Virus record (IMG/VR): IMGVR_UViG_2914150438_000002
Coordinates: 11,170-75,169 of that record
DNA: 64,000 nt
Direction: 5' to 3' (one strand)
Origin: a virus
Lineage: Duplodnaviria; Caudoviricetes
Both the position numbers and the translations under genes were made by a program. Shown here one piece after another: positions 1-64,000 of the stretch. The notes beneath the pieces are model-generated. The model had not been told where the DNA came from, did no database searches, and worked only from the letters and a program-made list of their open reading frames with translations. The number at the start of each line of letters is the position of its first letter. The first letter of the stretch is position 1.

Positions 1-43
1 ACTTTTGTATCTTAGTAAAATGCGTAATATATCCATAATAATC

Positions 44-73
44 TTGACAAATGGGATTGTTTTGGGTTATAAT
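44..73 (+). promoter_or_regulatory. Sigma70-type promoter upstream of the integrase
   Basis: TTGACA (44-49), 18-nt spacer, TATAAT (68-73); ATG at 83. Confidence 0.7.
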
Positions 74-82
74 TACGCCACT

Positions 83-1261
83 ATGGCGAAGATTACTAAG
101 AGATATTGTGAAGGTAGAAAATCACCCTATCAACTGTTCTGGATTGAAGATGGCGTAAGGCATTCAAGGTTCTTTGAAACGGAGGAAGCGAGGGACGATT
201 TTTTAAGGCTTAATGGGCACTTGGATAAACGCTCTTTTGAGGCGCTTTTGGGAATTGACGAAAATACCATTTCGGACATCTCCTACATTGAGTCTATCAG
301 AGGGAACGTAAGTTTCCGCGATATGTGGGAATTTTGGGCAAAGAACCACAAATCAAGGCGCGTATTAACTCTTTGGGACGCTTGCGACGAATATCTGCGG
401 GATATGCGCAAAGCTGAAAAAGCCAAGCCCGAACATATAAGGCACGTCCGACGAGTCTTGGAAGTTCTTGTTGAATCATTTGGCGATAGACTCTTACAGG
501 ATATAAGCCGCAATGAGTTGGAAAATTGGCTAAAATCTCTAAAATTTGCTCCAGTCACAGTAAAGAATTGGAGGTCCAATATAACTGCCGCTTGGAACTG
601 GTTTGAGAAAAACGAACTAATTGAAAAGAACATAGCCAAGGGACTTGAATTGCCCAAAATTGAAATGGGCGAGATTGGAATACTAACTGTGGAGGAAACT
701 GAAAGATTATTCCGAGCAAATGAAAAGATAGATCCAGAAGTCTGCGGCTTAATGGCACTGGGGCTATTTGCGGGAATGAGAACGTCTGCTATTCCGAGGG
801 TTGAGTATAATGAAATCACAATGCGACAAGGAATTTTAACGCCCGCTGAAAAGACCAAGAAAAACCGCAGAAACTATATAGAAAACCTCCCAGACAATCT
901 CTGGGCTTGGTTGGAACGGACGCCAAAGTCTGCCTTTGGGTGGTGTGAACGCAAGTGGAAAAAGCGCCGAGAGAGTGCCCTGCGCAGAGCGGGATTGCTC
1001 GTGAATGGGAAACAGTTAAAAACTCCAGACGAGAATGGCAAATTCCCACAAAAGAGGATACCGCCCCACAATGCTTTCAGGCACAGTTTTGCAAGCTACC
1101 ACGTTGCTTGGAAAAGAGACTTCCAAGATACTGCTTTGATAATGTCCCACAAAGGCACGGACATACTCTTTAAACACTACCGAGGGGTAGCGACTAAGGA
1201 AGATGCAGAGAGGTATTTTAAGATATATCCGACAGAATATAAGAAAAAGAATGTGAATTAA
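83..1261 (+). CDS. int: Phage integrase, tyrosine recombinase family
   Basis: GMRTSAI (R), KTKK (K), HNAFRHSFASY, MSH and FKHYR catalytic motifs; N-terminal SAM-like core-binding region. Start placed at ATG 83, just after the promoter. Confidence 0.93.
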   Translation: MAKITKRYCEGRKSPYQLFWIEDGVRHSRFFETEEARDDFLRLNGHLDKRSFEALLGIDENTISDISYIESIRGNVSFRDMWEFWAKNHKSRRVLTLWDACDEYLRDMRKAEKAKPEHIRHVRRVLEVLVESFGDRLLQDISRNELENWLKSLKFAPVTVKNWRSNITAAWNWFEKNELIEKNIAKGLELPKIEMGEIGILTVEETERLFRANEKIDPEVCGLMALGLFAGMRTSAIPRVEYNEITMRQGILTPAEKTKKNRRNYIENLPDNLWAWLERTPKSAFGWCERKWKKRRESALRRAGLLVNGKQLKTPDENGKFPQKRIPPHNAFRHSFASYHVAWKRDFQDTALIMSHKGTDILFKHYRGVATKEDAERYFKIYPTEYKKKNVN

Positions 1262-2340
1262 ATATCTGGATAATTAAAATCTTCCGTAGATTTTATTTCA
1301 TCACCTACTTCAACAAAAACTTCGGAATGCGAACGATGTTGCTCATCTCGACTTATTAGCCTAAAGTTTACGATAATATTACCGTCTTTGTAGCTAAGAG
1401 CCGTTTGCGACTTGCTCATATTGAAGAATTCACGAAAATCCTTATTTAGTCTTTTGAGCGAAACCCTTATAGTATTTTCATCGGTATAATTTAGATGTAG
1501 GCGATTATTTGCCAGTTTGTAGAGAATTTTCCAATATGAATTTACTTCTTTTGTATTATCATTTCGGAAAATCGAAACATCACAGTATGAAAATCGCATA
1601 GAGTCTTCCCCGAATTTTATAAGGACCTCGTTTGCGTTAATAAATTCCATAGAGAGTTTCGCAAGCGTCCGAATTTCTGGTTCACGACCAACGGCGGACT
1701 TCCAAGAATAATAGCCGTCTTTTCGTCTCATTATTCTTGGTTGCTCGATGAGTTTTTTCCATTTGCCGATAACTTTAAAACCATTTTCAGCAAGGCTAAT
1801 GCAATCTTCAAAAGAAATACATTCCCCTTGATGTTTAGATACAAAATCTTGAACGTCTCCCGTAATATTGCCTAAAGCTATTACAAGAGGTTTTTGTCCG
1901 CCATACCAATCAGACATGGCGATAACAGCTTTATAACTGTCAAAAAGCAAAAATACGCGAAAGTCCGCCCTTGCGGCGATAGTACCCAAATAGAATATAC
2001 CATCGGAATACGGAGAGTTGGAAACTGTATTATTGGGATTTAGGCAATGCGAGATAGCTTCGGCAAAGCCGCGTCTATTGAGCTCTAACTTCAATACATC
2101 TTTTGAAGTTAGTTCAAATTCGCATTCCTCACCGATTGCATACCAATGACCGCACACATTTCTTAGTTGGAATTCCTCGTTTCCGTCAGAAAATTCGTTG
2201 ACAGTTTCACCATTGGCAAAACAGAGACATTGATGCGTTATAAGCCACTTCTTTTTGCTTTCTCCGAGTAAACGAGACCAGAGGTAATTACTGTACGGGA
2301 GCGACTTGTTTTGCCTGTACCATTTCAGAAAGCTTCTCAT
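1258..2340 (-). CDS. Hypothetical protein with possible C-terminal winged-helix segment
   Basis: 360-aa ORF overlapping the upstream 384-aa ORF. C-terminal NTIRVSLKRLNKDFREFF resembles a wHTH recognition helix (inference). Confidence 0.7.
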   Translation of the reverse strand: MRSFLKWYRQNKSLPYSNYLWSRLLGESKKKWLITHQCLCFANGETVNEFSDGNEEFQLRNVCGHWYAIGEECEFELTSKDVLKLELNRRGFAEAISHCLNPNNTVSNSPYSDGIFYLGTIAARADFRVFLLFDSYKAVIAMSDWYGGQKPLVIALGNITGDVQDFVSKHQGECISFEDCISLAENGFKVIGKWKKLIEQPRIMRRKDGYYSWKSAVGREPEIRTLAKLSMEFINANEVLIKFGEDSMRFSYCDVSIFRNDNTKEVNSYWKILYKLANNRLHLNYTDENTIRVSLKRLNKDFREFFNMSKSQTALSYKDGNIIVNFRLISRDEQHRSHSEVFVEVGDEIKSTEDFNYPDI

Positions 2341-3442
2341 CGGAATTGTCTATTGAAAATCCGTTTTGTATAAAGAATTTATCTACCAGTTCCTCGTCGC
2401 AACCATTTGGGAATTCCGAACGGTTTGCCCCCGATAGTTTTACCCTAAATTTAGAAGCTGTATTGCGAAAAGAAAAGAGGAATGTAATGGAAAGAATTTC
2501 CACATTTCGCTCCATACATGAGAAAACTTCCTTTGAGACATTATTACGGCAATCCTTTACACAGCCGTTGTCATCCTTATATGTGAATGCGCCGACCTCT
2601 ACATGTGCAATTTCGTTTGATAGTTCACCGATGGAAAGAGAATTTGAATTACAAAGGTTGTTAAGGTTGTATTTTGCGTTAATTTCATACTTGGCATCAG
2701 GCATAAATTCCGCACCGAATATTTTGCAGTAATTGCGCTTCAGAATCTTTGCGGAACACTTTTTAGTAAATATCGAAATTTCTCCATTCAATAAATTCAC
2801 GCGGATAATATCGACAAGCTCTGGGCGGAATGTATGTACTTTTTGTTCATCAACAGAATTTTCGCGGGTCTTGGGCGCTCCGTGGGAAACGCAATAAAAC
2901 GCGTATTTTCCCATGAGGTGGACGTATATTTCGATATACTTGGATTTTCCGCAGGACTCGAAATAAGAGGAAAGATTTTTCTTCAAGTGAGTAATTTGTT
3001 TAGGTGAAAGCGGATCTACTCTTGCGAATACCTGAGGTCGGAAATGTTCATAAGTATGCTGTTCTTCAGCAAGCCGTCTTGACGCTATAAAATTACATCT
3101 CTTTATACTTTTCAGAACGAGTTTTGCCGCTATTGCGTACACGTCATCTGTTGGTAGGGTTGGAATGCCAAGAGAATCAAGTTGGCTTACAATAGCTTCA
3201 TAGAGTTCGGGTTTAGCTATCGAATGGAAGGCATAAAGCCTGTCCTCGACAATAGAATCGCAATTTTCATGAAGATAATAGGCGAGCTTGGAATATTGGA
3301 ATTTCGCCTTACCTTTATCGTCAGTTTCCCAGAGTTTTAGGGTTTCAAGTTCTCCTTTCATAGGGGTTAATAGCTCGGCGAGGTCATCGACGTGAGCCTT
3401 GGTTAGTAGTGAAATTGATATAAATGATTTAATTGAAGCCAT
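2288..3442 (-). CDS. Hypothetical protein, first gene of a two-gene leftward operon
   Basis: 384-aa ORF with protein-like composition; no catalytic motif recognised. Confidence 0.75.
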   Translation of the reverse strand: MASIKSFISISLLTKAHVDDLAELLTPMKGELETLKLWETDDKGKAKFQYSKLAYYLHENCDSIVEDRLYAFHSIAKPELYEAIVSQLDSLGIPTLPTDDVYAIAAKLVLKSIKRCNFIASRRLAEEQHTYEHFRPQVFARVDPLSPKQITHLKKNLSSYFESCGKSKYIEIYVHLMGKYAFYCVSHGAPKTRENSVDEQKVHTFRPELVDIIRVNLLNGEISIFTKKCSAKILKRNYCKIFGAEFMPDAKYEINAKYNLNNLCNSNSLSIGELSNEIAHVEVGAFTYKDDNGCVKDCRNNVSKEVFSCMERNVEILSITFLFSFRNTASKFRVKLSGANRSEFPNGCDEELVDKFFIQNGFSIDNSDEKLSEMVQAKQVAPVQ

Positions 3443-3987
3443 ATTTTTTAGAACTGGTTATACGAGCCGACATTTTTTCCAATGTAAAGCTCAGTTTCGT
3501 TAAAACTAAATATACCTCGGAACGAAAAAAGGAGGTGGTCGTTGCGCCTTGCGGCCGCACACGCCTAAGTAGGCAAAATTTGACCTAATTAGGTGGGCAA
3601 ACAGTTTCCCGAAAGCCGACATAAAAAGCCGATACAGAATCCCTTTTACGACTTTTATAATTTCTATCTATCGAATATTTTTCCCATTAGTCAATAAGTT
3701 TTTAATATATTTATAATTATGCAAATAACAGCAGGTTATTGCATAAAATGGAGAAAAGGTCTAATTCTCATTAAAGGGTACAAGAGAAAGTCCCACTTGA
3801 GAGCTTTCCATTGGACACGCTTCTTTTAACTATCGCATATTCAATAAGTTAATTTGGGTACAAAAGAAGCGAGGGTACTGTACCCAACCGTTGGGTGCGG
3901 CGCGAGTTCAACAACAAAGAACTCTCAGCGTTTCACCCAAAATTTTAACCCTACTCGTGTCGCTAAGGGGAAGCGCTTCGGAAAGCA

Positions 3988-4407
3988 ATGGAAGCGAAAA
4001 GCGACAGTGAGATTTTAGCAAATCGAATATTGCGGCTTGAGGAAATAGTCAGGGCGCAAAACGACCTGCTTATGACTCTCTCTGAGCGGATTGGCGACAC
4101 CTTCGCAAGGCAGGCATTTTCGGTGAAAGACTTAATGGACAGGTGGAATTGTTCGGAAACGTGTGTCCGAAAAGTCGTTAAGTCCCATAGGCTGAAACTG
4201 CTTCGCGGGCCGAATGGCAAGCCGCGTTCTCCTATTGCGGTGCTTAGAAGTTCTGTTTTGGAGTACGAAAACGGGAACACACTGTTGCCTGTTTCGAGAA
4301 GGAAGACAAAACCCGCGCCTACTTGGTCGGAAAGACCTTATCTTCCCAAGCCTGAAATTCGCAAGTGCCACTCCGAGACGAGAGTTCGCAAACTCGGAGA
4401 AATCTAA
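3988..4407 (+). CDS. Helix-turn-helix DNA-binding protein (excisionase/Cro-like)
   Basis: FSVKDLMDRWNCSETCVRKVVKSHRL is an Xis/HTH_17-like motif; first gene of the rightward early operon. Confidence 0.65.
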   Translation: MEAKSDSEILANRILRLEEIVRAQNDLLMTLSERIGDTFARQAFSVKDLMDRWNCSETCVRKVVKSHRLKLLRGPNGKPRSPIAVLRSSVLEYENGNTLLPVSRRKTKPAPTWSERPYLPKPEIRKCHSETRVRKLGEI

Positions 4408-5403
4408 ATGCAGATTAAAACAGGTAAAATAATGCGCTCTCAAAGGGGCGTAATATATGGTTGCGAAGGTGTTGGCAAAAGCACATTTGCATCGAAATTC
4501 CCCAAGCCGCTATTTGCGGACTTGGAAGGCGGAACGGCACATCTTGACGTGCCGAGAATATCCGACCTCAACACATGGGAAACATTGCTTTCCTGCATAA
4601 ACGAACTCATAGCCGACAAGCAAGGCTTTAAAACTTTCGTACTCGATACGGCAGATTGGGCTGAGCGCTTGTGCATTGAATTCCTTTGCAAGAAGTACAA
4701 GAAGACCGGTCTCGAAGACTTTAATTACGGCAAAGGCTACCAGTATCTCGCGGAAGAATATGCGAGAATGTTGGCAAATCTTAGCAAGTTGCAGAATTCG
4801 GGAATGCACGTTCTTGTCTTGGCGCACTCGACAATAAAAAAGCTCGAGTTGCCCGAGGAAAACGGAACATACGACCACTACGAGTTGAAATGTTCAAGGG
4901 GTGTATCCCCGCTTATCAAAGAGTGGGCTGACGGACTGTTGTTTGCAAATTACCGCACATACATACAGTCGAGCGCAAGCGGCAAAGGCAAGGCCGTAGG
5001 AGGCAAAGAGAGAGTTCTCTACACCGAGCATACATCGTTTTGCGATGCAAAGAACCGCTGGGGACTTTCGGGAGTTTTACCGCTTAGTTTCGATAGCGTA
5101 AAGGATATATTCAGCACCGAATTTTCTTCTTTGGAAGAACACGAAGATAAGACTTCTGGAAATCTTGAAATTAGCGATTCTCCGAAAGCGGATATGGCGC
5201 TTCTTGAAGCGGCTATGGAGTTTTCGGCAATTTCGCCAGATGAACTGAACGATTATCTGAGGGGTAATAATCCGAAGCGCAATGCGCTCATAAAAAGCAA
5301 TCAGACGTACAAAGACCTATCAGAGTCTCTCCTCGCAAAAATCGCGGAGGAAAAGAACTGGGAGAAGGTGGAAGCTTATATTTCGGAAAGGAGGGCTAAG
5401 TAA
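4408..5403 (+). CDS. Phage AAA_24-type ATPase (Sak4-like recombination protein)
   Basis: Walker A YGCEGVGKST, Walker B VLDTAD, and DAKNRW C-terminal motif. Confidence 0.85.
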   Translation: MQIKTGKIMRSQRGVIYGCEGVGKSTFASKFPKPLFADLEGGTAHLDVPRISDLNTWETLLSCINELIADKQGFKTFVLDTADWAERLCIEFLCKKYKKTGLEDFNYGKGYQYLAEEYARMLANLSKLQNSGMHVLVLAHSTIKKLELPEENGTYDHYELKCSRGVSPLIKEWADGLLFANYRTYIQSSASGKGKAVGGKERVLYTEHTSFCDAKNRWGLSGVLPLSFDSVKDIFSTEFSSLEEHEDKTSGNLEISDSPKADMALLEAAMEFSAISPDELNDYLRGNNPKRNALIKSNQTYKDLSESLLAKIAEEKNWEKVEAYISERRAK

Positions 5404-5846
5404 TGAATACCTCCGATAACGAAAGATTGGATTGGAATTCCGAAACTTCACAAGAGGCGAAGGAATTTACGGTACTTCCAGAAAACACTGTTGTTGACTT
5501 TACCGTTGTTGGATTTGAGCGGGCCACCACCGCAAAAGGCGACAATATGGCAAAGCTCACGCTCAGATGCAGAACTTCTGACGGTTTGGAAGCGACGTTG
5601 CGCGAGAACTTGGTGCTTTTGCGCAGGTGTGAATGGAAGATAAACCAATTCTTTACTTGTGTTGGGCTTCGCAGGCATGGCGAACGTTCAGTTCCGAAGT
5701 GGGACAAAGTAAACGGAAGTAGAGGCAAGGCTCGCCTTGGCATCGAGAAATGGGAGGGACGAGACGGAAAAATGTATGACGGGAATGTCATCAAGGACTA
5801 TCTCGAACCCGAAGCGTCGGATAATGACGATGAGGACATTTTCTAA
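5403..5846 (+). CDS. Phage single-stranded DNA-binding protein (DUF669-like)
   Basis: OB-fold-like pattern (EFTVLP...WKINQFFTCVG) with acidic tail DNDDEDIF; follows the AAA_24 gene. Confidence 0.7.
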   Translation: MNTSDNERLDWNSETSQEAKEFTVLPENTVVDFTVVGFERATTAKGDNMAKLTLRCRTSDGLEATLRENLVLLRRCEWKINQFFTCVGLRRHGERSVPKWDKVNGSRGKARLGIEKWEGRDGKMYDGNVIKDYLEPEASDNDDEDIF

Positions 5847-5858
5847 GGGAGGTTTGCT

Positions 5859-6494
5859 ATGGAAATCGTATTCAATGTTGAAACCGACGGACTTCCCCGA
5901 GACGAAATTCAGCACCTCATGCCTGAATTTTCCGCTCCGAGTAATTACAAGGACGCAGAAAAAATACAAACGTGGAAAGCGAGGAAGCAGGAAGAATGGT
6001 TCTTGGACGCACCGAGTTCGGCTCTCTCTGGGAGAGTCATGGCTATTGGTATCCAAAAGCCAAATCAAACCCCGCTTGTAATCATAGATTCCGATGAAGC
6101 CGATATTTTAAGGCAATTTTGGAATTACTACCGTTCAAATGCGGATTGCAAGTTTGTTGGGTTTAATATCTACGCTTGGGCCATTCCCTTCTTAGTAAGG
6201 CGTTCATGGGCAAACCGAGTTATAGTGCCGAAGATTCTCAATGGTCGCTACCTTAACGGCAACTTCATAGATTTGTTGCAAGTCTGGGGGTGTGGGACAT
6301 TCGAGAAGGCATCTCTTGGCAACATAGCGCGATTCTTTGGGATAAAGCGCAAAGACGAAGAAATAAACTTCAACGCAATGTGGCAGATAAGCCCAAGTCG
6401 CGCTATCGAGAAGCTAAAATCCGACGTATTGTCTATTCGGCGCATAGGCGAAGCTATGGGTGTTGTCAGGGAGGAGGATTCCGATGAATGGTAA
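5859..6494 (+). CDS. PolB-type 3'-5' exonuclease-fold protein, probably inactive
   Basis: IVFNVET / FVGFNIYAWAIPFL / KSDVLS align with ExoI/II/III, but the ExoI and ExoII Asp residues are replaced. Confidence 0.7.
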   Translation: MEIVFNVETDGLPRDEIQHLMPEFSAPSNYKDAEKIQTWKARKQEEWFLDAPSSALSGRVMAIGIQKPNQTPLVIIDSDEADILRQFWNYYRSNADCKFVGFNIYAWAIPFLVRRSWANRVIVPKILNGRYLNGNFIDLLQVWGCGTFEKASLGNIARFFGIKRKDEEINFNAMWQISPSRAIEKLKSDVLSIRRIGEAMGVVREEDSDEW

Positions 6495-6972
6495 AATCAT
6501 AATCGGAATAGACGCGGGTGTAAACGGAGGATATGCAATCCTCCACCCGCACCCTCTCTGCGCGAATGTGGCGGACGCACTGAACGATATACAGTTCTTC
6601 GCTGAGGCAATGCGCAAACTGAAGGAATATTCCCAAAAGTGCAATATTCCTTTGAAGGCTTATGTTGAGCAAGTAAGCGGCTATATAAGTTGCAAACACG
6701 CCCAACCCGCAAGCCGCTCCTTTGTCCTCGGCAAGTCTTACGGAGAAGTAATCGGTATTCTTATCGCTTTGGAGATTCCCTTTAAGACGGTGACTCCCCA
6801 AAAGTGGCAAGGAGAAATTTTGCCCGAAGTGAAAGGATTGGAATATAACGAGCGAAAACGCCGCCTTCGGGAACACGCATACAAGCTGTATGCGTTCTTA
6901 AAGCCGACCTTAAAAATAGCCGACGCAATCCTTATTGCCGAATACGGAAGGAGGGTTTCCAATGGAGCTTAG
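6484..6972 (+). CDS. RuvC-like Holliday junction resolvase
   Basis: IIGIDAG, YVEQV, VTPQKWQ and ADAILIA motifs; GGAGG ribosome-binding site before ATG 6484. Confidence 0.8.
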   Translation: MNGKIIIGIDAGVNGGYAILHPHPLCANVADALNDIQFFAEAMRKLKEYSQKCNIPLKAYVEQVSGYISCKHAQPASRSFVLGKSYGEVIGILIALEIPFKTVTPQKWQGEILPEVKGLEYNERKRRLREHAYKLYAFLKPTLKIADAILIAEYGRRVSNGA

Positions 6973-8509
6973 ACCGTATCAGCAAAAGGCGGTGGATTCT
7001 ATTTTTAAGTCTTGGGGTGAGTTCGACAAAACATTGCTTGTGCTTCCCACGGGGTGCGGAAAAACCGTGTGTTTCGCAAAGGTTGCGGAGCGTGCGTTAA
7101 AGGACGGGGGTAAAGCCCTCGTCCTCGCCCACCGTGAGGAACTCCTGACACAAGCCAGAGATAAAATAGCCGCTGTGACTGGGCTTTCTTGCGCATTTGA
7201 AAAGGCGGGAGAATCGGCTATAGGCAGTCTTTATCCCATTACTTGCGCTTCTGTTCAGACGCTAATGCGCGAAAGTAGGCTTAGGAGGTTCTCTCCAGAC
7301 CATTACGGAACTATCATTGTTGACGAAGCCCACCACGCATTGAGCGATTCATATCAAAATATTTTAAGGTATTTCTCGTCGGCAAAGGTGTTGGGCGTGA
7401 CGGCAACGCCAGATCGAGGAGACAAGCAAAATCTCGGGAAGTATTTTGAGGACATCGCCTATGAATACTCAATTCGGGACGCCATAAAAGAGGGGTATCT
7501 GTCGAAGATACTCGTACAGACAATCCCGCTTAAAATATCATTAAAAGGCGTAAAGACAACGGCGGGAGACTATTCTGCCGATGACTTGGGGTCCGCGATA
7601 GACCCATATCTTGAGGAAATCGCAAAACACATTCCAAGAGAGCGAAAGACGTTAATCTTTCTTCCGCTAATTGCCACATCTCAGCGAATGGCGCAAATCC
7701 TAAAATCGCTTGGGCACAAGGCGGAGCATATTTCGGGAGAATCGGGCGAGAGAAAGAAAATTCTCGAACGCTTCCACAGTAGCGAATGTACAGTGCTATG
7801 TAATTCAATGCTTCTTACCGAAGGTTATGACGAGCCAAGCGTCGATTGTGTCGTATGCTTAAGACCAACTAAAATCCGCTCGCTATACGCCCAAATTATA
7901 GGGCGCGGAACTCGAACATGCGAAGGCAAAGAGAATCTTCTTGTCTTGGATTTTCTATGGCAATCAGAGCAACACAATCTTTGCCACCCTGCTAACCTCA
8001 TTGCCAATAAACCAGATGTTGCCGAGCAGATGACCAAAATAGCCGAAGGCGGCAAGTTGTTCGATTTAGGCGAGCTTGAGCAGGAAGCAGAATGCACTGC
8101 CCGCCAAGAGCGCGAGAAATCCTTAGCCGACGCAATAAAGGCAAATTCGCTAAAGAAAAGCAGGTTAATAGACCCAATCGAGTATGCGCTTTTTACACAC
8201 GACGACGAGCTTCAAAGCTACTCGCCGACTTTCAAATGGGAGCGTGAAGCACCTACGCAAAAGCAGTTGCAAGCACTTGAGCGTTTACAGTTCAACCCGA
8301 AGGCAATTCAAAGCAGAGGTTTTGCGTCATTACTTTTGGGGAACGCCATAAACCGACGTTCGCGCAATCTCGCAACGCCTAAGCAAATAAAAATTCTCAA
8401 CCGCTTTGGCTATAAGAATGCCGAGAGTTTCGGATTTGATTTTGCCACAAAACTAATCACAGACCTCGCAAATAACGGCTGGAGGAGGAAGCAATGGAAA
8501 AAAATATAA
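6962..8509 (+). CDS. Superfamily II DEAD/DEAH-box helicase
   Basis: LRPYQ, LPTGCGKT, DEAHH, TATP, LTEGYD and QIIGRGTR motifs. Confidence 0.93.
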   Translation: MELRPYQQKAVDSIFKSWGEFDKTLLVLPTGCGKTVCFAKVAERALKDGGKALVLAHREELLTQARDKIAAVTGLSCAFEKAGESAIGSLYPITCASVQTLMRESRLRRFSPDHYGTIIVDEAHHALSDSYQNILRYFSSAKVLGVTATPDRGDKQNLGKYFEDIAYEYSIRDAIKEGYLSKILVQTIPLKISLKGVKTTAGDYSADDLGSAIDPYLEEIAKHIPRERKTLIFLPLIATSQRMAQILKSLGHKAEHISGESGERKKILERFHSSECTVLCNSMLLTEGYDEPSVDCVVCLRPTKIRSLYAQIIGRGTRTCEGKENLLVLDFLWQSEQHNLCHPANLIANKPDVAEQMTKIAEGGKLFDLGELEQEAECTARQEREKSLADAIKANSLKKSRLIDPIEYALFTHDDELQSYSPTFKWEREAPTQKQLQALERLQFNPKAIQSRGFASLLLGNAINRRSRNLATPKQIKILNRFGYKNAESFGFDFATKLITDLANNGWRRKQWKKI

Positions 8510-10521
8510 GCGAAATTTTATCATTCCTTACACAATCTCAAGTTGACGACTATGATACTTGGCTAAAGGTCGGCATGGCTTTACACGCCGACGGGCAACC
8601 GTGTTATGTATGGGACGAGTGGAGTAAAAACTCCCATAAATACCAAGAGGGAGCGTGCGAGAAGCATTGGAAAACTTTTGGAAATTACTCTGGAGCGAAT
8701 GTCGGGATAGGTTCAATCGTACAAATGGCAAAAGACAACGGCTACAAGCCCTCTGACGGCTTTTCTTGGAACGACCCTATCGGACGTTCAAACGGGTGTG
8801 AAAACGCCCTTAAAGCCCCAAATTTGGAGTTAAAGGAATATCTGAGGGCTTTATTCAGGCCGGGTGATACGGTAAATTTTGTAGTAAGCTCGTTTGAAAA
8901 GGACGGAAAATTCCTGCCAAGTGGTAAAGGCGCCAATAAGTCTTTTGAAGAACTTATCAAAGCCTGCGACACTTACGAGGACATAGGCTACATTCTTGGA
9001 GATTGGAATCCCAAGGCTGGAGCTTGGGCAAGAATTAACCCAATGTCGGGAGAAGGTTGCAAGAATTCCGATGTAGAGGAGTTCAGGCATTGTTTAATCG
9101 AATCCGATTCACTCCCCAAGGAGGAACAATTAAGAAAGATACGCGAATTAAATCTGCCGTGTTCTGCCCTTGTCGATTCTGGAGGAAAGTCGATTCACGC
9201 CATAGTAAAAATCGACGCGGGAAAAGATGAAAAGCTCTATCGGGAACGGGTATCCAAGCTTCACGAGTTTCTTGCAAAAAACGGTTTTCCCGTAGATAAG
9301 GCCTGCAAGAATGCAAGCCGCCTATCGCGAATTGCCGCAGTCACCAGAGATGGAAAGCGGCAAAGGCTAATTGCCGTAAATATTGGTATGCCATCTTATC
9401 AGCAATGGCAGGATAATTGCGATATTGGCAATGTGATTTCAAATACGATCGACGATTTTTGGAACGCAAACGCCAACGATATGTCGGACTGTCTATTGGG
9501 ATTTCGCTTCTTGTGCACACAATGCCCTTGGCTGATTGTGGCGGCTTCTGGCGTCGGGAAATCCGTTCTGGCTATGCAGATGTCCATTCTCTTTGCGACA
9601 GGCAGAGACCTGTGGAAATTGGAACCCCACAAGCCGAGAAAGGTTATCCTTATACAGGCGGAAAATAACTTTCTCGACCTTGTAGAACCCGCCCAGTCAA
9701 TCACGCGCATATTGAACCTGTCTGAACAAGAAAAGGCTGATTTACGCAAGAATTTCCGTGTCGTATCCGATGACACACATTCTGGAGAGGGATTTGTGCG
9801 ATTGCTCGAAAACATCTGCGAAAGATACAAGCCTGAAATCGTCATAGTTGACCCTCTAATGGCTTATATCGGCGGGGATATTTCCAAGCAGGAAGTATGC
9901 ACAAAGTTCTTCCGAAATGGCATAAACCCAATAATCCACAAACACAATGTCGGCTTGATTGTCCTGCACCACACAGGCAAGCAAAAAGCCAAGGATTTAA
10001 AGCAATTCGAGGCGAATACCGACTTGGAATACCTCGGAATTGGCTCGTCCGACATCACGAACTGGGCGCGTGCGGTGTCCATTATCATGCCGTCCCGCCA
10101 CGATAAGAACATCTACGAGTTTAAACACGTCAAGCGCGGAAGGCGCACAGGCTCCGATCCTGTAATCTACCTGAAGCAAGGTTCAGACCATAAGGACATC
10201 TTCTGGTATATCGCCGAAAAGCCCGCCAAAGTCGTAAGGACCCAAAAAGGAGACGGCAAATACAATCCCAACACAAACCCCATTTATGAAAAATTAGGGT
10301 TGGAACAGATGTCGCCTATTTCAAAGACGAAACTCTTTGAACACATCAAAAACAAGCTGGCAAGTTTGGGCGAGCCTTGCGCAGATTCTGACGTTCAAAG
10401 AATCTTCAACAATACCAAAAAGACCTATATGGTATTTGACGAAGTATCCAAACTTTGGAGAGGCAGATTATATATCCCAGAAACCGCTTTTAATAAGCCT
10501 ACCGAGGGAGGTGCGCTATGA
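8494..10521 (+). CDS. Primase-helicase (PriCT-2, primase-like middle region, AAA_25/RepA helicase)
   Basis: DYDTWLKVGMALH...WDEWS (PriCT-2); DSGGKSIHA; Walker A AASGVGKS, Walker B IVDPL, and LHHTGK. Confidence 0.88.
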   Translation: MEKNISEILSFLTQSQVDDYDTWLKVGMALHADGQPCYVWDEWSKNSHKYQEGACEKHWKTFGNYSGANVGIGSIVQMAKDNGYKPSDGFSWNDPIGRSNGCENALKAPNLELKEYLRALFRPGDTVNFVVSSFEKDGKFLPSGKGANKSFEELIKACDTYEDIGYILGDWNPKAGAWARINPMSGEGCKNSDVEEFRHCLIESDSLPKEEQLRKIRELNLPCSALVDSGGKSIHAIVKIDAGKDEKLYRERVSKLHEFLAKNGFPVDKACKNASRLSRIAAVTRDGKRQRLIAVNIGMPSYQQWQDNCDIGNVISNTIDDFWNANANDMSDCLLGFRFLCTQCPWLIVAASGVGKSVLAMQMSILFATGRDLWKLEPHKPRKVILIQAENNFLDLVEPAQSITRILNLSEQEKADLRKNFRVVSDDTHSGEGFVRLLENICERYKPEIVIVDPLMAYIGGDISKQEVCTKFFRNGINPIIHKHNVGLIVLHHTGKQKAKDLKQFEANTDLEYLGIGSSDITNWARAVSIIMPSRHDKNIYEFKHVKRGRRTGSDPVIYLKQGSDHKDIFWYIAEKPAKVVRTQKGDGKYNPNTNPIYEKLGLEQMSPISKTKLFEHIKNKLASLGEPCADSDVQRIFNNTKKTYMVFDEVSKLWRGRLYIPETAFNKPTEGGAL

Positions 10522-10766
10522 TTTGGGGAAACGGTGAAATTAGCGCAATTTCGTTTCTCCGTTTCTCTGGGGAAACGGGGAAGCGGGGAAACGGGGAATA
10601 TTATTTTCCCTATCGCACCGTTAGTGGGGAAACGGGGAAACAGGGAGAGTATATATACCGTAGGTATATACTCCCGTTTCACCGATTCTCCACAGGTGCG
10701 AAAGGTGCGGTAGGCTCAAGGCAGTCTCCACCAAATTCACCGCTTCACTTCGGAGGTGCGCTATGA
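10518..10766 (+). CDS. Small hypothetical ORF spanning the repeat region
   Basis: GGAGGTGCGCTATG start, coupled to both neighbours; the peptide is dominated by the repeat sequence. Confidence 0.3.
   Translation: MIWGNGEISAISFLRFSGETGKRGNGEYYFPYRTVSGETGKQGEYIYRRYILPFHRFSTGAKGAVGSRQSPPNSPLHFGGAL
10525..10684. repeat. GGGGAAACGG iteron-like repeats and palindrome; candidate replication origin
   Basis: GGGGAAACGG at 10525, 10569, 10585 and 10626 (variant at 10634); inverted near-copies (CGTTTC); hairpin TATATACC-GTA-GGTATATA at 10652-10670. Confidence 0.6.
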
Positions 10767-11287
10767 GCAACTACGAGGACGAATACCAGAAGTGGGTCTC
10801 GAGCTTATCTCCCAAAGAAAGAGCCAAGCTCGTGGCTCAGGGCCTCGACAAGCCGCTTATGGACGACTACAAGCTCGGCACACCTGACTCCGAAGTGGCG
10901 TTTGCGACTATCGGCGAGGAATTCGACTACGACCAGTTCGACAAGGAAGAGCCAATTTCGGAAACTCAGGTTGACGACAAGGCGAAAGCGTATGGTTCGC
11001 TGTTGCTATGTTGGGTGTTTCAACGGCTTCAAAGCAATCATTCCGAAAAGAATTCCACTCTTGAGCGGGATACCTTGCTGTTTGCTCTTGGGCTTGAGAA
11101 CCTTCTCGTTCTGAAAACGCAGACTGCAATCGCCAAGCGGTACGGCATCACTCGCGCGGGCGTATCCTCCAGAGTGAAAGCTTGGCAAAAGCTTCTCAAG
11201 ATAAAGCCGTCAGCCCTTATGAAATCCGAAACGGCGTGCAAGTCTTACCGAAAGGCTCGCCTCGCCAATTTGACAAAGCAACGATAG
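10763..11287 (+). CDS. Hypothetical phage protein with C-terminal HTH
   Basis: TQTAIAKRYGITRAGVSSRVKAW is an HTH pattern; GGAGG ribosome-binding site. Confidence 0.65.
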   Translation: MSNYEDEYQKWVSSLSPKERAKLVAQGLDKPLMDDYKLGTPDSEVAFATIGEEFDYDQFDKEEPISETQVDDKAKAYGSLLLCWVFQRLQSNHSEKNSTLERDTLLFALGLENLLVLKTQTAIAKRYGITRAGVSSRVKAWQKLLKIKPSALMKSETACKSYRKARLANLTKQR

Positions 11288-11289
11288 GT

Positions 11290-11928
11290 ATGGAACAGGA
11301 AACTTCTATCGAAAAATCAGAAATGCCTACCGAGCTTTCCTTGGCGATTGCTCGCATTAACGAACTGCACGCTCAAGCTGAGGAATTAGCCCAAAAAGCA
11401 AAGGAAGTAGCAAGCAAGACAATCGAGATTGCTATCGAATGCGGTAAGCTTCTCATTGAGCAAAAGGCAAAAGTCGGGCACGGGAATTGGGAAAAATGGT
11501 GTAGAGACAATTTAATTTTCGATATACGAACAGCTCAACGCTATATGGGGCTTTTTCGTAAAACTCGTGAAATAGAAAATAGCACCAACTCTGAAACTCT
11601 AAATGATAGTAGCGTTAGTCCAAAAACGACACAAAATCAAAATGTGTCGTTTTTGGAAATAGCCAAACCCAAGAATATTCGCCAAGCTTATATCGCGACA
11701 GGTATTCTGCCCGAAACGCCAAAGCCTGACCCAGAGGATAAAATCGAGCCTCTTGTTGTCCACGTCAGGCACATCGATTTCATTGTGAAGTGGTATCGCG
11801 ACACGGTTGAGAATAAGCCCGCCAAAGACTGGAAGTTCATAGAGCGCGAGGCCCTCATAAACGACCTGACGCCTCTAATGGAAATCTACAACGAGCTGAT
11901 AGAACTCCAAGAGAATTGCAAGCAGTAG
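11290..11928 (+). CDS. DUF3102-domain protein
   Basis: IECGKLLIEQKAKVGHGNWEKWCRDNL...RTAQRYM matches the DUF3102 pattern. Confidence 0.75.
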   Translation: MEQETSIEKSEMPTELSLAIARINELHAQAEELAQKAKEVASKTIEIAIECGKLLIEQKAKVGHGNWEKWCRDNLIFDIRTAQRYMGLFRKTREIENSTNSETLNDSSVSPKTTQNQNVSFLEIAKPKNIRQAYIATGILPETPKPDPEDKIEPLVVHVRHIDFIVKWYRDTVENKPAKDWKFIEREALINDLTPLMEIYNELIELQENCKQ

Positions 11929-11933
11929 GTTTA

Positions 11934-12087
11934 TGCAGGGTGGTCTAACGGTAAGACGCAAGGTTGACTCGCCTTTGCATACGCAAAGCGTCTCGCCCTT
12001 CGGGTCTTTTGCCTTTGGCAAAATCTCATTCGCGCTTTGCTTGAATTCATAACCTTGAGATTGGCGGTTCGAGTCCGCTCCCTGCAC
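11934..12087 (+). tRNA. tRNA-Met(CAT)-like gene (Met/fMet/Ile2 unresolved) interrupted by an 82-nt insertion in the anticodon loop
   Basis: Removing the insert gives a 72-nt cloverleaf: acceptor TGCAGGG/CCCTGCA, D stem GTCT/AGAC, anticodon arm CAAGG-TTCATAA-CCTTG, T arm GGCGG-TTCGAGT-CCGCT. No encoded CCA. Confidence 0.85.
11964..12047. repeat. Multi-hairpin mini-element, copy 1 (inside the tRNA)
   Basis: TT-GACTCGC...TCTCGCCCTTCGGGTC...TCTCATTCGC...TTGAA-TT, shared with copies at 13904 and 28472. Confidence 0.9.
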
Positions 12088-12093
12088 GCATAA

Positions 12094-12417
12094 CTACTTT
12101 TTGACAGCTTTATAAACGTACACAAAATTGCTTTCTACTTTTTCTGCAAAAGATTCTTGTAATGAGGTAGCAATTTTCGCTGGTTTTAAATCATCTGCAT
12201 GTATTGAGAACCCATGTTCTTCTAGTTTCTTTTCTATATTCCTTGCAACTTCTTCATCTGAACACCTCCAATACTTAAAGTGTTTACATGTTATCCCCTT
12301 TTCTCTTTCATGTTCGCTTTTCCTTCTATCGGGATCGTTTGATATTCCAGCATACCAATGATGATTCGTCTGGAAATTAGGATCAATTTGACGTACATAG
12401 TCTATTATTTTTTGCAT
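12094..12417 (-). CDS. AT-rich accessory gene, GIY-YIG-like nuclease fold
   Basis: WYAGISNDPDRRKSEH resembles the GIY-YIG Y-x-G...R motif; opposite orientation and AT-rich relative to the flanking genes. Confidence 0.5.
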   Translation of the reverse strand: MQKIIDYVRQIDPNFQTNHHWYAGISNDPDRRKSEHEREKGITCKHFKYWRCSDEEVARNIEKKLEEHGFSIHADDLKPAKIATSLQESFAEKVESNFVYVYKAVKK

Positions 12418-12576
12418 AATTAACAAACCTTCTAGCTTTTTTAAGATTTTAACCATAGATTCAAGTTTAAAAATTTAACATCTGAATGCAAGTATTTTTT
12501 AAGGAATCTATTAACCAACGACATACGGCAGGGACGTTCGGCAGACCCGTTTCTTCTTGCGAATGGCATTTTTGAA

Positions 12577-12679
12577 AAGTTCCACATAAAAGTATAAATG
12601 AGACCCGCAAACCCTCTATTTTGCTAAGATTGGGGGGCTTTTTTATAAGTGGAACTTTGGTGGAACTTATGTGGAACTT
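12577..12679. promoter_or_regulatory. GTGGAACTT repeats upstream of terS; candidate cos/pac terminase-binding region
   Basis: GTGGAACTT at 12649, 12660 and 12671 (11-bp period) plus an inverted copy at 12577-12585. Confidence 0.6.
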
Positions 12680-12700
12680 TTGACAACTTCCGCTTTTTAT

Positions 12701-13315
12701 ATGGAAGAAAACATCGGACAAAAGATATTAAGCAAAGACCTTGAAAATATAGTAAAAAAGGTCGCTTCGGGAAAGACTCTTACGAGTACGGAACGCGCCA
12801 TAGTGGAAAAGGCTTATGGCCAAAAAGAAGAATCTGTGAAGTATGCCGAAACTACAACCGAGCTTGCGGATATTCTCGGTGTAGCAAGACAGACCATAAA
12901 TAAATGGCGAAAAATAAAAGGTTCTCCCAAACCTTATTCTAACGGCAAGCACAGTGTGTCAAAGTGGCGGGATTTTGTAAGAAAACACGATTTAAAAGAG
13001 TCGGACTCTCCCGAAGACGAGGAGTTAAAGACCCGCAAGCTATTGGCGGAGGTAAAGCAAGCGGAAATCAAACTCAAGGTAATGGAAGGAACGTATGTTG
13101 CCATTGAGAAGGTTCGCGAAGTATGGACTGCCCATATAGGACAAGTACGGCAAATCTTGGAAAGCAGATTTTTAAACGAGCTTCCGCCAATTCTTACAAC
13201 CCTCGATGCCGTACAAATTCGGGAGAAATTGCAGGAGGTACTCGACGAGACTTACAAGGCAATCTCTATCGCCGCAGACTCGATAAAAGAGCCTGTGGAG
13301 GTCGAGGATTCTTAG
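12701..13315 (+). CDS. terS: Terminase small subunit (lambda Nu1-like)
   Basis: wHTH TTTELADILGVARQTINKWRK, then coiled coil RKLLAEVKQAEIKLKVMEGTYV, as in Nu1-type proteins. Confidence 0.75.
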   Translation: MEENIGQKILSKDLENIVKKVASGKTLTSTERAIVEKAYGQKEESVKYAETTTELADILGVARQTINKWRKIKGSPKPYSNGKHSVSKWRDFVRKHDLKESDSPEDEELKTRKLLAEVKQAEIKLKVMEGTYVAIEKVREVWTAHIGQVRQILESRFLNELPPILTTLDAVQIREKLQEVLDETYKAISIAADSIKEPVEVEDS

Positions 13316-13599
13316 TAGTCCTCTGGAAAAAGCAGAGTGGTTGCGCTTCTGTCCCACTCGGTTATTATCCAAATCCTTCTGCCATCTGGGAGTTTGTATT
13401 CGGAGAGCAGCCTTTCGCCGTTTTTGAGAGCCTCATCATTGCTCTTCCAGTCTTCCTTGCATACATCGCCCCAATCTCCATTTGCGTAGCGGATAAGATA
13501 AGGAAGCATTGAAAATCCCTTCTTTTCGCAGTAGTTTGCAAGCGTCGTGGTTGCAACTACCCGCCCGAAGTCGAATTTGCTTTCTATTATTGTTTCCAT
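13312..13599 (-). CDS. Conserved small phage/plasmid hypothetical protein
   Basis: GDWGDV...NDEALKNGERLLSEY...IWIITEWDRSATTLLFPEDY is a recurrent mobile-element family signature. Confidence 0.8.
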   Translation of the reverse strand: METIIESKFDFGRVVATTTLANYCEKKGFSMLPYLIRYANGDWGDVCKEDWKSNDEALKNGERLLSEYKLPDGRRIWIITEWDRSATTLLFPEDY

Positions 13600-13600
13600 A

Positions 13601-14356
13601 TTATGCCTTTATTGCTTGGTTAATTTGAAGTGTTGCGCCTTTCTCTCTCCCCGCACGGTAAGATGTTGCGTCCATTCTCGTACCCTGCCTTCTCCGTGAT
13701 TCTCCTATCACTCTGAAAGTGTTTTTGATATAAACCTCCAGCTCATGTTCATTGTTTGATAAGGCCAGTTCATAGTTTTGGCGGGATTCTTCCCCCTCTC
13801 CAGAAAGCGTATCTTTTTCGGCTTGCTCCATTCGCTCGTATATTCCGCACCTAAGCCCGAAGTAGTAATCTGCCTTGTTTGGCCTAAAGCAGGTATTTTT
13901 AAATTGACTCGCGTGCTTCGCACCGTCTCGCCCTTCGGGTCTTTCGGCTTGCGCCGAAATCTCATTCGCACTTCGTTTGAATTCATTCCAACATTTGAAG
14001 AATACGTTTCTTAGATAGCCGTGGACGTATTTTGCGATTTCAATATTTTCGGAAGTCCCAATAACCACCATTCCAGAATTTCCGTTATATAAGATTTTCA
14101 CCTTGTAAAACCTGCAAAGTATTGCGGTTATTTCCGTGTCGGCAGGATTGAGAACCGCCCTTGAGAAGAAGTATTCGTGTTTTATCTTTGATGCGGGAGT
14201 ATCGTTTTCGATATTCGCCATAGTGATATTGTATTTTGTCATAAGCCGTTGAGCCATTTCCATTGCTCTTTCGGCTTCCGCCTTACTTGCTCCCTTATCC
14301 TTGGAGAGAGTTAGAAGCTTTTGTATTCGTTTTAGGATTGATTTTTCAGTGTCCAT
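13601..14356 (-). CDS. DUF2786-domain protein carrying a 26-aa in-frame mini-element insertion
   Basis: ILKRIQKLLTLS...EAERAMEMAQRLMTKYNI is the DUF2786 pattern; residues KRSANEISAQAERPEGRDGAKHASQF derive from the repeat copy at 13904-13983. Confidence 0.8.
   Translation of the reverse strand: MDTEKSILKRIQKLLTLSKDKGASKAEAERAMEMAQRLMTKYNITMANIENDTPASKIKHEYFFSRAVLNPADTEITAILCRFYKVKILYNGNSGMVVIGTSENIEIAKYVHGYLRNVFFKCWNEFKRSANEISAQAERPEGRDGAKHASQFKNTCFRPNKADYYFGLRCGIYERMEQAEKDTLSGEGEESRQNYELALSNNEHELEVYIKNTFRVIGESRRRQGTRMDATSYRAGREKGATLQINQAIKA
13904..13983. repeat. Multi-hairpin mini-element, copy 3 (in frame inside a CDS)
   Basis: Same GACTCGC / TCTCGCCCTTCGGGTC / TCTCATTCGC / TTGAATT frame with different but still pairing stems; net +78 nt. 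Confidence 0.88.
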
Positions 14357-14366
14357 ATTCTGCTAT

Positions 14367-14648
14367 TTATAATTCCCAAGTGGCTATTATTACGTTTCCG
14401 CATTCATCTATGCGGGGAGAAGTTTTAAAAAATTCTTCGGTTATGTTGTTTAAAGTCATCTGGAGGTTTTGGTCTCGCTCGGTATTGGAGTCGAAGTACG
14501 AAATATCCAAATTTAGATTTGTATTTAATGTCCAAGCCTTGCCATAGAGCACGTCGTTGTGAACATTCTCCAATCCGTAATGTTCCAAAACTTGTATCGC
14601 CATAGCGTGTTCAGCTTTCCAGAATTGTATTTTTAGTTTCTTATTCAT
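14367..14648 (-). CDS. Hypothetical protein
   Basis: 93-aa ORF with AAGGA ribosome-binding site; first gene of a leftward three-gene block. Confidence 0.6.
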   Translation of the reverse strand: MNKKLKIQFWKAEHAMAIQVLEHYGLENVHNDVLYGKAWTLNTNLNLDISYFDSNTERDQNLQMTLNNITEEFFKTSPRIDECGNVIIATWEL

Positions 14649-14688
14649 ATTTTGTCCTTTAGGTGTTTATCGTTCTTCTATGTCATTG

Positions 14689-14717
14689 ATATTAACACAC
14701 TTGGATAATATTTGCAA
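14689..14717 (-). promoter_or_regulatory. Putative sigma70 promoter for the leftward block
   Basis: Minus-strand TTGCAA-N17-TAATAT. Confidence 0.4.
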
Positions 14718-14982
14718 TGTTTTTCTTTGGTTTTTTATGAAAAAAAGATAAAAAATAATCTTGAAATTTCCGTACAGAACACCTTCGCAAAATGATACCT
14801 TTCAACCTATTGCAAGTGGCTGCATTCACCCATTTTCTGCGAGGTGTTAGCACAAAAAATGCAAGAAAAATCGTAATATTTTTGAATAATAAAAACGAAA
14901 AAAACCTAATATAAATGTTGCAGATTTTATCGAATTATGGTAATATAAACGACATAGGAGAACCAAAATAAAAGGAAAAAAA

Positions 14983-15540
14983 ATGAAAACTATAACAATA
15001 ACAGAAGAACAGGTCAAACAATACAAATTACCCGCCAAAGCTGTGGGCGATTGGTCAATCGTTGAAAAAGGCGATGGATACAGTCTCCTACACCGTTTAA
15101 AAAAGGACGGGACTTTGGGTAGTGATAGACCTAATAATAAAATCAAAATAGACTCGGAAGTTTTAAATAAGCTCTCCGCTTCGGATACAAAGGCAATAAC
15201 AGGAAAGACTGAAAACGGAGAAACTGTTGTAATAGCCAAGACCAAGCATATTGATAACGAGCCTAAAGCCGATAAGCCGACCGAGAGCAACGTTGCAATG
15301 GGTGATGAAGAAATGGCCATAGGCACCCGAAAATCGAGGTGGATAGCGCAACTTGTGGAGCAAATGAAGACGGAACCGTTTACCGCAGGATTGCTTGAGA
15401 AAATGGGAGATTCTGAATTTGTGAAGCAGGTTCTTGAGGATACAAATCCAGAACGCCAAGGTGGAAAAGCTTATAGCTCGATAAGTTCGGCTATGAGAGT
15501 ATGGAATAACCGCATAAGGAGGGGTGAATATGCCTACTAA
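14983..15540 (+). CDS. Hypothetical protein
   Basis: 185-aa ORF with AAGGA ribosome-binding site after an AT-rich intergenic region. Confidence 0.65.
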   Translation: MKTITITEEQVKQYKLPAKAVGDWSIVEKGDGYSLLHRLKKDGTLGSDRPNNKIKIDSEVLNKLSASDTKAITGKTENGETVVIAKTKHIDNEPKADKPTESNVAMGDEEMAIGTRKSRWIAQLVEQMKTEPFTAGLLEKMGDSEFVKQVLEDTNPERQGGKAYSSISSAMRVWNNRIRRGEYAY

Positions 15541-15880
15541 TAAATTCTACCACATACTCTGTACAAGCGGAGACAAGGTGGTTTACGAAGGTAGGTTTCA
15601 ATGCGTTTCGCGTTCGGCGGCAATGAAACTTCTAAGGGAGAAGGTAGGCCGCCAGAACCTCTATGGCTTAATTTACACAGTGACGGAAATCCCGATAGAG
15701 GTTTTAAGGGAGATAGTTGATGCGCTAATAAAAAAGAAACCGATAACCGAAGGCGATATATGTTCCTATAAGGAGACGCCGACTATAAGCCCTACATATG
15801 CAAAGATAAACTCCTATAAGCGTAATCCAAATAAGCCCCAAGGAGTAAACGGAGTAAAACGCAGACTGGGAGATTTCTAA
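15530..15880 (+). CDS. Hypothetical protein
   Basis: ORF with GGAGG ribosome-binding site, coupled to both neighbours. Confidence 0.6.
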   Translation: MPTNKFYHILCTSGDKVVYEGRFQCVSRSAAMKLLREKVGRQNLYGLIYTVTEIPIEVLREIVDALIKKKPITEGDICSYKETPTISPTYAKINSYKRNPNKPQGVNGVKRRLGDF

Positions 15881-16302
15881 TGATATACCTGCTTGACCTA
15901 AATTATACGCTCGTGGACAAGGAAAAGGACGCACCAAGAATTCGTCCTATGGAACTTCAAATAGAGCTTGAGACCTACCGCCAATGGCTGATTGATATGT
16001 TAAAAGGTAAATATGTGATTCTCACTACGGCACGAATGCAAAAATACGAGATATTTACCCTAAATCGAATATACACTAAGACGAATTGGCTGCCCAATGA
16101 GAGCTTTTTTTCTATCTTTAGGCATTTGCCTCACATAAAAAAGGAGTGGATACTGAAATGGCGAATATTTCCAAAACACGGAAATAATCCCGAACAATTC
16201 TTCGCAATAGAGAGCAATCCCAAAACCAGAGCTATGTACGCCAAGTATGGGATAAAATCGGCTCCCGCGATAGACGATTTCGGCAACAGAATTTCAATAT
16301 AG
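15880..16302 (+). CDS. HAD-fold (PNK 3'-phosphatase-like) protein, paralog 1
   Basis: DLNYTL (motif I variant), TTAR (II), IKKE (III), IESN (IV variant). Confidence 0.65.
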   Translation: MIYLLDLNYTLVDKEKDAPRIRPMELQIELETYRQWLIDMLKGKYVILTTARMQKYEIFTLNRIYTKTNWLPNESFFSIFRHLPHIKKEWILKWRIFPKHGNNPEQFFAIESNPKTRAMYAKYGIKSAPAIDDFGNRISI

Positions 16303-16327
16303 GATTTTGACAAAATAGTCTGTCTAT

Positions 16328-16969
16328 ATGGCAGACGAAAATAAGGCACGAATTTTAGCGGACGGAATTGAAGTATGGTGCGCATACGATAAGCTCGTAA
16401 AAGTTGAAGAACTTATCCCGCACCCAAAAAATCCGAATACGCACCCGCAGAATCAGATTAAAATCCTTGCGCAGAACATACGTTATCACGGTTGGCGACA
16501 CTCGATTGTAGTTTCAAAGCTAAGCGGTTATATTGTGGCGGGGCATGGTCGCTTGGAAGCGGCAAGAGAACTTGGCGTTAGTATAGTGCCGGTCGAATAT
16601 CAAGACTTTGCCACCGAAGATAACGAGCTTGCAGTACTTGTGGGAGACAATCGACTTGCAGAGCTTTCCACGCTCGATTTAAACGGCTTGCAAGATATTA
16701 TAGACGGATTCAAGGAAACAAATTTTGACACAATTCTTGCGGGCTTTGAGCCGACAGACCTTGACGCCCTTTTGGGCGAACAAAAGCCCGATTTTGGGGA
16801 CGAAAAAGAAAAGGAGCTGTCGCAGTCGGAAGTAACGATTCAGGCGGGAAACTACCGCTTCAGAATGTCGCAGGAAGACTTCGGCATTTGGATAGACAAG
16901 CTCAAGCAGGAAGTAGGCTTCGACAAGGAAGCGGTAATCGCTGAAATCCGCAGGAGACTTGCAATATGA
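16328..16969 (+). CDS. ParB/Srx N-terminal domain protein
   Basis: LIPHPKNPNTH...GWRHSIVV...IVAGHGRLEAA...GDNR. Confidence 0.85.
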   Translation: MADENKARILADGIEVWCAYDKLVKVEELIPHPKNPNTHPQNQIKILAQNIRYHGWRHSIVVSKLSGYIVAGHGRLEAARELGVSIVPVEYQDFATEDNELAVLVGDNRLAELSTLDLNGLQDIIDGFKETNFDTILAGFEPTDLDALLGEQKPDFGDEKEKELSQSEVTIQAGNYRFRMSQEDFGIWIDKLKQEVGFDKEAVIAEIRRRLAI

Positions 16970-18477
16970 TAAAGATTGAACCGATTTCCGCCGTAAATCC
17001 CTCAACCTACAATCCGAGAACCGCAGACCCGAAGCGGCTCAATTTGATAGAACTTTCACTCCGCAAGCTCGGCTTTATCGCTCCGATTTATGCCGACGCC
17101 AACGGAGAAATCCTCTCAGGGCACCAGAGGCATTTTGTAGCAACTCGAATGGGATTAAAGAATGTGCCTGTCTTTAGAATTCCCGCAATGGAATTACAAA
17201 AGCGCAAAGCTTTGAACATCGTATTTAATCGGGCTACAAATGACGGAGATATTTGCCAAACACCTTTAAAGGCTAAGCGCATACTGGAAACTCTAAATCT
17301 TTCGGAACTCGCCAATAGTATTTCAGATAAGGAGTTGGAAAGCAAAGAGTTCTTCCGTTGCGCTTATCCTTGCAAGGTGTCTGTAGCTAAACTTTGCAAA
17401 ATAAATTCTGGGAGGTGGATTCAATATGCAAAGAGCATTGCAAGAACTCTGCGCAAGGCGGGAATTATCATGCCTATCGTTTGCACACCCGACGAAAAGG
17501 TTATAAATGGCATAGGCAGACTTGAAATGCTTGCGGAATTAAAAGCCGATACGTGCGAAGTAGTTTATATATCGGAAGATGAAGCAAAGTTTGCAGATGC
17601 TATGATGAATCTGCTGACAATGGATTTTAATATCCACGAGAGATATGAAGACTTGCTAAGGTATAACTCGTTTCGACGAGCCCGCAGAGTCCGCGAGGAA
17701 TTGGGACACGGATTTGTATTCGCCGTTCACGGAAAGAATCCTTGCCACACCTTTGATATATTTAACCCCGCGCAACAGGCTAAATGGAGAAAAGAGCACG
17801 GAAATACAGTTCTTGATTTCGGCGCAGGACACCTTACTGAGACGAATATATTAAATGCCGCAGGATTTGATTGTACCCCTTTTGAACCCTATCATATCGG
17901 AGTTTCGGAGATAGACAAAGGTAAGTCTTTGGAAATCTCAAAGAAGTTTTTAGAGGTTGTGGCAAGCGGTAAGGAGTTTGCGAGCGTATTTATTTCGAGC
18001 GTGCTTAATTCCGTGCCTTTTGCGAAGGATAGAGAGCATATCGTTTGTATTTGCGCTGCCTTGTGTAGGCCATTTACAAAGCTTTACGCTTGCGCCTCAA
18101 GCACATCGGAAACTGGATATAGGCAAGTAAATGGCAAAGCCTTCCACAATGAAAGCAATGCGGGAAATATAGCCTTTCGCTTAGAATATGAGTCAGGCAT
18201 TCGTATTGGAGACTTTCAAGACAAGCCAAAGGTCCAAAAATACCACACTAAAAAGGAATTTTACGACTTGTTTTATCAGTTTTTTAGGAATGTAAAAATA
18301 TCGGAGATGAGCGGCAATGTCTGCGCAAAGTGCGAAAACGTTAGGCGCATTCCGTGGGAACGCATAGAGGAAGCCTTGCGTTTTGAGTTTGACTTGCCTT
18401 ACCCTGACGGTAGCCGTATGGGATTGGTTGAGGAAGCAATCACCGCATTTAAACGTCGCTATGAAATATTTGGTTGA
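16966..18477 (+). CDS. Tandem ParB-like domains fused to a class I SAM methyltransferase
   Basis: YNPR...ILSGHQR and VINGIGRL (two ParB-like cores); VLDFGAG (SAM motif I); SVLNSVPF. Confidence 0.75.
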   Translation: MIKIEPISAVNPSTYNPRTADPKRLNLIELSLRKLGFIAPIYADANGEILSGHQRHFVATRMGLKNVPVFRIPAMELQKRKALNIVFNRATNDGDICQTPLKAKRILETLNLSELANSISDKELESKEFFRCAYPCKVSVAKLCKINSGRWIQYAKSIARTLRKAGIIMPIVCTPDEKVINGIGRLEMLAELKADTCEVVYISEDEAKFADAMMNLLTMDFNIHERYEDLLRYNSFRRARRVREELGHGFVFAVHGKNPCHTFDIFNPAQQAKWRKEHGNTVLDFGAGHLTETNILNAAGFDCTPFEPYHIGVSEIDKGKSLEISKKFLEVVASGKEFASVFISSVLNSVPFAKDREHIVCICAALCRPFTKLYACASSTSETGYRQVNGKAFHNESNAGNIAFRLEYESGIRIGDFQDKPKVQKYHTKKEFYDLFYQFFRNVKISEMSGNVCAKCENVRRIPWERIEEALRFEFDLPYPDGSRMGLVEEAITAFKRRYEIFG

Positions 18478-18880
18478 TCTGAACTACACGCTTGTGGGCA
18501 ACTCCCCCAAATGGGGAGAGCCGCGCATTACGCCGTTTTCAAGGCAGATTGAGCAGGAGACATATCGCCAGTGGCTTGTGGACTTTCTGAGGGACAAGTA
18601 CGCAATTCTCATTACGGCACGTCCTGCCCGATATAGAGAACAAACCCTTGAAAGGATATTGTCGCAGACTGGTTGGCAACCGCAGGAAGCTTATTTCGCT
18701 GAAATTTCCGCACCGCCGCCAGAAATCAAGGAACATCTGCTTTTAAATTACATTTTCCCGAAACACGGCAGAAATGGCGATGATTTCTTCGGGATAGAAA
18801 GTAATCCAAAAACAAGGGATATGTACGCTTATTATGATATTAAGTCTTTAAATGCGGAAGCCTTTAAAATGGCAATCTGA
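18461..18880 (+). CDS. HAD-fold (PNK 3'-phosphatase-like) protein, paralog 2
   Basis: DLNYTL, ETYRQWL, ITAR, IFPKHG and IESNPKTR are all shared with 15880-16302. Confidence 0.65.
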   Translation: MKYLVDLNYTLVGNSPKWGEPRITPFSRQIEQETYRQWLVDFLRDKYAILITARPARYREQTLERILSQTGWQPQEAYFAEISAPPPEIKEHLLLNYIFPKHGRNGDDFFGIESNPKTRDMYAYYDIKSLNAEAFKMAI

Positions 18881-18915
18881 TGATAATTAGTTTTTTTGAC
18901 ACCTTGTCGTCTTGT

Positions 18916-19611
18916 ATGGAATTGCATACGGACGACAGGATTATTTCAAGACAGAGCAACTGGGTGTTCGACGAACACGTCGCGCCCGAATTCGACAAAC
19001 ACGTCAGAAAGAGCGTTCCTAATTATGTACACGTTCAGGAACTGGCTGAAACGTTTTCAGACTGGTTTACATATCCCAATTCCACGGTTATAGACTTTGG
19101 AGCGTCCACAGGAGAGACTCTGCGCCGAATAAAACGCCGCCATTCAAAGGCGTTAAATATCATCGGCTACGACAATTCTCAAGCTATGATAAATCAGGCG
19201 AAAACAAAAGGCGTAGACATCACTTTTGCCGACCTCGAAAAGCCGTTTGTCCTGCCCGATTTTTCCTACGCAGTTTCGCTCTACACTTTGCAATTCCTGC
19301 GTCCATACGCTCGTAATGCCCTATTGAAGCGTATATACCACTGCTTGGAAAACTGCGGTGGAATGTTCGTAGTCGAGAAAGTACTCGGCTCTACCGCACA
19401 AATGCAGGACATCTTACAGCAGCTCTATTGGGAGATGAAAGCAAAGAACGGCTTTAGTTCCGAGCAAATCATAAACAAGGCGAAAGCCCTACGCGGCTGT
19501 ATGTACCCGAAAACCGTTGCCGACAACGAGGCGGAATTTAAATCAATCGGCTTTAATTCCGAAATCGTTTTCAAGGAATCGCAATTCTGCGGTTGGCTTT
19601 TAACGAAATGA
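18916..19611 (+). CDS. CmoA-like class I SAM-dependent enzyme
   Basis: WVFDEHVAPEFDKHVRKSVPNY, DFGASTG, YDNS, YTLQFL and KAKNGFS follow the CmoA pattern. Confidence 0.8.
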   Translation: MELHTDDRIISRQSNWVFDEHVAPEFDKHVRKSVPNYVHVQELAETFSDWFTYPNSTVIDFGASTGETLRRIKRRHSKALNIIGYDNSQAMINQAKTKGVDITFADLEKPFVLPDFSYAVSLYTLQFLRPYARNALLKRIYHCLENCGGMFVVEKVLGSTAQMQDILQQLYWEMKAKNGFSSEQIINKAKALRGCMYPKTVADNEAEFKSIGFNSEIVFKESQFCGWLLTK

Positions 19612-21392
19612 AGCTTCTTCGGGATATTCTCAAGGACGCTTGGACTCCCGCCGACCGCAGAGAACCGTGGCGTTGGTGCGAGGAACATATAAAGAGCATT
19701 CCGTACTCTCCAATGCCCGGACCTTTCAGGAGCGAAAATTCGCCTTGGATTAGAGAGGTTATGGAAGCGATTGTTGACCCGAAAATCCGCCTTGTCTCAA
19801 TTATTGCCGCTGTTCAAAGCTCCAAGACTACAAGCCCAGAACTGACGCTTTGCTACATAATCGCGAACCTGCCTGGACCCTGCTTGTGGCTCGACCAGAC
19901 GGACGAAGACGCAAAAGACGAATCGGAAAGCCGCCTGCAAAAACTCTTTGAAAGTTGCGAGCCGGTAAAAAAGCTATTTCCCAAGAACAAAAATAAACAG
20001 CGCAACTGCACAATCCACTTTTCAAATGGCATGACGCTATGGCTACTTGGCGCATACAATAAGACCAACCTGCAAAGGCGTTCAATTCGTTGGCTCTTTG
20101 GAGATGAAACTTGGCGTTGGCCAGTAGGTCATATGGCTGAAGCGGAGGCGAGAACAACAGCGTTCGGTTGGCTCGGCAAGTGTGTTTTTATGAGTCAAGG
20201 CGGAGAAGAAGCCGACGACACCCATCGCAAATTTGAGACTACCGATATGCGGGAATGGCACTATAAATGTCCAAAATGTGGCAAATACGTTCCTTTTAGG
20301 TGGGAAAATATAGAGTGGGACGACAATTATAAGGACGAAAACGGCGAATACGACTTTGCCAAGATAAATCAAAATACCGCCTTAAAATGCGCTGAATGTG
20401 GGGAATACTTTGAAGACACAGACAGAATGAGGCGGATTCTCAACAAAGATGGAAAATTCATTCCATTAAATCCGAATGCCGCCAAGGAGAATGTAGGCTT
20501 TCACTGGAATGCTCTTGCTTCTATGTCTTGGGGAAAACTTGCAGAACTGTATCTTAGGGCAAAAATCGCCGCCAGAAAGGGCGACAGTTCTTTGCTTCAA
20601 CAGTTTTACCAAAAACGTCTCGCCCTGCCTTGGAAAGAATTTGCCGAAGACTACCGACTGGAAATTGCGTCATCAGGATACAATCAAGGGGAATTTTGGA
20701 GCGAGGAAGGAGGCTTCAATTCCAAAGGCGAAATTATATCCCAGCCATTCTCCGAGGGAGAATGTGTCGCTCCATTGCGGATAATGTCGGTTGACGTACA
20801 AATGGACCATTTCTACTTGGTTGTGCGCTCGTGGAGTCCGCAAGGTTCAAGCCGCCTATTATGGCATGAAAAGGTTTTAACATGGGAAGACATAGAGGAT
20901 ATTCAAAAGAGATTTTCAATACTGCCAAATCTCGTTTTTATCGACGCAGGATATAATTCCTACGAAGTTTATAAGCAGTGCGGCAAGCACCGTTGGATAG
21001 CTCTAATGGGAGACAATAGAGCTAATTTTGTTCATAGGCTACCGCAAGGTAAAAGCGTCTTTAGGTTTTATTCTCCAGTCAAAAATATCTTTATATCTCG
21101 AGAAGTTAAGTGCCGTATGCACTTTTGGAGCAATTTAAATGTAAAAGATACCTTAGCCCGTATCCGAAGGAATCAAAATCCTGAAAATGGAGCGACTTGG
21201 GAAGTGCCTACGGATATTTCCGAGGATTACCTAAAACAGATGGAATCCGAACACCGAATTAAGAAAGGAAATTCGTGGATATGGGAACAAATTGGCAACC
21301 GTCCAAACCACTATCTTGATTGTGAGGCGATGAATTGCGCAGGTGCACTGATGTTGAAGATTATCGGCAACGACGCAAAAGGAACTGAATGA
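19608..21392 (+). CDS. terL: Terminase large subunit (lambda gpA family)
   Basis: PGPFRSENSPWIRE, AVQSSKT, DETWRW, Zn-ribbon CPKC...CAEC, SVDVQ and NHYLDCE nuclease motifs. Confidence 0.93.
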   Translation: MKLLRDILKDAWTPADRREPWRWCEEHIKSIPYSPMPGPFRSENSPWIREVMEAIVDPKIRLVSIIAAVQSSKTTSPELTLCYIIANLPGPCLWLDQTDEDAKDESESRLQKLFESCEPVKKLFPKNKNKQRNCTIHFSNGMTLWLLGAYNKTNLQRRSIRWLFGDETWRWPVGHMAEAEARTTAFGWLGKCVFMSQGGEEADDTHRKFETTDMREWHYKCPKCGKYVPFRWENIEWDDNYKDENGEYDFAKINQNTALKCAECGEYFEDTDRMRRILNKDGKFIPLNPNAAKENVGFHWNALASMSWGKLAELYLRAKIAARKGDSSLLQQFYQKRLALPWKEFAEDYRLEIASSGYNQGEFWSEEGGFNSKGEIISQPFSEGECVAPLRIMSVDVQMDHFYLVVRSWSPQGSSRLLWHEKVLTWEDIEDIQKRFSILPNLVFIDAGYNSYEVYKQCGKHRWIALMGDNRANFVHRLPQGKSVFRFYSPVKNIFISREVKCRMHFWSNLNVKDTLARIRRNQNPENGATWEVPTDISEDYLKQMESEHRIKKGNSWIWEQIGNRPNHYLDCEAMNCAGALMLKIIGNDAKGTE

Positions 21393-21413
21393 TTTGACAT
21401 TCGCCAATTTAAT

Positions 21414-21671
21414 ATGGCGAATTACAACTATAAACGCGGCTATACTGTTGAAGAACTTGAGGTACTTCTTGTACAGGTTAAAACCGAGCGCGAAAAGTAT
21501 CTTCAGTCGGCTTCCGACAGCGGAAGTTCCTATTCCCGCATAGCAGCTGCTGAAATCGAAAAGAAATTTAACGGCATAATGGACGCATTGGAGCTTCTCG
21601 CGCCCGAAAAGTACCAAAAGACAAACCGCAGGATTTCCCTTAGCGGCGTATTCGGAGGGGTTATACAATGA
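21414..21671 (+). CDS. Head-tail joining protein (gpW-like)
   Basis: Small helical ORF between terL and portal, the position of lambda gpW. Confidence 0.55.
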   Translation: MANYNYKRGYTVEELEVLLVQVKTEREKYLQSASDSGSSYSRIAAAEIEKKFNGIMDALELLAPEKYQKTNRRISLSGVFGGVIQ

Positions 21672-23104
21672 ATTTCCGCCGAAAAATCGCCAATTTGTTT
21701 TATGGGATTGGGCACGCCTTTGAAGCGGCAAAAATCTCTCCGTCCCGTGGCAATCCCAACACCACAAATCCGACAGACGCAAAATACGAGCTTACTTCAT
21801 ACACGAGAAGCGAACTTGTCCGAAAAGCCCGCTATCTTGAGAAAAATTCTGGGCAGATTCGGGGAATTTTGCGCGACCTGAAAGTTTACGGAATTGGCAA
21901 AGGGATTTACCCGAACGCCAAAAGCGGCAACCACGCTTGGGATAAGCAAGCGGAAGACTTCTTTTTCAGGTGGAGTCGGCATTGCGACATCACAAACCGC
22001 TTTTCTTGGAGAGAGTGTCAGGCGATGATACTCCGCGCCCTGATTATCGACGGTGAGGTTTTCGTGATAAAGACGTTCAATGCGTTCAATGTCCCGAAAA
22101 TCCAGATAATCGAAAGCCACCGCCTTATGTCTCCCGAAACTGAAAGCAGTCCTTTCATATCGGACGGAATTGAATTTGACCGCTACGGCAGACCCAAAGC
22201 CTACTACTTTATCATTGGCGAAAACAGAGAGACAACGAGAGTTCCCGCTTCTGCGGTAATTCATATTTTCGACCCAGAGCGTGTCTCGCAAGCAAGAGCA
22301 TATCCGCACATTCAGCACTCGATAAACGACGTCATCGACCGTAAGGAAATCCTAGCCTTGGAGAAAAAGAAGGTAAAGGCAATTTCCGACATCGTCCATA
22401 TCCTGAAAGGCGGTCAGGGAATGAGTCTCGACGGCGATTACAGGGTGGACGTCGGCAACCGACCTGAGGGAACGTCAACGGAGGCGTTAAACCAAATTCT
22501 GGGCGGAAAGAATATCCGCATAGACCCCGATGAAAGCATAGATGTTCACGAAAGCAATATTCCCTCTCCGACATTTTCTGGATTTTTGACGGAACTCGAC
22601 CGTTCGGGAAGTCTCGGCATTTTGCCTTATGAATTTCTTATAGACCCGTCGAAAATCGGCGGAGCGTCTGTAAGGCTTATCGCCTCAAAGACGCAACGCT
22701 ACATTGACGATATGACACAGCTAATCGACGACCGTTTTAACGACGCCGTATGGTTCTTCGTAATCGGTTGGGCAATAGACAGCGGGATATTGCCGCTTCA
22801 GAACTGGTGGTGGTACGCCACTTGGACACACCCCAGAAAGCTGACAGTTGACGCAGGGCGCGAGGAACAGCAAAACCGAGCAAACGTTGAAATGGGCTTA
22901 AAAACGCTCGAAGAAAGCTATTCCGAATGCGGCTTGGACTTCGAGGACGAAATGCGCACAAGAGCCGACAACGCAAGGTTCATTATGCGCTTGGCGGGAA
23001 TTCCCGACAGCGAGCCAATACCGCTTTATATGCTCTACAAGGTTAACGGAACTCAGGTTATCGAAAATAGGAAAATAGGAGAAAAAGGTAATGATGACGA
23101 ATAA
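21668..23104 (+). CDS. Portal protein (lambda gpB family)
   Basis: RKARYLEKN, IIDGEVF, DGIEFDRYGRPKAY, HIFDPERVSQARAYP; size and position fit. Confidence 0.9.
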   Translation: MNFRRKIANLFYGIGHAFEAAKISPSRGNPNTTNPTDAKYELTSYTRSELVRKARYLEKNSGQIRGILRDLKVYGIGKGIYPNAKSGNHAWDKQAEDFFFRWSRHCDITNRFSWRECQAMILRALIIDGEVFVIKTFNAFNVPKIQIIESHRLMSPETESSPFISDGIEFDRYGRPKAYYFIIGENRETTRVPASAVIHIFDPERVSQARAYPHIQHSINDVIDRKEILALEKKKVKAISDIVHILKGGQGMSLDGDYRVDVGNRPEGTSTEALNQILGGKNIRIDPDESIDVHESNIPSPTFSGFLTELDRSGSLGILPYEFLIDPSKIGGASVRLIASKTQRYIDDMTQLIDDRFNDAVWFFVIGWAIDSGILPLQNWWWYATWTHPRKLTVDAGREEQQNRANVEMGLKTLEESYSECGLDFEDEMRTRADNARFIMRLAGIPDSEPIPLYMLYKVNGTQVIENRKIGEKGNDDE

Positions 23105-23918
23105 CATTTTTTTAAACGGAATTTGCAGACCGTGGAATATACACGCAGGTACATTTCTTGCGTTGTCGCTAAGGGTATTGGCTGACGCAAAAGGCGCGGA
23201 CTCGCTTTCTGGGTGGCGCGAGAAGTTTTCGCAGTTCGTGCCACAACGCCAAAGTATGGCAATAGACCCTAACGGGATTGCCCATATCTCCATTCACGGA
23301 ACGCTTTTCAACAAGGAAGCCCCTTATTTTGTGGCGGGCTATGGCGGCACGGATTATGAGGAAGTCCTGCAAGACATAGCGGTGGCATCAAAGGAAGCCA
23401 AAGGGATATTCCTAACGGTTGATTCTGGCGGCGGGCACGCTTGCGGGAATGACAAAGTGGCAAAAGCAATATCGCAATGCCCCAAGCCTGTGTTCGCCTA
23501 TACGGACGGAATGTGCTGCTCGGCGGCATACGCGATAGCAAGCGGAGCGTCGTATATCTGCGCTTCCGCAGACGCCACTGTCGGGAGTATAGGAACTATT
23601 TTGCCGCTAATGGACGTTTCGGGATTGTGGCAAGCATTGGGCGTAAAGCCTGACTACATTACAAACAAGGAAGGCACGCTCAAAACCGCAGGATACCCGC
23701 CGAGCCAAAACGACGACGAAAGAGCCGCTTTACAGGCGGAGACTCAATCGTACTTCGAGCTGTTTAAATCACACGTTCTGGCGCACAGAAACATCGAAAA
23801 AGAGGATATGCGGGGTCAGGCTTTCGTAGGCGCAGAGGCGTTTAGACGGGGGCTTGTTGACGATATTTGCGACAAAAATTCCGCCTACGACAAATTAAGA
23901 ATTTTGACACGGGGATAA
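23091..23918 (+). CDS. Prohead protease, peptidase S49 (gpC/SppA-like)
   Basis: DSGGG, CSAAYAIAS, GSIG and GLVDDI motifs. Confidence 0.9.
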   Translation: MMTNNIFLNGICRPWNIHAGTFLALSLRVLADAKGADSLSGWREKFSQFVPQRQSMAIDPNGIAHISIHGTLFNKEAPYFVAGYGGTDYEEVLQDIAVASKEAKGIFLTVDSGGGHACGNDKVAKAISQCPKPVFAYTDGMCCSAAYAIASGASYICASADATVGSIGTILPLMDVSGLWQALGVKPDYITNKEGTLKTAGYPPSQNDDERAALQAETQSYFELFKSHVLAHRNIEKEDMRGQAFVGAEAFRRGLVDDICDKNSAYDKLRILTRG

Positions 23919-23925
23919 AAAGTAT

Positions 23926-24312
23926 ATGGACGAAACCAATAAAGAAAAAACTCTTGCCGAAGCCATTTCGCAAATCGAAACGCTCACGGCGGACAAAACA
24001 AAGCTCGATTCCGATTTGGCAACCGCTTCTTCGCGCATTGCCGAACTCGAAAGCGAACTTAACGAGACTCGGGAGAAATTGACGGCTCTTGAACAAAAAC
24101 ACCGAGACATCGACAAAGAAGTCTCTTTAAAAGTTGCCGAGATTGCGGCTCAAAGTGGGGTTTCTCCCATTGAGGCAGATGCAAACGGCGGCGAGGAGGA
24201 AAGCCTTGAAGAACTCGCAAAACGCATTGACGAGGCGCAAGGCGTAGAAAAAGCAAAGCTCATTGAATCTAACTACGACCGCATAATGTCGGCGTTGAAA
24301 GGAGTTTACTAA
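23926..24312 (+). CDS. Probable capsid scaffolding protein
   Basis: Acidic coiled-coil ORF between protease and capsid. Confidence 0.55.
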   Translation: MDETNKEKTLAEAISQIETLTADKTKLDSDLATASSRIAELESELNETREKLTALEQKHRDIDKEVSLKVAEIAAQSGVSPIEADANGGEEESLEELAKRIDEAQGVEKAKLIESNYDRIMSALKGVY

Positions 24313-25206
24313 GTGAACACTATACCATCAGCATTAAGGCGTTCGCTAATCCTCAAGTCCGCGATGGAAGCATTCAAACATAAGCTTATTTCGTTGGGTT
24401 TGTTCTCCACTGTGTTGCGCAATGTGCCGCTTGAAGGAAACAACGAAATAGACATTCCGTATATTCCGCTTGCGACGAGTGCTTCAAAGGACTTTGACGG
24501 CACCTACAAGTTTGACAAGGGAGATATGGAGTCCCGCAAAATAACGGTTAATAGACGCAAGTACCAGTCATTGACCTACACTTCCGAGGAGAAGGCAAGG
24601 CAGCCCTATTTCGACCCAATTACTTTGGGGAGACTAAAGGGAGCCAAGCTTGCCGAGGACGTTCTTTTGGACATTTTAAGTGTCATCACTAAGGAGAATT
24701 TCGGAGACGCAATTCTTACACGAAACGCCGCCGATTTCGACACAGACGACATAATAGACCTTGAGACGAAGATTGACGAACTCGAATGGCCAGACAGTCC
24801 CCGAGGAATGCTTCTGAAATCGTCCTATATGGCGAATGTTAAGAAGGACATAAAGACTTCGGGAGGGCTTTCGACATTTGGATTCTCGCCTTTGGGAGAA
24901 CTTCCCAATCTTATGGGCTTTTCGTTCTCCAAGTTTAACCGCTTGCCCGACAATGGCGAAAAGTTGCAGGGGTTCATTGTCTATCCGTCAGCAATAATGG
25001 TAGCTCTTGCTCCGATTGCGCCGACGGCAAATGTGATGAAGCAACTGTCAACCTATACGACCTACACTGACCCGCAGACTGGGCTCACTTTTGAATATCG
25101 AGCTTGGGGCGACGCAGACACCGACGCTTCAAAAGAGATTATCGAGTGCAACTATGGGTTCGGCGTTGGCGAAAAGGCGGCACTCAAACGTATCGTATCT
25201 GAATAA
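24313..25206 (+). CDS. Major capsid protein (HK97 fold inferred)
   Basis: 297 aa, located after protease and scaffold; beta-rich P-domain-like C-terminus (ECNYGFGV). Confidence 0.75.
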   Translation: MNTIPSALRRSLILKSAMEAFKHKLISLGLFSTVLRNVPLEGNNEIDIPYIPLATSASKDFDGTYKFDKGDMESRKITVNRRKYQSLTYTSEEKARQPYFDPITLGRLKGAKLAEDVLLDILSVITKENFGDAILTRNAADFDTDDIIDLETKIDELEWPDSPRGMLLKSSYMANVKKDIKTSGGLSTFGFSPLGELPNLMGFSFSKFNRLPDNGEKLQGFIVYPSAIMVALAPIAPTANVMKQLSTYTTYTDPQTGLTFEYRAWGDADTDASKEIIECNYGFGVGEKAALKRIVSE

Positions 25207-25207
25207 G

Positions 25208-25432
25208 ATGAACGCATTTATTACGATAGGGTACAAGAAAAACGGCAAGTCGGAGATTCTTTTGAGTCCCGACGAGCCTTACGCCAAACATAGGCAACTG
25301 TTTAAAACCCTAACAGGAGACTATACAGACGTCGAAGTTTGGTCTCGCGCTATGGGTAAAATCAAACAGCGCAAAGTCAAAACTTCAAAAGTTGCCAAAG
25401 TTTCAAAAACTTCAAAAGAATCAAAGGAGTAA
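25208..25432 (+). CDS. Hypothetical head-associated protein
   Basis: Short basic ORF coupled to the capsid stop codon. Confidence 0.55.
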   Translation: MNAFITIGYKKNGKSEILLSPDEPYAKHRQLFKTLTGDYTDVEVWSRAMGKIKQRKVKTSKVAKVSKTSKESKE

Positions 25433-25435
25433 GAA

Positions 25436-25684
25436 ATGGGAGAAAACGACATTTTAAGAATCAGACCCGAACATACGCACGGGGGCGGTTTGCAGATTTG
25501 CGACGACGGCTCCGACGGAACCGTACAAAAGCTCGGCTTCTTCGGAGTTGCGCCCACAGTGCAGAGGGCAAATGCAAATCAGGCCAAGCTTGAAGACTCG
25601 GCGCAACTTGCGCAAGTGATTGTGCTTGTCAACGAGCTTAGAGAAGCCCTCGTAGAAAAAGGACTGATAAAGGGTTCGGCTTAG
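25436..25684 (+). CDS. Small head decoration/fibre-like protein
   Basis: QKLGFFGVAP...VNELREALVEKGLIKG pattern recurrent downstream of capsid genes. Confidence 0.5.
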   Translation: MGENDILRIRPEHTHGGGLQICDDGSDGTVQKLGFFGVAPTVQRANANQAKLEDSAQLAQVIVLVNELREALVEKGLIKGSA

Positions 25685-25707
25685 GATTGGGTTGTTTCGT
25701 ATTCACT

Positions 25708-25740
25708 GGGAGCTTTCGGGAGACTGGAAGCTCCCTTTTT
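25708..25740 (+). terminator. Rho-independent terminator after the head genes
   Basis: GGGAGCTT-N12-AAGCTCCC followed by TTTTT. Confidence 0.75.
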
Positions 25741-25763
25741 ATTATTGATAAGCATTATACTTT

Positions 25764-26927
25764 ATGAAATATATTTTTAGTATGACATTAGAAGAATACA
25801 GAGATAGTTTAATCAAATTAAGACAGAAATTTTTAAAAGAAGAATCTACGCTTGGGACGGCATCGTCTTCATCAGCTTACTCAAAAGTTATTGATGAAAT
25901 CTTAGATTTTATCAATGAAAGAGCTCACCATAGAATATCAGAAATTAGAAATACTAAAATCGAAAATCCCATACGAATTGGAGATTCTTTTGACCTGCGT
26001 GAAAATATAATTAGGAACAATCGGAATGAAACATCCGTAGAAGAAAATTTACCATCGTATATCAAGGAAACATTTAATAGGGAAAAACTCTTAGCTCTAA
26101 TTGATGATGAAATATTTTTATCATCTCCCATAAAAGAAAAAAAAGAATTAGCTATAAGAAAGATCATAGAAGCAAGGAATTTAAATAACGAATTTTCCTA
26201 TGAGTTAGCTAAAATATTCTGTGGAGATAATCCTAATTTTTTATATAGATCGAGCTCAAATATAACTTCTTTTTTTAAAGAAGCTGGCTTTAATTTTGTC
26301 CATGATGGGAGTACACGTTCAAGGTGGATTGAAGGTAAAATAAAAGAAATTTCCGCAAAAGATATATATGGAAAATGTTTCACCAGATTATTCAAGACAC
26401 GAGATTTTGAGGCATTGTCGAAGAATTTAAATAAAAGTTTTGACGATTGTGTAACGATTGCAAAATATGAAATAAAAAATTTATTAGATAAAAGCCTCAC
26501 TTGGGATAATACAATAGATTTCTCAGATGTAATTGGGCTAAATGTAAAAACGGATCTACTGTTTAATAAAAAATCAAAGACAACTGATATTACTTTGAAT
26601 GATTTAATAGATTCTTCAAAAGATTTTTTTGTTCAAGGCGACTATCAAACTGCTATCGAGAAATTATGGGACGCATTAGAAAGATGTAAGACACTATTAG
26701 ACAACGATAAGAAAAAATCGGTAAAAATGATAATTGAAAAATTATCAGGAGAAATGGAATATTCATTCTTTGACAATGAACTTAAAACTTTGACCGATAT
26801 AGGAAACAAATATCAAATTCGTCATTTTGAAAAAGATAAAAAACCGATAGAAGATTTTATGACAAAAGAATATCTTTATTTTAGATTATTATCATTGATA
26901 GATTTCATATTATCAAAAATATCTTAA
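25764..26927 (+). CDS. AT-rich accessory gene, AbiJ-like abortive-infection candidate
   Basis: YRSSSNITSFFKEAGFNFVHDGSTRSRW (AbiJ N-terminal-domain-like) and AIEKLWDALER...GNKYQIRHFE (HEPN-like C-terminus). Confidence 0.6.
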   Translation: MKYIFSMTLEEYRDSLIKLRQKFLKEESTLGTASSSSAYSKVIDEILDFINERAHHRISEIRNTKIENPIRIGDSFDLRENIIRNNRNETSVEENLPSYIKETFNREKLLALIDDEIFLSSPIKEKKELAIRKIIEARNLNNEFSYELAKIFCGDNPNFLYRSSSNITSFFKEAGFNFVHDGSTRSRWIEGKIKEISAKDIYGKCFTRLFKTRDFEALSKNLNKSFDDCVTIAKYEIKNLLDKSLTWDNTIDFSDVIGLNVKTDLLFNKKSKTTDITLNDLIDSSKDFFVQGDYQTAIEKLWDALERCKTLLDNDKKKSVKMIIEKLSGEMEYSFFDNELKTLTDIGNKYQIRHFEKDKKPIEDFMTKEYLYFRLLSLIDFILSKIS

Positions 26928-26949
26928 TTTTGACATAGCCCATATTCCT

Positions 26950-27267
26950 ATGGGCTTTTTTAGTGAAATCAGAACCGCATTAAATGAAATCTTTGCCGAA
27001 TTTTCGCAGGACGTTCAATTTAGAGGCAAGACATACAAGTGCATAATTGGCGAGAATGGTCAGCAGGAAGTAGAACTCGAATCGGGCGGGTTTGTGCCTA
27101 ACGAAACTTTTACCGTAAAGTTCAAAGAAGCGGATTTAGAAGATGAGGCATATCCTTCCATAGGAGAATTGCTCCAATATTCTGGCAGGATTTTTCGCAT
27201 ACATTGGATAAGTACACGCTCAAAACGAGGACAAATAGAAGTATGGGTAAGGAGTGTAGATAAATGA
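26950..27267 (+). CDS. Head-tail adaptor/closure-like protein
   Basis: 105-aa beta-rich ORF at the start of the neck/tail block. Confidence 0.55.
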   Translation: MGFFSEIRTALNEIFAEFSQDVQFRGKTYKCIIGENGQQEVELESGGFVPNETFTVKFKEADLEDEAYPSIGELLQYSGRIFRIHWISTRSKRGQIEVWVRSVDK

Positions 27268-27269
27268 AC

Positions 27270-27326
27270 GGAAGTTCCGCTTCCATTGAAGGGCTACGCC
27301 CTTACGCGATTGCTTCGCAATAACGC
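27270..27326. repeat. Intergenic triple-hairpin element
   Basis: GGAAG-TTCCG-CTTCC, AAGGGC-TAC-GCCCTT and ATTGC-TTC-GCAAT in tandem. Confidence 0.55.
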
Positions 27327-27335
27327 TATCCCACC

Positions 27336-28070
27336 ATGAAGTTTGAAGTTATTACCAAGAATTTCGAGGACGCACTTGTACAATACAAAGTAGCTTGCCA
27401 GAGGGATTGGCAATTTGTCGTAAAGCAGCAATCTCGCATTGTTGGAGAAAAGCTAATAAAATTTACGCCGCCAAAGACAGCTTCAATCGGCAAGCGAAAT
27501 GTAGCCCGAGACATAGGCAAGGTATTTGCGGATTTAAGCGGCACAACTTGGGAAGATAAATCACTCAATAAAATGTGGAGAGCGGGCAATTTTGAAGGAG
27601 TAAAAAAGGCACTTGAGAGCCACCCGAACAAATCCGAAATGCCCATATTTAGATATAAGCGAATATTTAAATCTCCCGTAAGAAACATTCATAAAGCGGC
27701 AATAAATAAGAGCGGGAGAGTTCCGAAGAATTGGACTACTCAATATGCTGTTGCGGGGAAAGGAGAGCTTAAAAAGTACACGAGAAAGGCACAACTTCAG
27801 GTGGGAGTTGCCAAATCTGGCTGGCTTGCGGCTCTTACAAAGTTGGGAGGAAAGTCCCAGAGCTTTGTGACTCGCCACGGCACTAAGTATGGTGGATTCG
27901 TAGATGGAAATAGAGGAGATAATCCATTCTTTACTCTCATAAATCGGGTAACGACATTCCCGCAAGGAGGAACACCCATGAGAATTTTAAAGCGGGCCTT
28001 TCGGGTACAGACAAAGGCGATGGAAAACAATATTAAGCGAATTTTAAGCAAGAGAGGAAGAAATTTTTAG
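27336..28070 (+). CDS. Neck/tail completion protein (basic)
   Basis: Lys/Arg-rich 244-aa ORF in the neck position. Confidence 0.55.
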   Translation: MKFEVITKNFEDALVQYKVACQRDWQFVVKQQSRIVGEKLIKFTPPKTASIGKRNVARDIGKVFADLSGTTWEDKSLNKMWRAGNFEGVKKALESHPNKSEMPIFRYKRIFKSPVRNIHKAAINKSGRVPKNWTTQYAVAGKGELKKYTRKAQLQVGVAKSGWLAALTKLGGKSQSFVTRHGTKYGGFVDGNRGDNPFFTLINRVTTFPQGGTPMRILKRAFRVQTKAMENNIKRILSKRGRNF

Positions 28071-28071
28071 C

Positions 28072-28470
28072 ATGAGAAAGGAAATTGAGGATATACTATT
28101 TGAATACCTGCTAAGCGCATTGCCAGAAGCAATGAAGCCGATGCTTGTAAAGGGACACAGCACGGAAGACAGGCATATACCGTACATTTCACTCGATGTT
28201 GGAGATGTAAGACCGTTTTCAGATATGTTGGAATCCGACGGGATATTTGAGTCTGAAGTAAATGTGGCAATAGCGGATTCAGCCCACGATATAAACTATG
28301 ATGCCCAATTTTTGCGCATAGCACAGATACGCAGTATTCTTGGGAATTTTACATTGGATAACGAGAAGTATCGTTGTGAAGGATTGTGGTTTGAGGCGGA
28401 AAACGACGCCAGAGACGATAATAATTTGGGTACAGTCCTAACGTATAAGCTCGTATTTCAAACCTTATGA
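28072..28470 (+). CDS. Tail terminator-like protein
   Basis: Acidic 132-aa ORF immediately before the tail tube gene. Confidence 0.5.
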   Translation: MRKEIEDILFEYLLSALPEAMKPMLVKGHSTEDRHIPYISLDVGDVRPFSDMLESDGIFESEVNVAIADSAHDINYDAQFLRIAQIRSILGNFTLDNEKYRCEGLWFEAENDARDDNNLGTVLTYKLVFQTL

Positions 28471-28471
28471 A

Positions 28472-28554
28472 TTGACTCGCCTTTGCATACGCAAAGCGTC
28501 TCGCCCTTCGGGTCTTTTGCCTTCGCAAAATCTCATTCGCGCTTCGCTTGAATT
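28472..28554. repeat. Multi-hairpin mini-element, copy 2 (intergenic)
   Basis: Near-identical to 11964-12047; lies between the stop at 28470 and the TTGACA motif of the tail tube gene. Confidence 0.9.
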
Positions 28555-28573
28555 TGACACGCCTATATTTTGT

Positions 28574-28939
28574 ATGGCAAACGAAGCATACAAATTAAGA
28601 GGGACAAAGCAACCGATAGCCTTTGGGGTTGAAAAGCTCGAGGGCTACATAGTTGACGCTACGGAAGACACCGTAGAGGGACAGGAGCTTGAGGTGGAAA
28701 ACGAGGACGGCAATGTTGTCGCCCACTTTTCAGGTTTTGGGATAAAGTATAACAGGACGGCGAGCGTCATTCCTTTGTCAGACGCAAGCGCACCGAGTCC
28801 GGGAGATTCTTTCAAAATTGGCGAGAAGTTTGAGTTCATCGTAAAAAGTGTTAAGAAATCTCGAGCAAGAAAAGACGTAGAAAAGTGGGATTTGTCTGGA
28901 ACGTACTATCCAGAGGTTCCGATGGAACCGATTAGCTAA
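28574..28939 (+). CDS. Major tail tube protein (probable)
   Basis: ELEVENEDGNVV...ASVIPL...VKKSRARKDVEKWDLSG; position before chaperone and tape measure. Start reassigned to ATG 28574. Confidence 0.55.
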   Translation: MANEAYKLRGTKQPIAFGVEKLEGYIVDATEDTVEGQELEVENEDGNVVAHFSGFGIKYNRTASVIPLSDASAPSPGDSFKIGEKFEFIVKSVKKSRARKDVEKWDLSGTYYPEVPMEPIS

Positions 28940-29481
28940 TGGAATCCTTCTACGAGGCGTTTATAAATTGCGAACACAAGGTTTTAGGCAGGAGACTAAA
29001 GCCTTTTTGTTTGCGCCATTGCCTTTATCTTGAAGCGATAGGCTCTCCCATAATGCGCATTGTAAATGGTGAAGAAGTCTCAATATCAAGAAAAGACTTG
29101 GAACTTGCCGTAATTATTTGCTCTGCCGACAGAGATATAATAACGGCAATGAAACGTCCGAACTTCGGCTTGAGATTCCATAGATTTAATCGCGGTTTAA
29201 CGGCGTTTTTAGGGTATTTGACGGACTTTCTATCGCTTCCAGATATGTGGGATAGTTCTGAGGGAGAAAGAGCCATTAACGCGCCTTGGATACTCTCAAG
29301 GGCTACGCTACTACTTTCTAAGACAAATCTAACGCTTGGGGAGATTTGGAATATGCCGCTTGGCGAGCTTTTATGGTACTGTGCAAGTTTTGCGGAACAA
29401 GAGGGGCTTGGGCAAATACAGTCGGACGAAGAAAAGAAAATGATACTTGAAGCGGAGAGGGTAAAGAATGGCCTCAAGTGA
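28939..29481 (+). CDS. Tail assembly chaperone (probable)
   Basis: IWNMPLGELLWY resembles the gpT-like segment; located before the tape measure gene. Confidence 0.55.
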   Translation: MESFYEAFINCEHKVLGRRLKPFCLRHCLYLEAIGSPIMRIVNGEEVSISRKDLELAVIICSADRDIITAMKRPNFGLRFHRFNRGLTAFLGYLTDFLSLPDMWDSSEGERAINAPWILSRATLLLSKTNLTLGEIWNMPLGELLWYCASFAEQEGLGQIQSDEEKKMILEAERVKNGLK

Positions 29482-30943
29482 AATATTAGCTAAAATCGGC
29501 TTAAATTCGGCTGGATTTAAAACAGGGCTTGCGCAATGCAAACTTGCGGCTAACTCCTTTAAAAGTTCGATTGGGGGAATGTTCAAGAACTTGGGCGGTC
29601 AAGTGCTTGGAATGCTTGGGGTATCGGTTGGAATAGCGGGCTTAGGCGCGTTGGCGAAACAGACAATAGACCTTGGCGGTCACGTTGAGGATATGGCGAG
29701 GAATTTGCGCATGGGCAAAAGCGAATTTCAGACGCTTGCTTACGCCGCCAAACTTGCAGGCATGGAAGAAAGCCGCCTCGTAATGACGATGAACAATTTG
29801 AACTTGCGGACTATTGAAGCTTGCGACGGCAATAAAAGTTATCAAGAGTCCTTTAAGCGTCTTGGAATATCACTACAAGAATTTGCAACGCTTTCCCCTG
29901 ATAAAAAGATTGAAGCATTAGGGAACGCTTACAAAAAGTCGGGAGAAAGTCTTACGGCATTAAATGATATTTCGACAATATTGGGTCAAAAGACTGGAGC
30001 GCAAATGCTCGAAGTACTCGATAAAGTATCCACAGAGGGAATGGGAAAGCTTACCCAAGCTTCAATAGAAGCCGGGCACGTTATGGACGAGGAAACACTT
30101 GCCGCCCTTGCGAGGGCCGGAGATGAAATAGATAAGTGGCAAAACCGCATAACTGTAGCCTTTGGCGGATTTTTGGCGGATATGGGAAGTGCTATAGGAA
30201 GGCAAAAGTGGGGCTTAATAATTGGGCAGAAGCTCGCTCAAATGGGAGAATTTATCGAGACTGCGTTTCGTGATATATCCAACTATATTTTAGGCACATT
30301 TAACACCGTAGGACGGTACATAAATGGTCAATTCGGCAATTTTATTACTCCGATTAGAAACGCAATCACCGACTTTATAAGCTATCTCGGTAATGCGCTT
30401 GCTAAGATTGTCGGATATTTTGACTCAGATTGGGAGAGAGCAATAAACAAGGCTGTTAACGCCTTGGATAAGTTGAGGGAGGAATCAAATAAACTCTCCC
30501 AGAAAGATAAGGGAAAGAGCTTTTCAGAAATATTCACAGAGGAGATGGCTACTGCCAAACTTCAGAATGATACTCGCAAGCGTTCAGATTTATGGACCTC
30601 TGGCAGTGTAGATTGGTACAAGACGCAAATAGCCGAAGCCGAAAGACTGCGCGATATTGAAAAGCAAGCCCACATAGAAGCGGAAAATGCCCGCAAAGCA
30701 AAATACGCCGCCGCTGATGCCACACCCGAAATAAAGGACGCAGGGAAAGGCTCGAAGTCAAAATCTAAATCCCAGTATAACGACAGCTCTCTTGCTAAAA
30801 TCGGAGGCGGAGGTCTTACGGCAACCAGATACGATGTAGCAGAAAAGCAGCTCAATGAATCGAAAAAACAATCGAAGCTCTTAACGAAAATTGCTGAAAA
30901 TACCGAAAAGCAAAATTCGCAAAACGAGCTTCTTATGCGGTAA
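29468..30943 (+). CDS. Tail tape measure protein
   Basis: ILAKIGLNSAGFKTGL N-terminus, Ala/Gly-rich helical composition, charged C-terminus. Confidence 0.8.
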   Translation: MASSEILAKIGLNSAGFKTGLAQCKLAANSFKSSIGGMFKNLGGQVLGMLGVSVGIAGLGALAKQTIDLGGHVEDMARNLRMGKSEFQTLAYAAKLAGMEESRLVMTMNNLNLRTIEACDGNKSYQESFKRLGISLQEFATLSPDKKIEALGNAYKKSGESLTALNDISTILGQKTGAQMLEVLDKVSTEGMGKLTQASIEAGHVMDEETLAALARAGDEIDKWQNRITVAFGGFLADMGSAIGRQKWGLIIGQKLAQMGEFIETAFRDISNYILGTFNTVGRYINGQFGNFITPIRNAITDFISYLGNALAKIVGYFDSDWERAINKAVNALDKLREESNKLSQKDKGKSFSEIFTEEMATAKLQNDTRKRSDLWTSGSVDWYKTQIAEAERLRDIEKQAHIEAENARKAKYAAADATPEIKDAGKGSKSKSKSQYNDSSLAKIGGGGLTATRYDVAEKQLNESKKQSKLLTKIAENTEKQNSQNELLMR

Positions 30944-30967
30944 TTTTTGACAATGCGGCTTTCTATA

Positions 30968-31654
30968 ATGAAAGTACGCTTACAAAACGGAGAAGTTTGT
31001 TTTCTTAGGGATTCTGGAGAGAGAACAGTATCGGAGGATTCTGTTGCGACGTGTTCTGCTACTTGGTTTTGTTATCCATATTCGGCGGCAAGCGCAAATT
31101 CGCCTATAATAAACAAGTCCGTTCACCCGATATGGAACGGTTTGTATTGCAAATCGGTTTCCATAAAAAAGTACGGCGATGGGGCTTTAATAACTGCGCA
31201 ATACGAAGGTGCCGAGTCATGGAGTTCAACAAGCGACCAGCATGAAAACACGGTTGAAGTTTCCTGCACAATGCGCGAGGAACCTATTGAAAGCCACCCG
31301 AATTTTGAAAGTTGGGCTGGGACTCCTCAAAAACCTAATTGCGGAATATTCGACGAGGACGGGAAGTTCACAGGGTGGAATTCCAAGACAGAAGGCGGCA
31401 AGATTATGGCGGGGGTAAAGAGCTACCTTGTCCCCTCATATTCGGGAACTGTGAGCTACATTTCAAAGGGGGTGCCGAGTCTCGGCGGCATAGGAAGAAT
31501 AGGCGGTGGAGGAGGATTGCCGTCTGTTGGCGGAATGTACCAATGGATGTGCACAGGGATTTCCTACCAGAGTATGTCTGACGGCAATTATAAGGTTTCG
31601 GAAACTTACCTTTTAAGCGGTCCAAGAGGGTGGAACAGATATATATACAGCTGA
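30968..31654 (+). CDS. Tail tip/baseplate-region protein
   Basis: Position after the tape measure gene; REEPIESHPNF motif. Confidence 0.5.
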   Translation: MKVRLQNGEVCFLRDSGERTVSEDSVATCSATWFCYPYSAASANSPIINKSVHPIWNGLYCKSVSIKKYGDGALITAQYEGAESWSSTSDQHENTVEVSCTMREEPIESHPNFESWAGTPQKPNCGIFDEDGKFTGWNSKTEGGKIMAGVKSYLVPSYSGTVSYISKGVPSLGGIGRIGGGGGLPSVGGMYQWMCTGISYQSMSDGNYKVSETYLLSGPRGWNRYIYS

Positions 31655-31718
31655 CTTTAATCTAAAACTGAAGGGATATTTGCGATAGCAAATCCCGCCT
31701 CTTTAGGAATAATAAAAA

Positions 31719-33794
31719 ATGCTTAAGGATTTAGGAAATCAGAAACTCCCGCGATTTAAGGCGGGCGCACCTTTGTTGGAACAGGTCACTGCAGAGCGAA
31801 TGAACGATATTTGCTCTATGATAGAGGCGTGCCGTTTGCAAAATGGCGTTGGCTACACAATGAATCGTTCAGTTGGCGGAACGACGCTTACCATATTGGA
31901 TATGGCGTCAGCTTCAAAAGTGAAACTTTGGAATATAAACTTTGATGACAACATATCGCTTTCCGCCTTGGAAATTTCCGCAGATGTTCTTGAACATTTG
32001 GAAGATATAGTAGCCGATGTATTGCCAGACACGGAGGAATATCAGAGCAACATTCAGACATATCTAAATCAAGTTATAGGCACTCACAAATCTGGTGAAG
32101 CTGGAACAGCCGACGGCCTTTCAGAGAAAATAAAAGAACTCTTTGAACCTTACAGGGAACAGATAGAAGATGCCATACGGGAATATCTTGAATCTATCGA
32201 CCCCGCCTTTGTGGTGCGAAGCAATATTCAAAGCTATTTTAGTTCACACGACCAAAGTCCACACTCGGGAGATATGATATGGAATGCAAGATATGGTCTT
32301 TGCTATGCCATTTTTAAGGAGGTCAAAAATAGCGATGATACTTCTTTCCCAGAGGAAAATGGACTTTACTCGATATTGTTTACAGTCTCCGATGTCCGCT
32401 ATTTTGCCTTATATCTTGGACCAGTTGAAAACCCGGAAAAATTTTTAGAGACTCTCACTGGATTTGTGGGGAAAACCATAGGCGATGTTGTAGGAAATCT
32501 TACGGAGGGCAATGCTTCCGCCTATCTAAATGCCACTGCCGCCGCCTTAAAGGCACTTTGGGACGATATACCAGAGCCGATTCCCGGTCCTATGGGGCCG
32601 CAAGGTCCTAAAGGAGAGGACGGTAAAGATGGCCAAGATGGGGAAAAGGGAGAAAAAGGCGACAAGGGGGATAAAGGTGATAAAGGCGATACTGGAGACC
32701 AAATAATAGAAAGAGTTGTCGATAGTGGAGCCTATGACGACACCGAATTGCGCAATCTCGTTAAGCAACTTTCGGACTTATTGGATAAACAGACCGAGAT
32801 TATCAATAACAATATCCAAGAAATTGACGGCTTAAAAATCTGGCGAACTGGCACGGAAGGCGAACTTCGTGCTATTGAAATCGAAATCCAGAATATAAAA
32901 ACTCGTTTAAGTGAACTCGCGGGAGAAGACCAACGTATATGGGCGGAAATTTCCAATCTTTGGAACGCAATTCGGAATATTCCCAAAGGCGAAAAAGGAG
33001 ACCAAGGAGAGGTTGGCCCGCAGGGTCCTCAAGGAATTCAAGGACCAAAGGGTGACAAAGGCGACAAGGGGGATACTGGGCCAATGGGACCTCAAGGACC
33101 CGCAGGCGGAAGTGGCGGAGAACAAGGCCCTATGGGACCGCAAGGACCAAAGGGAGATAAAGGTGACAAAGGAGACACTGGCGCACAAGGTCCAATGGGA
33201 CCGCAGGGTCCTCAGGGAATAAAAGGTGACACTGGTCCGCAAGGTCCCCAAGGAATCCAAGGCCCGAAAGGTGATAAAGGAGATGCAGGAGATGTTTCGG
33301 CAATAAGTGCATCGCTTGCTTCTCTTGAAAGTAGAATGGCAAATGCCGAGGGTAGAATTTCCGCAAATGAAACTGCAATTTTGAATATGCGGCAAGATAT
33401 TGACTACGTTAAGCGGACAATAGATTCAGCCGTGAATGTTGCGCTTGTAGATGCCAATGGGAACGTCGCCAATGTCAAAGTATTGCAACACGCGCAAGGC
33501 AATGAACTTATGACGGAAATATACTACTTTGACCCCGTGAGCAATATGATGACAGCTACCAAAGTATTTTCAAATGCCTCAAACGCAGTCGTGACGGATT
33601 GGAAGCCTACCGAAATTCAGTTCGTTCTTCCGAATGGCGAAAGCGCAAGTATTACGATACTGGCAGATAGTTCCACATTGCAGGCTCTCGGAACGGTATT
33701 CCAGTCGGAGGGGTGCGAAGTATGCGAAGGGGGTTCAACCATAGTTAAGTATTTTCTTACGTCCGGCGTGGGGAGTGGCCCTGAGGGGAATTGA
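31719..33794 (+). CDS. Tail protein with collagen-like triple-helix and coiled-coil segments
   Basis: Two Gly-X-Y blocks ([16 protein letters not shown]...). Confidence 0.75.
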
Positions 33795-34132
33795 TTATGG
33801 TAAGAATAAAAGCAAAATGCGACGATAATTGCGATTGTCAGACGCGAATTATAGCCAAGTACACAACAAGTCGTGATAATCCAGTTTGGGATTTAACGCC
33901 GTACCAAGGCGCGGGAATAGGAATGCCCAATACATATTGGAGGCTTGTTGAGAGAGATTATCTTCTGGAATACAATAGGGGAAGGATAGATGAAAGCGGA
34001 ACTCTTGTAGGGCTTCCAAACGAATTTAGGTCAACTTATATATACGAGGGATTTATGGAACTCCAACAAGGGTGTTCAAATCCTTGCTGTACGCCAAGTG
34101 TTGGTTGTGAAGACGATGTATCGTGGCCATAG
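33791..34132 (+). CDS. Hypothetical Cys-containing tail-region protein
   Basis: ORF coupled to both neighbours. Confidence 0.5.
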
Positions 34133-35094
34133 GAGAATATGCAATGTTCGATTTTAAAGAAGAAATATGCTCCCACATGCCGTTTATAGCTTATGGGAAA
34201 GCTCCCGATTTTGAGCCAAAGGCATTTTGCTGTTTGATGTTAAATGGCAAATGGAAGCTCCATCACTTTTACAATGGCAAGTGGGAACGGGTAAATACAG
34301 GATTGCCAGACGACGCCACAGAGTGTTCCCCAACTGCCGAATGGAAAGGCGCTAAATGGCATTTATCATTTATAGCGGGCGGATTTGGAGACGATAGAAG
34401 GTATTATCTTTATCGAATTGATGATTTGGACAATCCAATAGCTGAAAAAGTGTGCCTTGCAGATGTAGGCTTCATCTGGAAAAATCAAATCGTTTACGCC
34501 ACTCGGGGCGGAGAACTAAGCATAAGCGGCATACAAGGCACAAAGAATTTTCATTTTAATGATGTAGAATGGCTTTATAGGGTATCTTACAATCCAGACA
34601 ATCCTCACGAACTTCTTATATCTGGGCAGAAGAAAGGCGGCTACATTTTCTCTTGGATTTTTAATCCTTCAAAAAAATACCTATATGACTTGTCCGACAA
34701 TGGAGATGTTGCGTATAAGGCGGCTCTATTTAACGGCAAATGTTATTATGCAAAGCGCGGCAACGGTGGCTTTGAAGATAGACACATTGTAATGGCACAA
34801 AACCTGCGAATAAGTGAACTTTCATATGACGATATTGTCGGGAATTCGCAGGAGGCAAATTCGCCGAGCATGCTTAAAATGCTCCAGAACTTTACAAGTG
34901 CTACCTTTCGTTGGGCGAGTGCAGGCTTTAAGATAGCAGACGATGAAACCTTGGCAAAACGCCAAGCATTTTGCGATACATGCCAATATTGGAAGGCTTC
35001 CGCCCGCCTTGGAATGGGGAAATGCCTAAAGTGCGGTTGCACGTCTTTAAAGCTTAAATTCGATACTGAAAAGTGTCCAGTAGGGAAGTGGTAA
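34123..35094 (+). CDS. Hypothetical protein with C-terminal Cys-rich metal-binding motif
   Basis: CDTC...CLKCGC...CPVGKW at the C-terminus; beta-rich N-terminal region. Confidence 0.6.
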   Translation: MAIGEYAMFDFKEEICSHMPFIAYGKAPDFEPKAFCCLMLNGKWKLHHFYNGKWERVNTGLPDDATECSPTAEWKGAKWHLSFIAGGFGDDRRYYLYRIDDLDNPIAEKVCLADVGFIWKNQIVYATRGGELSISGIQGTKNFHFNDVEWLYRVSYNPDNPHELLISGQKKGGYIFSWIFNPSKKYLYDLSDNGDVAYKAALFNGKCYYAKRGNGGFEDRHIVMAQNLRISELSYDDIVGNSQEANSPSMLKMLQNFTSATFRWASAGFKIADDETLAKRQAFCDTCQYWKASARLGMGKCLKCGCTSLKLKFDTEKCPVGKW

Positions 35095-35118
35095 TTTTGA
35101 CAATGTGCGTTTTCTTAT

Positions 35119-37422
35119 ATGACGCTATACATTGACATAGAGAACAAGAAGCTTGTCCAAAGTATTACCTCAGACCGTTCGGTTTCTACTCCCGTTTTTA
35201 TGCAGGGAGACAAGGAACCACTGGAAATCTTCTTATTGGAAAAAGGCGAGGACACAATATTTAGCCCAAAGGTCTTGACTGTCGGCACCGACTTCTTGCG
35301 GGTGGCCATTGCAAGATTTAAGGGTTACCCCAAATCCTTGACCTATGCAAGCGGCTATACGCTCAATCCTAATGGCGGGGCGGAAGTCTTGTTGCCCCTT
35401 AACACAAAGGACATTGAAATAGCCCTCCAAGAACAGGAATATATTTCCGCCTTTTTGGAGGTGGAATATTCCAATACCGACGGCAGGGTTATCACTGTAT
35501 TGCAGACTGCTTGCAGAGTAAAAAATGACCTAATCGACAATGCACCGAGAGTTGAACTCCAAGAGCAGTTTTACGACAAAGTCTATGTTGACGAGGTGTT
35601 TTCAAAGAAGTCCGCAAACCTTTCAGACTTGGCAGACAAGGCGGCTTCGCGCACAAACCTCGGCGTATATTCAAAGTCCGAAACCGATGCTAAAGACGCA
35701 TTGGCCTTAGAAAAGGCGTCCAATCTTTCGGACCTTGCTAATAAAGAGACTGCAAGAAGCAATCTCAGTGTATATTCAAAATCTGAGGTCGATTCAAAGC
35801 ACGAGCTTGACCTAAAAAAGGCTGAAAACCTTTCCGATTTGGCTGATACAGAGCAAGCAAGATCCAATCTCGACGTCCCGCAAGTTTGCGAACTTGCCCC
35901 TTTGGGAAGTTCGGGAATAATCTCTCGGGGTTCTCTTACAATATCGGGTTCATACGGCTATGGGATAGGCGACGACTTTCCCCAAGGTGAAAAGAAATGG
36001 ACGTTTCTAACTACATACCTTTCGAGAGACAAAGGAGGTACATTATTTTCATCTGCATATACAGATTATAATTACTTTTACCCCGCTATTTCAGCAGACG
36101 GGAGTAAATTAGACGCGGGGTATATTTATTCGTACGATAGTGAAACCGGTACCGATAATAGCCGAGAAGTTTTATTCCCTATTTCAAATCCAATTAAATA
36201 TGGAGATAAAATAGCAATGACTTTGGACGACCGAGATTTCAAGCTCTATAAGGGATTGGAGCTTGTCGCATCGGGAACAATACCGGACGAATTGTACATA
36301 TACAGCGCATCGAGCTTCTTGTCTTGGAAGGGATTAAAGAAGGATATTGTGTATTCTTGCTCGATGATTTTACCACTCACATCGGCAGAGGGTACTTCGT
36401 CCAAGTTGAACTATTCCATTGAAGACTATATGAACGGAGAATATCCGCCCAAGACTATTTTGAGTTCAAGATTCTACAATGTAAAAACGACCTTTCTCTC
36501 GACATTCTCATACTCTAACTCGGGGATACAATGTGTTGGCGGCGCAAGTATTGGCAATAAGTCAAACTGCCTAAAAATTTCGCTTAAGGTTTTAACTTAC
36601 AGCTACTCAAGGGAGTACAACCTGCCCGTTAACTCATTTTCGGCAAGTGGAATAAAGTATCGAATAAAATTTAACGTATATCTGCCGACCACAAATCCCA
36701 ATGTCTCTAAACTACAATTAAAACTTGGGAGTTATGCCTTAAGCACAGCAGGTACTATTATATCAAAAACCGATAACATTGATAATAGGGGATATATCCA
36801 ACCCAAAGATGAGTGGCAGGAAGTAGATGTCACTCTAAGAATGAAATATACGGGCACTCCCAAGCTTTGCCTTTTAAAGGGAAGTTCTAGCTATTATAGA
36901 GTAGAAGAAGAAACTACAGATGCTGTTTATGTAAGAGACATATATGCTTGGGGCATGGAAGGAATAGAAGGTCTCTTTTATGGGAACACTGAATGTGACT
37001 TCTGGATAAACAAGGGAGCTTCAAAATATAACTTAACACACTACAATGGGTATTCATTGCCTTGCTACGGTTCAAAGACCTATCTGCATAAAATTAAAAT
37101 ATCTGCATTTAACAACTCGTATTTCGAGTATTTTGATAGCTCCATCGCAGGATTGGCTCTATCGCAAATAATTCTGAAATTCGATGGCAATGTAGCTGAT
37201 ACTTCACAAGAGGAAGATGATAATATCAAGAATATCTTTGTTATGAATCTAAACGGCTATGAAATCTGCCGAGAACAAATACCCGCCGTTAATGCGGGCA
37301 TGGCTTACAATATATATCCGCATAAGGGTATTAACAATTATTTTAGCAGTATAGACGTAATGCCTATGTATAGCTGTTCTTGTGGGGGTACGATAGACTT
37401 AATCTTTACCAAAACAGACTAA
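35119..37422 (+). CDS. Tail fibre/receptor-binding protein
   Basis: Three ~33-aa (A/S)NLSDLAD...R(T/S)NLxV repeats, followed by a divergent Tyr/Ser-rich C-terminal region. Confidence 0.7.
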   Translation: MTLYIDIENKKLVQSITSDRSVSTPVFMQGDKEPLEIFLLEKGEDTIFSPKVLTVGTDFLRVAIARFKGYPKSLTYASGYTLNPNGGAEVLLPLNTKDIEIALQEQEYISAFLEVEYSNTDGRVITVLQTACRVKNDLIDNAPRVELQEQFYDKVYVDEVFSKKSANLSDLADKAASRTNLGVYSKSETDAKDALALEKASNLSDLANKETARSNLSVYSKSEVDSKHELDLKKAENLSDLADTEQARSNLDVPQVCELAPLGSSGIISRGSLTISGSYGYGIGDDFPQGEKKWTFLTTYLSRDKGGTLFSSAYTDYNYFYPAISADGSKLDAGYIYSYDSETGTDNSREVLFPISNPIKYGDKIAMTLDDRDFKLYKGLELVASGTIPDELYIYSASSFLSWKGLKKDIVYSCSMILPLTSAEGTSSKLNYSIEDYMNGEYPPKTILSSRFYNVKTTFLSTFSYSNSGIQCVGGASIGNKSNCLKISLKVLTYSYSREYNLPVNSFSASGIKYRIKFNVYLPTTNPNVSKLQLKLGSYALSTAGTIISKTDNIDNRGYIQPKDEWQEVDVTLRMKYTGTPKLCLLKGSSSYYRVEEETTDAVYVRDIYAWGMEGIEGLFYGNTECDFWINKGASKYNLTHYNGYSLPCYGSKTYLHKIKISAFNNSYFEYFDSSIAGLALSQIILKFDGNVADTSQEEDDNIKNIFVMNLNGYEICREQIPAVNAGMAYNIYPHKGINNYFSSIDVMPMYSCSCGGTIDLIFTKTD

Positions 37423-37426
37423 AATC

Positions 37427-37693
37427 ATGAATAAATATATCACTATAGTAGAACTCGGCGAGGACGCCACCGACTTTGCCCAAATTATCGGTATAAGAGG
37501 TTTTGAAGCTTCACGATATATATGTGATGCCATAGATCCCGAAGGCAATAGAATTCACGGACAAACCTTTACGCTTCCAAAGAGTATTGAAGGTTTACCG
37601 CCCAATAAAGAAGCTATAAAAAGCGATGTGCTTGCCTCTTGGAAATCTGAAGAAGCCAAGCGCAAAAGAACCGAACAAATTGACACGCTGTAG
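37427..37693 (+). CDS. Hypothetical protein (possible fibre chaperone)
   Basis: 88-aa ORF after the fibre gene. Confidence 0.5.
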   Translation: MNKYITIVELGEDATDFAQIIGIRGFEASRYICDAIDPEGNRIHGQTFTLPKSIEGLPPNKEAIKSDVLASWKSEEAKRKRTEQIDTL

Positions 37694-37699
37694 TCTTGT

Positions 37700-38167
37700 A
37701 TGGAACTAATAACATCACTTTGGGATAGCGGTATTTTAGGCGGAATTGCCACTATGATTGTAACGATTGTCGGGCAGTTATCCGCATTGAATACCCAAAA
37801 GTTTACAGCGGTTTTAGAAACGTTACAAAAGCAACAGACTGCCGATGTAGCCGCTCACGATGCCGCCTTTGCTCGTAGCGGAGACGGAGGCGTATTTGTA
37901 AGGAGGACTATGCTTTTTATGGCCTTTGCCATACTCGGTTTATGCCCGTTTATATTCGCCTTCTTTGAGGATATACCAGTGGCTGTCGAAACTCTCGAAC
38001 AGAGCGGCGGCTGGCTCTGGGGATTGATTCCCGAAAAGGAAAGCTTTGCGGTGGCATATGTGAAAGGATTTTACCTCGCCGACGTCTGGAAGGAGCTTAT
38101 GGCAAACCTCATATCGGCGTACATTGGAGCGGGTATCACTCGAAAAGCTTTTAGCATTGGGAAATGA
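37700..38167 (+). CDS. Holin-like membrane protein
   Basis: Two or three hydrophobic segments (ILGGIATMIVTIVG; MLFMAFAILGLCPFIFAFF; LISAYIGAG). Confidence 0.55.
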   Translation: MELITSLWDSGILGGIATMIVTIVGQLSALNTQKFTAVLETLQKQQTADVAAHDAAFARSGDGGVFVRRTMLFMAFAILGLCPFIFAFFEDIPVAVETLEQSGGWLWGLIPEKESFAVAYVKGFYLADVWKELMANLISAYIGAGITRKAFSIGK

Positions 38168-38367
38168 GCGAGGAGTCTAAAGAGCTTGAACTTGTCGAGA
38201 AACGCCTTGATGTCCTTGAAAGAACCTTGTTTGGCAATGGACATAAAGGACTAAAGGCGGAACTCGTGGAACTCAAAACCCAAATCGAAACCTTTAAGCG
38301 CATAGCCGTATGGCAGATTGGTATTTTGGTCGCTATTTTCTGTGCGGTTTTAAAAAATATTTGGTGA
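38164..38367 (+). CDS. Small coiled-coil protein with C-terminal transmembrane helix (lysis-region)
   Basis: VEKRLDVLERTLFGNGHKGL...IAVWQIGILVAIFCAVL. Confidence 0.6.
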   Translation: MSEESKELELVEKRLDVLERTLFGNGHKGLKAELVELKTQIETFKRIAVWQIGILVAIFCAVLKNIW

Positions 38368-38450
38368 AACCTTGCAACTAAACTGCAACTGAGCGATGCC
38401 ATTAAAAAATGGAGATGTTGGTAATTAAGGACTTACAAATCTTGTCCAAT

Positions 38451-38467
38451 TCCCTCTCTCTCCGCCA
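38451..38467 (+). other. Probable attR core: duplicated 3' end of a tRNA-Ser
   Basis: TCCCTCTCTCTCCGCCA matches the T-stem/acceptor/CCA end typical of tRNA-Ser; no full tRNA upstream. Confidence 0.75.
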
Positions 38468-38551
38468 GTTTTTAAGCGTAAAAGGCAGATTTGCATTAAG
38501 TTGGGTCAACACCAAAGGTTGTGGAATAGGTTGATTTTTTAGATTTGCCTT

Positions 38552-39733
38552 TCATAGATTCACCCCGCATTCCACGAGGACTCTCAGTCTGTAATTTTCA
38601 AAGTTTCTGTATCCATAGGCTCTGCGTTGTATCAACTTCATCTTGCGGTGGAAGCCTTCCGTAATTCCGTTATTTTTTGTAAATCTCCACATTCTTATTA
38701 TCGGCGCAAACCATTCGCTTATCGTTTCCGCAAGCTTCCCAAACTCTGTCGGCGCTTCGTATTTCATTATCTTCATCATTTCCTTTAACTTTCTTATGTT
38801 ATCCCTGCATTGCTTTGCCGTCTGACTCTTTTTATTCAATAGCCCGCATAATCGCTCCTTAAATTCGTACGCAAGCTCTATTGCCGGATTTCCCCTAAAA
38901 AAGCTTTTAAGCCGCTCCATCTCTTGCGCTTTTAGCCTCTCTCTCCTTTTCCGCAAAGGATAAGTAATCGATCTCTTCCACTTTACTTCTTCCTGCGCAC
39001 TCTTGCAAAATTCCATAAAGTGGTGGAGCACTAATCGTATCACATGAAACCTATCCGCTACTATCTTCGCCCTCGGAAAACATCTCCTTACGATACTTCG
39101 ATATCCGCTCGATAAATCCATGCACACTACCTTCACATTTTCCCTGCCTTTGTACGACATTAGCGCGCCTGCTATATCGATATGTCTCTTCCCTTTAATA
39201 ACATCGTATACCCTGTGGTGCGATAAGTCGGCTATCGTAGTCGCAAACTTGTAACCCTTGTGGATTGTGTGCTCGTCTATTCCTATAATTTCAGGACAAG
39301 GATAGTTGATTTGCTCTTTGAGCTTTTGCTCGTACCTACTGTGGATTGCCCGCTCAACCGTGCTTGCAGATATGCGGTAAATCCGAGCAATAGCCTTATT
39401 GCAAACGTTCCGAGCGTATTCACTTACGAGCCTGTTTTTGAACCTCTCCGAGTGACGAGCGTAAGGCCTTACTCCCTCAAGCCTTTCGCGAAAGACCCTT
39501 CCGCAATCGAGACACTTGTAACGCTTGCATTTTACCTTGAGATGATAAATAGCTCCGTTTTCAGATACGTGCTTAATATAACGCCGGTAGGAATCGTAAT
39601 GAATCAAACGATGCGACCCGCATAAGCAGTCGGGTATACCCGACTGCTTATGCTCAACTTCCGCAAGCGAAAAGTCTTGACCAACTCTTACTGTCCTGAG
39701 TATCTTGTAACCCTTGATTAACACATTGGGCAT
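38552..39733 (-). mobile_element. ISL3-family transposase
   Basis: Zn finger CLCG...CLDC, IGIDEH, VVCMDLSSGY, IVADRFHV, TEGFHRKMKLIQRRAYGYRNFENYR. Element ends not confidently delimited. Confidence 0.93.
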
Positions 39734-40033
39734 TGTAGAACATTTTTTATTCTCTTTGCCCTCTTTTTTTTCTCCCATTCCACAATCTTTGACGTAGAGC
39801 GTTTTTATTGTCTAACACCATTGCAGCGAAAAATGCCCATTTTTTTGAATTTTAAACTCAAGCTTTTCTCTAAAAAAGGCCGATTTTGGGAAAATGTGTT
39901 AGACAATTTCCAGCAATTTTTGCCCTTAAAAAACCTTCATTTTTAGCCTCAAAACAGGCCTGAAAAGTGCCTTAAAAAACGCCGCTTTTTACCCGCCGTT
40001 TCGATCATTTTTTAAATGGGTGTTATACACTCT

Positions 40034-40492
40034 CTATCTGTGCCAAATAGCGCCAATTCGACTCAAATAACCTCTTATTTTGAAAGAAAATGGCGAAGGG
40101 AGAGCTGCGATTCTTAGGGCGTAAACTTTTGCGATTGCGTCTATGACTTGGGGGCACTCCGTTCTTATCGCAATTTCGTACGGCACAAAGTCTCCGCTTT
40201 CAAGGCACCCTGCAAGTATCCTATGCAGTTCAAGATGTTTTCCCTGTGAGCATTTTATCCTGAGTGTTCCCCTCCCATACCTTCCAAATACCGGAAATAA
40301 ATCCCAAAAATATACATGGTGGGTATGGTAGTTTTTAGCGCCCAGGCTAATTCCATCAAGTGCCATAGTACCGCAAGGCAAAAGCAAGCCTTTGTCAATT
40401 TCGCATTCAAGGGAAACTTTCTTAAGGTAGTCGTCCAAGGGATTGTTTACATCCCTTGGATTTAAGTGTTTTCTAAAACTTTTCTGCCTCAT
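40034..40492 (-). CDS. Hypothetical protein
   Basis: 152-aa ORF, TAAATG-coupled to the upstream small ORF. Confidence 0.55.
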   Translation of the reverse strand: MRQKSFRKHLNPRDVNNPLDDYLKKVSLECEIDKGLLLPCGTMALDGISLGAKNYHTHHVYFWDLFPVFGRYGRGTLRIKCSQGKHLELHRILAGCLESGDFVPYEIAIRTECPQVIDAIAKVYALRIAALPSPFSFKIRGYLSRIGAIWHR

Positions 40493-40648
40493 TTAGTTGC
40501 CCAACTTTTCGATTTCCCTTGCGGTTAACATCTTCCCCAAGTGCTTTAAGGGAATTTGCGAATATATCTCCCATATATCGCAGGCGCGCCTTGTGGTGCG
40601 TTTGCGGCGGTTAAGTCTTGCTAAAATCTTTTTATTTTCCTTCGTCAT
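40493..40648 (-). CDS. Small basic protein (51 aa, below the ORF-track cutoff)
   Basis: MTKENKKILARLNRRKRTTRRACDIWEIYSQIPLKHLGKMLTAREIEKLGN; fills the gap between two minus-strand genes. Confidence 0.45.
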   Translation of the reverse strand: MTKENKKILARLNRRKRTTRRACDIWEIYSQIPLKHLGKMLTAREIEKLGN

Positions 40649-40663
40649 AAATAATGTTCCTTT

Positions 40664-42250
40664 CTATTTAGTTTCATTAGAGTCCAAACCATTGGGCTCT
40701 TCACTTTCTTTGCATTTTGAGGATAAAATTTTCCGCCTTTGCCGAATCTTCTCGTCCAGTATAAACTCAAAGAGATTTGGCTTCTTTTCTTTTGCCAAAG
40801 TTTCCAGCTCATCTGCGGATTTGCTATCTGCAAGTTCTATAAACGAGGCGAATCCTTGCCGCGCGTAATAGCGCCTTGCGTCTAAACTGAGCTTCAAATA
40901 GAGCTCTGCCGCCTTGTTGCATTTGGCCTGCTCCAATTCTCCAACGGTGACGTTAAATGAAAGCTTAAGGCCCATTGCCTTGTTTGCAAAATATACGGCT
41001 CTGCTGTCTCTATAATCTATGCAGTGCGATATATCCCACTTCTCATAGCCGAACACCTTTGAGTAGTCCTTTTCATTTCCCTTAAGAATAAAGTTTGTAA
41101 AGTGCCACATGAGGTTTTCAGGCGTGACGTTCTCAGGCTCTGGAAAGGTTTTTATGAGATTGTCCAGATATGCTATCGCCTTGCCATGCTGGGCGAGTAT
41201 TAAAAAATTCCACTCAAATTCAAAGTACGCGCTTTCCCAGAGCTTGCATATAAAGCGCCGCCTCTCATGGGTCTTTGCCAATTTAAGTATTCCCCAAATA
41301 AGCCTTACATAAGGAAACTCTTCTATATTCGCCTTTTGGCAGACTAATTTTGTTATGGCTTCAGATATGTCCCTACCGCCTCTGAAAAACGCCAATGTAT
41401 CCTCATAGTCGTTACCGAAAAACAAGATTAGCGAGCCTTGATCAAGCACAGATAAAGGTGGCTTTTCTTTAACATCATTAGGCCATGTTTTGAAAGTAAT
41501 GCGCTTCCAAATTTGCTTTGGAAGCCCAAAGGGGTGGTCTTTAATATATTTTTCAATCGTAGATTCGGTTAGAGTTTCAGGAAAATCTAAAAATTCCTCC
41601 ACAGACTTTTCCGATGAATAGAAAAAGTAGCGCCGCTTTTCCTCGGACAATCCCATCAGAAAGTTTCGGTACTTCACATATTGCAGAGTGTTATTAAGCC
41701 CATTGCCTTCCGCCTCTTGAATTAGCTCCAATTTTAGCGGAGACTTTTCCATCGCAAGATAGGCAGGATAAATCGAAAAGCCCGTGTATTTAAGGTAATC
41801 AATAGAACTTTCGGCAGCCACCTTCTTTTGCTGTGCTGTGCTTAGATAGGCGTTATAAATGTAAAGCGAGATAGCCGGATCATTGGAAAAATTTATCCCC
41901 CACTTGCATTCGTAGATAAAACGCCTCAAATATCCCGCGCGGATATGTGAAAAGTCCATTTCAAGCGAATCTAAGTCAAGCCCGGAACAAACCCGAAAAC
42001 TATTTTCTAAAATAGCAATGTCGCTCTTATCGAATAGATAGATTTCATTGGCAAGTTCCGGGCCAAATTCCGCCTTGATTGCTTCATAGACCCTCGCAAG
42101 CGCAAGCTCTTTAAAATAAGACTTTGGACTTTTTATGTGCTTTTTTAATTCAGGCCAAACGCTTACGGCCTTTTCATAGCTTGGCGCAATCGGCCCCTTA
42201 AGAAGCCTCTTGCGGATTAACGTGTTCGTTATAATTTCTGAATCTGTCAT
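40664..42250 (-). CDS. Hypothetical protein (528 aa)
   Basis: Long ORF with AAAGGG ribosome-binding site; no motif recognised. Confidence 0.75.
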   Translation of the reverse strand: MTDSEIITNTLIRKRLLKGPIAPSYEKAVSVWPELKKHIKSPKSYFKELALARVYEAIKAEFGPELANEIYLFDKSDIAILENSFRVCSGLDLDSLEMDFSHIRAGYLRRFIYECKWGINFSNDPAISLYIYNAYLSTAQQKKVAAESSIDYLKYTGFSIYPAYLAMEKSPLKLELIQEAEGNGLNNTLQYVKYRNFLMGLSEEKRRYFFYSSEKSVEEFLDFPETLTESTIEKYIKDHPFGLPKQIWKRITFKTWPNDVKEKPPLSVLDQGSLILFFGNDYEDTLAFFRGGRDISEAITKLVCQKANIEEFPYVRLIWGILKLAKTHERRRFICKLWESAYFEFEWNFLILAQHGKAIAYLDNLIKTFPEPENVTPENLMWHFTNFILKGNEKDYSKVFGYEKWDISHCIDYRDSRAVYFANKAMGLKLSFNVTVGELEQAKCNKAAELYLKLSLDARRYYARQGFASFIELADSKSADELETLAKEKKPNLFEFILDEKIRQRRKILSSKCKESEEPNGLDSNETK

Positions 42251-42410
42251 TTTTACCCTTTCTATTTTTTCTTAGAAGCCCACCGCAGGCTCCCTTCATT
42301 TTTTAGTTTTTCAGGGTAAAAATTTTCCTTTTTACAGAATGAGATGATTGTTTCAGAAAAAAATATAAACTCTGCGTAATAAGCCTTGTAGCATTGAGAC
42401 TCAAAATTCA

Positions 42411-43451
42411 TCAGTTTAACGAAAGGGCTTCAGATGTAATATTCCGTCCCAATGACTCAAAAAACGCCTTTGCGTCGGACTTCTTTATTCCAACCATATT
42501 CACATATCGGGAACGCAAGAGCGATAGGTCTCTATGCCCCATGTTTAGCTGCAATCGCGGCAAGTCTCTAAACCGTTTGGCAAAATAGCTTGCGTAGGTA
42601 TGCCGCAAAACGTCTTGAACCCAAGTACCCTTAAAGCCCGATTCTTCACGGATATTCTTCCACTTCCTTCGCCAGTTTGGTGGGCATATAACGGACTCGT
42701 CATCGCTTTTATATTTTGCTAAAATCTGTTTTAGACTTGGGACTATTTCCACATGTCGTACGCCTCCTGTTTTAGAACATTGGGAACGCACAGTGATAAA
42801 ACCTTCTTTCAAGTCTATATCTTTCCATTTTAGGCGCCGCACTTCTCTGGGGCGAATCCCCGCAAATAACAAGAGTCCAACCGCAGGCAGGCAGTTGCTA
42901 TTTTTTTGAACTTTTGCACTTTTTAAGAGAGACTCCGCCTGCGTATGGGTTAGCGGGATTATTTCCTTTTCAACGACCTTGCGTTTTTCAATAAGCTTTA
43001 TTGGGTTTTTATCGCACCATTCGCGCTTGAGGGCGAATTCAAATAGCCCATAGAGCATTGTGCGCGCCTTGTTGAACTGGCTTGGTGTCTTAAAAGTGGA
43101 AGAAAGGCACTGTTCACAGTCTCCGGCTTTTATTTCAGAAAAATAGGCTCCTCCAAGTTTTGGATTGGAATTTATTAGGCGGTTTCCCAAATAACGTATG
43201 TCTTTTAAAGAGTCCGGACGCAAATCGCGCTTAGTTTCAAGATATAGCAGAAACCCGTCTTTGATAGACCTCTCTTCATTGCGGATATGCCTAAGGCCAG
43301 TCGATATGACTTTGGCGCAAAATTGTAGTGGGGTTAAGCCGGACTCTTTTGAAAACGAGTCTAACGCGTTTCGTATTAGTCTTGCCGCGTCAAGTAGTGT
43401 AACTCCACGTTCGTTAAGTAGCGTTAAAGCTGATTGAGTGTTTTTGTCCAT
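42411..43451 (-). CDS. Tyrosine recombinase/integrase (second)
   Basis: LFAGIRPREV, SKTGGVR, VLRHTYASY, NMGH and LRSRY motifs. Confidence 0.9.
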   Translation of the reverse strand: MDKNTQSALTLLNERGVTLLDAARLIRNALDSFSKESGLTPLQFCAKVISTGLRHIRNEERSIKDGFLLYLETKRDLRPDSLKDIRYLGNRLINSNPKLGGAYFSEIKAGDCEQCLSSTFKTPSQFNKARTMLYGLFEFALKREWCDKNPIKLIEKRKVVEKEIIPLTHTQAESLLKSAKVQKNSNCLPAVGLLLFAGIRPREVRRLKWKDIDLKEGFITVRSQCSKTGGVRHVEIVPSLKQILAKYKSDDESVICPPNWRRKWKNIREESGFKGTWVQDVLRHTYASYFAKRFRDLPRLQLNMGHRDLSLLRSRYVNMVGIKKSDAKAFFESLGRNITSEALSLN

Positions 43452-43686
43452 GGTATTAAGAATACGTATGTCAACATAAAAATTTCTTAACCCGTTTGTC
43501 TTTGTGGAGTTATTTCTCAATAAAGCGATTTTTACTACATCTCATTAAATTGTATTTTATTTAAAATATATCATTACTTTCTTTGAATCAAGATATTATA
43601 ATTTTACACTGCGCGTGGTATTCTTAATACCATAGACATATTAGCAACAAGCACAAGAATATTAAATTATTTTTGAGTTGGATATT

Positions 43687-44943
43687 ATGAAAACGACAAC
43701 CATATTATTATTAGCAACTATAACTTCAGCGTTATCGCTTTCAGCGCAAACTCTGGATGATATCACATATAGCGGCGATACTTTGCCTGGACAAAATTAC
43801 AGCTCGTATGTGATGAATAATGTAACATTTGAAAATTCGGATATACACGATTCGAATTTTTCTAACGCCACTTTGAATAACTTCACAATATTCGTAACCG
43901 AAGACAGCGGTTTAAGCAATTTGGATACTGAACGTTATTTTGCAAATCTGGATTTCTCAAGTTCCGTTTGGACTGGCGGAAAAATTTCCGGTTTAACTAG
44001 TAAAACTACCTCGTCACAAATTTATGAAGTATTTGTACCTGTCGTACTAAAAAATGTAAATTTTTCAGGGGCAACCTTAAGCGGGGTTGAGTTCTCTAGC
44101 ATAGATTCCATTAAGGGTAGCACGAATTTCAAAGGTGCAAACCTCAGCGGGTCGAGTTTTTATCGTGTTGATGTTCGGGAAGCGGATAGCAGCCTGTTTG
44201 AAGACGCAACTATAAACGGCGTTTTATTCAACCAAGTTGGCGGTTTAAACGGAAAAATATTGGAAAAAACCGGAAGCTACAAAAAAGGAGATTTATCCGG
44301 CCTTTTAATTAGCGGTTATGCCTCTTCTCATACGGATCTTTCGGGTATGGATTTTAGCGGGATGAATTTGCAGGGTATGGGGGCTACTTTTGTCAACCTC
44401 AGTAATGCAAACTTTACCGGAGCCGATTTGCGTGACAGTGTATCATTTCTCACGGATACAAGCGGCGCCATTTACAAAAACACTATAATGTCCAATGGCG
44501 AAATAAACAACATAACCTTTAATTCAGAAAGCGATGTGCTTGTTGTGAGAGACTATAAAACCAATGCAAAGATTGCCGAAAACGCCGAATTATCCGCTGG
44601 TTCCATAGAACTTTTGGACGGTGCAAAGTTGGAAGTCATGGACGACGTAACTGTGACAATTTCAGACGAGCTGTCCATAAGTTTTGACGGAGAAATATCC
44701 GGTGTGAACGATATATTGTTGATGGGGGATAACTCTACCATAGTAATGGCAGGCTATGAAAGTAATGAAGAAGCGCAGGCAGCCTTTATCGGATTGTTTA
44801 AAGATTCCGAAGGCAACAGTGTTGATTGGGCTCCGGAATCTGTCGCTTCTTTCGTAACGGCAGCTATTCCCGAACCATCTACTTATGCGGCAATATTCGG
44901 AGCTTTAGCGATAGCCTTTGCGGCATACCGTAGAAGGAAGTAG
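43687..44943 (+). CDS. Pentapeptide-repeat protein with signal peptide and PEP-CTERM sorting domain
   Basis: MKTTTILLLATITSALSLSAQ signal; NFSNA/FSGATL/FKGANL/FTGADL repeats; IPEPSTYAAIFGALAIAFAAYRRRK tail. Confidence 0.88.
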   Translation: MKTTTILLLATITSALSLSAQTLDDITYSGDTLPGQNYSSYVMNNVTFENSDIHDSNFSNATLNNFTIFVTEDSGLSNLDTERYFANLDFSSSVWTGGKISGLTSKTTSSQIYEVFVPVVLKNVNFSGATLSGVEFSSIDSIKGSTNFKGANLSGSSFYRVDVREADSSLFEDATINGVLFNQVGGLNGKILEKTGSYKKGDLSGLLISGYASSHTDLSGMDFSGMNLQGMGATFVNLSNANFTGADLRDSVSFLTDTSGAIYKNTIMSNGEINNITFNSESDVLVVRDYKTNAKIAENAELSAGSIELLDGAKLEVMDDVTVTISDELSISFDGEISGVNDILLMGDNSTIVMAGYESNEEAQAAFIGLFKDSEGNSVDWAPESVASFVTAAIPEPSTYAAIFGALAIAFAAYRRRK

Positions 44944-44968
44944 CACGTAATTGCAGATAATTTCTTCG

Positions 44969-45000
44969 GAGCTTCTCTGTTGGGAAGCTCTTTTTATTTT
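44969..45000 (+). terminator. Rho-independent terminator
   Basis: GAGCTTC-N8-GAAGCTC followed by a T-rich tract. Confidence 0.7.
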
Positions 45001-45036
45001 TATTTATTTTTCTGATCGTTAGTACGGTAAATTCAT

Positions 45037-46449
45037 CTACCGTTCTTCTGTAAAATCGTACAGTGATACGGCGTTTGCGGCTGTGCGGAGCTTGTCCATG
45101 CAGTTGCGGAGGGGATCGCTATTTTCGGGCTGTTGGGAGTTAGGAGATTTTATAAAAAGCCTTTCAAGTTGAACCGGGCTTTTGGTCTTAAAGCCGTTTG
45201 CAAGCTTTATTACAGCGTATCCCGTAGGGAACTCCTCCACGTTAAGCGGTACCTTTTCCAAACCGTTTGGAAAGAAACCAACACTACTGCCCGCAGAAAA
45301 AAGATCCATTTCGTCAACAAGCGCCTTTACCTCCCTTTCCTCAGAGCGGAATATAAAGCGGTTATTAAAATTTAGCATCAGCTGTTCGCGGTTTGCCCCG
45401 CCAACTGCCATATCAAGCGAGACTAGCCCCTGGGTGGCAGCCACTACAAAGCCGCCCTTGCTTCTAATCGTTTGCAAATTTACTCCGTCTCCAAAACGGC
45501 CGCAACTTGCTACGAGTGGGTATTCGTCCATTATTATCCCTGCAAGCCTGTTAAAATTTTGCCGCTTTTGTATCGCCCTGTAATAGCCTCCCTTTAGAAG
45601 CTTTGCCACAACTGCCGCCGAAAATCCGTCAACGCAGGCAGGAAAGCTTACTACCGCGATTTTTCCGCCTTCAACAAGCCTGTCTAAGTCAAGCCTATGC
45701 TTGCCAATCTTACTCAATAATCCTTCAACAGATGGGTTCGTAAAGGCGCTTAGCAGGTTGGATATTGTGCTTGTCTCATTTGACTTTGTACGGCTATCAA
45801 GGCTCTGCCACTCCAAGAACACCCCTCTTAGCCTTTCTAGCCTGCGCTTTAAAATTTCGTACTCTATGCGATGTTCGCGGGTTTTGCTTAGTATGTCTTC
45901 TATTGCCAATTCAAATTTGCCAATTTCGTACAATAGCTCATTCGTGTGGCTTAAAAAATTAAAAATTTCATTTAAAAAATTTTCAAAACATGGGGTGTCA
46001 TACTTGAATAGTACATATTCCAGCACGCATGTTATGCGCTTTCGCAAAGCGTGCTGCCAGTAGCGCTCCCCCTCTTCGGGAACTACTTCCAATATGCCTT
46101 CCGCAAATTGAGACAGCTTTTTTAGGGAGTCAAAGCCACAGAGTGGGTCATAGTAAAATTGCCCTTCGGGAGCGAAGTCTAAGATGTCCTTATCCCTGCC
46201 GCACTCATTAGCCCAAGTTCTTATTTTTCCCAAAGTGCCGTCGCCTTTAAAATCAAATACGATTAGGGCGATTTTCCGCTCTTTGTCATATGCCTTATAG
46301 CGGATTAAGTCACGCAAGAGCACATTGCAGGTAGATGTCTTTCCGCTGCCCGTTGAGCCTATAAAAATCGTGTGCTTGCAAAGCACATCTTCGGAGATCT
46401 CCACAACTCCGCTCTTAAAGCCAATCCTTGCGACTATTTCGTCTTTCAT
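45037..46449 (-). CDS. Type IV coupling-protein-like ATPase (TraD/TraG/VirD4 C-terminal type)
   Basis: Walker A IGSTGSGKT, DFKGD, IMDEYP and RSKGGFVVAATQ; no N-terminal transmembrane segment seen. Confidence 0.75.
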   Translation of the reverse strand: MKDEIVARIGFKSGVVEISEDVLCKHTIFIGSTGSGKTSTCNVLLRDLIRYKAYDKERKIALIVFDFKGDGTLGKIRTWANECGRDKDILDFAPEGQFYYDPLCGFDSLKKLSQFAEGILEVVPEEGERYWQHALRKRITCVLEYVLFKYDTPCFENFLNEIFNFLSHTNELLYEIGKFELAIEDILSKTREHRIEYEILKRRLERLRGVFLEWQSLDSRTKSNETSTISNLLSAFTNPSVEGLLSKIGKHRLDLDRLVEGGKIAVVSFPACVDGFSAAVVAKLLKGGYYRAIQKRQNFNRLAGIIMDEYPLVASCGRFGDGVNLQTIRSKGGFVVAATQGLVSLDMAVGGANREQLMLNFNNRFIFRSEEREVKALVDEMDLFSAGSSVGFFPNGLEKVPLNVEEFPTGYAVIKLANGFKTKSPVQLERLFIKSPNSQQPENSDPLRNCMDKLRTAANAVSLYDFTEER

Positions 46450-46480
46450 AAAAAGACGTATCAAGCGCTCAAAATTTTCA

Positions 46481-48463
46481 CTAATTTTTGCTTGAGGGAT
46501 AGACCCTTTTATTCAAGCGCTCTTTTAGCATGTTTAGTTGTAATCGGGCTGGAACATTTGCCACGTTTTCAAGGAATCTAAAGCTAAATTTTTGTATGTC
46601 CTCCACGTATCTTAGCCGCTTCAAAAAGTTTGTCGCTTCAAGTGACAGCCCTTCCAATAGGCGCTTTTCGCGCCACAGCATGCCGTGCTTTATGTCCAAG
46701 TTCTTCGCCATTTTTCTAAGCGATAAATTATTTTTTCGCATTTCCTCCAAGCGCGATATCGCGCTATGTATAAAATGCCTTCCCCTAGGGCCAGCCTTCT
46801 TCTCATTGACTTTTACCCAAGTAGCGCAGGTAAGCTTAAAGGGAGATGTTATTTCCCAAAGCCCCAAGCCGCGGCTATTATTTATATTGAACTCTATTTG
46901 AAGAAAGTCTCCCAAGACCTTCGCGTATTCCTCCGTTGGATAGATTTTAAGCACACAGTTTCTCTTGATTGATTTTGTGCTGTCGCAGCAAATAACAAGC
47001 TTCTTTATGCATGCCTCCACAAGTTTTGACTTTTCTTCAAAAGTAAGCTCCTCGTGTATGCCCTCGTAGTTTTCCAAGGCGGATTCAATCTGTAATTTGC
47101 CCATATCGAACTTCTCATGAAGTGCGGAAAGCTCCTTTTCTACTTCCCTTAACCGCTCTTCGCGCAATTTCAAATCTTGCGCCTTCTTCCGCAAAATTTC
47201 CTTTGACGAGTTTTTTAATATATCGTCATCTCCCAATTCCCCAAATCGCTCAAGCGCCCTATCTATTTCAAGTTTAAGGTGCTTGATGCCGCAATTTAGC
47301 TCCGCTTCCTCTTTAATAAGACTTTCCCTGTAGGTTTCCGTAGAAGATTCAACGTCCTTTGCGCTCAGTCCCCTTGAGCCCACATACGCGAGCGCCGAAA
47401 GTAGCACATTGTCCAATATGCGCATCGCTATTTGTGTCTTGCAGCCGCAATTTGAGCGGTTGTGGATCTTGCGCGTGCAAGTGTAATAGTAATAATTGCT
47501 GCCGTCTTTGTGCTTATTGCCGCTCCAAGTGACTGTCATATGGGCGCCGCATGTGCAAAAAAGTTTCCCCTTTAAAAGGTAATCCTTGCGCCTTTTGATT
47601 TCCGGACAATCCCGCTTGCCCCTGTTTTCCTCAAGCTTCCTCTGGGCGGCTTTCCAGGTATCTTCGGATATAATCGCCTTGTGCCTGCCTTTAAATAGTT
47701 CAAGCCCCTTGGTCCTTCTAAATACAAAACCCGCATAGGTCGGATTTGCCAAAATCTTTCTTATTATGTTCTCACTATATGGCTTTGCCTTAAAAACTTT
47801 GCCGCAGCGCAACTTTCTCGGCGGAACGCAAATGCCCGCATCGCTAAATTCATTCGATATTTGGCTAGGTTTTTTGCCCAATAAAAAATCTTCAAAAATC
47901 TTTTTTATGTGAGGAGCGCAATTCTTGTCCACTACTATTGTCTTTGACTTGCGTCCGCTCAGATACCCTATCGGCGGCAATCCCGAAACATGGTAGCCCT
48001 GCTTTAAGGTTTGGTACATCTTGTCCCTGACTCGCTGGGAGGACTGCATGCGCTCAAAGCTTGCGCTTGCTATCTTTATGTCCTTTACGTATTCGCCAGA
48101 CGGAGTGTCGTCGGTATTGAGGTCGTTCGTGTAAATGATTTTTACATTAAAATCGTTCAGTATCCGCTCAAATTCATAGTAGCTGAACTTCTCCCTCGTG
48201 ATTCGGTCAAGGCGGTAGCTTACAACGTAGCTTATCCCTCCAGCTTTTATGCGCCTTACCATATCCTTGATCGCGGGGCGGTTCATATTCTTAGCGCTCT
48301 TTGCGCGGTCTATAAAAATTTCCTCCAGCTCAAGTTCCGGCCGCGACTCAACGTAATCCTTTATTATCTGGATCTGCGAGTCTATTGAAGTGTAGTCTAT
48401 GTTCGCTAGCTGGTTTGCCGTTGACACCCTGGCATAACCAACAACTTTTTTCTTTTCCGTCAT
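46481..48463 (-). CDS. Large serine recombinase
   Basis: GYARVST (catalytic Ser), RPA, YRLDRITR, PPIGY recombinase domain, Zn ribbon LKGKLFCTCG...YYTC, coiled coil. Confidence 0.92.
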   Translation of the reverse strand: MTEKKKVVGYARVSTANQLANIDYTSIDSQIQIIKDYVESRPELELEEIFIDRAKSAKNMNRPAIKDMVRRIKAGGISYVVSYRLDRITREKFSYYEFERILNDFNVKIIYTNDLNTDDTPSGEYVKDIKIASASFERMQSSQRVRDKMYQTLKQGYHVSGLPPIGYLSGRKSKTIVVDKNCAPHIKKIFEDFLLGKKPSQISNEFSDAGICVPPRKLRCGKVFKAKPYSENIIRKILANPTYAGFVFRRTKGLELFKGRHKAIISEDTWKAAQRKLEENRGKRDCPEIKRRKDYLLKGKLFCTCGAHMTVTWSGNKHKDGSNYYYYTCTRKIHNRSNCGCKTQIAMRILDNVLLSALAYVGSRGLSAKDVESSTETYRESLIKEEAELNCGIKHLKLEIDRALERFGELGDDDILKNSSKEILRKKAQDLKLREERLREVEKELSALHEKFDMGKLQIESALENYEGIHEELTFEEKSKLVEACIKKLVICCDSTKSIKRNCVLKIYPTEEYAKVLGDFLQIEFNINNSRGLGLWEITSPFKLTCATWVKVNEKKAGPRGRHFIHSAISRLEEMRKNNLSLRKMAKNLDIKHGMLWREKRLLEGLSLEATNFLKRLRYVEDIQKFSFRFLENVANVPARLQLNMLKERLNKRVYPSSKN

Positions 48464-48690
48464 GGCCTGCCTTTCTTCGCGTCAAAATTTTCCGAAGGTT
48501 TTTTCTCCGATTCCAATGGCTCTTTGTACTTGCGGGCTTGGCGGTACCTCGTGGAGCGGCTGCCGCTTAGGTGCGCTGCGGGATTCTGAAGCCGGCTTAT
48601 GCGTATGCCCCTCCGCAATATCCCGCGCACTATCGTCTCTCTTAGCAAATTTTCCATATCTTTTGCTACTGCCGATTAAAATTTCCCCCG

Positions 48691-50301
48691 CTATCGCTCC
48701 GGCCCATAGCCGTAAATTCTATCTTCGTAGGCGCCCTTATACCTCTCAAAACTCTTCAAAACGCTTTCGCTATCGCGCATATCCAACTCTTTGACCATCT
48801 CTGCTATGGGTATATTGTTCCTTACGGAAAACTTTGCGACAAAGTCCACCATGTACTTGTCGTCCGCGCGCTTGTTCTCAATTCTTGAACATATAAACGC
48901 TATGCCTTCATTGATCTTTTCCTCCTCCGTTTTTTCGCGACCTACCGCAGTTTGTGCGGGCATTTTTACCAAAATATCAGGCGGCTTTACTCCAAATGCC
49001 TCAAAAATACCCCTTAATGTATTTATCACCAGCTTTGAAAATGGCGTATATTTTCTACGGGTAATCCCGCTTATTATCTCTAATATTATCTTGCTTGCTT
49101 CATATATTGATTTACATAATCCAAAATCCGGCGCAGGTTCTGCATCGTATTCGCATAGTTTTTTACTATTTGCGAGAGCTTCACCATCTCTTTTTTCATA
49201 GTCTCCATTTCCTGGATCCTTTGCGCGTCTCTCGCTTCCATAAACGCTATCTTCTCCGAAAACTCTCTTGATTTGGCTTCCAACATTGCTTTCATAGCGT
49301 TTGAAAACTTCGCTGATTCGCGCTCCAAGATCTCTTCTATCATCTTGTATATTTCCTGCTTTTGGCATGCTGAATCCAGAATCAGGTTTTTCATGTTCTC
49401 CTTTGATACTTCCAACATGGCGTCCAATATAGGTTGCATGTCTTTGCTCTTGTTTATCTTCTCGTTCATAATCTTTTATCTTCCTTTCACTTAAATGTTT
49501 ATATCTTGACTTCATAATGTCGTGGCGGCGCTTGTTTTCGGCCTCCCACAACTTGCGGTAGTCCACTTCGTCACTTTGCCTTAAATCAGCATTTTCTATA
49601 TCAAATGTCTTTTCTGCGGCAGGGCCTTTCAGCCTTATGCGGGTATCGCCGCGCTTTACCGTAAAGTAATCCTTGCCTTGGCGCGGGATTTCCATTCCCT
49701 CTCTTTTCAATATCCCAAAAAGATCTTCCCGCGTTCGTACGATGCCTTCTTCTATTCCATCAAAACTCAATCGGCACACCTCATAATAAAGCTCTTTGCC
49801 TTTTTCACCCAGCCGCGCGCTCGCGCTAAGAAGCTTCCTTTTATTGCTTGGATCGCTAAGCTTGGGATTTTCTTGGTGCAGCATTTTACCCATAAGCTTA
49901 TGGGCCTTTATGTCGCGCCGGTGCAAATACGGCGTAAATTGCCTGTTATTTGCCATGCAGAGCGTGTAAAAATTTAACTCATAGCTTCTGTCCGGATTGT
50001 GGTGCCTTATAAACAAGTAATAGAAGTCCTCATGGTCAAAGCCCGGAAAAAAGGTCTCTAATATGCACTCCTTCAAGCGCTCTTCAAATTCTATTCCGCC
50101 TATCTCGCTAAGCGGACGCTTCTCGCGGTAAACGTAGGTAAGCGACGGCTCCTTATACCTTCGGGCATATTTTCTCATGTGCATTATTACCCTCAAGTTT
50201 CCGCCGCCTACAACTTCGCTTGTCCTATCTCGCCCTTTAGAATCGGTATTTCCCAAAAGATATTCCAAGTCCTTATCTGGGCTTATTCGCTTGCCGATCA
50301 T
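48691..50301 (-). CDS. ColE1 MbeA-type (MOB_HEN) relaxase
   Basis: EYLLG (catalytic Tyr), FPG...YYLFIRH, YELNF (H-E-N), QFTPYLHRRD and LSDP parallel MbeA DYLLG, MPGL...WVEH, LELNF, LQPYYDRAD and LHDP. Confidence 0.82.
   Translation of the reverse strand: MIGKRISPDKDLEYLLGNTDSKGRDRTSEVVGGGNLRVIMHMRKYARRYKEPSLTYVYREKRPLSEIGGIEFEERLKECILETFFPGFDHEDFYYLFIRHHNPDRSYELNFYTLCMANNRQFTPYLHRRDIKAHKLMGKMLHQENPKLSDPSNKRKLLSASARLGEKGKELYYEVCRLSFDGIEEGIVRTREDLFGILKREGMEIPRQGKDYFTVKRGDTRIRLKGPAAEKTFDIENADLRQSDEVDYRKLWEAENKRRHDIMKSRYKHLSERKIKDYEREDKQEQRHATYIGRHVGSIKGEHEKPDSGFSMPKAGNIQDDRRDLGARISEVFKRYESNVGSQIKRVFGEDSVYGSERRAKDPGNGDYEKRDGEALANSKKLCEYDAEPAPDFGLCKSIYEASKIILEIISGITRRKYTPFSKLVINTLRGIFEAFGVKPPDILVKMPAQTAVGREKTEEEKINEGIAFICSRIENKRADDKYMVDFVAKFSVRNNIPIAEMVKELDMRDSESVLKSFERYKGAYEDRIYGYGPER
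49086..49469 (-). CDS. Nested coiled-coil ORF inside the relaxase gene (MbeB/MbeD-like)
   Basis: 127-aa helical ORF in an alternative frame with AAAGGA upstream; same architecture as ColE1 mbeB/mbeD within mbeA. Confidence 0.5.
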   Translation of the reverse strand: MNEKINKSKDMQPILDAMLEVSKENMKNLILDSACQKQEIYKMIEEILERESAKFSNAMKAMLEAKSREFSEKIAFMEARDAQRIQEMETMKKEMVKLSQIVKNYANTMQNLRRILDYVNQYMKQAR

Positions 50302-50879
50302 TTTTCATCCTCCTCTAAGGCGACGTCCAATATCACGTCCAAGCGATTGCTTATTGACATAATTTCACAAAGGATTTCGGGAAACCTCTCATGGGATCTT
50401 CCGCCTTTTGCCATTATGTTTATACCCCGGGCTATTTGATTGATATTTACACCTATGCGGTTCAATTCTTTGTACGCCTTATATAATCTGCCGAATTGGC
50501 GCTTCCGGCGAACCGGCCTCAATGTGGGGATTTTTATCCCGGCAAGATGCTTGTTTATAAGCTCGCGCAAAAGTTCGGATACGTCCATTTCGCAACTTCT
50601 GGCAATAGCTTTTATCCTGGCTTTTTCCTCTTCGGTGCAGCGCAACTTTATGATGTATTTGCGCCCGCCTTCTGTGGATGCGGCTTTCTTTTTAGGTGGC
50701 GTAGCGACCGGGGTGGGTCGAGGGATGGGGGCTCTGCCCCCGTCCCCGCAAGCCGGCTTTAGGGCACTTTGTGGCCCTAAAGCTGAGCTTGCCCTGATAA
50801 ACCCCAGCCCATTTGCTTTGAATACGTTATATCCGATTCTCCATTTTTTAGAATAGGAAGGCTCTACTTCTGAAACCAT
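50298..50879 (-). CDS. mobC: MobC relaxosome accessory protein (ribbon-helix-helix)
   Basis: IKLRCTEEEKARIKAIA...VSELLREL (RHH) and ELNRIGVNINQIAR (MobC signature). Confidence 0.88.
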   Translation of the reverse strand: MVSEVEPSYSKKWRIGYNVFKANGLGFIRASSALGPQSALKPACGDGGRAPIPRPTPVATPPKKKAASTEGGRKYIIKLRCTEEEKARIKAIARSCEMDVSELLRELINKHLAGIKIPTLRPVRRKRQFGRLYKAYKELNRIGVNINQIARGINIMAKGGRSHERFPEILCEIMSISNRLDVILDVALEEDEK

Positions 50880-52375
50880 TATAGCCCTCCTTCCTTGGAA
50901 TTGCCGTTGGGAAAGAATTTGCTATATAATTCCGCGACCGAGTCAACGCCCCTTAGCTTTTCTGCGTCCAGGCCGTTCTTTACGATTTCCCATGCAATCT
51001 GCATGGCCCTCGGATGATCTTTTGGAACGTAACCGAGCCCGCTTCCCCTGATTACTTTTGTAATATTACTTACCAGTCTTTGTCTTGACGCTAATCCTTC
51101 CTTGCCCGTAAAGCCGCTCATCAAAACGGAAACTTTTTCTAAGAGTAGGTCTTTCGAAGCGTTTGCCGAAGTTTCAGTTAATTCGGGGTTCGCGCTAAGC
51201 CCTGTATTTTCTCTTTTGGGCGAATCTTCATGCTTTTCGGATATATTGCTTGAACCCGCATCTGCTAAATCCAAACTATCTTTTTGGGCGACATTGGATT
51301 TATTAAGCAGATGGGATTCTAAGTATTTCAGTAATTTCTCAATATTGTTCCATTCGGGCGATCCCTCCGCATATCTGTCCATGAATAAACTGATGTATTC
51401 GCGCATAGACTCAAACGACGCCTCTATTTTTTCTGCGTCAATCTGACCGTGGCCCACAATATCTATTCTTACCCCTAAGGACTTCCGGCTATACCCATTT
51501 GCTTCTTCCTGAAGAATATCAGGATTACCTTCATTATTTAGAAGCTCCTCAATATCATTTTCTTGCATCACTTTCTCAGAGGGTAATACCGATACCGCAG
51601 TACCCCCGTATCCAAACCGGTTTGGATAGTCAACTTTTGTGCTTTTTGCTTGCGGGGCAATGCTTCCGCTTTTGGCAACTTTTGGCCTTACTGAAAGCTT
51701 TTTTGGGGGGAATATGCTATTAACATACTCTTCGGCGTTACTTCGGCTCACTGCCGGGCCGGACAGAAATTTTTTAATTAATGCCTCAAAATCTTTCCGC
51801 TCAGATATTCTTAAAAACTTTACGACTACCGATACCCCGCAGTTCCGTAATTTTTCGCGCGTATCATGGTTCTTAATTTTACTAATTATTTTAAAGGCGT
51901 TTTTATTGTTTAAGAGCGTCTGGTCCGAAAAGCAACCATCCTTCAACCCCGTCTTCCTCAGGAAATCATTGTAACTTAGTTTCGCAAATTTCGGATTGTT
52001 CGTAAAAAGCACCTGAAGCGCACACGAAATTACATTCGAAAAGCCATTGTAATAACCCCTTAACCTTTCTAAAAATATGGTTTCTCCATGAACCGTATAA
52101 TTTTTGTTTAACGCATTGAAAATTTCAGAATTAGTTCTGGGGACCTTCCGGCAAGATTTACTATCCGCTAAATACCAATCTGTACTTACAAACTCGTATT
52201 TTGTTATTTCTTCATTACCTCCTTTCCCGTCTTTTGTTACCGCGCAGGGGTCCTGAGCGATTGCGTTAATGGGTGTAGATTCTACAAGCTCTTTTTCATC
52301 CTTAGAATTTACATTGTCTGCGATAGAAGCAACTGTGGCTTCCACCCCTCTTATATGATATGTACTTTTTTCCAT
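50879..52375 (-). CDS. Hypothetical protein (498 aa), TAATG-coupled to mobC
   Basis: Long ORF; possible internal HTH-like helices; function unknown. Confidence 0.7.
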   Translation of the reverse strand: MEKSTYHIRGVEATVASIADNVNSKDEKELVESTPINAIAQDPCAVTKDGKGGNEEITKYEFVSTDWYLADSKSCRKVPRTNSEIFNALNKNYTVHGETIFLERLRGYYNGFSNVISCALQVLFTNNPKFAKLSYNDFLRKTGLKDGCFSDQTLLNNKNAFKIISKIKNHDTREKLRNCGVSVVVKFLRISERKDFEALIKKFLSGPAVSRSNAEEYVNSIFPPKKLSVRPKVAKSGSIAPQAKSTKVDYPNRFGYGGTAVSVLPSEKVMQENDIEELLNNEGNPDILQEEANGYSRKSLGVRIDIVGHGQIDAEKIEASFESMREYISLFMDRYAEGSPEWNNIEKLLKYLESHLLNKSNVAQKDSLDLADAGSSNISEKHEDSPKRENTGLSANPELTETSANASKDLLLEKVSVLMSGFTGKEGLASRQRLVSNITKVIRGSGLGYVPKDHPRAMQIAWEIVKNGLDAEKLRGVDSVAELYSKFFPNGNSKEGGL

Positions 52376-52586
52376 AATAAGAGGAGTATAGGAAGACCTC
52401 GCGCTTTTTTTTGATTTTTTTAAATTTTTAAAAAATTTTACCTCGTGGGAGTACTATAGTGGCACTTTTTTAGCAAAATGCGGAAAATCGTCTTCGCTTT
52501 TTCACTTACTGCGGCTTTGTTCATAAATTGAATTGAATGGAACTGCGCGATTTGTAATAATTTTGGAAGATTTGCATTATATAAAA

Positions 52587-54326
52587 ATGGATTTGAACTC
52601 AAAAATTACGAACAAGGCCGCGCTCATATGGGCAATAGCCGATAAGATTACCGGTGTATATAAGCCCCACGAGTACGGTAAGGTTATTTTGCCGCTTACA
52701 GTCATAAAGCGTTTTGATTCCATATTGGAGGAAACAAAATCTGATGTTTTGGCAGCCTTTGAAAAATGCCGCAACATGGATAACGATATAATGCGGAACG
52801 AAATTTTAACAAAAGCTTCCGGACATCCTTTTTATAATACGAGCAAATATACCCTGCGCACGCTTCTTGACGACCCCGACCATATAGACGACAACTTTGC
52901 CTCTTACATTAACGCCTTTTCGCCAAACGTATGCGAAATCATTGAAAAATTTGAGTTTGCAAAAGACGAGCTGCCTAAAATGCGCGAATACGGACTCTTA
53001 TTTACCGTATTGCAGGAATTTGGCACCAAAAAAGCCGACATGCATCCTTCGCGGGTGAGCGACATAGAAATGGGCTACATTTTTGAGGAACTAATCCGCA
53101 AATTTTCCGAAAGCTACAATGAGGAGGCCGGGCAACATTATACTCCGCGCGAGGTCATAGAGCTCATGGTGCACATACTGTTAAATTTTGACAACGCCAT
53201 GCTTTCAAGTAAGCAAGCCCGCACAATCTACGACCCTGCCTGCGGAACGGGCGGCATGTTGAGCATAGCAAGCGAATACATAAAAAAGCACAATAGCTCA
53301 GCGGCTTTTTTGTGCTTTGGGCAGGAAATCAACCCCGAAACCTACGCCATAGCAAAGGCCGATATGCTCATAAAAGGAGAGAACGATAGCCTAATACGCA
53401 GCGGCAACACCCTTTCCGACGACCAATTCCCCAACCAGACATTCAATTACATAATATCCAATCCGCCATTTGGCAGGGAATGGAAGAAGGAAAAGGCGAG
53501 CGTTGAAAAAGAGGCAAAACTTACCAGAGAAAATGGCGGACGCTTCTTTATGGGGCTTCCTGCAATAGGCGATAGCCAGATGCTTTTTCTTTCAAACGCC
53601 GTCGCCAAGATGAAGCCTGTTGAGGAAGGCGGTAGCCGCGTGGCGATAGTCCACAACGGCTCTCCGCTCTTTACCGGCGACGCCGGCAGCGGCCCAAGCA
53701 ATATCAGGAAATACCTATTGGAAAACGACTTGCTTGAAGCCATCATCGCCCTTCCAAACGACATATTTTACAATACGGGAATTGCCACATATATTTGGGT
53801 GTTAAGCAATAACAAAGAAAAGCGCCGCATGGGCAAAGTTCAGCTTATAAACGCCAATGGCCTGTATGAAAAGCGCCGAAAGAGCCTAGGCAACAAGCGG
53901 AACGACATACCCCAAACCGCCATAGATGAAATCGCAAAGATTTATGGCGACTTCCGCGAGAATAAGCTAAGCAAGATTTTTAAGAATGAAGACTTTGGTT
54001 ACCGCAAAGTTGTGGTTGAGCGCCCCCTACGGGACGAAAGCGGAAAGCCCATACTAAAAAAGGGGAAAGTTCAGGCGGATCCAAAATTGCGCGATACCGA
54101 AAACATACCGCTTTCCGAAGATGTCGCAGAATACATGAAGCGCGAAGTCTTGCCCTACGCCCCCGATACTTGGATAGACGAAAGCAAGACAAAAATCGGC
54201 TACGAAATTCCATTTACGCGCTACTTTTACGAATATACTCCGCCAGTGCCCTCCGAGGAGCTCAAGCGGGAAATTTTGCAAATTGAGTCCGAACTGAAAG
54301 GTTCAATCGAAAGGATTTTTGGATAA
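52587..54326 (+). CDS. hsdM: Type I R-M methyltransferase subunit
   Basis: IWAIAD, YTPREVI, YDPACGTGGML, SNPPFG. Confidence 0.95.
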   Translation: MDLNSKITNKAALIWAIADKITGVYKPHEYGKVILPLTVIKRFDSILEETKSDVLAAFEKCRNMDNDIMRNEILTKASGHPFYNTSKYTLRTLLDDPDHIDDNFASYINAFSPNVCEIIEKFEFAKDELPKMREYGLLFTVLQEFGTKKADMHPSRVSDIEMGYIFEELIRKFSESYNEEAGQHYTPREVIELMVHILLNFDNAMLSSKQARTIYDPACGTGGMLSIASEYIKKHNSSAAFLCFGQEINPETYAIAKADMLIKGENDSLIRSGNTLSDDQFPNQTFNYIISNPPFGREWKKEKASVEKEAKLTRENGGRFFMGLPAIGDSQMLFLSNAVAKMKPVEEGGSRVAIVHNGSPLFTGDAGSGPSNIRKYLLENDLLEAIIALPNDIFYNTGIATYIWVLSNNKEKRRMGKVQLINANGLYEKRRKSLGNKRNDIPQTAIDEIAKIYGDFRENKLSKIFKNEDFGYRKVVVERPLRDESGKPILKKGKVQADPKLRDTENIPLSEDVAEYMKREVLPYAPDTWIDESKTKIGYEIPFTRYFYEYTPPVPSEELKREILQIESELKGSIERIFG

Positions 54327-55590
54327 TATGAAACCCAGCGGCATAGAGTGGATAGGCGATATTCCCGACGATTGGCAAGTTAGAAAGCTTTTATCTTTAT
54401 TTAAAGAACACAAAGACAGAAACAAAAACCTGGAAGAACAGAATTTGTTGTCACTCAGTTACGGTAAAATTAAACGTAAGGATATAAATAATAATGACGG
54501 TCTTTTGCCCGCATCATTTGAAACCTACAATATCGTAGAAAAAGGAGATATTGTTTTTAGGCTTACTGACTTACAAAATGATAAGAGAAGTTTGAGAACT
54601 GGAATTGTGACACAACGTGGAATAATAACATCTGCATATGTGACTATTCGTCCCAAGATTAAGTTAGATTCACGTTTTTACCATTATCTATACCATATGT
54701 ATGATATTTGTAAAGTGTTCTATGGAATGGGTGACGGGGTCAGACAAGGAATGGGATTTGAAGATCTGAAAAACATACCAACCTTGATTCCACCTCTTAA
54801 AACCCAAGAAATAATAGCTGATTATTTGGATGAGAAATGCGGGGAGATAGACGCGACGATAACCAAGCAGAAGGAGAGCATAGAAAAACTCAAAGCCTAT
54901 AAGCAGTCATTGATATCCGAAACCGTCACCAAAGGCCTTGATAAGTCCGCCCCCCTCAAACCCAGCGGCATAGATTATCTCGGCGATATTCCCAATGATT
55001 GGGAAGTAATTAAAACAAAATTTCTTTTTAACGTATATGGAGGATCAACGCCAAAGATAAACGTTCCAGAATACTGGGGAGATAAAATTACTTGGATAAC
55101 ACCTGGAGAATTGGGCGATGATATTAAAATCGTTTTAAATTCTAAAAGAATGTTATCTGAAAAAGGATTAAATTCATGTGGAGCGACGTTGGTTTCCAAA
55201 GGATCAATAATTATTTCAAATCGGGCACCTATAGGTCAAGTTTGTCTTGCAGGAAGTGAATTGTGTACAAACCAAGGTTGTAAATCTCTAGTAGCTAAAA
55301 TAAAGTTATCTTGTTTATTCTTTTATTATTTCTTCAAAGTACAGTCTGAAGTACTGAATATGTTGGGGAATGGAACTACATTTATGGAACTTTCAACCTC
55401 AGATTTATTAAACTTTAAAATACCTTGTCCTACAATCAAGGAACAACAGAAGATAGCAGATTATTTGGACAGTAAGTGTTCCCAAATAGATAAATATATC
55501 ACAGAAAAGCAAAATATAATACAAAAACTTGACGCATACAAAAAATCCCTTATCTTCGAATACGTAACTGGAAAACATTATTTTATATAG
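54319..55590 (+). CDS. hsdS: Type I R-M specificity subunit
   Basis: Two KPSGI(E/D)x(I/L)GDIPxxW repeats, two variable TRDs, and conserved Q..IADYLD.KC..ID helices. Confidence 0.95.
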   Translation: MDNMKPSGIEWIGDIPDDWQVRKLLSLFKEHKDRNKNLEEQNLLSLSYGKIKRKDINNNDGLLPASFETYNIVEKGDIVFRLTDLQNDKRSLRTGIVTQRGIITSAYVTIRPKIKLDSRFYHYLYHMYDICKVFYGMGDGVRQGMGFEDLKNIPTLIPPLKTQEIIADYLDEKCGEIDATITKQKESIEKLKAYKQSLISETVTKGLDKSAPLKPSGIDYLGDIPNDWEVIKTKFLFNVYGGSTPKINVPEYWGDKITWITPGELGDDIKIVLNSKRMLSEKGLNSCGATLVSKGSIIISNRAPIGQVCLAGSELCTNQGCKSLVAKIKLSCLFFYYFFKVQSEVLNMLGNGTTFMELSTSDLLNFKIPCPTIKEQQKIADYLDSKCSQIDKYITEKQNIIQKLDAYKKSLIFEYVTGKHYFI

Positions 55591-55596
55591 AAAGGA

Positions 55597-56418
55597 ATGC
55601 CAATGGAAACATATGAGAATGGATTTACAGTTGAATATCACACAGAATCTGAAATGAGGATAGATCTCTCTGAGCTCGCAGAGTCTTTACAAGGATGGGC
55701 TAGAGAGTATGATAGTTTCTGTAAAACTCAATTAAAGGGCGAAACAACAAGTAAACTTTTAATAACAGGTGTGAGAGGAAATAGTATTGATTTTGACTTC
55801 ATTCAAAATTCTCTACCAATCATATCGAGCAATTTTCCGATTATTCTAAGCTTAAGTGAATTTATTTCTAATATAAAAAATATTTGTGAATTTTTCAAAG
55901 GAAATCCTCAGGCAACAAAACCATCAAAAACCTCTACAAAAAATGTAATATCTATACTTTCTCCATCAACAAATGGATCTGTTGGGAATATTTCCGTAAA
56001 AGGAAATAATAATATTATTTATAATTATAATATTACTTACAATGATGCAAATCAAATAACGCAAGCGGGTAAAAAATTTTTGGAAGAAACTTCAGAAAGG
56101 GAGGAATACTTAACCAATAAATTTTTACGTTTTTATCAGGCAAGGAATGCTAGATCTCAAAAAGGAAATAAAGCAATAATTGAAGATATTTCTCAAATTC
56201 CAATTAATACGACGTTTGATTCTGATGAACTAAAAAATAGAATATTACACCCAGATAAATACAACATATTTGATGTTGCTTTTAAAGTAGATCTAAGGGT
56301 AAAAATAAAAGATGACAAGATTAATGAATATGTTGTTGAAAAGTTACATGAAATAATTTCGTTAGAACCTACAAATGAATTAGGATTGGAAGACAATCTT
56401 TTTGAAGATGACATATAA
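55597..56418 (+). CDS. AT-rich hypothetical protein between hsdS and hsdR
   Basis: 273-aa ORF; no motif recognised. Confidence 0.7.
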   Translation: MPMETYENGFTVEYHTESEMRIDLSELAESLQGWAREYDSFCKTQLKGETTSKLLITGVRGNSIDFDFIQNSLPIISSNFPIILSLSEFISNIKNICEFFKGNPQATKPSKTSTKNVISILSPSTNGSVGNISVKGNNNIIYNYNITYNDANQITQAGKKFLEETSEREEYLTNKFLRFYQARNARSQKGNKAIIEDISQIPINTTFDSDELKNRILHPDKYNIFDVAFKVDLRVKIKDDKINEYVVEKLHEIISLEPTNELGLEDNLFEDDI

Positions 56419-56427
56419 TATAACTCC

Positions 56428-59406
56428 ATGACTCACTTTAACCACAGGGAAATCAAGTTGGAGGAGGCCATTGAGGCGTATTTGTGCTCGCCCGAGGGCG
56501 GATTCATTAAGGGAAGCGACAAGAATTTTAACGCCCGCTTGGCGTTGGATACCCAAACTTTGCTTTCATTTGTAAAATCTACCCAGCCCAAGGCTTGGGA
56601 GCGCTATCAGGTAATTTATGGTTCCGACTGCGAGCGCAGATTCATAAAGCGCTTTTGCGAAGAGGTTGAAGCCGACGGCCTAATTCAGGTTTTGCGCCAC
56701 GGTATAAAAGATAGGGGCGTAAATTTTATGGTAGCGTATTTTGCGCCTGAAACCTCCATAAATCCGGACCTTGCGGTGCGCTATAAGAGCAACATTTTGC
56801 ACTGCGTGCGCCAATTCCATTATTCGCCCAGCGATACGCAAAATACGATAGATATAGTTTTACTCCTAAACGGAATACCCATTGCAGCTCTTGAGCTGAA
56901 AGACGAATTTTCAGGCCAAAACGTCGATGACGCCATATACCAGTACAAAAAAGACCGCGACCCGCGCGACCCCATTTTTGCCTTCAATCAGCGCCTGCTT
57001 GTGTATTTTGCGCTCGATTTGGCGCAGGTATTTATGACAACTCAACTTGCCGGCGCCGCAACCTACTTTCTGCCCTTTAACCAAGGCTCAAACGGCGCGG
57101 GTGAAGTCGGCGGCAAGGGAAACCCTCCCAATCCCGACAACTTTATGACTGCCTATCTCTGGGAAAATGTACTCCGCAAAGATAGGCTAATGGAAATTCT
57201 ACAGAAATACATTCACCTTGATGTAAAAAAAGACGGCAGAAAATCCATAATATTCCCGCGCTACCACCAGCTTGACGTAGTCACAAAACTTTTGGCCGAC
57301 GTAAAGGCAAATGGAACCGGCAAAAACTACCTCATTCAGCACAGCGCGGGCAGCGGGAAGTCTAATTCCATAGCCTGGCTTGCGCACCGCCTTTCGGGGC
57401 TTCACGACGCAAACGACAAAAAAATATTCAACTCTGTAATTGTCGTTACGGACCGTAAGGTATTGGACTCGCAGTTGCAGGATACGGTTTATCAGTTCGA
57501 CCATGTCCGCGGGGTCGTTAAAAAAGTCGAAAAAAATTCCAAGGAGCTGTTGCAAGCTATAAACGATAGAATCCCGATAATTATAACAACCCTTCAAAAG
57601 TTCCCTGTGATATTCGAGCAAATTAAGGCGGGCGGGCGGCGATTTGCAATAATCTGCGACGAAGCCCATTCCTCCCAAACGGGCGAGGCCGCAAAAAAGC
57701 TCAAATTCGCCCTCGCCGACATGGGAAAGGAGCTTGAAGAGGCGGCAAAAATTGCAAGCCAAGACGAGAACGCAAAGCCGGATTATCAGGATAAAATAGT
57801 TCAGGAGTTGGCCTCGCACGGGACCCATAAAAATATGTCGTTTTTTGCTTTTACCGCCACTCCAAAGGGCAAAACTTTGCAAATGTTTGGCACTAAAATG
57901 CCCGACGGTACCTACCGCGCGCTCCACATTTACTCTATGCGCCAGGCCATAGAGGAAGGCTTTATATTGGACGTATTAAAAAACTATACGACATACAAAA
58001 CCTACTATAAAATTGCCAAAAGCGAAGAAAACGACCCCGAATTCAACAAGCGCAAAGCATCGCGGGCAGTCCGCCAATTTGAGTCGCTGCACCCGCACAA
58101 TATATCGCAAAAGACGGCGATTATGTTGGAGCATGTCCGCGATATAACCTCGAAAAAAATAGGCGGGCACGCAAAGGCAATGGTAGTTACCGCCTCCCGC
58201 CTGCACGCGATACGCTATTTCAAAGAGTTCAAAAATTTTATAAGGGACAATGGCTATAAGAATTTAGACGTGCTTGTTGCATTCTCCGGAGAGCTTGTCG
58301 ACGGAGAAGTCTCTTACACTGAGGAAAAGTGCAACAAGACAAAAAGCGGCGAAACCATAAAAGAAAACCAATTAAAAGAGTATTTTAAGAGCGACGACTT
58401 CAATATTCTAATTGTCGCGGAAAAATACCAGACGGGCTTTGATGAGCCCTTGCTGCATACAATGTTTGTCGATAAGCGCCTAACGGGCGTCAAGGCCGTG
58501 CAAACGCTCTCGCGCCTAAACCGAACATGCAAAGGCAAAACCGATACCTTTGTGCTGGACTTTGTAAATAGCCCCGAAGACATAAAGGAGGCCTTTCAGC
58601 CCTTTTATCAAGCTACCGTTTTGCAAGAGGAAACGGACCCCAACCGAATATATGACCTAAAAAAGTATCTCGATAAATCGGCGGTATATACGCAAGAACA
58701 GATAGACAATGTCGCGGACATCTACTTTAAAAGCGGAGAACAGGACAAAAATGCCATCGGCAAAATGCGGTCAATTCTCGATAGTTCCGTGAAAACTTAT
58801 TCCGATTTAAAAAGAGAAGATCAGGACAAATTTTTGTCGGCATTGGAGTCCTTCGTAAGTTTCTACGGTTTCATAACTCAAATATGCAGGATGTATGACA
58901 AGGACTTGCTTAAATTTGCCATATTTGCAAAGTTCCTCCTGAAAGTAATCCCGCGAGACAAAAGTGAAAAAGTCCATTTGGACGACATGATACTTTTAGA
59001 ATACTACAAAAACGAAAAGAAGTATGACGGAAGCATAGCGCTCGATGAGTCCGACGGGAAAGTCGCACCAATGACAGGTAAAGGGAAAAAATCCGAACCT
59101 AAGCGAGACAAGCTGTCCGTGATTGTCGACGATATAAACAAACAATTCGGAACCAACTTCACCGAGATGGATAAGGTCTTAAAACAGATAGAAAACGACC
59201 TTATAAACGATCCGGAACTTCAAAAATTTGCAAAGAGCGACAGAGAGACTATCCGCATCGTTTACGATAAATTATTCCCGTCAATACTTGCAAATCGCTA
59301 CGCCACAAATGAGGACTTCTTCTCAAAAATGTGTAGCGACAAGAAGTTTATGAGCGATGTAATGGCAAGACTATTCCCCATAGTCTTACAAAGGTTGGGC
59401 AAATAA
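56428..59406 (+). CDS. hsdR: Type I R-M restriction subunit
   Basis: IDIVLLLNGIPIAALELK (nuclease), QHSAGSGKS, DEAHSSQ, FTATP, QTGFD, QTLSRLNR. Confidence 0.95.
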   Translation: MTHFNHREIKLEEAIEAYLCSPEGGFIKGSDKNFNARLALDTQTLLSFVKSTQPKAWERYQVIYGSDCERRFIKRFCEEVEADGLIQVLRHGIKDRGVNFMVAYFAPETSINPDLAVRYKSNILHCVRQFHYSPSDTQNTIDIVLLLNGIPIAALELKDEFSGQNVDDAIYQYKKDRDPRDPIFAFNQRLLVYFALDLAQVFMTTQLAGAATYFLPFNQGSNGAGEVGGKGNPPNPDNFMTAYLWENVLRKDRLMEILQKYIHLDVKKDGRKSIIFPRYHQLDVVTKLLADVKANGTGKNYLIQHSAGSGKSNSIAWLAHRLSGLHDANDKKIFNSVIVVTDRKVLDSQLQDTVYQFDHVRGVVKKVEKNSKELLQAINDRIPIIITTLQKFPVIFEQIKAGGRRFAIICDEAHSSQTGEAAKKLKFALADMGKELEEAAKIASQDENAKPDYQDKIVQELASHGTHKNMSFFAFTATPKGKTLQMFGTKMPDGTYRALHIYSMRQAIEEGFILDVLKNYTTYKTYYKIAKSEENDPEFNKRKASRAVRQFESLHPHNISQKTAIMLEHVRDITSKKIGGHAKAMVVTASRLHAIRYFKEFKNFIRDNGYKNLDVLVAFSGELVDGEVSYTEEKCNKTKSGETIKENQLKEYFKSDDFNILIVAEKYQTGFDEPLLHTMFVDKRLTGVKAVQTLSRLNRTCKGKTDTFVLDFVNSPEDIKEAFQPFYQATVLQEETDPNRIYDLKKYLDKSAVYTQEQIDNVADIYFKSGEQDKNAIGKMRSILDSSVKTYSDLKREDQDKFLSALESFVSFYGFITQICRMYDKDLLKFAIFAKFLLKVIPRDKSEKVHLDDMILLEYYKNEKKYDGSIALDESDGKVAPMTGKGKKSEPKRDKLSVIVDDINKQFGTNFTEMDKVLKQIENDLINDPELQKFAKSDRETIRIVYDKLFPSILANRYATNEDFFSKMCSDKKFMSDVMARLFPIVLQRLGK

Positions 59407-59522
59407 TTGCCTATTGCTGTTGTGGGTTTGCAAAGTTATATCGGCAAAAATATCGGCATATTTTTTGGGTTTTATACTTTACTTATGTAAATTACTTGCG
59501 ATAATACAATAAGTTAAACTTT

Positions 59523-60710
59523 ATGACAATCGGCAAAAACATCGGCAAAGTTATTCCAATGAAGGTTTCAAGTATGGAACCTATGATGCCGCGCATTACG
59601 CCTGAACTTATCTCGCTTTCAGGCGCTATTAGAGAAAGAATCGGCGGATTAAAGGAAAAACTTCATCCGATTACGGCAAAAGCTGTCTCGGCAGTCGTCG
59701 CCGACATGAACAGCTACTATTCAAATTTAATCGAAGGACATCATACATACCCGAAAGACATAGAACGCGCCTTGCAAAACGATTTTTCCTCGAATCTGCA
59801 AGAGCGGGACAAGCAACTTTTAGGTCTTGCCCATGTAAAGACCGAAAACGCCATATTAAGTTACGCAACGGAAGAAAATATATTTACTCCCGGAACATTG
59901 CTCAAAATCCATGAGACTTTTTATGCAAATTTGCCGGAATCGATGCGACTCTCAAAATCGCAAAGCGGCAAAGAATATCAAATCATTCCCGGAAAATTCC
60001 GAAATTTTGAAGTTGCCGTGGGCGCTCATCAACCCCCAGCCTCAAAAAGTTTAGAGAAGTTCATCGCAAGGTTCTGCGAGGCTTATAAAAATATCCCAAT
60101 AGGCGAAATTCTGATTGCCGCCGCGGCATCTCATCACAGGTTGGCGTGGATTCATCCTTTTGGAGACGGTAACGGTAGGGTTGTGCGCATATTTACAAGC
60201 TCTCTACTCAAGGCATACGGACTAAACGGAGGCGGAATATGGTCTATTTCCCGCGGGCTTGCAAGAAACCGCAGTCAGTATTACGCAAAGCTTGCAATCG
60301 CCGATCAGGATAGACAAGGCGATCTTGACGGACGAGGCACTCTTAGCGAGCGAAGCCTGATTAAATTTTGCGAATTTTTCCTTTCCACAATGCTTGATCA
60401 AATGGACTTCATGCTTGGCGTCCTGAAATTGGATTCCGTAATAAGCCGATATGCCCGCTTAATGCATGAGGTATTCCCAAAGAAATCGGAACTTTGCCTT
60501 CGCATTATAAAAGAGCTTTGGACTTTTGGAGAAACGCCCCGCGGGAAGATATGCGAAATAACTGGTATGTCCGAAAGGGCTTCGCGCGCAATTTTATCCG
60601 AACTTGAATCCAAGGGTTTTGTAAAAAGCGATTCTCTTAAAACGCCCGTTCATATAAATATTTCCGCTGATATATCCGAACAAATCTTCCCCAATCTTTT
60701 CATAGGTTAA
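59523..60710 (+). CDS. Fic-domain protein
   Basis: Canonical HPFGDGNGRVVR motif; C-terminal HTH-like segment. Confidence 0.9.
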   Translation: MTIGKNIGKVIPMKVSSMEPMMPRITPELISLSGAIRERIGGLKEKLHPITAKAVSAVVADMNSYYSNLIEGHHTYPKDIERALQNDFSSNLQERDKQLLGLAHVKTENAILSYATEENIFTPGTLLKIHETFYANLPESMRLSKSQSGKEYQIIPGKFRNFEVAVGAHQPPASKSLEKFIARFCEAYKNIPIGEILIAAAASHHRLAWIHPFGDGNGRVVRIFTSSLLKAYGLNGGGIWSISRGLARNRSQYYAKLAIADQDRQGDLDGRGTLSERSLIKFCEFFLSTMLDQMDFMLGVLKLDSVISRYARLMHEVFPKKSELCLRIIKELWTFGETPRGKICEITGMSERASRAILSELESKGFVKSDSLKTPVHINISADISEQIFPNLFIG

Positions 60711-61066
60711 AATTTGGATTTTAGTCTTATGCTTGCAGATGCATTGACTAATTTTTTATGAATGGATTTTCTGAAAGATTCTCCAAAAATAGATTATAAC
60801 TAAATACTAAGCAAATAGCGACAGCATTTTTAAATTACTGATATAAAAATATTAGGGCTTATTGTTTCCCTTGTAATAGTACGATTGCACTATCCCTTTA
60901 AGAATAATATCCCTGTTATTGACATCGCTTGTAAGGTTTTCTCATTCCCGCTAAGATATTAATAACTTCAGAACGTAAAACAGCTACGCTCATGTTACTA
61001 GCTCTCCATCATGACAAGCTATTTTCTGAGCAGTAAACAAAATTTATTGCTAAATTATAAAATAAA

Positions 61067-61096
61067 ACAACCACTTTTACGAAGATAAGTGGTTGT
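61067..61096 (-). terminator. Terminator downstream of the repeat-protein gene
   Basis: ACAACCACTT-N10-AAGTGGTTGT perfect inverted repeat; T-rich tail on the minus strand. Confidence 0.7.
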
Positions 61097-61133
61097 GAGC
61101 CTATTAAATAAAATAACGACTTAGATTAAGAAT

Positions 61134-62449
61134 TTATTTAACGTATCTTTCTTTAATAGATTCGGGAATTATATATTCAAATATTTTCCAGTCAGCAGGT
61201 GAAAATTCATCATAAATAGTATCTGGACAATTATTCACAAACTGCGGTTGTCTTCTTATGAGCGGCTCCCAGTTCAAAACATCAAATTCCTCCCACTTAT
61301 CGAACTTGTCTGCAAATTGTGGTTGTTCACTTAGGAGGCGGCTCCAATCCCAAGTATCAAATTTTTCCCACTTATCACACTTGTCCGCAAATTGTGGCTG
61401 TTTACTTAAGAGCCAGCTCCAATTCTCAGTATTAAATTCTTCCCACTTGTCGCATTCTGATGCAAGCCCTAGATTCTTCTTCAATAGAGCAAGCCAGCCT
61501 GCTGCATACTCCTTTGATTTTTCTAGAAACTGCGGTTGTTGTACTATGAGCCGTCGCCAGTCTATATCGTCAAATTTCTCCCATTTGTCACACTTATCTG
61601 CAAATTGTGGTTGTTCACTTAGGAGACAGCTCCAATCCCAAGTATCAAATTTTTCCCACTTATCACACTTGTCCGCAAATTGTGGTTGTTTACTTAGGAG
61701 ACAGCTCCAACCCGAAGTATAAAATTCTTTCCACTTGCCACATTCAGATGCAAGCTCTGGATTCTTCATCAATAGAGCTACCCAACCTGCCGCATACTCT
61801 TTTGCTTTTTCTAGAAACTGCGGTTGTTGTTCTATGAGCGATTCCCAGTCCGAAACGAGAAATTCATCCCACTTGTCACACTTATCCGCAAATTGTGGTT
61901 GTTCAATTAAGAGAGGACTCCAACTCCAAACCCCAATATAAAATTTCTCCCACTTGTCGCACTTGTCCGCAAATTGTGGTTGTTTACTTAGGAGACAGCT
62001 CCAATCCCAGGTATAAAATTCCTCCCACTTGTCGCATTCTGGTGCAAGCTCTGGATTCTTCATCAATAGAGCTACCCAACCTGCCGCATACTCTTTTGCT
62101 TTTTCTAGAAACTGCGGTTGTTGTACTATGAGCCGTCGCCAGTCTATATCGTCAAATTTCTCCCATTTGTCACACTTGTCTGCAAATTGTGGTTGTTCAC
62201 TTAAAAGACGGCTCCAATCCACAGTATTAAATTCTTCCCACTTGTCGCATTTAGAAGCAAGCTCTGGCTTTTCTATCAATAGAGCAAGCCATCCGTTTTT
62301 ATATTCTTTTGCTTTTTTTCAAACTGAGGTTGCTCGCACAATATATCTTCCCAATCATCGGTAGAAAATGCTTCCCATCCATTAAAATTTTCAATCGAAT
62401 CATTTTGCGTTGGATTCAAGAATGTTTCTTTGAATTCTTTGTATTTCAT
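61134..62449 (-). CDS. Trp-rich tandem-repeat protein split by a one-base frameshift (A7 run)
   Basis: Eleven ~25-aa CDKWxxF...W..LL..QPQFADK units plus four 21-aa linkers. ATG at 62449 joins the main frame only with a -1 shift at A_AAA_AAG (62318-62312). Confidence 0.75.
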
Positions 62450-62614
62450 AATTATACTATCAGTAGTTATTCCCTATATTTATATTAAAACCCGCAATTG
62501 TGAATGACTTCAAATACTGGGTTGGTTTCCCGCAGAAGTAAGGATATGCCAAGAGGTATTTTGAGATTTCCCCCTCAAAACCATAAATGCATCTGTTGTT
62601 AGATTTAGTCGAGA

Positions 62615-64000
62615 TTAGGCGCTTAATAATGCGACTCTCAATTTTGCAATTTCAAAGGCGATTTTTGCGCAGCCTAAGGCGTGAGATTTGCTAAAGGCCG
62701 TAGTTATAGATTTCTCCAAATATTTTAGGATTTCTTCGGCCGCTTCTCTTTCTAATCGCAAATTATCAATTATTGCGCCTAAAATTTCTTCATTAAGAGC
62801 CGAATCGCATTCTTTCTTTTTCAAAGCGTTTCGCCACTTGCCTAAGGTTAAACAATCGCAAGCAGTTAATTTGTGTGCCGCTCCAATCCATTGTTCTTGG
62901 AAAACAAGAACGCCGTATGTTTCCTTTGTAATCTCGCTAATGATGGGGTGTATTTTCCTTACGCCATCTGGATTTATTTTATTTGCAATAAGTTCATCGA
63001 GCAAATCGCAACACCCCGGCCGATTGTAAGCAATTATAGCGGCCAGTTCTAACAACGAATTTGGCTTTAATTTTTTGGCATATTCTTTAGCCGACTTATA
63101 TTGAAAATATGGTATTCCAAAGAAGTTTTTATCGGGATTTTCAAAAAATTTGAATACATCAGAATCGCTTGGATCCTTAGTAGCATCTATCATTTCTGAT
63201 AACTCGCGCGCGATATCCTCAAACTCGTTGGCTGACGCTCCAATAATCATTGCGCCACTTTCCTCGGCCTGAGTCCTAAAGTCTTTTGCTTGAAAATCAG
63301 GAAGCGGATAATTCCCGATAGCTATTATTCCTCCGCCATTGTGGAAGACATTGGGGTATTTTTTATATAAGTAATCCTCAACAAGATAAGGCTCTTCAGA
63401 TATATGAAAAGTTGGAATATTTAAATTTTGCGCTGCCGAAAACTTATCGAAAACTAATCCGTATTTTATTGGATCAAACTCAGTAATTCCCAAAATGTAT
63501 GCGATGATACTACCGCTGGCACTCCCTCTAAAGCAACGCGCGGATAGCCCGTCTTTGCGCATGGTTTCAAGCAAATCCCAAACAATTAAAAATATATTAT
63601 CAAAGCCTGTCTTAGATAAAAAATCTATTTCATCATTGATGCGCTCTGAAATTTCCGCTTCAGTATTTGGGTAAAATTTCTGCAGATTTCGTTGTACAGA
63701 ATCTATTAGAAAATCTTTATTTGAGTTATAACCTCTTGGGAGTTTAAATTGCGGATAGTTTCGGGTGTGAGCCAAAAATGCTTCATCGACGTCAAATAAT
63801 GAAGCGTCTACCTCGCATTTTGTTTCCGCTATGCGAATGAATCCACGCCTTTCCAAATCATTCATTATTGAACAAGCTTCACCAAACCCAATCTTTATGT
63901 TTCGTTGAAGAAAACTTGTCGAAACTTTCCTCTTAAGCTTTATCAGCTTAATAGCCTTAATATAGTTATTGTATCGCGATGATTTTTGTATTTCTCTCAT
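62615..64000 (-). CDS. FtsK-gamma-like wHTH fused to a truncated, catalytically degenerate DnaE (Pol III alpha) fragment
   Basis: STSFLQRNIKIGFGEACSIMNDLERRGFI (FtsK-gamma); RGSASGSIIAYILGITEFDP, NRPG, ETYGVLVFQEQ and FSKSHA (DnaE). The ORF start is at the window edge and may extend upstream. Confidence 0.8.
   Translation of the reverse strand: MREIQKSSRYNNYIKAIKLIKLKRKVSTSFLQRNIKIGFGEACSIMNDLERRGFIRIAETKCEVDASLFDVDEAFLAHTRNYPQFKLPRGYNSNKDFLIDSVQRNLQKFYPNTEAEISERINDEIDFLSKTGFDNIFLIVWDLLETMRKDGLSARCFRGSASGSIIAYILGITEFDPIKYGLVFDKFSAAQNLNIPTFHISEEPYLVEDYLYKKYPNVFHNGGGIIAIGNYPLPDFQAKDFRTQAEESGAMIIGASANEFEDIARELSEMIDATKDPSDSDVFKFFENPDKNFFGIPYFQYKSAKEYAKKLKPNSLLELAAIIAYNRPGCCDLLDELIANKINPDGVRKIHPIISEITKETYGVLVFQEQWIGAAHKLTACDCLTLGKWRNALKKKECDSALNEEILGAIIDNLRLEREAAEEILKYLEKSITTAFSKSHALGCAKIAFEIAKLRVALLSA

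Follow-up and report, generated by a model that had tools for sequence, protein, structure and literature searches.

Promoters that yield leaderless mRNAs occur in the Thermus phages phiYS40 and P23-45 and at lambda PRM. Other late and middle phage promoters depend on a phage factor, as in the cases of P1 Lpa (centred at about -22), the T4 MotA box with AsiA, and T4 gp55; at these P1 and T4 promoters a multi-copy phage element replaces or displaces a promoter element, and the factor is made early. A different arrangement is found at mom of phage Mu, where a conserved single-stranded site lies directly 5' of a start-occluding hairpin, with one site per phage and a zinc-finger reader (Com). Cluster K mycobacteriophages carry SAS/ESAS in 11–19 copies, in one orientation and directly before start codons, and the function of these elements is unknown (PMC3203893). 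In Cluster A mycobacteriophages, over 20 asymmetric stoperator sites occupy short intergenic spaces, and their orientation follows the direction of transcription (PMC9283540).

Here we describe a TTGACA box linked to start codons in a 64,000-nucleotide stretch of DNA (the window) from a temperate phage of a gut Verrucomicrobia host. Our literature searches found no description of a start-linked box with this sequence.

A TTGACA box at phage gene starts

A first-pass annotation of the window had reported TTGACA 14–16 nt before 11 start codons. Our sequence scan recovered all 11 coordinates on the + strand, each with the reported gap to the ATG. TTGACA-N14-ATG at 11270–11292 falls within the final codons (N-L-T) of a gene for a 174-aa helix-turn-helix (HTH) protein and precedes a DUF3102 gene. 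The next box (12680–12703, N15) precedes terS, at a rightward gene head downstream of an opposite-strand gene. Further sites precede a ParB-like gene (16307–16330, N15), a methyltransferase gene (18896–18918, N14), an 85-aa gene upstream of the portal gene (21394–21416, N14) and a 128-aa gene upstream of the major head protein gene (23904–23928, N16). The remaining five precede a 105-aa gene (26930–26952, N14), a 121-aa gene (28554–28576, N14), a 228-aa tail gene (30947–30970, N15), a 767-aa fibre gene (35097–35121, N16) and a 155-aa gene at the right end of the prophage (37680–37702, N14). The annotation's labels for the DUF3102, terS, ParB, methyltransferase (there called CmoA-like) and fibre genes are supported; for gpW-like, scaffold, adaptor, tube, tail-tip and holin, no informative family match was found. 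Also as reported, the box extends to TTTGACA at 10 of the 11 sites (the exception is 37680), and T occupies position -1 at 10 (the exception is 30947). All 11 boxes lie at gene junctions on the coding strand, and the source databases' independent gene callers picked the same ATGs in relatives. Box junctions are almost the sole non-overlapping gene junctions.

The hexamer itself is not enriched in the window (30 observed, 30.2 expected). Its linkage to ATG is: the prophage + strand carries 11 copies of TTGACA-N13–16-ATG, whereas 300 dinucleotide-shuffled sequences averaged 0.66 and never exceeded 3. An ATG follows at 13–16 nt for 51% of TTGACA words in the prophage, compared with 3.6% in the remainder of the 2.7-Mb genome. 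The two sister prophages hold 21 (11 and 10) of the 41 start-linked sites of the host genome. Two other terminase-bearing phage-like regions of the same host, used as a negative control, have none; among the matches listed, TerL homologues were at least 89% identical, and the TerL of a cultured candidate host, the 'Opitutia bacterium KCR 482' type strain, is 90% identical.

The box is kept at equivalent gene junctions in relatives. Together with the 174-aa protein family it is found in the clade of the window phage, in Opitutales prophages whose protein is as little as 47% identical, and in one distant phage clade of 60% GC at about 23% identity, where this HTH family is the only thing in common with the window phage. 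Spacings in the distant clade show a peak (13 nt, 19 sites; 14 nt, 36; 15 nt, 65; 16 nt, 13) against a background of about 1. The T at -1 and the T-run preceding the box are traits of the window's clade only; in the high-GC clade, G precedes the box and a G-rich stretch precedes the ATG. The sequence of the box is invariant between clades whose flanks are wholly different. We conclude that the box is a phage-specific element. Its assignment to middle and late genes only was too narrow, since a relative carries a box at its first rightward gene, beside the integrase gene.

Promoter and translation signals around the box

TTGACA is the -35 consensus of the host at tRNA and rRNA gene promoters. 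The view that the box does not belong to a promoter with -35, 17-nt spacer and -10 nevertheless proved correct: a promoter scan found a -10 hexamer at 16–18 nt in none of the 11 sites, which rules out a canonical sigma-70 promoter, and no -10 element (TAnnnT) appears in the position profiles of 42 and 116 box sites. Spacers of the high-GC clade are rich in GC, with G at both -4 and -3. Promoters of the host's own genes are canonical. Their leaderless signature consists of a -35 box peaking 29–33 nt, and TAnnnT peaking 6–7 nt, before the ATG, and this geometry indicates that the host produces many leaderless mRNAs from canonical promoters. A -10 element ending 5–8 nt before the ATG, as in this host arrangement, was not found at the phage boxes. 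A Bacteroidetes-type -7 element (TAnnTTTG, considered for the T-run and TTG) was ruled out by the unconserved TA and the canonical host promoters, and a sigma-54 -12 box was dismissed on inspection, with the upstream GG element missing and the distance wrong.

The annotation had further stated that most box genes lack a Shine-Dalgarno (SD) sequence, and this held. The predicted duplex with the anti-SD is worth -0.3 to +0.7 kcal/mol at 9 of the 11 box genes, and -1.4/-1.7 and -5.7 kcal/mol at the other two. Most non-box genes reach -6 to -15.5 kcal/mol, among them the early replication genes, which have GGAGG as had been noted. ATG is used by 88% of box genes compared with 65% of SD-led starts. 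The 3' end of host 16S rRNA has a normal anti-SD, and pairing of the box to rRNA was rejected because the complement of the box, or of the ATG-proximal box, is absent from this rRNA. The phage also carries a tRNA(CAT) gene behind DUF3102 (11934–12087, + strand). It is interrupted by an insert here and intact in relatives, where it has partial hallmarks of an initiator tRNA. No box precedes this tRNA gene in the family; one distant tRNA gene has TTGACT 23 nt upstream, and a host tRNA gene has a normal promoter.

Hairpins spanning the ATG are much more stable at box genes than at SD-led starts (-7.7 versus -3.1 kcal/mol; z -2.0 versus -0.1, p 5e-5). They co-vary with codons among orthologs and are present, if weaker, in the distant high-GC clade (p 0.01). 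The strongest in the window, at 18896 (-19.9 kcal/mol), has a spacer that co-varies with codons 6–8 in orthologs; others are GTCTG/CAGAC, spanning the ATG at 16307, TTCGCCA/TGGCGAA at 21394 and TTTGTATG/CATACAAA at 28554. Many hairpins begin immediately after the box. This position and the co-variation indicate that RNA containing the spacer (or single-stranded DNA) is under selection. Stems, loops and register nonetheless differ at each site and among orthologs; register and loop length (4–17 nt) vary while the box-to-ATG distance is tight. ATG-proximal bases are paired in 64% and box positions in 38%. The difference in stability between sense and antisense folds at box sites was not significant (p 0.08), and an Rfam search at these sites returned no match. 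CsrA-type GGA loops and MazF ACA sites were inspected by eye and dropped, as neither feature is general.

A hairpin followed by a T-run, as in an intrinsic terminator, was seen only at 26930 and its orthologs, the other hairpins having no T-run; in the window this terminator-type hairpin (26937–26956, then T6) straddles the ATG. A strong intrinsic terminator also lies behind the head genes (25708–25735, + strand), and in relatives that lack an inserted 387-aa gene the T-run of its counterpart leads straight into the equivalent of the 26930 box. Of 174 sites, 6 have an intrinsic terminator that adjoins the box or spans the ATG; the corresponding figure for control starts is 4 of 2138. The motif of about 23 nt is all that lies between a terminator and the ATG of an essential gene in L013, L001, L003 and L006. 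Insertions, too, are seen next to boxes. A mini-element of about 80 nt is inserted immediately upstream of the box at 28554, and the sister prophage has opposite-strand ORFs (416, 480 and 188 aa) immediately upstream of boxes, each box remaining with its downstream gene.

A candidate reader and the possible action of the box

Two HTH proteins had been put forward as activators. The gene at 3988 was not linked to the element; the 174-aa protein (10763–11287, + strand) co-occurs with the box and is our candidate reader. Its gene, the final one of the SD-led early operon, overlaps the gene upstream. The window protein has no family in Pfam, PHROG or NCBIfam and does not reach the gathering score of Pfam Sigma70_r4 or r4_2, and distant members of its family give only sub-threshold HTH matches. 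Residues ~62–147 resemble sigma region 4: hhalign aligned the protein to host sigma region 4 (62%, E 7e-5) over just 27 columns, which are in register with the region 4.2 HTH. The best fold matches by VIA-align were all sigma region 4 domains, with Z only 5.0–6.0 (AlgU 6.0, WhiG 5.5, SigC r4 5.0, -35-DNA-bound sigmaE r4 5.0), and Foldseek matches had E >0.1. Assignment of the protein to sigma region 4 is consequently weak. Its family contains 457 representative clusters, none with a Pfam annotation, and no member of the reference phage collection encodes it.

We favour, at somewhat less than an even chance, a reading of these sequences in which a compact, factor-dependent phage promoter has the box as its upstream element and its start at or beside the ATG. 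The roughly 11 boxes would mark off units of 1–4 genes within the region for packaging, virion and lysis. TTGACW on double-stranded DNA would be read by an HTH of the sigma region 4.2 type, most likely that of the phage's own 174-aa protein, made from the end of the early operon, with host sigma region 4 as a possible alternative reader or partner. With host RNA polymerase placed by this reader, transcription would start at the A of the ATG 13–16 nt downstream of the box, or within a few bases of that A. The first gene of a unit would then be translated as a leaderless mRNA, and later genes through their own SD sequences. The hairpin of spacer and first codons could form only in RNA begun further upstream; there it would conceal the SD-less ATG or, where a U-run follows, terminate the upstream transcript. 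Given such a role, translation of the first gene would rely on RNA initiated at the box.

Several observations favour this compact promoter. The box matches the host -35 consensus exactly and is invariant across clades, and it co-occurs with a protein family resembling sigma region 4.2. Terminators adjoin it, opposite-strand insertions lie immediately upstream of it, and the terS box follows an opposite-strand gene. The host uses leaderless mRNA, and box genes lack SD pairing and prefer ATG. In addition, the fixed distance, the variable hairpin register and the paired ATG-proximal bases fit linear recognition of duplex DNA better than recognition of a folded RNA. The promoter is made less secure by the missing -10-like element, by the GC-rich spacer of the high-GC clade, a poor region for melting, by co-varying hairpins that a purely leaderless transcript does not explain, and by the weak sigma-4 assignment. 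It is also weakened by one relative in which the first rightward gene has a box, located upstream of the gene for the candidate activator, and by the sister prophage, in which boxes persist although the 174-aa gene is split. The first-pass annotation had offered either an activator-dependent promoter giving leaderless mRNA or a UUUGACA translational element. A non-canonical, phage-specific signal is what we find; we prefer the promoter, and the alternative at the RNA level stays alive because the co-varying hairpins show that spacer-containing RNA also matters.

That alternative, the main rival, ranks below the promoter, and we consider it possible but unlikely. The late region would be read as long transcripts, with UUGACW serving, in single-stranded RNA, either to bind a phage protein or as a ribosome standby site, in SD-independent translation. 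Lying directly 5' of a hairpin that occludes an SD-less AUG, the bound site would open or present the AUG, or alternatively repress it, much as Com of Mu activates mom and RegA of T4 represses at start regions. Such an operator would suit hairpins that are far more stable than those at SD-led starts and co-vary with codons, a distance measured relative to the start codon, SD-less and AUG-preferring genes, a GC-rich spacer that would serve better as a stem than as a melted promoter, and phages that encode a tRNA(CAT) with partial initiator hallmarks. An exact -35 consensus, however, would be a coincidence for an RNA site, and nothing in 16S rRNA is complementary to the box. The box keeps its distance to the ATG while hairpins vary in register and loop, box positions are themselves paired at the frequency given above, and sense folds are not significantly stabler than antisense ones. 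Terminators at the box or across the ATG would truncate the presumed long transcript, opposite-strand insertions among the late genes are tolerated only immediately upstream of boxes, and no candidate RNA-binding protein was identified.

Three other accounts appear much less probable. The box could be a loading or pause site like nut, put or ops, at which a phage factor, recruited as polymerase transcribes the box, makes the polymerase terminator-resistant, couples it to a ribosome at an SD-less gene, or does both (compare RfaH at ops). This is improbable. A linear conserved box followed by a hairpin does recall boxA-boxB of nut sites, terminators are present within the late region, box genes lack SDs, and in the paused complex engaged by lambda Q, sigma region 4 uses a -35-like TTGACT; yet known systems have 1–2 sites per operon, compared with one per 2.5 kb here, and need no fixed ATG distance, the hairpin loops and stems are unconserved in sequence, and we recognised no NusG/RfaH-like or N/Q-like gene. 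Slightly less probable again is a stoperator-like function, with a monomeric phage repressor blocking elongation in the lysogen. About 11 asymmetric sites of single orientation at gene junctions would fit, the phage encodes an HTH protein of ~175 aa, and L5-type stoperators contain the complement of TTGACA. Left unexplained are the 13–16-nt distance, the absent SD, the ATG preference and the hairpins; the HTH gene ends an SD-led early lytic operon, which is not an immunity position, and the only match in sequence between its product and the TipsytheTRex repressor has E 0.49 and lies largely outside the repressor's HTH by the domain ranges of PMC9283540. Least probable, and very doubtful, are short conserved junctions that promote module exchange among related phages. 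Blocks of homology with the sister prophage do break at boxes (26928, 28549, 30948 and 35094/5), and insertions occur there, but 6–9 bp of identity is insufficient for homologous exchange, and the strand bias, ATG spacing, SD-less status and hairpins would be unaccounted for. Insertions would in any case be expected at nearly the sole non-overlapping junctions.

Comparison with described systems

If the box is a promoter element, a -35-type word just about 15 bp away would set the exact start of bacterial RNA polymerase with no -10, a geometry unlike any promoter class compared here, and the 457 representative clusters would constitute a novel family of small transcription factors from phages. 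A broader proposal, which we hold to be rather unlikely, is a -10-less promoter class in which a phage protein made up of little more than a domain of the sigma region 4 type reads a -35 word ~17 bp upstream and causes host polymerase to start precisely at the AUG; with the hairpins and the initiator-like tRNA(CAT), this might form a self-contained leaderless system of a deep, uncultured lineage (Verrucomicrobia and high-GC hosts). Should the box act in RNA, it would be a new signal for SD-independent initiation. Either way, it allows gene starts and transcription units to be annotated by a simple rule in a very abundant group of gut verrucomicrobial prophages, and the box, its spacing and its factor are portable expression parts for Opitutales-type bacteria, which are short of genetic tools.

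The box resembles the host's own leaderless promoters in that the start codon is the expected transcription start, no SD is present and ATG is preferred. In the host promoters, however, a -10 hexamer lies 6–7 nt before the ATG and the -35 box 29–33 nt away, whereas the phage box has no -10 and its -35-type word stands ~16 nt closer. With the P1 Lpa and T4 promoters it would share the multi-copy element and the early-made factor. To our knowledge the Lpa, MotA and gp55 promoters all keep a -10-type element, and we know of none among them that uses a -35 consensus at about -17 or is locked to the start codon. The site in Mu mom is like the box in standing directly 5' of a start-occluding hairpin; in the window phage no zinc-finger reader was seen, and the box is a -35 consensus. 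Lambda-type nut sites have a conserved boxB hairpin sequence and loop, which are missing at box sites.

The reader of Cluster A stoperators is a monomeric HTH protein of ~180 aa (PMC9283540), similar in size to the candidate box reader. Stoperators act in lysogens, where they silence elongation, and a fixed distance to start codons is not among their described features (PMC9283540); unlike the box, they do not mark SD-less genes or hairpins. The box is also similar to the Cluster K SAS/ESAS, which like it are short, asymmetric, phage-specific words with a strong ATG bias. The SAS is likewise near-absent from the host and conserved across subclusters before different genes (PMC3203893). It is a 13-bp word that includes the SD core AGGAG, lies 3–7 bp from the start and belongs to the non-structural half of the genome (PMC3203893). 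The box, by contrast, is a -35 consensus with no SD, stands 13–16 nt away beside a start-codon hairpin, and serves mainly packaging, virion and lysis genes. Whether it acts on DNA or in RNA, the role of phage 'start-associated sequences', a long-standing question, can be put to the test with it.

A TTGACA box at a set distance from start codons

All 11 TTGACA sites described in the first-pass annotation (11270 to 37680, plus strand) were recovered on re-checking the sequence, each 14–16 nt before an ATG; as reported there, T precedes the box at 10 of 11 sites and the ATG at 10 of 11. The hexamer itself is not enriched in the window (30 observed, 30.2 expected); the arrangement TTGACA-N13-16-ATG occurs 11 times, compared with a mean of 0.66 and a maximum of 3 in 300 shuffles.

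The window lies within a 2.70-Mb genome of 56% GC (G000:C1:956905-1020904). The prophage occupies window positions ~3.4-38.4 kb at 43-44% GC and runs from an integrase through an AAA_24/exonuclease/helicase/primase replication block to the genes for packaging, head, tail and lysis; gut Opitutales MAGs and 'Opitutia bacterium KCR 482' supply the named relatives of the prophage genes. A sister prophage, ~95% identical, is located at C1 ~1.478-1.521 Mb. In the prophage 51% of TTGACA copies are start-linked, versus 3.6% in the rest of the genome, and 21 of the 41 TTGACW sites found genome-wide before ORF-opening ATGs fall within the two sister prophages. Two other terminase-bearing regions of this genome (50 kb each) contained no start-linked TTGACW, and host genes showed no 13-16 nt peak.

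Equivalent junctions carry the box in IMG/VR relatives (portal identity 76-100%) and in prophages reached via homologs of a 174-aa helix-turn-helix (HTH) ORF (47-65% identity), and the source gene callers picked the same ATGs in relatives. A profile search placed 457 representative clusters in the family of this protein. A distant branch, only ~23% identical to the window protein, yielded 80 viral loci with ~60% GC. Here TTGAC[AT] precedes ORF-opening ATGs by 13 nt (19 sites), 14 nt (36), 15 nt (65) or 16 nt (13), other distances occurring about once each. These sites likewise lack a Shine-Dalgarno (SD) sequence, and ATG is used at 88% of them, compared with 65% of SD-led starts. The distant clade differs in that a G precedes the box and the ATG follows a G-rich stretch; since the flanks differ between clades, the invariant core is TTGACW and its distance to the ATG. 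The original observation is confirmed and extended.

Several individual sites deserve mention. In a distant-clade locus (L064:12156-13088) the boxed gene encodes an NAD-dependent epimerase/dehydratase, so auxiliary genes also come under the box. In a related locus (L012:14312-14375), tandem boxes 41 nt apart precede a ParB-like gene, only the second being correctly spaced from the ATG. A variant TTGATA with a T-run upstream (window 25745-25766) is positioned 13 nt ahead of the start codon, ATG, of a 387-aa gene (25764-26927), itself an AT-rich insertion; this word could be either a degenerate box or a -35 element of the host type. At window 12649-12679, GTGGAACTT is present as three direct repeats (period 11 nt) that run right up to the terS box; their conservation does not extend to more distant relatives, and they could be a site for a regulator or packaging protein.

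Box anatomy and start-codon hairpins

A position profile built from 42 distinct box sites of the window clade begins with T-T-T, TTGACA and a variable spacer, becomes T-rich at -6 to -3, and has a purine at -2, T at -1 and, after the ATG, G at +4. Spacings were 13 nt (n=6), 14 nt (n=21), 15 nt (n=10) and 16 nt (n=5). Anti-SD pairing is essentially nil at box genes, versus -6 to -15.5 kcal/mol at most other genes; the host 16S 3' end has a normal anti-SD, and the complement of the box was not found in host 16S.

Folding from spacer to codon 8 averaged -7.7 kcal/mol (z -2.0) at box sites and -3.1 (z -0.1) at other starts (p 5e-5). Among orthologs, spacer bases change in step with the codons they pair with: the spacer/codon arms are TTGTCGTC/GACGACA in the window, CTTTATCTGTAT/ATACAGATAAAG in the L007 ortholog and TTCAGCT/AGCTGAA in the L006 ortholog. 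The box-to-ATG distance is constant although hairpin register and loop size vary, and 64% of ATG bases and 38% of box bases are paired.

Phages of this family have a tRNA(CAT) directly behind DUF3102, the gene that follows box 1 (window 11934-12087; L010:11181-11252; L012:11128-11200; L013:11130-11201; L062:2098-2170; L092:16305-16381). In the loci examined, no box was seen ahead of a tRNA gene. A 1:72 mismatch, as in bacterial initiator tRNA, is present in four of the six copies. The L062 copy begins CGCGGGG, that of L013 has a GGGCUCAUAACCC anticodon arm, two copies have an unusual G33, and the window copy is broken by an ~82-nt insert. This tRNA may be linked to SD-independent initiation.

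The candidate reader and host promoters

The 174-aa HTH protein, our candidate reader of the box, is encoded by the final SD-led early gene (10763-11287, plus strand). Box 1 sits in its last codons, where the near-invariant C-terminal N-L-T reads AAT TTG ACA. The product matched no family in Pfam, PHROG or NCBIfam. Its AlphaFold model is all-helical (pLDDT 74), and the best matches of residues 62-147 are to sigma region 4, with middling scores (AlgU Z 6.0; WhiG 5.5; SigC and sigmaE region 4, 5.0). Compared by profile with sigma region 4 sequences from the host, its HTH lines up in register with that of region 4.2 (62%, E 7e-5, 27 columns). Because of these fold matches and this alignment, we class it as an HTH protein of the sigma-4.2 type and not as a proven sigma domain; a region-2-like part is not evident in it. 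An 82-aa ORF overlapping the start of the HTH gene holds a long imperfect inverted repeat of up to 20 pairs (window 10549-10596). The sister prophage has its HTH gene in two pieces with an internal TGA (G000:C1:1515001-1515506) and retains 10 box sites; it is probably recently defective.

Host tRNA and rRNA promoters consist of an A-tract, cTTGACA, ~17 nt and TAnnnT. In many host ORFs such a promoter sits directly on the ATG, with peaks at 29-33 nt (-35 box) and 6-7 nt (-10 box), and the strict pattern TTGnnn-N16-18-TAnnnT-N5-8-ATG occurs 57 times in the whole genome, with A favoured at +4. Given this placement, the host is, as judged from sequence, a habitual user of leaderless mRNA.

Promoter and RNA-level readings of the box

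We tentatively propose that the box is a compact factor-dependent promoter yielding leaderless mRNA. Its identity to the -35 consensus and the co-occurring sigma-4.2-type protein point to recognition on DNA. A promoter scan detected no -10 element at any of the sites; if promoters, they would therefore represent a novel design. At terS in L013, and at the gene in the adaptor position in L001, L003 and L006, an intrinsic terminator stops 3-7 nt short of the box, and a terminator straddles the ATG at window 26937-26956 and in L004 (adjoining or straddling at 6 of 174 sites versus 4 of 2138 controls). In the straddling cases, RNA initiated at the ATG would not include the hairpin's 5' arm and would so escape termination. 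An opposite-strand gene precedes the boxed terS. Four accessory insertions in the sister prophage at box junctions (25515-26203, 27684-28385, 30786-32211 and 36341-38107 of C1:1470001-1525000, reverse strand) place opposite-strand ORFs of 416, 480 and 188 aa directly upstream of boxes; the remaining insertion carries two same-strand ORFs (95 and 112 aa) resembling a toxin-antitoxin pair.

The main rival, which we consider rather improbable, is an RNA-level initiation operator, Com-like or RegA-like. It would account for the co-varying hairpins, which imply selection on spacer-containing RNA and so argue against a promoter, as does the spacer in the distant clade, which is GC-rich and an unlikely melting region. 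We also weighed the box as a loading site for an elongation factor, as a stoperator-like roadblock (PMC9283540) and as a recombination boundary; homology between the sister and window prophages breaks exactly at boxes. The closest described phenomenon is the start-associated sequences of Cluster K mycobacteriophages (PMC3203893), which differ from the box in sequence, distance and genome region.

What the first reader, a model, noticed from the sequence alone, without database searches (positions are those of the whole stretch)
11934..28554. Three-copy ~80-bp multi-hairpin mini-element with compensatory stem changes
Copies at 11964-12047, 13904-13983 and 28472-28554 share invariant linkers (GACTCGC, TCTCGCCCTTCGGGTC, TCTCATTCGC, TTGAA) and TT on both flanks. 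Their stems differ in sequence but still pair. Stem 1: CTTTGC-ATAC-GCAAAG vs GTGC-TTC-GCAC. Stem 3: TTTTGCC-TTT-GGCAAAA vs TTTTGC-CTTC-GCAAAA vs TTTCGGC-TTGC-GCCGAAA. Removing each copy plus one TT restores a sensible empty site (intact tRNA loop, uninterrupted codons, stop followed by a TTTGACA motif), so these are insertions. On the minus strand the element ends in TCAA, like IS608/ISDra2 right ends, which hints at HUH (Y1/RAYT)-type mobilisation; no such transposase is in the window. It behaves like a non-autonomous structured selfish element, comparable to Rickettsia palindromic elements.
Basis: partly seen in the sequence, partly recalled or inferred. Interest (0 to 1): 0.85.

Follow-up and report, generated by a model that had tools for sequence, protein, structure and literature searches.

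The report
Four-hairpin mini mobile element in prophage
The three ~80-base repeats are real copies of a small, folded, selfish DNA element that is spread through one family of gut Opitutales bacteria and their phages, inserts by replacing two target bases, and has no recognisable transposase, so how it moves is an open question.

Summary
Observation confirmed. All three copies sit at the stated coordinates. One splits a tRNA(CAT) anticodon loop, one adds 26 residues in frame to a DUF2786 protein, and one lies between genes.

The window is a prophage in a 2.7-Mb gut Opitutales genome. A covariance model finds the element in 28 of 46 genomes of that bacterial family, with up to 89 copies per genome. 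It was not found in 143 genomes of 40 other Opitutales families.

On 62 distinct copies, 18 of 28 pairs show compensatory changes.

Empty sites exist as DNA: in about 30 ISL3 copies of the same genome, in a distant protein homolog, and in chicken-gut metagenome contigs. It is therefore a DNA insertion, not an intron.

New points:
- The element, terminal TTs included, replaces a pyrimidine dinucleotide (CT, TC or TT) after an A-run. There is no target duplication.
- Read on the minus strand, the hairpin loops are C(GNA)G DNA mini-hairpins, which points to a folded single-stranded DNA form.

The HUH/RAYT idea fails: no Y1 transposase in any of the 46 genomes, and no IS110, TnpB or reverse transcriptase in the high-copy genomes. 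The mobilising enzyme is unknown.

This scan has noted similar base-replacing hairpin inserts before, in other Opitutales DNA.

The parts
11964..12047 (+). Copy 1 (84 nt including both terminal TTs), inside the anticodon loop of a tRNA(CAT)
   Evidence: 109.5 bits. An empty allele is seen in metagenome contigs that join 11963 to 12047 with a single C between.
11934..12087 (+). Interrupted tRNA(CAT) gene; halves at 11934-11963 and 12048-12087
   Evidence: Rfam RF00005 at 46.7 bits; ARAGORN finds none. The same interrupted tRNA scores 40.4 and 31.6 bits in related prophages, with broken acceptor pairs.
13904..13983 (+). Copy 2 (80 nt; net gain 78 nt, or 26 codons), antisense to its host gene and read through in frame
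   Evidence: A 48%-identical homolog lacks exactly these 26 residues. A DNA contig skips 78 nt at 13897-13976.
13601..14356 (-). Host gene of copy 2: DUF2786 + DUF7168 protein (phrog_421), 251 aa including the 26-aa insert FKRSANEISAQAERPEGRDGAKHASQ
28472..28554 (+). Copy 3 (83 nt), intergenic: it lies after the stop of ORF 28072-28470 and before the TTGACA motif and ATG 28574 of the next gene
   Evidence: 102.3 bits. The same site is filled in IMG/VR relatives L029 and L032. In prophage 2 of the same genome the site holds a different ~690-nt insert.

Best explanation
The three copies belong to a lineage-specific family of small (about 77-97 nt), non-autonomous mobile DNA elements of one family of gut Opitutales (Verrucomicrobiota) and their prophages. 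Each element is a string of four short hairpins joined by conserved linkers. It moves as DNA. Shown: presence/absence polymorphism at several sites, and insertion without target duplication, in which the element with a TT at each end takes the place of a pyrimidine dinucleotide (CT, TC or TT) that follows an A-rich run and precedes C/G. Because the element's own end recreates this target (..GAA-TT-GAC..), it can insert next to itself, which would explain the head-to-tail arrays. Inferred: the form that matters is folded single-stranded DNA of the minus strand, whose hairpins carry C(GNA)G mini-hairpin loops, and it is handled in trans by an enzyme not yet identified. In this prophage the copies are passengers. 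One inactivates a tRNA(CAT). One survives in a gene only because it is in frame and stop-free. One sits harmlessly between genes.
For: Family and spread: model R1 finds it in 28 of 46 genomes of the bacterial family, in all 4 genera, with up to 89 copies. It was found in 0 of 143 genomes of 40 other Opitutales families. Structure: 18 of 28 pairs show compensatory change, and 91.7% of cells pair against 75.2% in shuffles. Empty sites: about 30 ISL3 copies in the window's own genome are empty, while other genomes carry the element inside the same transposase codons. A DUF2786 homolog lacks exactly the 26 aa. Contigs from a DNA library and from RNA libraries carry the uninterrupted tRNA, and a DNA contig skips the 78 nt of copy 2. 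Replacement of two bases: CT in the tRNA; CT in a nested insertion and TC in a repeat-nest site. Target logo from 33 flank classes: A at positions -3 to -1 in 16, 20 and 21 of 33, and C/G at +1 in 28 of 33. Tandem array of nine 79-nt units in the same genome. Minus-strand folding: at least 112 of 168 triloops are GNA when read on the minus strand against 4 on the plus strand, mostly with a C-G closing pair, and the exact GCGAAGC motif is present. Stem mismatches are A.C 18 against G.T about 4 on the plus strand. d(GNA) loops closed by C-G are exceptionally stable in DNA and much less so in RNA (PMC13037366, PMC3201870). Not RNA splicing: the empty form occurs in a DNA run; genic copies are antisense and in frame; the interrupted tRNA decays in related prophages; there is no Rfam match.
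Against: No mobilising enzyme was found, so transposition itself is inferred from polymorphism, not observed. The strand assignment rests on loop types and about 20 mismatches that are not all independent, and an invariant G.T in stem 4 on the plus strand argues the other way. Nearest-neighbour folding energies do not separate the strands (z about -2 for both). Copy 1 is identical (0 of 84) in three lineages whose tRNA halves differ at 3-6 of 70 positions. That could mean selection on the element in place, that is a function for the phage, rather than pure selfishness.
Confidence: 0.67

Rival explanations
1. It is an IS200/IS605-type or REP/RAYT-type element, cut and pasted as single-stranded DNA by a Y1 HUH transposase.
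For: It has subterminal hairpins and a likely single-strand folded form. On the minus strand the last hairpin is followed by 9 nt ending in TCAA, a geometry like the IS608 right end (sequence; IS608 layout from my own knowledge).
Against: PF01797 (Y1_Tnp, which also covers RAYTs) was found in 0 of 46 genomes of the bacterial family, including the genome with 89 copies, while 6 control genomes rang. There is no TnpB. Two target bases are replaced, unlike IS200/IS605 insertion 3' of a fixed tetra- or pentanucleotide. There is no GTAG or CGTC tag in the REP layout (PMC3733652).
Confidence: 0.06
2. It acts at the RNA level, either as a tiny self-splicing or processed intron that restores the tRNA and mRNAs, or as a structured regulatory RNA such as a terminator or stabiliser spread by selection.
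For: The linkers are conserved and the stems covary, as in functional RNAs. Contigs lacking the element occur in three RNA libraries. Sense-orientation copies (tRNA, ISL3 gene) are not multiples of three, while antisense genic copies are. Intergenic copies favour gene 3' ends: 24 in convergent regions against 4 in divergent ones. Copy 1 is better conserved than the tRNA around it.
Against: The same joined form is present in a DNA run, so it is an allele. There is no Rfam family even at E up to 10. No terminator-like or promoter-like site is found at copy 3. The loops are the DNA-stable GNA type on the opposite strand. Co-directional intergenic copies show no clear orientation bias, 15 sense against 9 antisense. 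The interrupted tRNA accumulates acceptor-stem mismatches.
Confidence: 0.07
3. It is a functional single-strand DNA signal used by the phage or host, such as a primase or single-strand initiation site or a hairpin promoter of the kind built on GNA mini-hairpins. On this reading it is kept by selection, and mobility is secondary.
For: GNA mini-hairpins are known at phage G4 priming sites, at RSF1010 ssiA and at phage N4 virion-RNA-polymerase promoters (PMC13037366). The prophage encodes a primase-helicase upstream. Copy 1 is identical in three lineages.
Against: Copies land inside a tRNA loop, a transposase gene, an integrase gene and a DUF2786 gene, and pile up in repeat nests and tandem arrays. 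That is the behaviour of selfish DNA rather than of placed signals. Sites are polymorphic in nature.
Confidence: 0.1
4. It integrates by a site-specific recombinase (small serine or tyrosine type) that recombines the junction of a circular or tandem donor (GAA-TT-GAC) with look-alike sites (AAA-YY-S).
For: The target logo resembles the element's own junction. Head-to-tail arrays share the TT. A ~200-aa serine recombinase is present in 17 of 28 carrier genomes against 5 of 18 non-carriers.
Against: The association is weak and confounded by mobile-element load. One high-copy genome (22 copies, 87% complete) lacks the recombinase. A 2-bp crossover would leave the target dinucleotide at one junction, but both junctions read TT at the CT and TC targets. 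The element has no inverted or direct binding-site pairs typical of such systems.
Confidence: 0.1

Closest known systems
Rickettsia palindromic elements (RPEs; Ogata et al. 2000, 2002, as summarised in PMC10969869)
   Same: Both are small hairpin-forming repeats with no linked transposase. Both are found between genes and, read through in frame, inside protein-coding genes, where they add a conserved peptide.
   Different: Sequence, host phylum and size are unrelated (about 80 nt here against about 100-150 nt). This element has four separate mini-hairpins rather than one long palindrome. It is also found in a tRNA loop, in prophages and in tandem arrays, and its insertion replaces two bases.
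REP / BIME / REPIN elements with RAYT transposases, and CGTC-tagged REPs that lack a dedicated transposase (PMC3733652, PMC3116915)
   Same: Both are lineage-specific hairpin repeats with tens of copies. Both are enriched between convergent and co-directional genes, are sometimes intragenic, and are clustered in mosaics with other repeat modules. Single-strand folding probably matters for both.
   Different: There is no GTAG or CGTC tag in the REP position and no RAYT in any of the 46 genomes. The unit is a fixed string of four hairpins, not a single 20-40-bp palindrome or an inverted pair.
Small dispersed repeats (SDR) of Nostoc (Elhai et al. 2008, Genome Res 18:1484; paper not held, cited via PMC3116915 and from memory), and the tiny base-replacing hairpin inserts this scan noted earlier in other Opitutales
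   Same: All are very small mobile repeats with no known enzyme. They insert into other repeats and mobile elements and show clean filled and empty sites. The earlier scan notes also describe replacement of two target bases rather than duplication.
   Different: Those elements are 21-45 nt with one hairpin. This one is about 80 nt with four hairpins and conserved linkers. Sequence relatedness between them was not tested.
Classical MITEs (for example Correia and RUP; PMC10969869)
   Same: Both are short, non-coding, non-autonomous and multi-copy, and both can disrupt or fuse to genes.
   Different: This element has no terminal inverted repeats and no target-site duplication, and no parent insertion sequence shares its ends. 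The abundant ISL3 element of these genomes has unrelated ends.
Mini-hairpin DNA d(GCGNAGC) and d(C-GNA-G) loops (PMC13037366, PMC3201870)
   Same: Read on the minus strand, most loops of all four hairpins are GNA closed by C-G, and the exact GCGAAGC motif is present.
   Different: That is a structural motif, not a mobile-element family. Its known natural uses are priming sites and phage N4 promoters, not transposition.

Membership tests
IS200/IS605-derived MITE or REP/REPIN (HUH Y1 / RAYT mobilised) | A Y1 HUH transposase or RAYT gene in genomes where the repeat proliferates | tested here: not met
   PF01797 found in 0 of 46 genomes of the bacterial family; 6 control genomes ring.
IS200/IS605-derived MITE or REP/REPIN (HUH Y1 / RAYT mobilised) | Insertion 3' of a fixed tetra- or pentanucleotide with no gain or loss of target bases | tested here: not met
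   A CT, TC or TT dinucleotide is replaced by the element with a TT at each end.
IS200/IS605-derived MITE or REP/REPIN (HUH Y1 / RAYT mobilised) | Subterminal hairpins that fold in single-stranded DNA | tested here: met
   Covariation and GNA loops on the minus strand. Folding as single-stranded DNA in vivo is inferred.
REP (GTAG- or CGTC-tagged) | A single 20-40-bp palindrome with an unpaired GTAG or CGTC tag at one end | tested here: not met
   The unit has four hairpins. CGTC occurs only 3' of hairpin 1, and its G covaries as a base pair (CG:45, UA:13). Layout compared with PMC3733652.
Classical MITE | Terminal inverted repeats | tested here: not met
   The ends TTGACTCGC and GCTTGAATT are not inverted copies of each other.
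Classical MITE | Target-site duplication | tested here: not met
   Three informative empty sites (CT, CT, TC) show replacement, not duplication.
Classical MITE | A parent insertion sequence with the same ends | tested here: not met
   All left-end matches pair with right ends within one short unit. Shared flanks are repeat nests without genes. The ISL3 ends are unrelated.
Rickettsia palindromic elements | In-frame, read-through insertion in protein-coding genes that adds a conserved peptide | tested here: met
   Seen in the DUF2786 gene (78 nt) and in a tyrosine integrase gene in three genera (81 nt), with the same frame and the same peptide start (E/Q)FKRSANEIS.
Rickettsia palindromic elements | Membership of the RPE sequence families of Rickettsia | not tested
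   No RPE sequences were compared. Host phylum and architecture differ, so this is a functional analogy only.
Self-splicing intron or self-cleaving ribozyme | Match to a known catalytic RNA family | tested here: not met
   No Rfam 15 match to the element at gathering threshold or at E up to 10.
Self-splicing intron or self-cleaving ribozyme | The joined (element-free) form exists only as RNA | tested here: not met
   The joined tRNA form and the 78-nt skip are present in a DNA run. All runs were laid as contigs, so low-level splicing cannot be excluded.
Retroelement | A reverse transcriptase in genomes where it proliferates | tested here: not met
   PF00078 found in 0 of 5 high-copy genomes; controls ring.
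IS110 / bridge-RNA or TnpB-linked element | A DEDD transposase or TnpB gene present | tested here: not met
   PF01548 and PF07282 found in 0 of 5 genomes searched (four high-copy genomes plus the window's own), with controls ringing. PF04986 (Y2) also gave 0 of 5 but had no positive control.

The most novel reading that the evidence does not exclude
This is one member of a so far undescribed class of mobile DNA. The class would consist of nuclease-resistant strings of GNA mini-hairpins that move as folded single strands without any known transposase family. They would integrate by substituting a pyrimidine dinucleotide in an AAA-YY-S context, perhaps by direct incorporation of the strand at a replication fork, with its terminal Ts pairing to A or G. 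They would repeatedly home into the same sites, such as a tRNA anticodon loop. The smaller base-replacing hairpin inserts seen earlier in other Opitutales would then be products of the same machinery.
Probability: 0.3. Interest if true: 0.85.

Novelty: new variant of a known kind. Interest (0 to 1): 0.6.

Why it matters
Small hairpin repeats without a transposase (RPEs, CGTC-REPs, SDRs) are a long-standing loose end in bacterial genomics, because nobody knows how they move.

This family offers unusually clean material for that question:
- a compact, well-defined structure with strong covariation;
- several exact filled and empty site pairs;
- a simple insertion rule (two pyrimidines replaced, A-rich left flank);
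- a likely active strand;
- genomes ranging from 0 to 89 copies within one genus;
- at least one cultured relative that carries it.

That makes the mobilising activity findable by comparative genomics and testable at the bench. It also shows phages acting as carriers of host repeats, and new protein sequence arising from such insertions.

Tried and rejected
- A megablast of 18 kb of the window against 50,697 phage records found nothing.
- Exact empty-site patterns for the tRNA and for the DUF2786 gene were not found in the 46 representative genomes. The empty alleles turned up in metagenome contigs and in a distant homolog instead.
- Searches for Y1, IS110, TnpB, Y2 and reverse transcriptase were all negative. 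The Y2 search had no positive control.
- The ISL3 transposase was rejected as mobiliser because its inverted repeats are unrelated to the element ends.
- The GIY-YIG-like ORF next to copy 1 was rejected because it is unique to this prophage and sits beside no other copy.
- The small serine recombinase shows only a weak association with carriage.
- A search for an autonomous longer version found only gene-less repeat nests.
- Folding energies (RNA and DNA parameters, both strands) give z of about -1 to -2.3 and do not pick a strand.
- No sigma-70 promoter-like or terminator-like site was found at copy 3.
- The Elhai 2008 paper could not be read.
- No structure prediction of the DUF2786 protein was run, so the claim that the 26-aa insert sits in a surface loop was not tested.
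Full report
**1. Observation**

The 17-nt core occurs three times against 0.05 expected by chance.

- Copy 1 splits a tRNA. Rfam still aligns the tRNA across the gap (RF00005, 46.7 bits, 11934-12087), while ARAGORN calls no tRNA.
- Copy 2 lies in ORF 13601-14356(-), which encodes a DUF2786 + DUF7168 protein (phrog_421). Its net length is 78 nt, so the frame reads through and gains 26 residues.
- Copy 3 begins 2 nt after the stop of ORF 28072-28470 and ends just before a TTGACA motif and the ATG at 28574.

**2. Where it lives**

The window is G000:C1:956905-1020904 of a 2.70-Mb, 56% GC genome in three contigs. The surrounding genes are phage genes, including a primase-helicase and a small terminase, so this is a prophage.

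Record titles of genomes carrying the element name gut Opitutales: Intestinicryptomonas porci, Candidatus Merdousia, and many uncultured Opitutales. Runs holding this stretch are mostly chicken-gut metagenomes.

A second, related prophage in the same genome, near 1.51 Mb, carries the same tRNA and DUF2786 insertions.

A covariance model built from 15 distinct copies gives this distribution:
- It finds the element in 28 of 46 genomes of the bacterial family, in all four genera, with 89, 32, 22, 21 and 12 copies in the richest genomes.
- It finds none in 143 sampled genomes of 40 other Opitutales families.
- A pattern for the 5' module hits 13 of 34 genomes of this family against 1 of 366 others.

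G000 itself has 14 matches. Five are the prophage copies. Nine form a head-to-tail array of 79-nt units at C1:87747-88459, between convergent genes.

**3. Structure**

On 62 distinct copies aligned to the model, I counted a structure of four hairpins plus an outer extension of hairpin 1 that was not in the model:
- 91.7% of cells form standard pairs, against 75.2% in shuffles and 31-51% when partners are slid.
- 244 cells carry changes on both sides, against 71 in shuffles.
- 18 of 28 pairs show compensatory change.

Examples of compensatory change:
- Hairpin 1: CTTTGC/GCAAAG, GTTTGC/GCAAAC, GTGC/GCAC, GGGC/GCCC, CTCAC/GTGAG, ACCCCC/GGGGG.
- Hairpin 3: TTTTGCC/GGCAAAA, TTTCGCC/GGCGAAA, TTTCGGC/GCCGAAA, GTTGC/GCAAC.
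- Hairpin 4: ATTC..GAAT against AAAC..GTTT.

Part of the 'invariant linker' is in fact paired. C9-G27 becomes T-A in 13 copies. The TC/TC internal loop of the window copies becomes G-C/C-G or A-T in other subfamilies.

**4. It is a DNA insertion with real empty sites**

- *ISL3 transposase gene.* In several genomes the element sits inside an ISL3 transposase ORF. G000 has about 30 copies of that insertion sequence, one of them 92% identical, and all are uninterrupted at ..YHFMEF|CKQ...
- *DUF2786 gene.* A 48%-identical homolog in another phage contig lacks exactly the 26 residues, and the remaining sequence is colinear.
- *Metagenome contigs.* Contigs in three RNA-library runs and in one DNA run join 11963 to 12047 with a single C between. 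This gives an intact tRNA with the canonical CTCATAA loop. A DNA contig also skips 78 nt at copy 2. Because the joined forms occur in a DNA run, they are alleles, not splice products.
- *tRNA decay.* The interrupted tRNA loses score and acceptor-stem pairs in related prophages (46.7, 40.4, 31.6 bits), while a more distant phage has an uninterrupted tRNA(CAU).
- *Genic copies.* Those in long ORFs (DUF2786, and a tyrosine integrase in three genera) are antisense, multiples of three, and translated in the same frame as (E/Q)FKRSANEIS... That is the expected survivor pattern for an unspliced insertion.

**5. Insertion rule**

Where the empty sequence is known and is not TT, the target dinucleotide is replaced:
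- CT in the tRNA.
- CT where one family member has inserted into hairpin 1 of another (L121 against L114).
- TC in a recurrent site within repeat nests (empty in L117, L118, L128, L132 and L148; filled in L114, L134, L136 and L139).

The ISL3 and DUF2786 targets are TT and are therefore uninformative. So the terminal TTs belong to the element, and there is no target-site duplication.

Across 33 dissimilar flank classes, positions -3 to -1 are A in 16, 20 and 21 cases, and position +1 is C or G in 28. This AAA-YY-S target resembles the junction between two tandem units (GAA-TT-GAC), which would explain the arrays.

Copy 1 is identical (0 of 84) in three lineages whose tRNA halves differ at 3-6 of 70 positions and whose further flanks are unrelated. 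An empty allele with about 99% identical flanks also exists. This fits recent, recurrent insertion or homing at this site. Selection on the element in place cannot be excluded.

**6. Which strand folds**

Read on the minus strand, at least 112 of 168 triloops are GNA, against 4 on the plus strand. A further 28 are called AAG by an alternative register of the GCGAAGC motif. The closing pair is C-G in 173 of 232 hairpins.

N varies (GAA, GTA, GGA, GCA) in all four hairpins while G and A are kept. d(C-GNA-G) and d(GCGAAGC) are the 'extraordinarily stable' DNA mini-hairpins, and their RNA versions are far less stable (PMC13037366; PMC3201870).

Stem mismatches on the plus strand are mostly A.C (18) rather than G.T (about 4). 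That means they are G.T wobbles on the minus strand.

Against this, an invariant G.T in hairpin 4 sits on the plus strand, and energy models do not separate the strands. I take minus-strand single-stranded DNA as the likely active form, at roughly even odds.

**7. What moves it**

- Y1/RAYT transposases are absent from all 46 genomes, with controls ringing.
- IS110 and TnpB are absent from four high-copy genomes and from G000.
- Reverse transcriptase is absent from five high-copy genomes.
- Y2 also gave nothing but lacked a positive control.
- The abundant ISL3 has unrelated ends.
- A GIY-YIG-like ORF beside copy 1 (12094-12456) is itself an indel polymorphism and is linked to no other copy.
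- A small serine recombinase is somewhat commoner in carriers (17 of 28 against 5 of 18), but this is weak evidence and is confounded by mobile-element load.
- No longer, gene-bearing version with the same ends was found.

The enzyme is unknown.

**8. Context of copies**

Intergenic copies favour convergent regions (24) and co-directional regions (15 sense, 9 antisense) over divergent ones (4), as REPs do (PMC3733652). In high-copy genomes they sit in nests with other repeat modules, and longer versions with extra hairpins exist.

**9. Comparison and verdict**

The element behaves like RPEs, transposase-less REPs and small dispersed repeats. It fails the defining tests for IS200/IS605 or RAYT elements, classical MITEs, introns and retroelements; the details are in the membership table.

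Earlier notes of this scan describe 24-45-nt hairpin inserts in other Opitutales that also replace two target bases. I took that as a lead and tested it here on this element, and it holds.

I rate it a new variant of a known kind: a real, well-characterised, lineage-specific selfish element with an unusual architecture and insertion rule, and an unidentified mobilising activity.

Noticed in passing
outside the window: G000:C1:87747-88459(-) = L110:4248-4960: A head-to-tail array of nine 79-nt units of a subfamily of the same element, ending in a stray TTGACTCGC. It lies between convergent genes, one of which has a DNA polymerase III delta (holA-like) domain. A related array lies at a contig end in another genome (G031:C3:19148-19307).
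   Followed up: partly
window 12094-12456 (-): A 120-aa ORF with a weak GIY-YIG match (E 0.004) lies 47 nt from the interrupted tRNA. About 410 nt spanning it are absent from related phages in metagenomes (contigs join 12084/12090 to 12501). No other copy exists in the genome or in the fetched loci. It looks like a free-standing homing-endonuclease-type insertion.
   Followed up: partly
outside the window: G000:C1:1496615-1497318 (prophage 2), orthologous to window 28470-28555: At the exact site of copy 3, the sister prophage carries a ~690-nt AT-rich insert with a membrane-protein-like ORF on the opposite strand. It is flanked by an 11-bp direct repeat, CCTTATGAATT.
   Followed up: no
L054:1501-2508 (G037): A toxin-antitoxin cassette (MazF/PemK-like toxin with a small antitoxin) is bracketed by ~130-bp inverted repeats that contain partial copies of the element, like a small composite mobile unit.
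   Followed up: no
G000 genome-wide; L014:1003-1815 and relatives: G000 holds about 30 copies of a 1300-bp ISL3-family insertion sequence. In other genomes an 813-bp 5'-truncated relic of a related ISL3, carrying the element, recurs with identical boundaries: three copies in one genome, and copies in three other genera.
   Followed up: partly
L158, L159, L160, L162, L163 (IMG/VR contigs from other metagenomes): A more distant repeat shares the 5' module TTGACTCGC..CGTCTCGCCCC-TAC-GGGG but continues differently and is not scored by the model. The superfamily may therefore reach beyond this bacterial family.
   Followed up: no
L114-L147 (G033, G024): Intergenic 'nests' combine this element with at least two other repeat families (units ending in ..GGTTAAAG, and AAAGCGCGAGGGCGCG..AAGCAAACGCTCTCGGGC units) and with micro-insertions such as CTCGAGCCTCGCG.
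   Followed up: no
window 28555-28576 and other late genes: TTGACA lies 14 nt upstream of the ATG at 28574. Copy 3 and its relative in L010 both sit immediately upstream of this motif.
   Followed up: no

What the first reader, a model, noticed from the sequence alone, without database searches (positions are those of the whole stretch)
11934..12087. Phage tRNA(CAT) interrupted exactly at position 33/34 of the anticodon loop
An otherwise clean 72-nt cloverleaf has 82 extra nt between U33 and the CAT anticodon. This is the position used by group I introns in cyanobacterial tRNA-fMet, but the insert is far too short for a group I intron and is a copy of the mini-element. The tRNA is either inactivated or restored by precise removal at DNA or RNA level, which would be a new intron-like behaviour. 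Standard tRNA scanners may miss it.
Basis: partly seen in the sequence, partly recalled or inferred. Interest (0 to 1): 0.75.

Follow-up and report, generated by a model that had tools for sequence, protein, structure and literature searches.

The report
Phage tRNA gene split by mini-repeat
A prophage tRNA gene is interrupted in its anticodon loop by an 82-base copy of a small hairpin-rich mobile repeat, and because closely related phages carry the intact gene in their DNA, this is an ordinary insertion that probably disabled the tRNA, not a new kind of intron.

Summary
Rfam's tRNA model matches 11934-12087 (46.7 bits) with about 82 extra bases in the anticodon loop, and ARAGORN misses it. The insert is one copy of a 78-86 nt four-hairpin repeat. 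That repeat occurs in 23 of 46 genomes of this bacterial family (1-54 matches each) and in 0 of 134 searched genomes of the order's other families.

The intron-like reading is not supported.
- Uninterrupted alleles of the same tRNA exist as DNA: two IMG/VR phage contigs and 10 of 10 metagenome contigs that encode the identical upstream protein.
- All uninterrupted alleles read CAAGG-CT-CAT. All interrupted alleles read T at position 32.
- Three RNA libraries contain a "joined" form, but it carries that C. In the one long contig, from X15, the flanks are those of a related phage. These are ordinary empty alleles, not spliced RNA.
- The genome has no RtcB, no tRNA-splicing endonuclease and no group I intron match.

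Best reading (about 0.8): a recent insertion of a non-autonomous repeat, most likely inactivating the tRNA. This resembles Rickettsia palindromic elements, which occur in protein genes and in a tmRNA gene. What moves the repeat is unknown.

The parts
11934..11965 (+). 5' exon of the prophage tRNA(CAT): acceptor 5' strand, D arm, anticodon stem 5' strand CAAGG, then T32 T33. Position 11964 is T here and C in every uninterrupted allele.
   Evidence: Rfam alignment; allele table; sequence
11966..12047 (+). 82-nt insert, mini-element copy A (GACTCGC ... GCTTGAATT). It can equally be placed at 11964-12045 or 11965-12046 because of the flanking TT. It has four hairpins.
   Evidence: Identical in all four full filled alleles compared: window, sister prophage, G004 and IMG/VR L041. 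L040 is cut by its contig end after about 30 nt of insert.
12048..12087 (+). 3' exon: anticodon CAT, AA, anticodon stem 3' strand CCTTG, variable loop, T arm, acceptor 3' strand and discriminator C. No CCA is encoded.
   Evidence: Identical to the 3' part of empty alleles L200, L206 and L208.
28474..28554 (+). Mini-element copy B (81 nt, 96% identical to copy A). It lies between two + strand phage genes, directly after the stop codon context TTATGAATT.
13906..13983 (+). Mini-element copy C (78 nt, diverged, stems changed with compensation). It lies antisense inside the minus-strand DUF2786/DUF7168 gene 13601-14356, is read through in frame, and adds about 24-26 residues.
38595..38598 (+). Empty target site (TAATTTTCAAAG) inside the ISL3-family IS. 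The same site is occupied by a mini-element copy in ISL3 copies of other genomes (G008 L011, G031 L015, and the contigs of runs X1 and X15).

Best explanation
A temperate phage of this chicken-gut bacterium carries a tRNA(CAU) gene. In the lineage integrated here, an 82-nt copy of a small non-autonomous repeat landed in the anticodon loop at a TT. It lies in the same orientation as the tRNA. The repeat is specific to this bacterial family. It has four hairpins, no terminal inverted repeats, and TT on both flanks. The event is young: apart from C32->T, the window's exons are identical to uninterrupted alleles in related phages. The tRNA can no longer present its anticodon, and no known route exists in this genome to remove the insert, so the gene is most likely dead and free to decay. 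The insert then spread among related prophages, probably by the recombination that shuffles this tRNA gene. Shown: the insertion, the empty DNA alleles, the repeat family with its conserved fold, and the absence of known splicing enzymes. Inferred: loss of tRNA function and the way the repeat moves.
For: (1) Full-length tRNA match with a single long insertion. (2) Uninterrupted alleles exist in DNA assemblies. IMG/VR contigs L200 and L201 carry them. So do 10 of 10 ENA/Logan metagenome contigs that encode the exact upstream DUF3102 protein. ARAGORN calls the uninterrupted alleles it was run on, L200 and L201, tRNA-Met. (3) The window's exons match empty alleles L206 and L208 at 71 of 72 positions; the only difference is C32T. 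(4) The joint seen in three RNA libraries (11963->12047 with a C between) is that same empty allele. The 1021-nt X15 contig leaves the window sequence before 11678 and after 12091, and its downstream letters match L201. (5) No allele of this tRNA with the TT joined form was found in viral, metagenome or genome contigs. (6) The insert belongs to a mobile family. Five BLAST copies occur in this genome. The covariance model matches 23 of 46 family genomes with 1-54 matches each, and 0 of 134 searched genomes of the order's other families. Filled and empty pairs exist at other sites: the ISL3 site and a G022 hairpin. (7) Copy C is antisense to its host gene and is kept open in frame, so that copy is carried in the mRNA and translated, not removed. 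(8) No RtcB, no tRNA-splicing endonuclease and no group I intron match were found. (9) Two of the three filled lineages carry private stem-breaking changes: C3.A70 in the sister prophage and two T-stem mismatches in G004.
Against: The window's own copy still has a perfect cloverleaf, so decay is not shown for it. Some uninterrupted alleles also carry stem mismatches, so the excess of damage in filled alleles is weak evidence. The insert is identical in all filled alleles while their exons differ at 5-6 of 72 positions. Most of those differences also segregate among empty alleles, which points to a young insert moved by recombination, but selection on the insert is not excluded. C32->T is unexplained by a simple insertion. 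No transposase was identified: Y1/HUH is absent from all 46 family genomes. No RNA data for a filled allele were obtained.
Confidence: 0.8

Rival explanations
1. The insert behaves as an intron. The precursor is cut at both borders and the halves are re-ligated, by an unknown ribozyme activity of the four-hairpin element or by unknown enzymes, which restores a working tRNA.
For: The insert is in the sense orientation. Its fold is under selection on this strand, with conserved G.U pairs. The window's exons are intact. The position matches that of group I introns in some bacterial tRNAs (established knowledge).
Against: The only joined forms seen carry C32. Where long flanks are available (the X15 contig), they are those of a related phage, and such alleles exist as DNA. 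No U32/T32 joined form was found in any collection. The same element sits antisense in a protein gene, where it is translated, and antisense in the ISL3 transposase gene, so it is not tied to the sense strand of its hosts. There is no Rfam ribozyme or intron match, and no RtcB or splicing endonuclease. The predicted fold of the 154-nt precursor disrupts the D arm and anticodon stem.
Confidence: 0.04
2. The insert is a reversible DNA switch. It excises precisely in some cells, for example on induction, and regenerates the tRNA gene.
For: Filled and empty alleles occur on the same flank types. Head-to-tail tandem arrays with a single TT between units fit a circular or excisable intermediate. In DNA run X1, a contig with the window's upstream flank stops at the junction; this is ambiguous.
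Against: Precise excision should leave a TT (T32) empty site. Every empty allele found has C32 (14 of 14), and pattern scans for the TT form found none of this tRNA. All four combinations of flanking exon variants also occur among empty alleles, so recombination explains the shared backgrounds.
Confidence: 0.05
3. The insert is kept because the element itself does something as RNA, such as acting as a stable structured RNA or decoy. It exploits the tRNA promoter and processing signals, with the tRNA sacrificed as a carrier.
For: The four-hairpin fold shows strong covariation: 95% of cells paired against 78% in shuffles, and 14 of 25 pairs with double changes. The insert is identical in all filled alleles. 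A chromosomal array of 9 units lies between a co-oriented gene and a terminator-like site. In RNA run X15 a contig holding another copy has word depth 252 against 11 for the phage flank, while in DNA run X1 the two are about equal. This last point is weak because there is one depth figure per contig.
Against: Copies occur in both orientations relative to host genes. Most related phages lack the insert. No RNA ends or strand data are available. The identity of the insert is explained by its youth.
Confidence: 0.08

Closest known systems
Rickettsia palindromic elements (RPEs)
   Same: Both are small, hairpin-forming, non-autonomous repeats restricted to one bacterial lineage. Both are found in intergenic DNA, in frame inside protein-coding genes, and inside a stable-RNA gene. 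R. bellii has 526 RPEs, of which 53 lie in protein genes and 1 in the tmRNA gene (PMC1458961). Here, copy C lies in frame in a DUF2786 gene and copy A lies in a tRNA gene.
   Different: There is no sequence relation. This element is shorter (78-86 nt against roughly 100-150 nt, from my own knowledge), has four separate hairpins rather than one long palindrome, also forms head-to-tail tandem arrays, and rides on phages and an IS.
REP/BIME elements with RAYT transposases, and IS200/IS605-derived palindrome-associated elements
   Same: Both are strand-specific hairpins whose structure, not sequence, is conserved. Both lack terminal inverted repeats, are mostly intergenic, and form mosaic clusters with other hairpin modules.
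   Different: The defining Y1 (HUH) transposase is absent from this genome and from all 46 family genomes searched.
Group I introns in bacterial tRNA anticodon loops (e.g. cyanobacterial tRNA-fMet and tRNA-Leu)
   Same: Same place in the tRNA and the same orientation.
   Different: Group I introns are at least about 200 nt with a P1-P9 core (established knowledge). This insert is 82 nt and matches no Rfam intron model. Other copies sit in non-tRNA sites and antisense to genes.
Archaeal and eukaryal tRNA introns (bulge-helix-bulge, protein-spliced)
   Same: Both are short inserts in a tRNA, and non-canonical positions are known in archaea.
   Different: The host is a bacterium (tmRNA present). 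No splicing endonuclease or RtcB ligase was found.
Mycobacteriophage mobile elements MPME1/2 ('ultra-small mobile elements' of phages)
   Same: Both are small non-autonomous elements whose presence or absence distinguishes otherwise near-identical phage genomes (PMC3029335, listed; not read in detail).
   Different: From my own knowledge, MPMEs are about 440 bp, have inverted repeats and carry a small ORF. This element is 80 nt, has no ORF of its own and no inverted repeats.
IS607-type (serine-recombinase) elements
   Same: Both lack terminal inverted repeats, have the same dinucleotide on both flanks, and are compatible with tandem head-to-tail copies through a circular junction (inference from published models, my own knowledge).
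   Different: No such transposase was linked to the element here. An 80-bp double-stranded circle is physically unlikely. Hairpin covariation is not expected for a double-strand recombination site.

Membership tests
tRNA (Rfam RF00005) | Full cloverleaf scoring above the curated threshold | tested here: met
   46.7 bits against a gathering score of 29, model positions 1-71 of 71. The joined exons have no stem mismatch.
tRNA (functional gene) | Continuous 7-nt anticodon loop in the mature RNA | not testable with these tools
   The DNA encodes 82 extra nt in the loop. No RNA data exist for a filled allele.
Group I intron | Conserved catalytic core, length at least about 200 nt | tested here: not met
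   The insert is 82 nt. No Rfam intron match at the gathering threshold or at E<=1.
Protein-spliced tRNA intron (archaeal type) | Splicing endonuclease (PF01974) and RtcB-type ligase (PF01139) in the genome | tested here: not met
   Neither was found in the 96%-complete genome, and the control genomes gave matches.
REP/RAYT or IS200/IS605-derived element | Y1 HUH transposase (PF01797) in genomes that carry the repeats | tested here: not met
   0 of 46 family genomes, including those with 23-54 copies.
Classical MITE (DDE-transposase derived) | Terminal inverted repeats | tested here: not met
   The ends GACTCGC… and …GCTTGAATT are not inverted copies of each other.
Classical MITE (DDE-transposase derived) | Target-site duplication | tested here: inconclusive
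   TT stands on both flanks in most copies. At the ISL3 site and the G022 hairpin, the empty site has one TT and the filled site has two. At the tRNA the empty site reads CT, not TT.
RPE-like selfish palindromic repeats (a kind, not a homologous family) | Lineage-restricted small hairpin repeat that inserts in frame in ORFs and in stable-RNA genes | tested here: met
   Restricted to family f1. In-frame copy C. tRNA copy A.
Structured RNA or ssDNA element | Base pairs kept by compensatory changes | tested here: met
   14 of 25 pairs have double changes. 95.4% of cells are paired, against 77.9% in shuffles and 34-52% in slid controls. The alignment was fitted to the model, so it leans towards the structure; the independent MAFFT alignment gives 10 of 25.

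The most novel reading that the evidence does not exclude
The 80-nt four-hairpin repeat may be a new type of mobile element that moves through a single-stranded (ssDNA or RNA) intermediate. The enzyme would be unrelated to the Y1/HUH transposases that serve REPs and IS200/IS605. It would insert at TT, build head-to-tail arrays, and be able to enter stable-RNA genes. The tRNA insertion, with its unexplained C32->T, would then be a footprint of that mechanism. A still bolder version, in which the element is removed from the tRNA precursor, is not excluded but has no support.
Probability: 0.1. Interest if true: 0.7.

Novelty: new member of a known kind. Interest (0 to 1): 0.3.

Why it matters
For the finding as posed, a possible new intron-like behaviour in a bacterial or phage tRNA, the answer is negative, and the case is settled mostly with public DNA alleles. 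Three things remain useful. First, it is a clean, dated example of a small repeat knocking out a phage tRNA gene, invisible to a standard tRNA scanner. Second, it describes a repeat family absent from Rfam, with a well-supported four-hairpin fold, family-wide distribution, tandem arrays, and insertions in a tRNA gene, a protein gene and an IS, but with no known mobilising enzyme. Third, it gives a caution for RNA-seq reading: a 'spliced' junction in metatranscriptomes can simply be the empty allele of a related phage.

Tried and rejected
1. Viral contigs gave 0 hits. Metagenome contigs gave 34 and genome contigs 5, but all were other tRNAs or chance matches, and none shares this tRNA's D arm. 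These scans missed the true empty allele because it has C32.
2. The pattern for the C32 empty allele found nothing in the 46 species genomes of the family. Phage contigs and metagenomes did hold it.
3. blastn of 11182-14400 against the GenBank phage collection gave no match.
4. The first look-up of the upstream protein from its TTG start found nothing. The ATG start at 11290 worked.
5. Read laying: none of the three RNA runs held a contig of a filled tRNA allele, so splicing of a filled allele could not be examined. The runs are contigs, so they give no ends, no strand and no rare variants. The DNA contig of X1 that stops 4 letters past 11963 is ambiguous.
6. The idea that the element targets hairpin loops, as the anticodon loop would suggest: 6 of 23 reconstructed empty sites fall in a predicted hairpin loop, against 24% of control positions. 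There is no enrichment, so the idea was dropped.
7. The idea that the insert is more conserved than the exons because of selection. Most exon differences among filled alleles also segregate among empty alleles, so a young insert plus recombination suffices.
8. Excess decay of filled alleles is only suggestive, because empty alleles carry mismatches too.
9. Rfam at permissive E-values, run on the tRNA region, the tandem array and a composite repeat of G022, found nothing relevant.
10. The organism's name could not be obtained with the tools offered. Runs holding the sequence are chicken and bird gut metagenomes.

Full report
**1. What is at the coordinates.**
Rfam's tRNA model matches window 11934-12087 on the + strand over its whole length. 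The score is 46.7 bits against a gathering score of 29, with E = 8e-7 for the window. One long insertion sits in the anticodon loop. ARAGORN reports no tRNA anywhere in the window. Read directly, the gene has these parts:
- acceptor stem TGCAGGG/CCCTGCA
- a short D arm
- anticodon stem CAAGG/CCTTG
- anticodon CAT
- T arm GGCGG/CCGCT
- discriminator C

With the insert removed, every stem pairs. The insert is 82 nt. TT stands before it and it ends in TT, so it can be placed at 31/32, 32/33 or 33/34.

**2. The setting.**
The window is part of a 2.70-Mb, 56% GC bacterial genome with a tmRNA and 48 tRNA genes. Public runs that hold the stretch are chicken or bird gut metagenomes. The tRNA lies in a prophage, after replication genes (helicase, primase-type, DUF3102). 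A second, mosaic-related prophage sits about 0.5 Mb away and carries the same interrupted tRNA. So do the species genome G004 and two IMG/VR phage contigs.

**3. The insert is one copy of a repeat family.**
BLAST finds five copies in this genome: three in the window and two in the sister prophage. Copy B (28474-28554) is 96% identical to the tRNA copy. Copy C (13906-13983) is diverged.

- Structure: an alignment of 16 copies from 13 genomes gives four hairpins joined by invariant linkers, and 10 of 25 pairs show compensatory changes.
- Covariation: on 49 further matches (36 distinct), 95.4% of cells pair, against 77.9% in shuffles and 34-52% when partners are slid. 14 of 25 pairs have changes on both sides.
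- Strand: two nearly invariant G.U pairs mark the + strand as the one that folds.
- Distribution: a covariance model finds the element in 23 of 46 species genomes of the bacterial family, in all four genera, with 1-54 matches per genome. It finds none in 134 searched genomes of the order's other families.
- Rfam has no matching family.
- In this genome the model also finds a head-to-tail array of nine 79-nt units plus the start of a tenth, at contig C1:87748-88458.
- In high-copy genomes the unit is often one module of larger intergenic mosaics of hairpins.

**4. The repeat is mobile, but not intron-like in general.**
- An ISL3-family IS has the site TAATTTTCAAAG empty in all 24 copies of this genome that match the site pattern. 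The same site is filled in copies from G008, G031 and two sequencing runs.
- A hairpin in G022 (…GCGCATTGCTGC…) is empty in one place and filled in two others. In both cases one TT becomes TT…TT.
- Copy C lies antisense inside the DUF2786/DUF7168 gene and is read through in frame. A 48%-identical relative lacks exactly those roughly 24-26 residues. The ISL3 copy is also antisense to the transposase gene. An element that is translated when antisense is not being removed from RNA there.
- No terminal inverted repeats are present. The Y1 transposase that serves REPs and IS200/IS605 is absent from all 46 family genomes. What moves the element remains unknown.

**5. The decisive test: are there uninterrupted alleles, and at which level?**
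More distant prophages (G031, G018) have a continuous orthologue with a different, compensated anticodon stem and the loop CTCATAA.

I then laid contigs of three RNA libraries from three studies, and of one DNA run, on the locus. Each RNA library holds a contig that joins 11963 to 12047 with a single C between. That gives an uninterrupted tRNA reading CAAGG-CT-CATAA-CCTTG.

This looked like splicing, but it is not, for three reasons:
- The C is not in the filled gene, which has T at 11964.
- The 1021-nt X15 contig departs from the window before 11678 and after 12091.
- That contig's downstream letters match the phage contig L201.

A pattern scan with C32 then found two IMG/VR DNA contigs with the empty allele. 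A look-up of the exact upstream protein (window 11290-11928) returned ten metagenome contigs, and all ten carry the empty allele. So the uninterrupted gene is the common DNA form, and the window's state is derived.

It was never found for this tRNA.

**6. Age and fate.**
The window's exons differ from empty alleles L206 and L208 only by C32T, so the insertion is young.
- All four full filled alleles compared (window, sister prophage, G004, IMG/VR L041) share an identical insert and T32. The fifth, L040, is cut by its contig end after about 30 nt of insert. All 14 empty alleles have C32.
- The filled alleles sit on two upstream-flank types and two T-arm haplotypes. All four combinations of those variants also occur among empty alleles. 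Recombination within this small gene is therefore frequent and can carry the insert between backgrounds.
- Private changes in filled alleles break stems: C3.A70 in the sister prophage and two T-stem pairs in G004. Several empty alleles also have mismatches, so this is only weak evidence of decay.
- The genome has no RtcB and no tRNA-splicing endonuclease.
- The predicted fold of the 154-nt precursor disrupts the D arm and anticodon stem.

**7. What remains unexplained.**
- The C32->T that accompanies every filled allele. It could be a rare T32 variant that offered the TT target, a later change, or a by-product of insertion.
- The enzyme that moves the element.
- Why a non-coding repeat keeps four hairpins on one strand.
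- The tandem array lies between a co-oriented gene and a terminator-like site. One RNA library shows a contig with another copy at much higher word depth than the phage flank. These are hints, no more, that the element may matter as RNA.
- A test of whether it targets hairpin loops was negative.

**8. Comparison and verdict.**
The closest known kind is the Rickettsia palindromic elements, which are lineage-restricted small hairpin repeats. In R. bellii, 53 of 526 lie in protein genes and one lies in the tmRNA gene (PMC1458961). REP/BIME-type repeats are alike in structure-over-sequence conservation but fail the transposase test. Group I and archaeal-type tRNA introns fail on size, model match and enzymes.

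The finding is real, but its exciting reading is not supported. It is a recent insertion of a new member of a known kind of selfish repeat, and it most likely inactivated a prophage tRNA gene. The earlier notes of this scan on the same window (the three-copy mini-element, and the in-frame copy in DUF2786) agree with what I found. The scan has not recorded this element on other DNA.

Noticed in passing
window 38500-39801 (ISL3-family IS; transposase ORF 38552-39778, minus strand) and 27 other copies in the genome: There are 28 copies longer than 1 kb of one ISL3-family IS. 18 of them lie within 200 bp of a tRNA or tmRNA gene, mostly just downstream of its 3' end. Four more are the second member of an IS pair at such a site. 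This points to strong tRNA-proximal targeting.
   Followed up: partly
genome contig C1:87748-88458 (outside the window; locus L252 3749-4459, minus strand): A head-to-tail array of nine 79-nt units of the same four-hairpin element, plus the first 8 nt of a tenth. It lies in a 1.4-kb gap between convergent genes, with a terminator-like hairpin after it on its own strand. G027 has a similar array at a contig end.
   Followed up: partly
window 28462-28473 and the sister prophage at C1:1496615-1497318: At the point where the window has mini-element copy B, directly after the stop-codon context CCTTATGAATT, the sister prophage has a roughly 700-bp AT-rich cassette bounded by an 11-bp direct repeat CCTTATGAATT. 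Two different inserts therefore use one intergenic point.
   Followed up: no
window 13601-14356 (minus strand), element at 13906-13983: Mini-element copy C is translated antisense as about 24-26 extra residues in a DUF2786/DUF7168 protein. A 48%-identical phage relative (L257) lacks them. Every close relative found has the insert.
   Followed up: partly
window 11934-12087 versus genome contig C2:760340-760416: The phage tRNA's acceptor stem and discriminator (TGCAGGG…CCCTGCA-C) are nearly those of the host's initiator-like tRNA(CAT) (CGCAGGG…CCCTGCA-C). The difference is that U1-A72 is paired where the host has a C1.A72 mismatch. The phage tRNA may derive from the initiator and may decode as an elongator; its identity (Met or Ile2) was not determined.
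   Followed up: no
run X15 (RNA) and run X1 (DNA), contigs laid at 11964-12049: A 201-nt contig carrying the ISL3-embedded copy of the mini-element has word depth 252 in a metatranscriptome, against 11 for the phage flank. In a DNA run the two are about equal (3.3 against 3). This hints at an abundant RNA, but there is one depth figure per contig, so it is weak.
   Followed up: no
window 12094-12456 (minus strand): An AT-rich 120-aa ORF with no Pfam match lies directly after the tRNA. It is absent from related phage contig L201, where the tRNA is followed at once by the homologue of window 12495 onward. It is probably a moron at a mosaic joint.
   Followed up: no
loci L212-L231 (G022) and L232-L251 (G013, G026): In high-copy genomes the 80-nt unit is embedded in longer repeated intergenic mosaics of several hairpin modules. 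Some modules begin with a similar TTGAC motif, and roughly 125-150-nt variants carry extra hairpins.
   Followed up: partly
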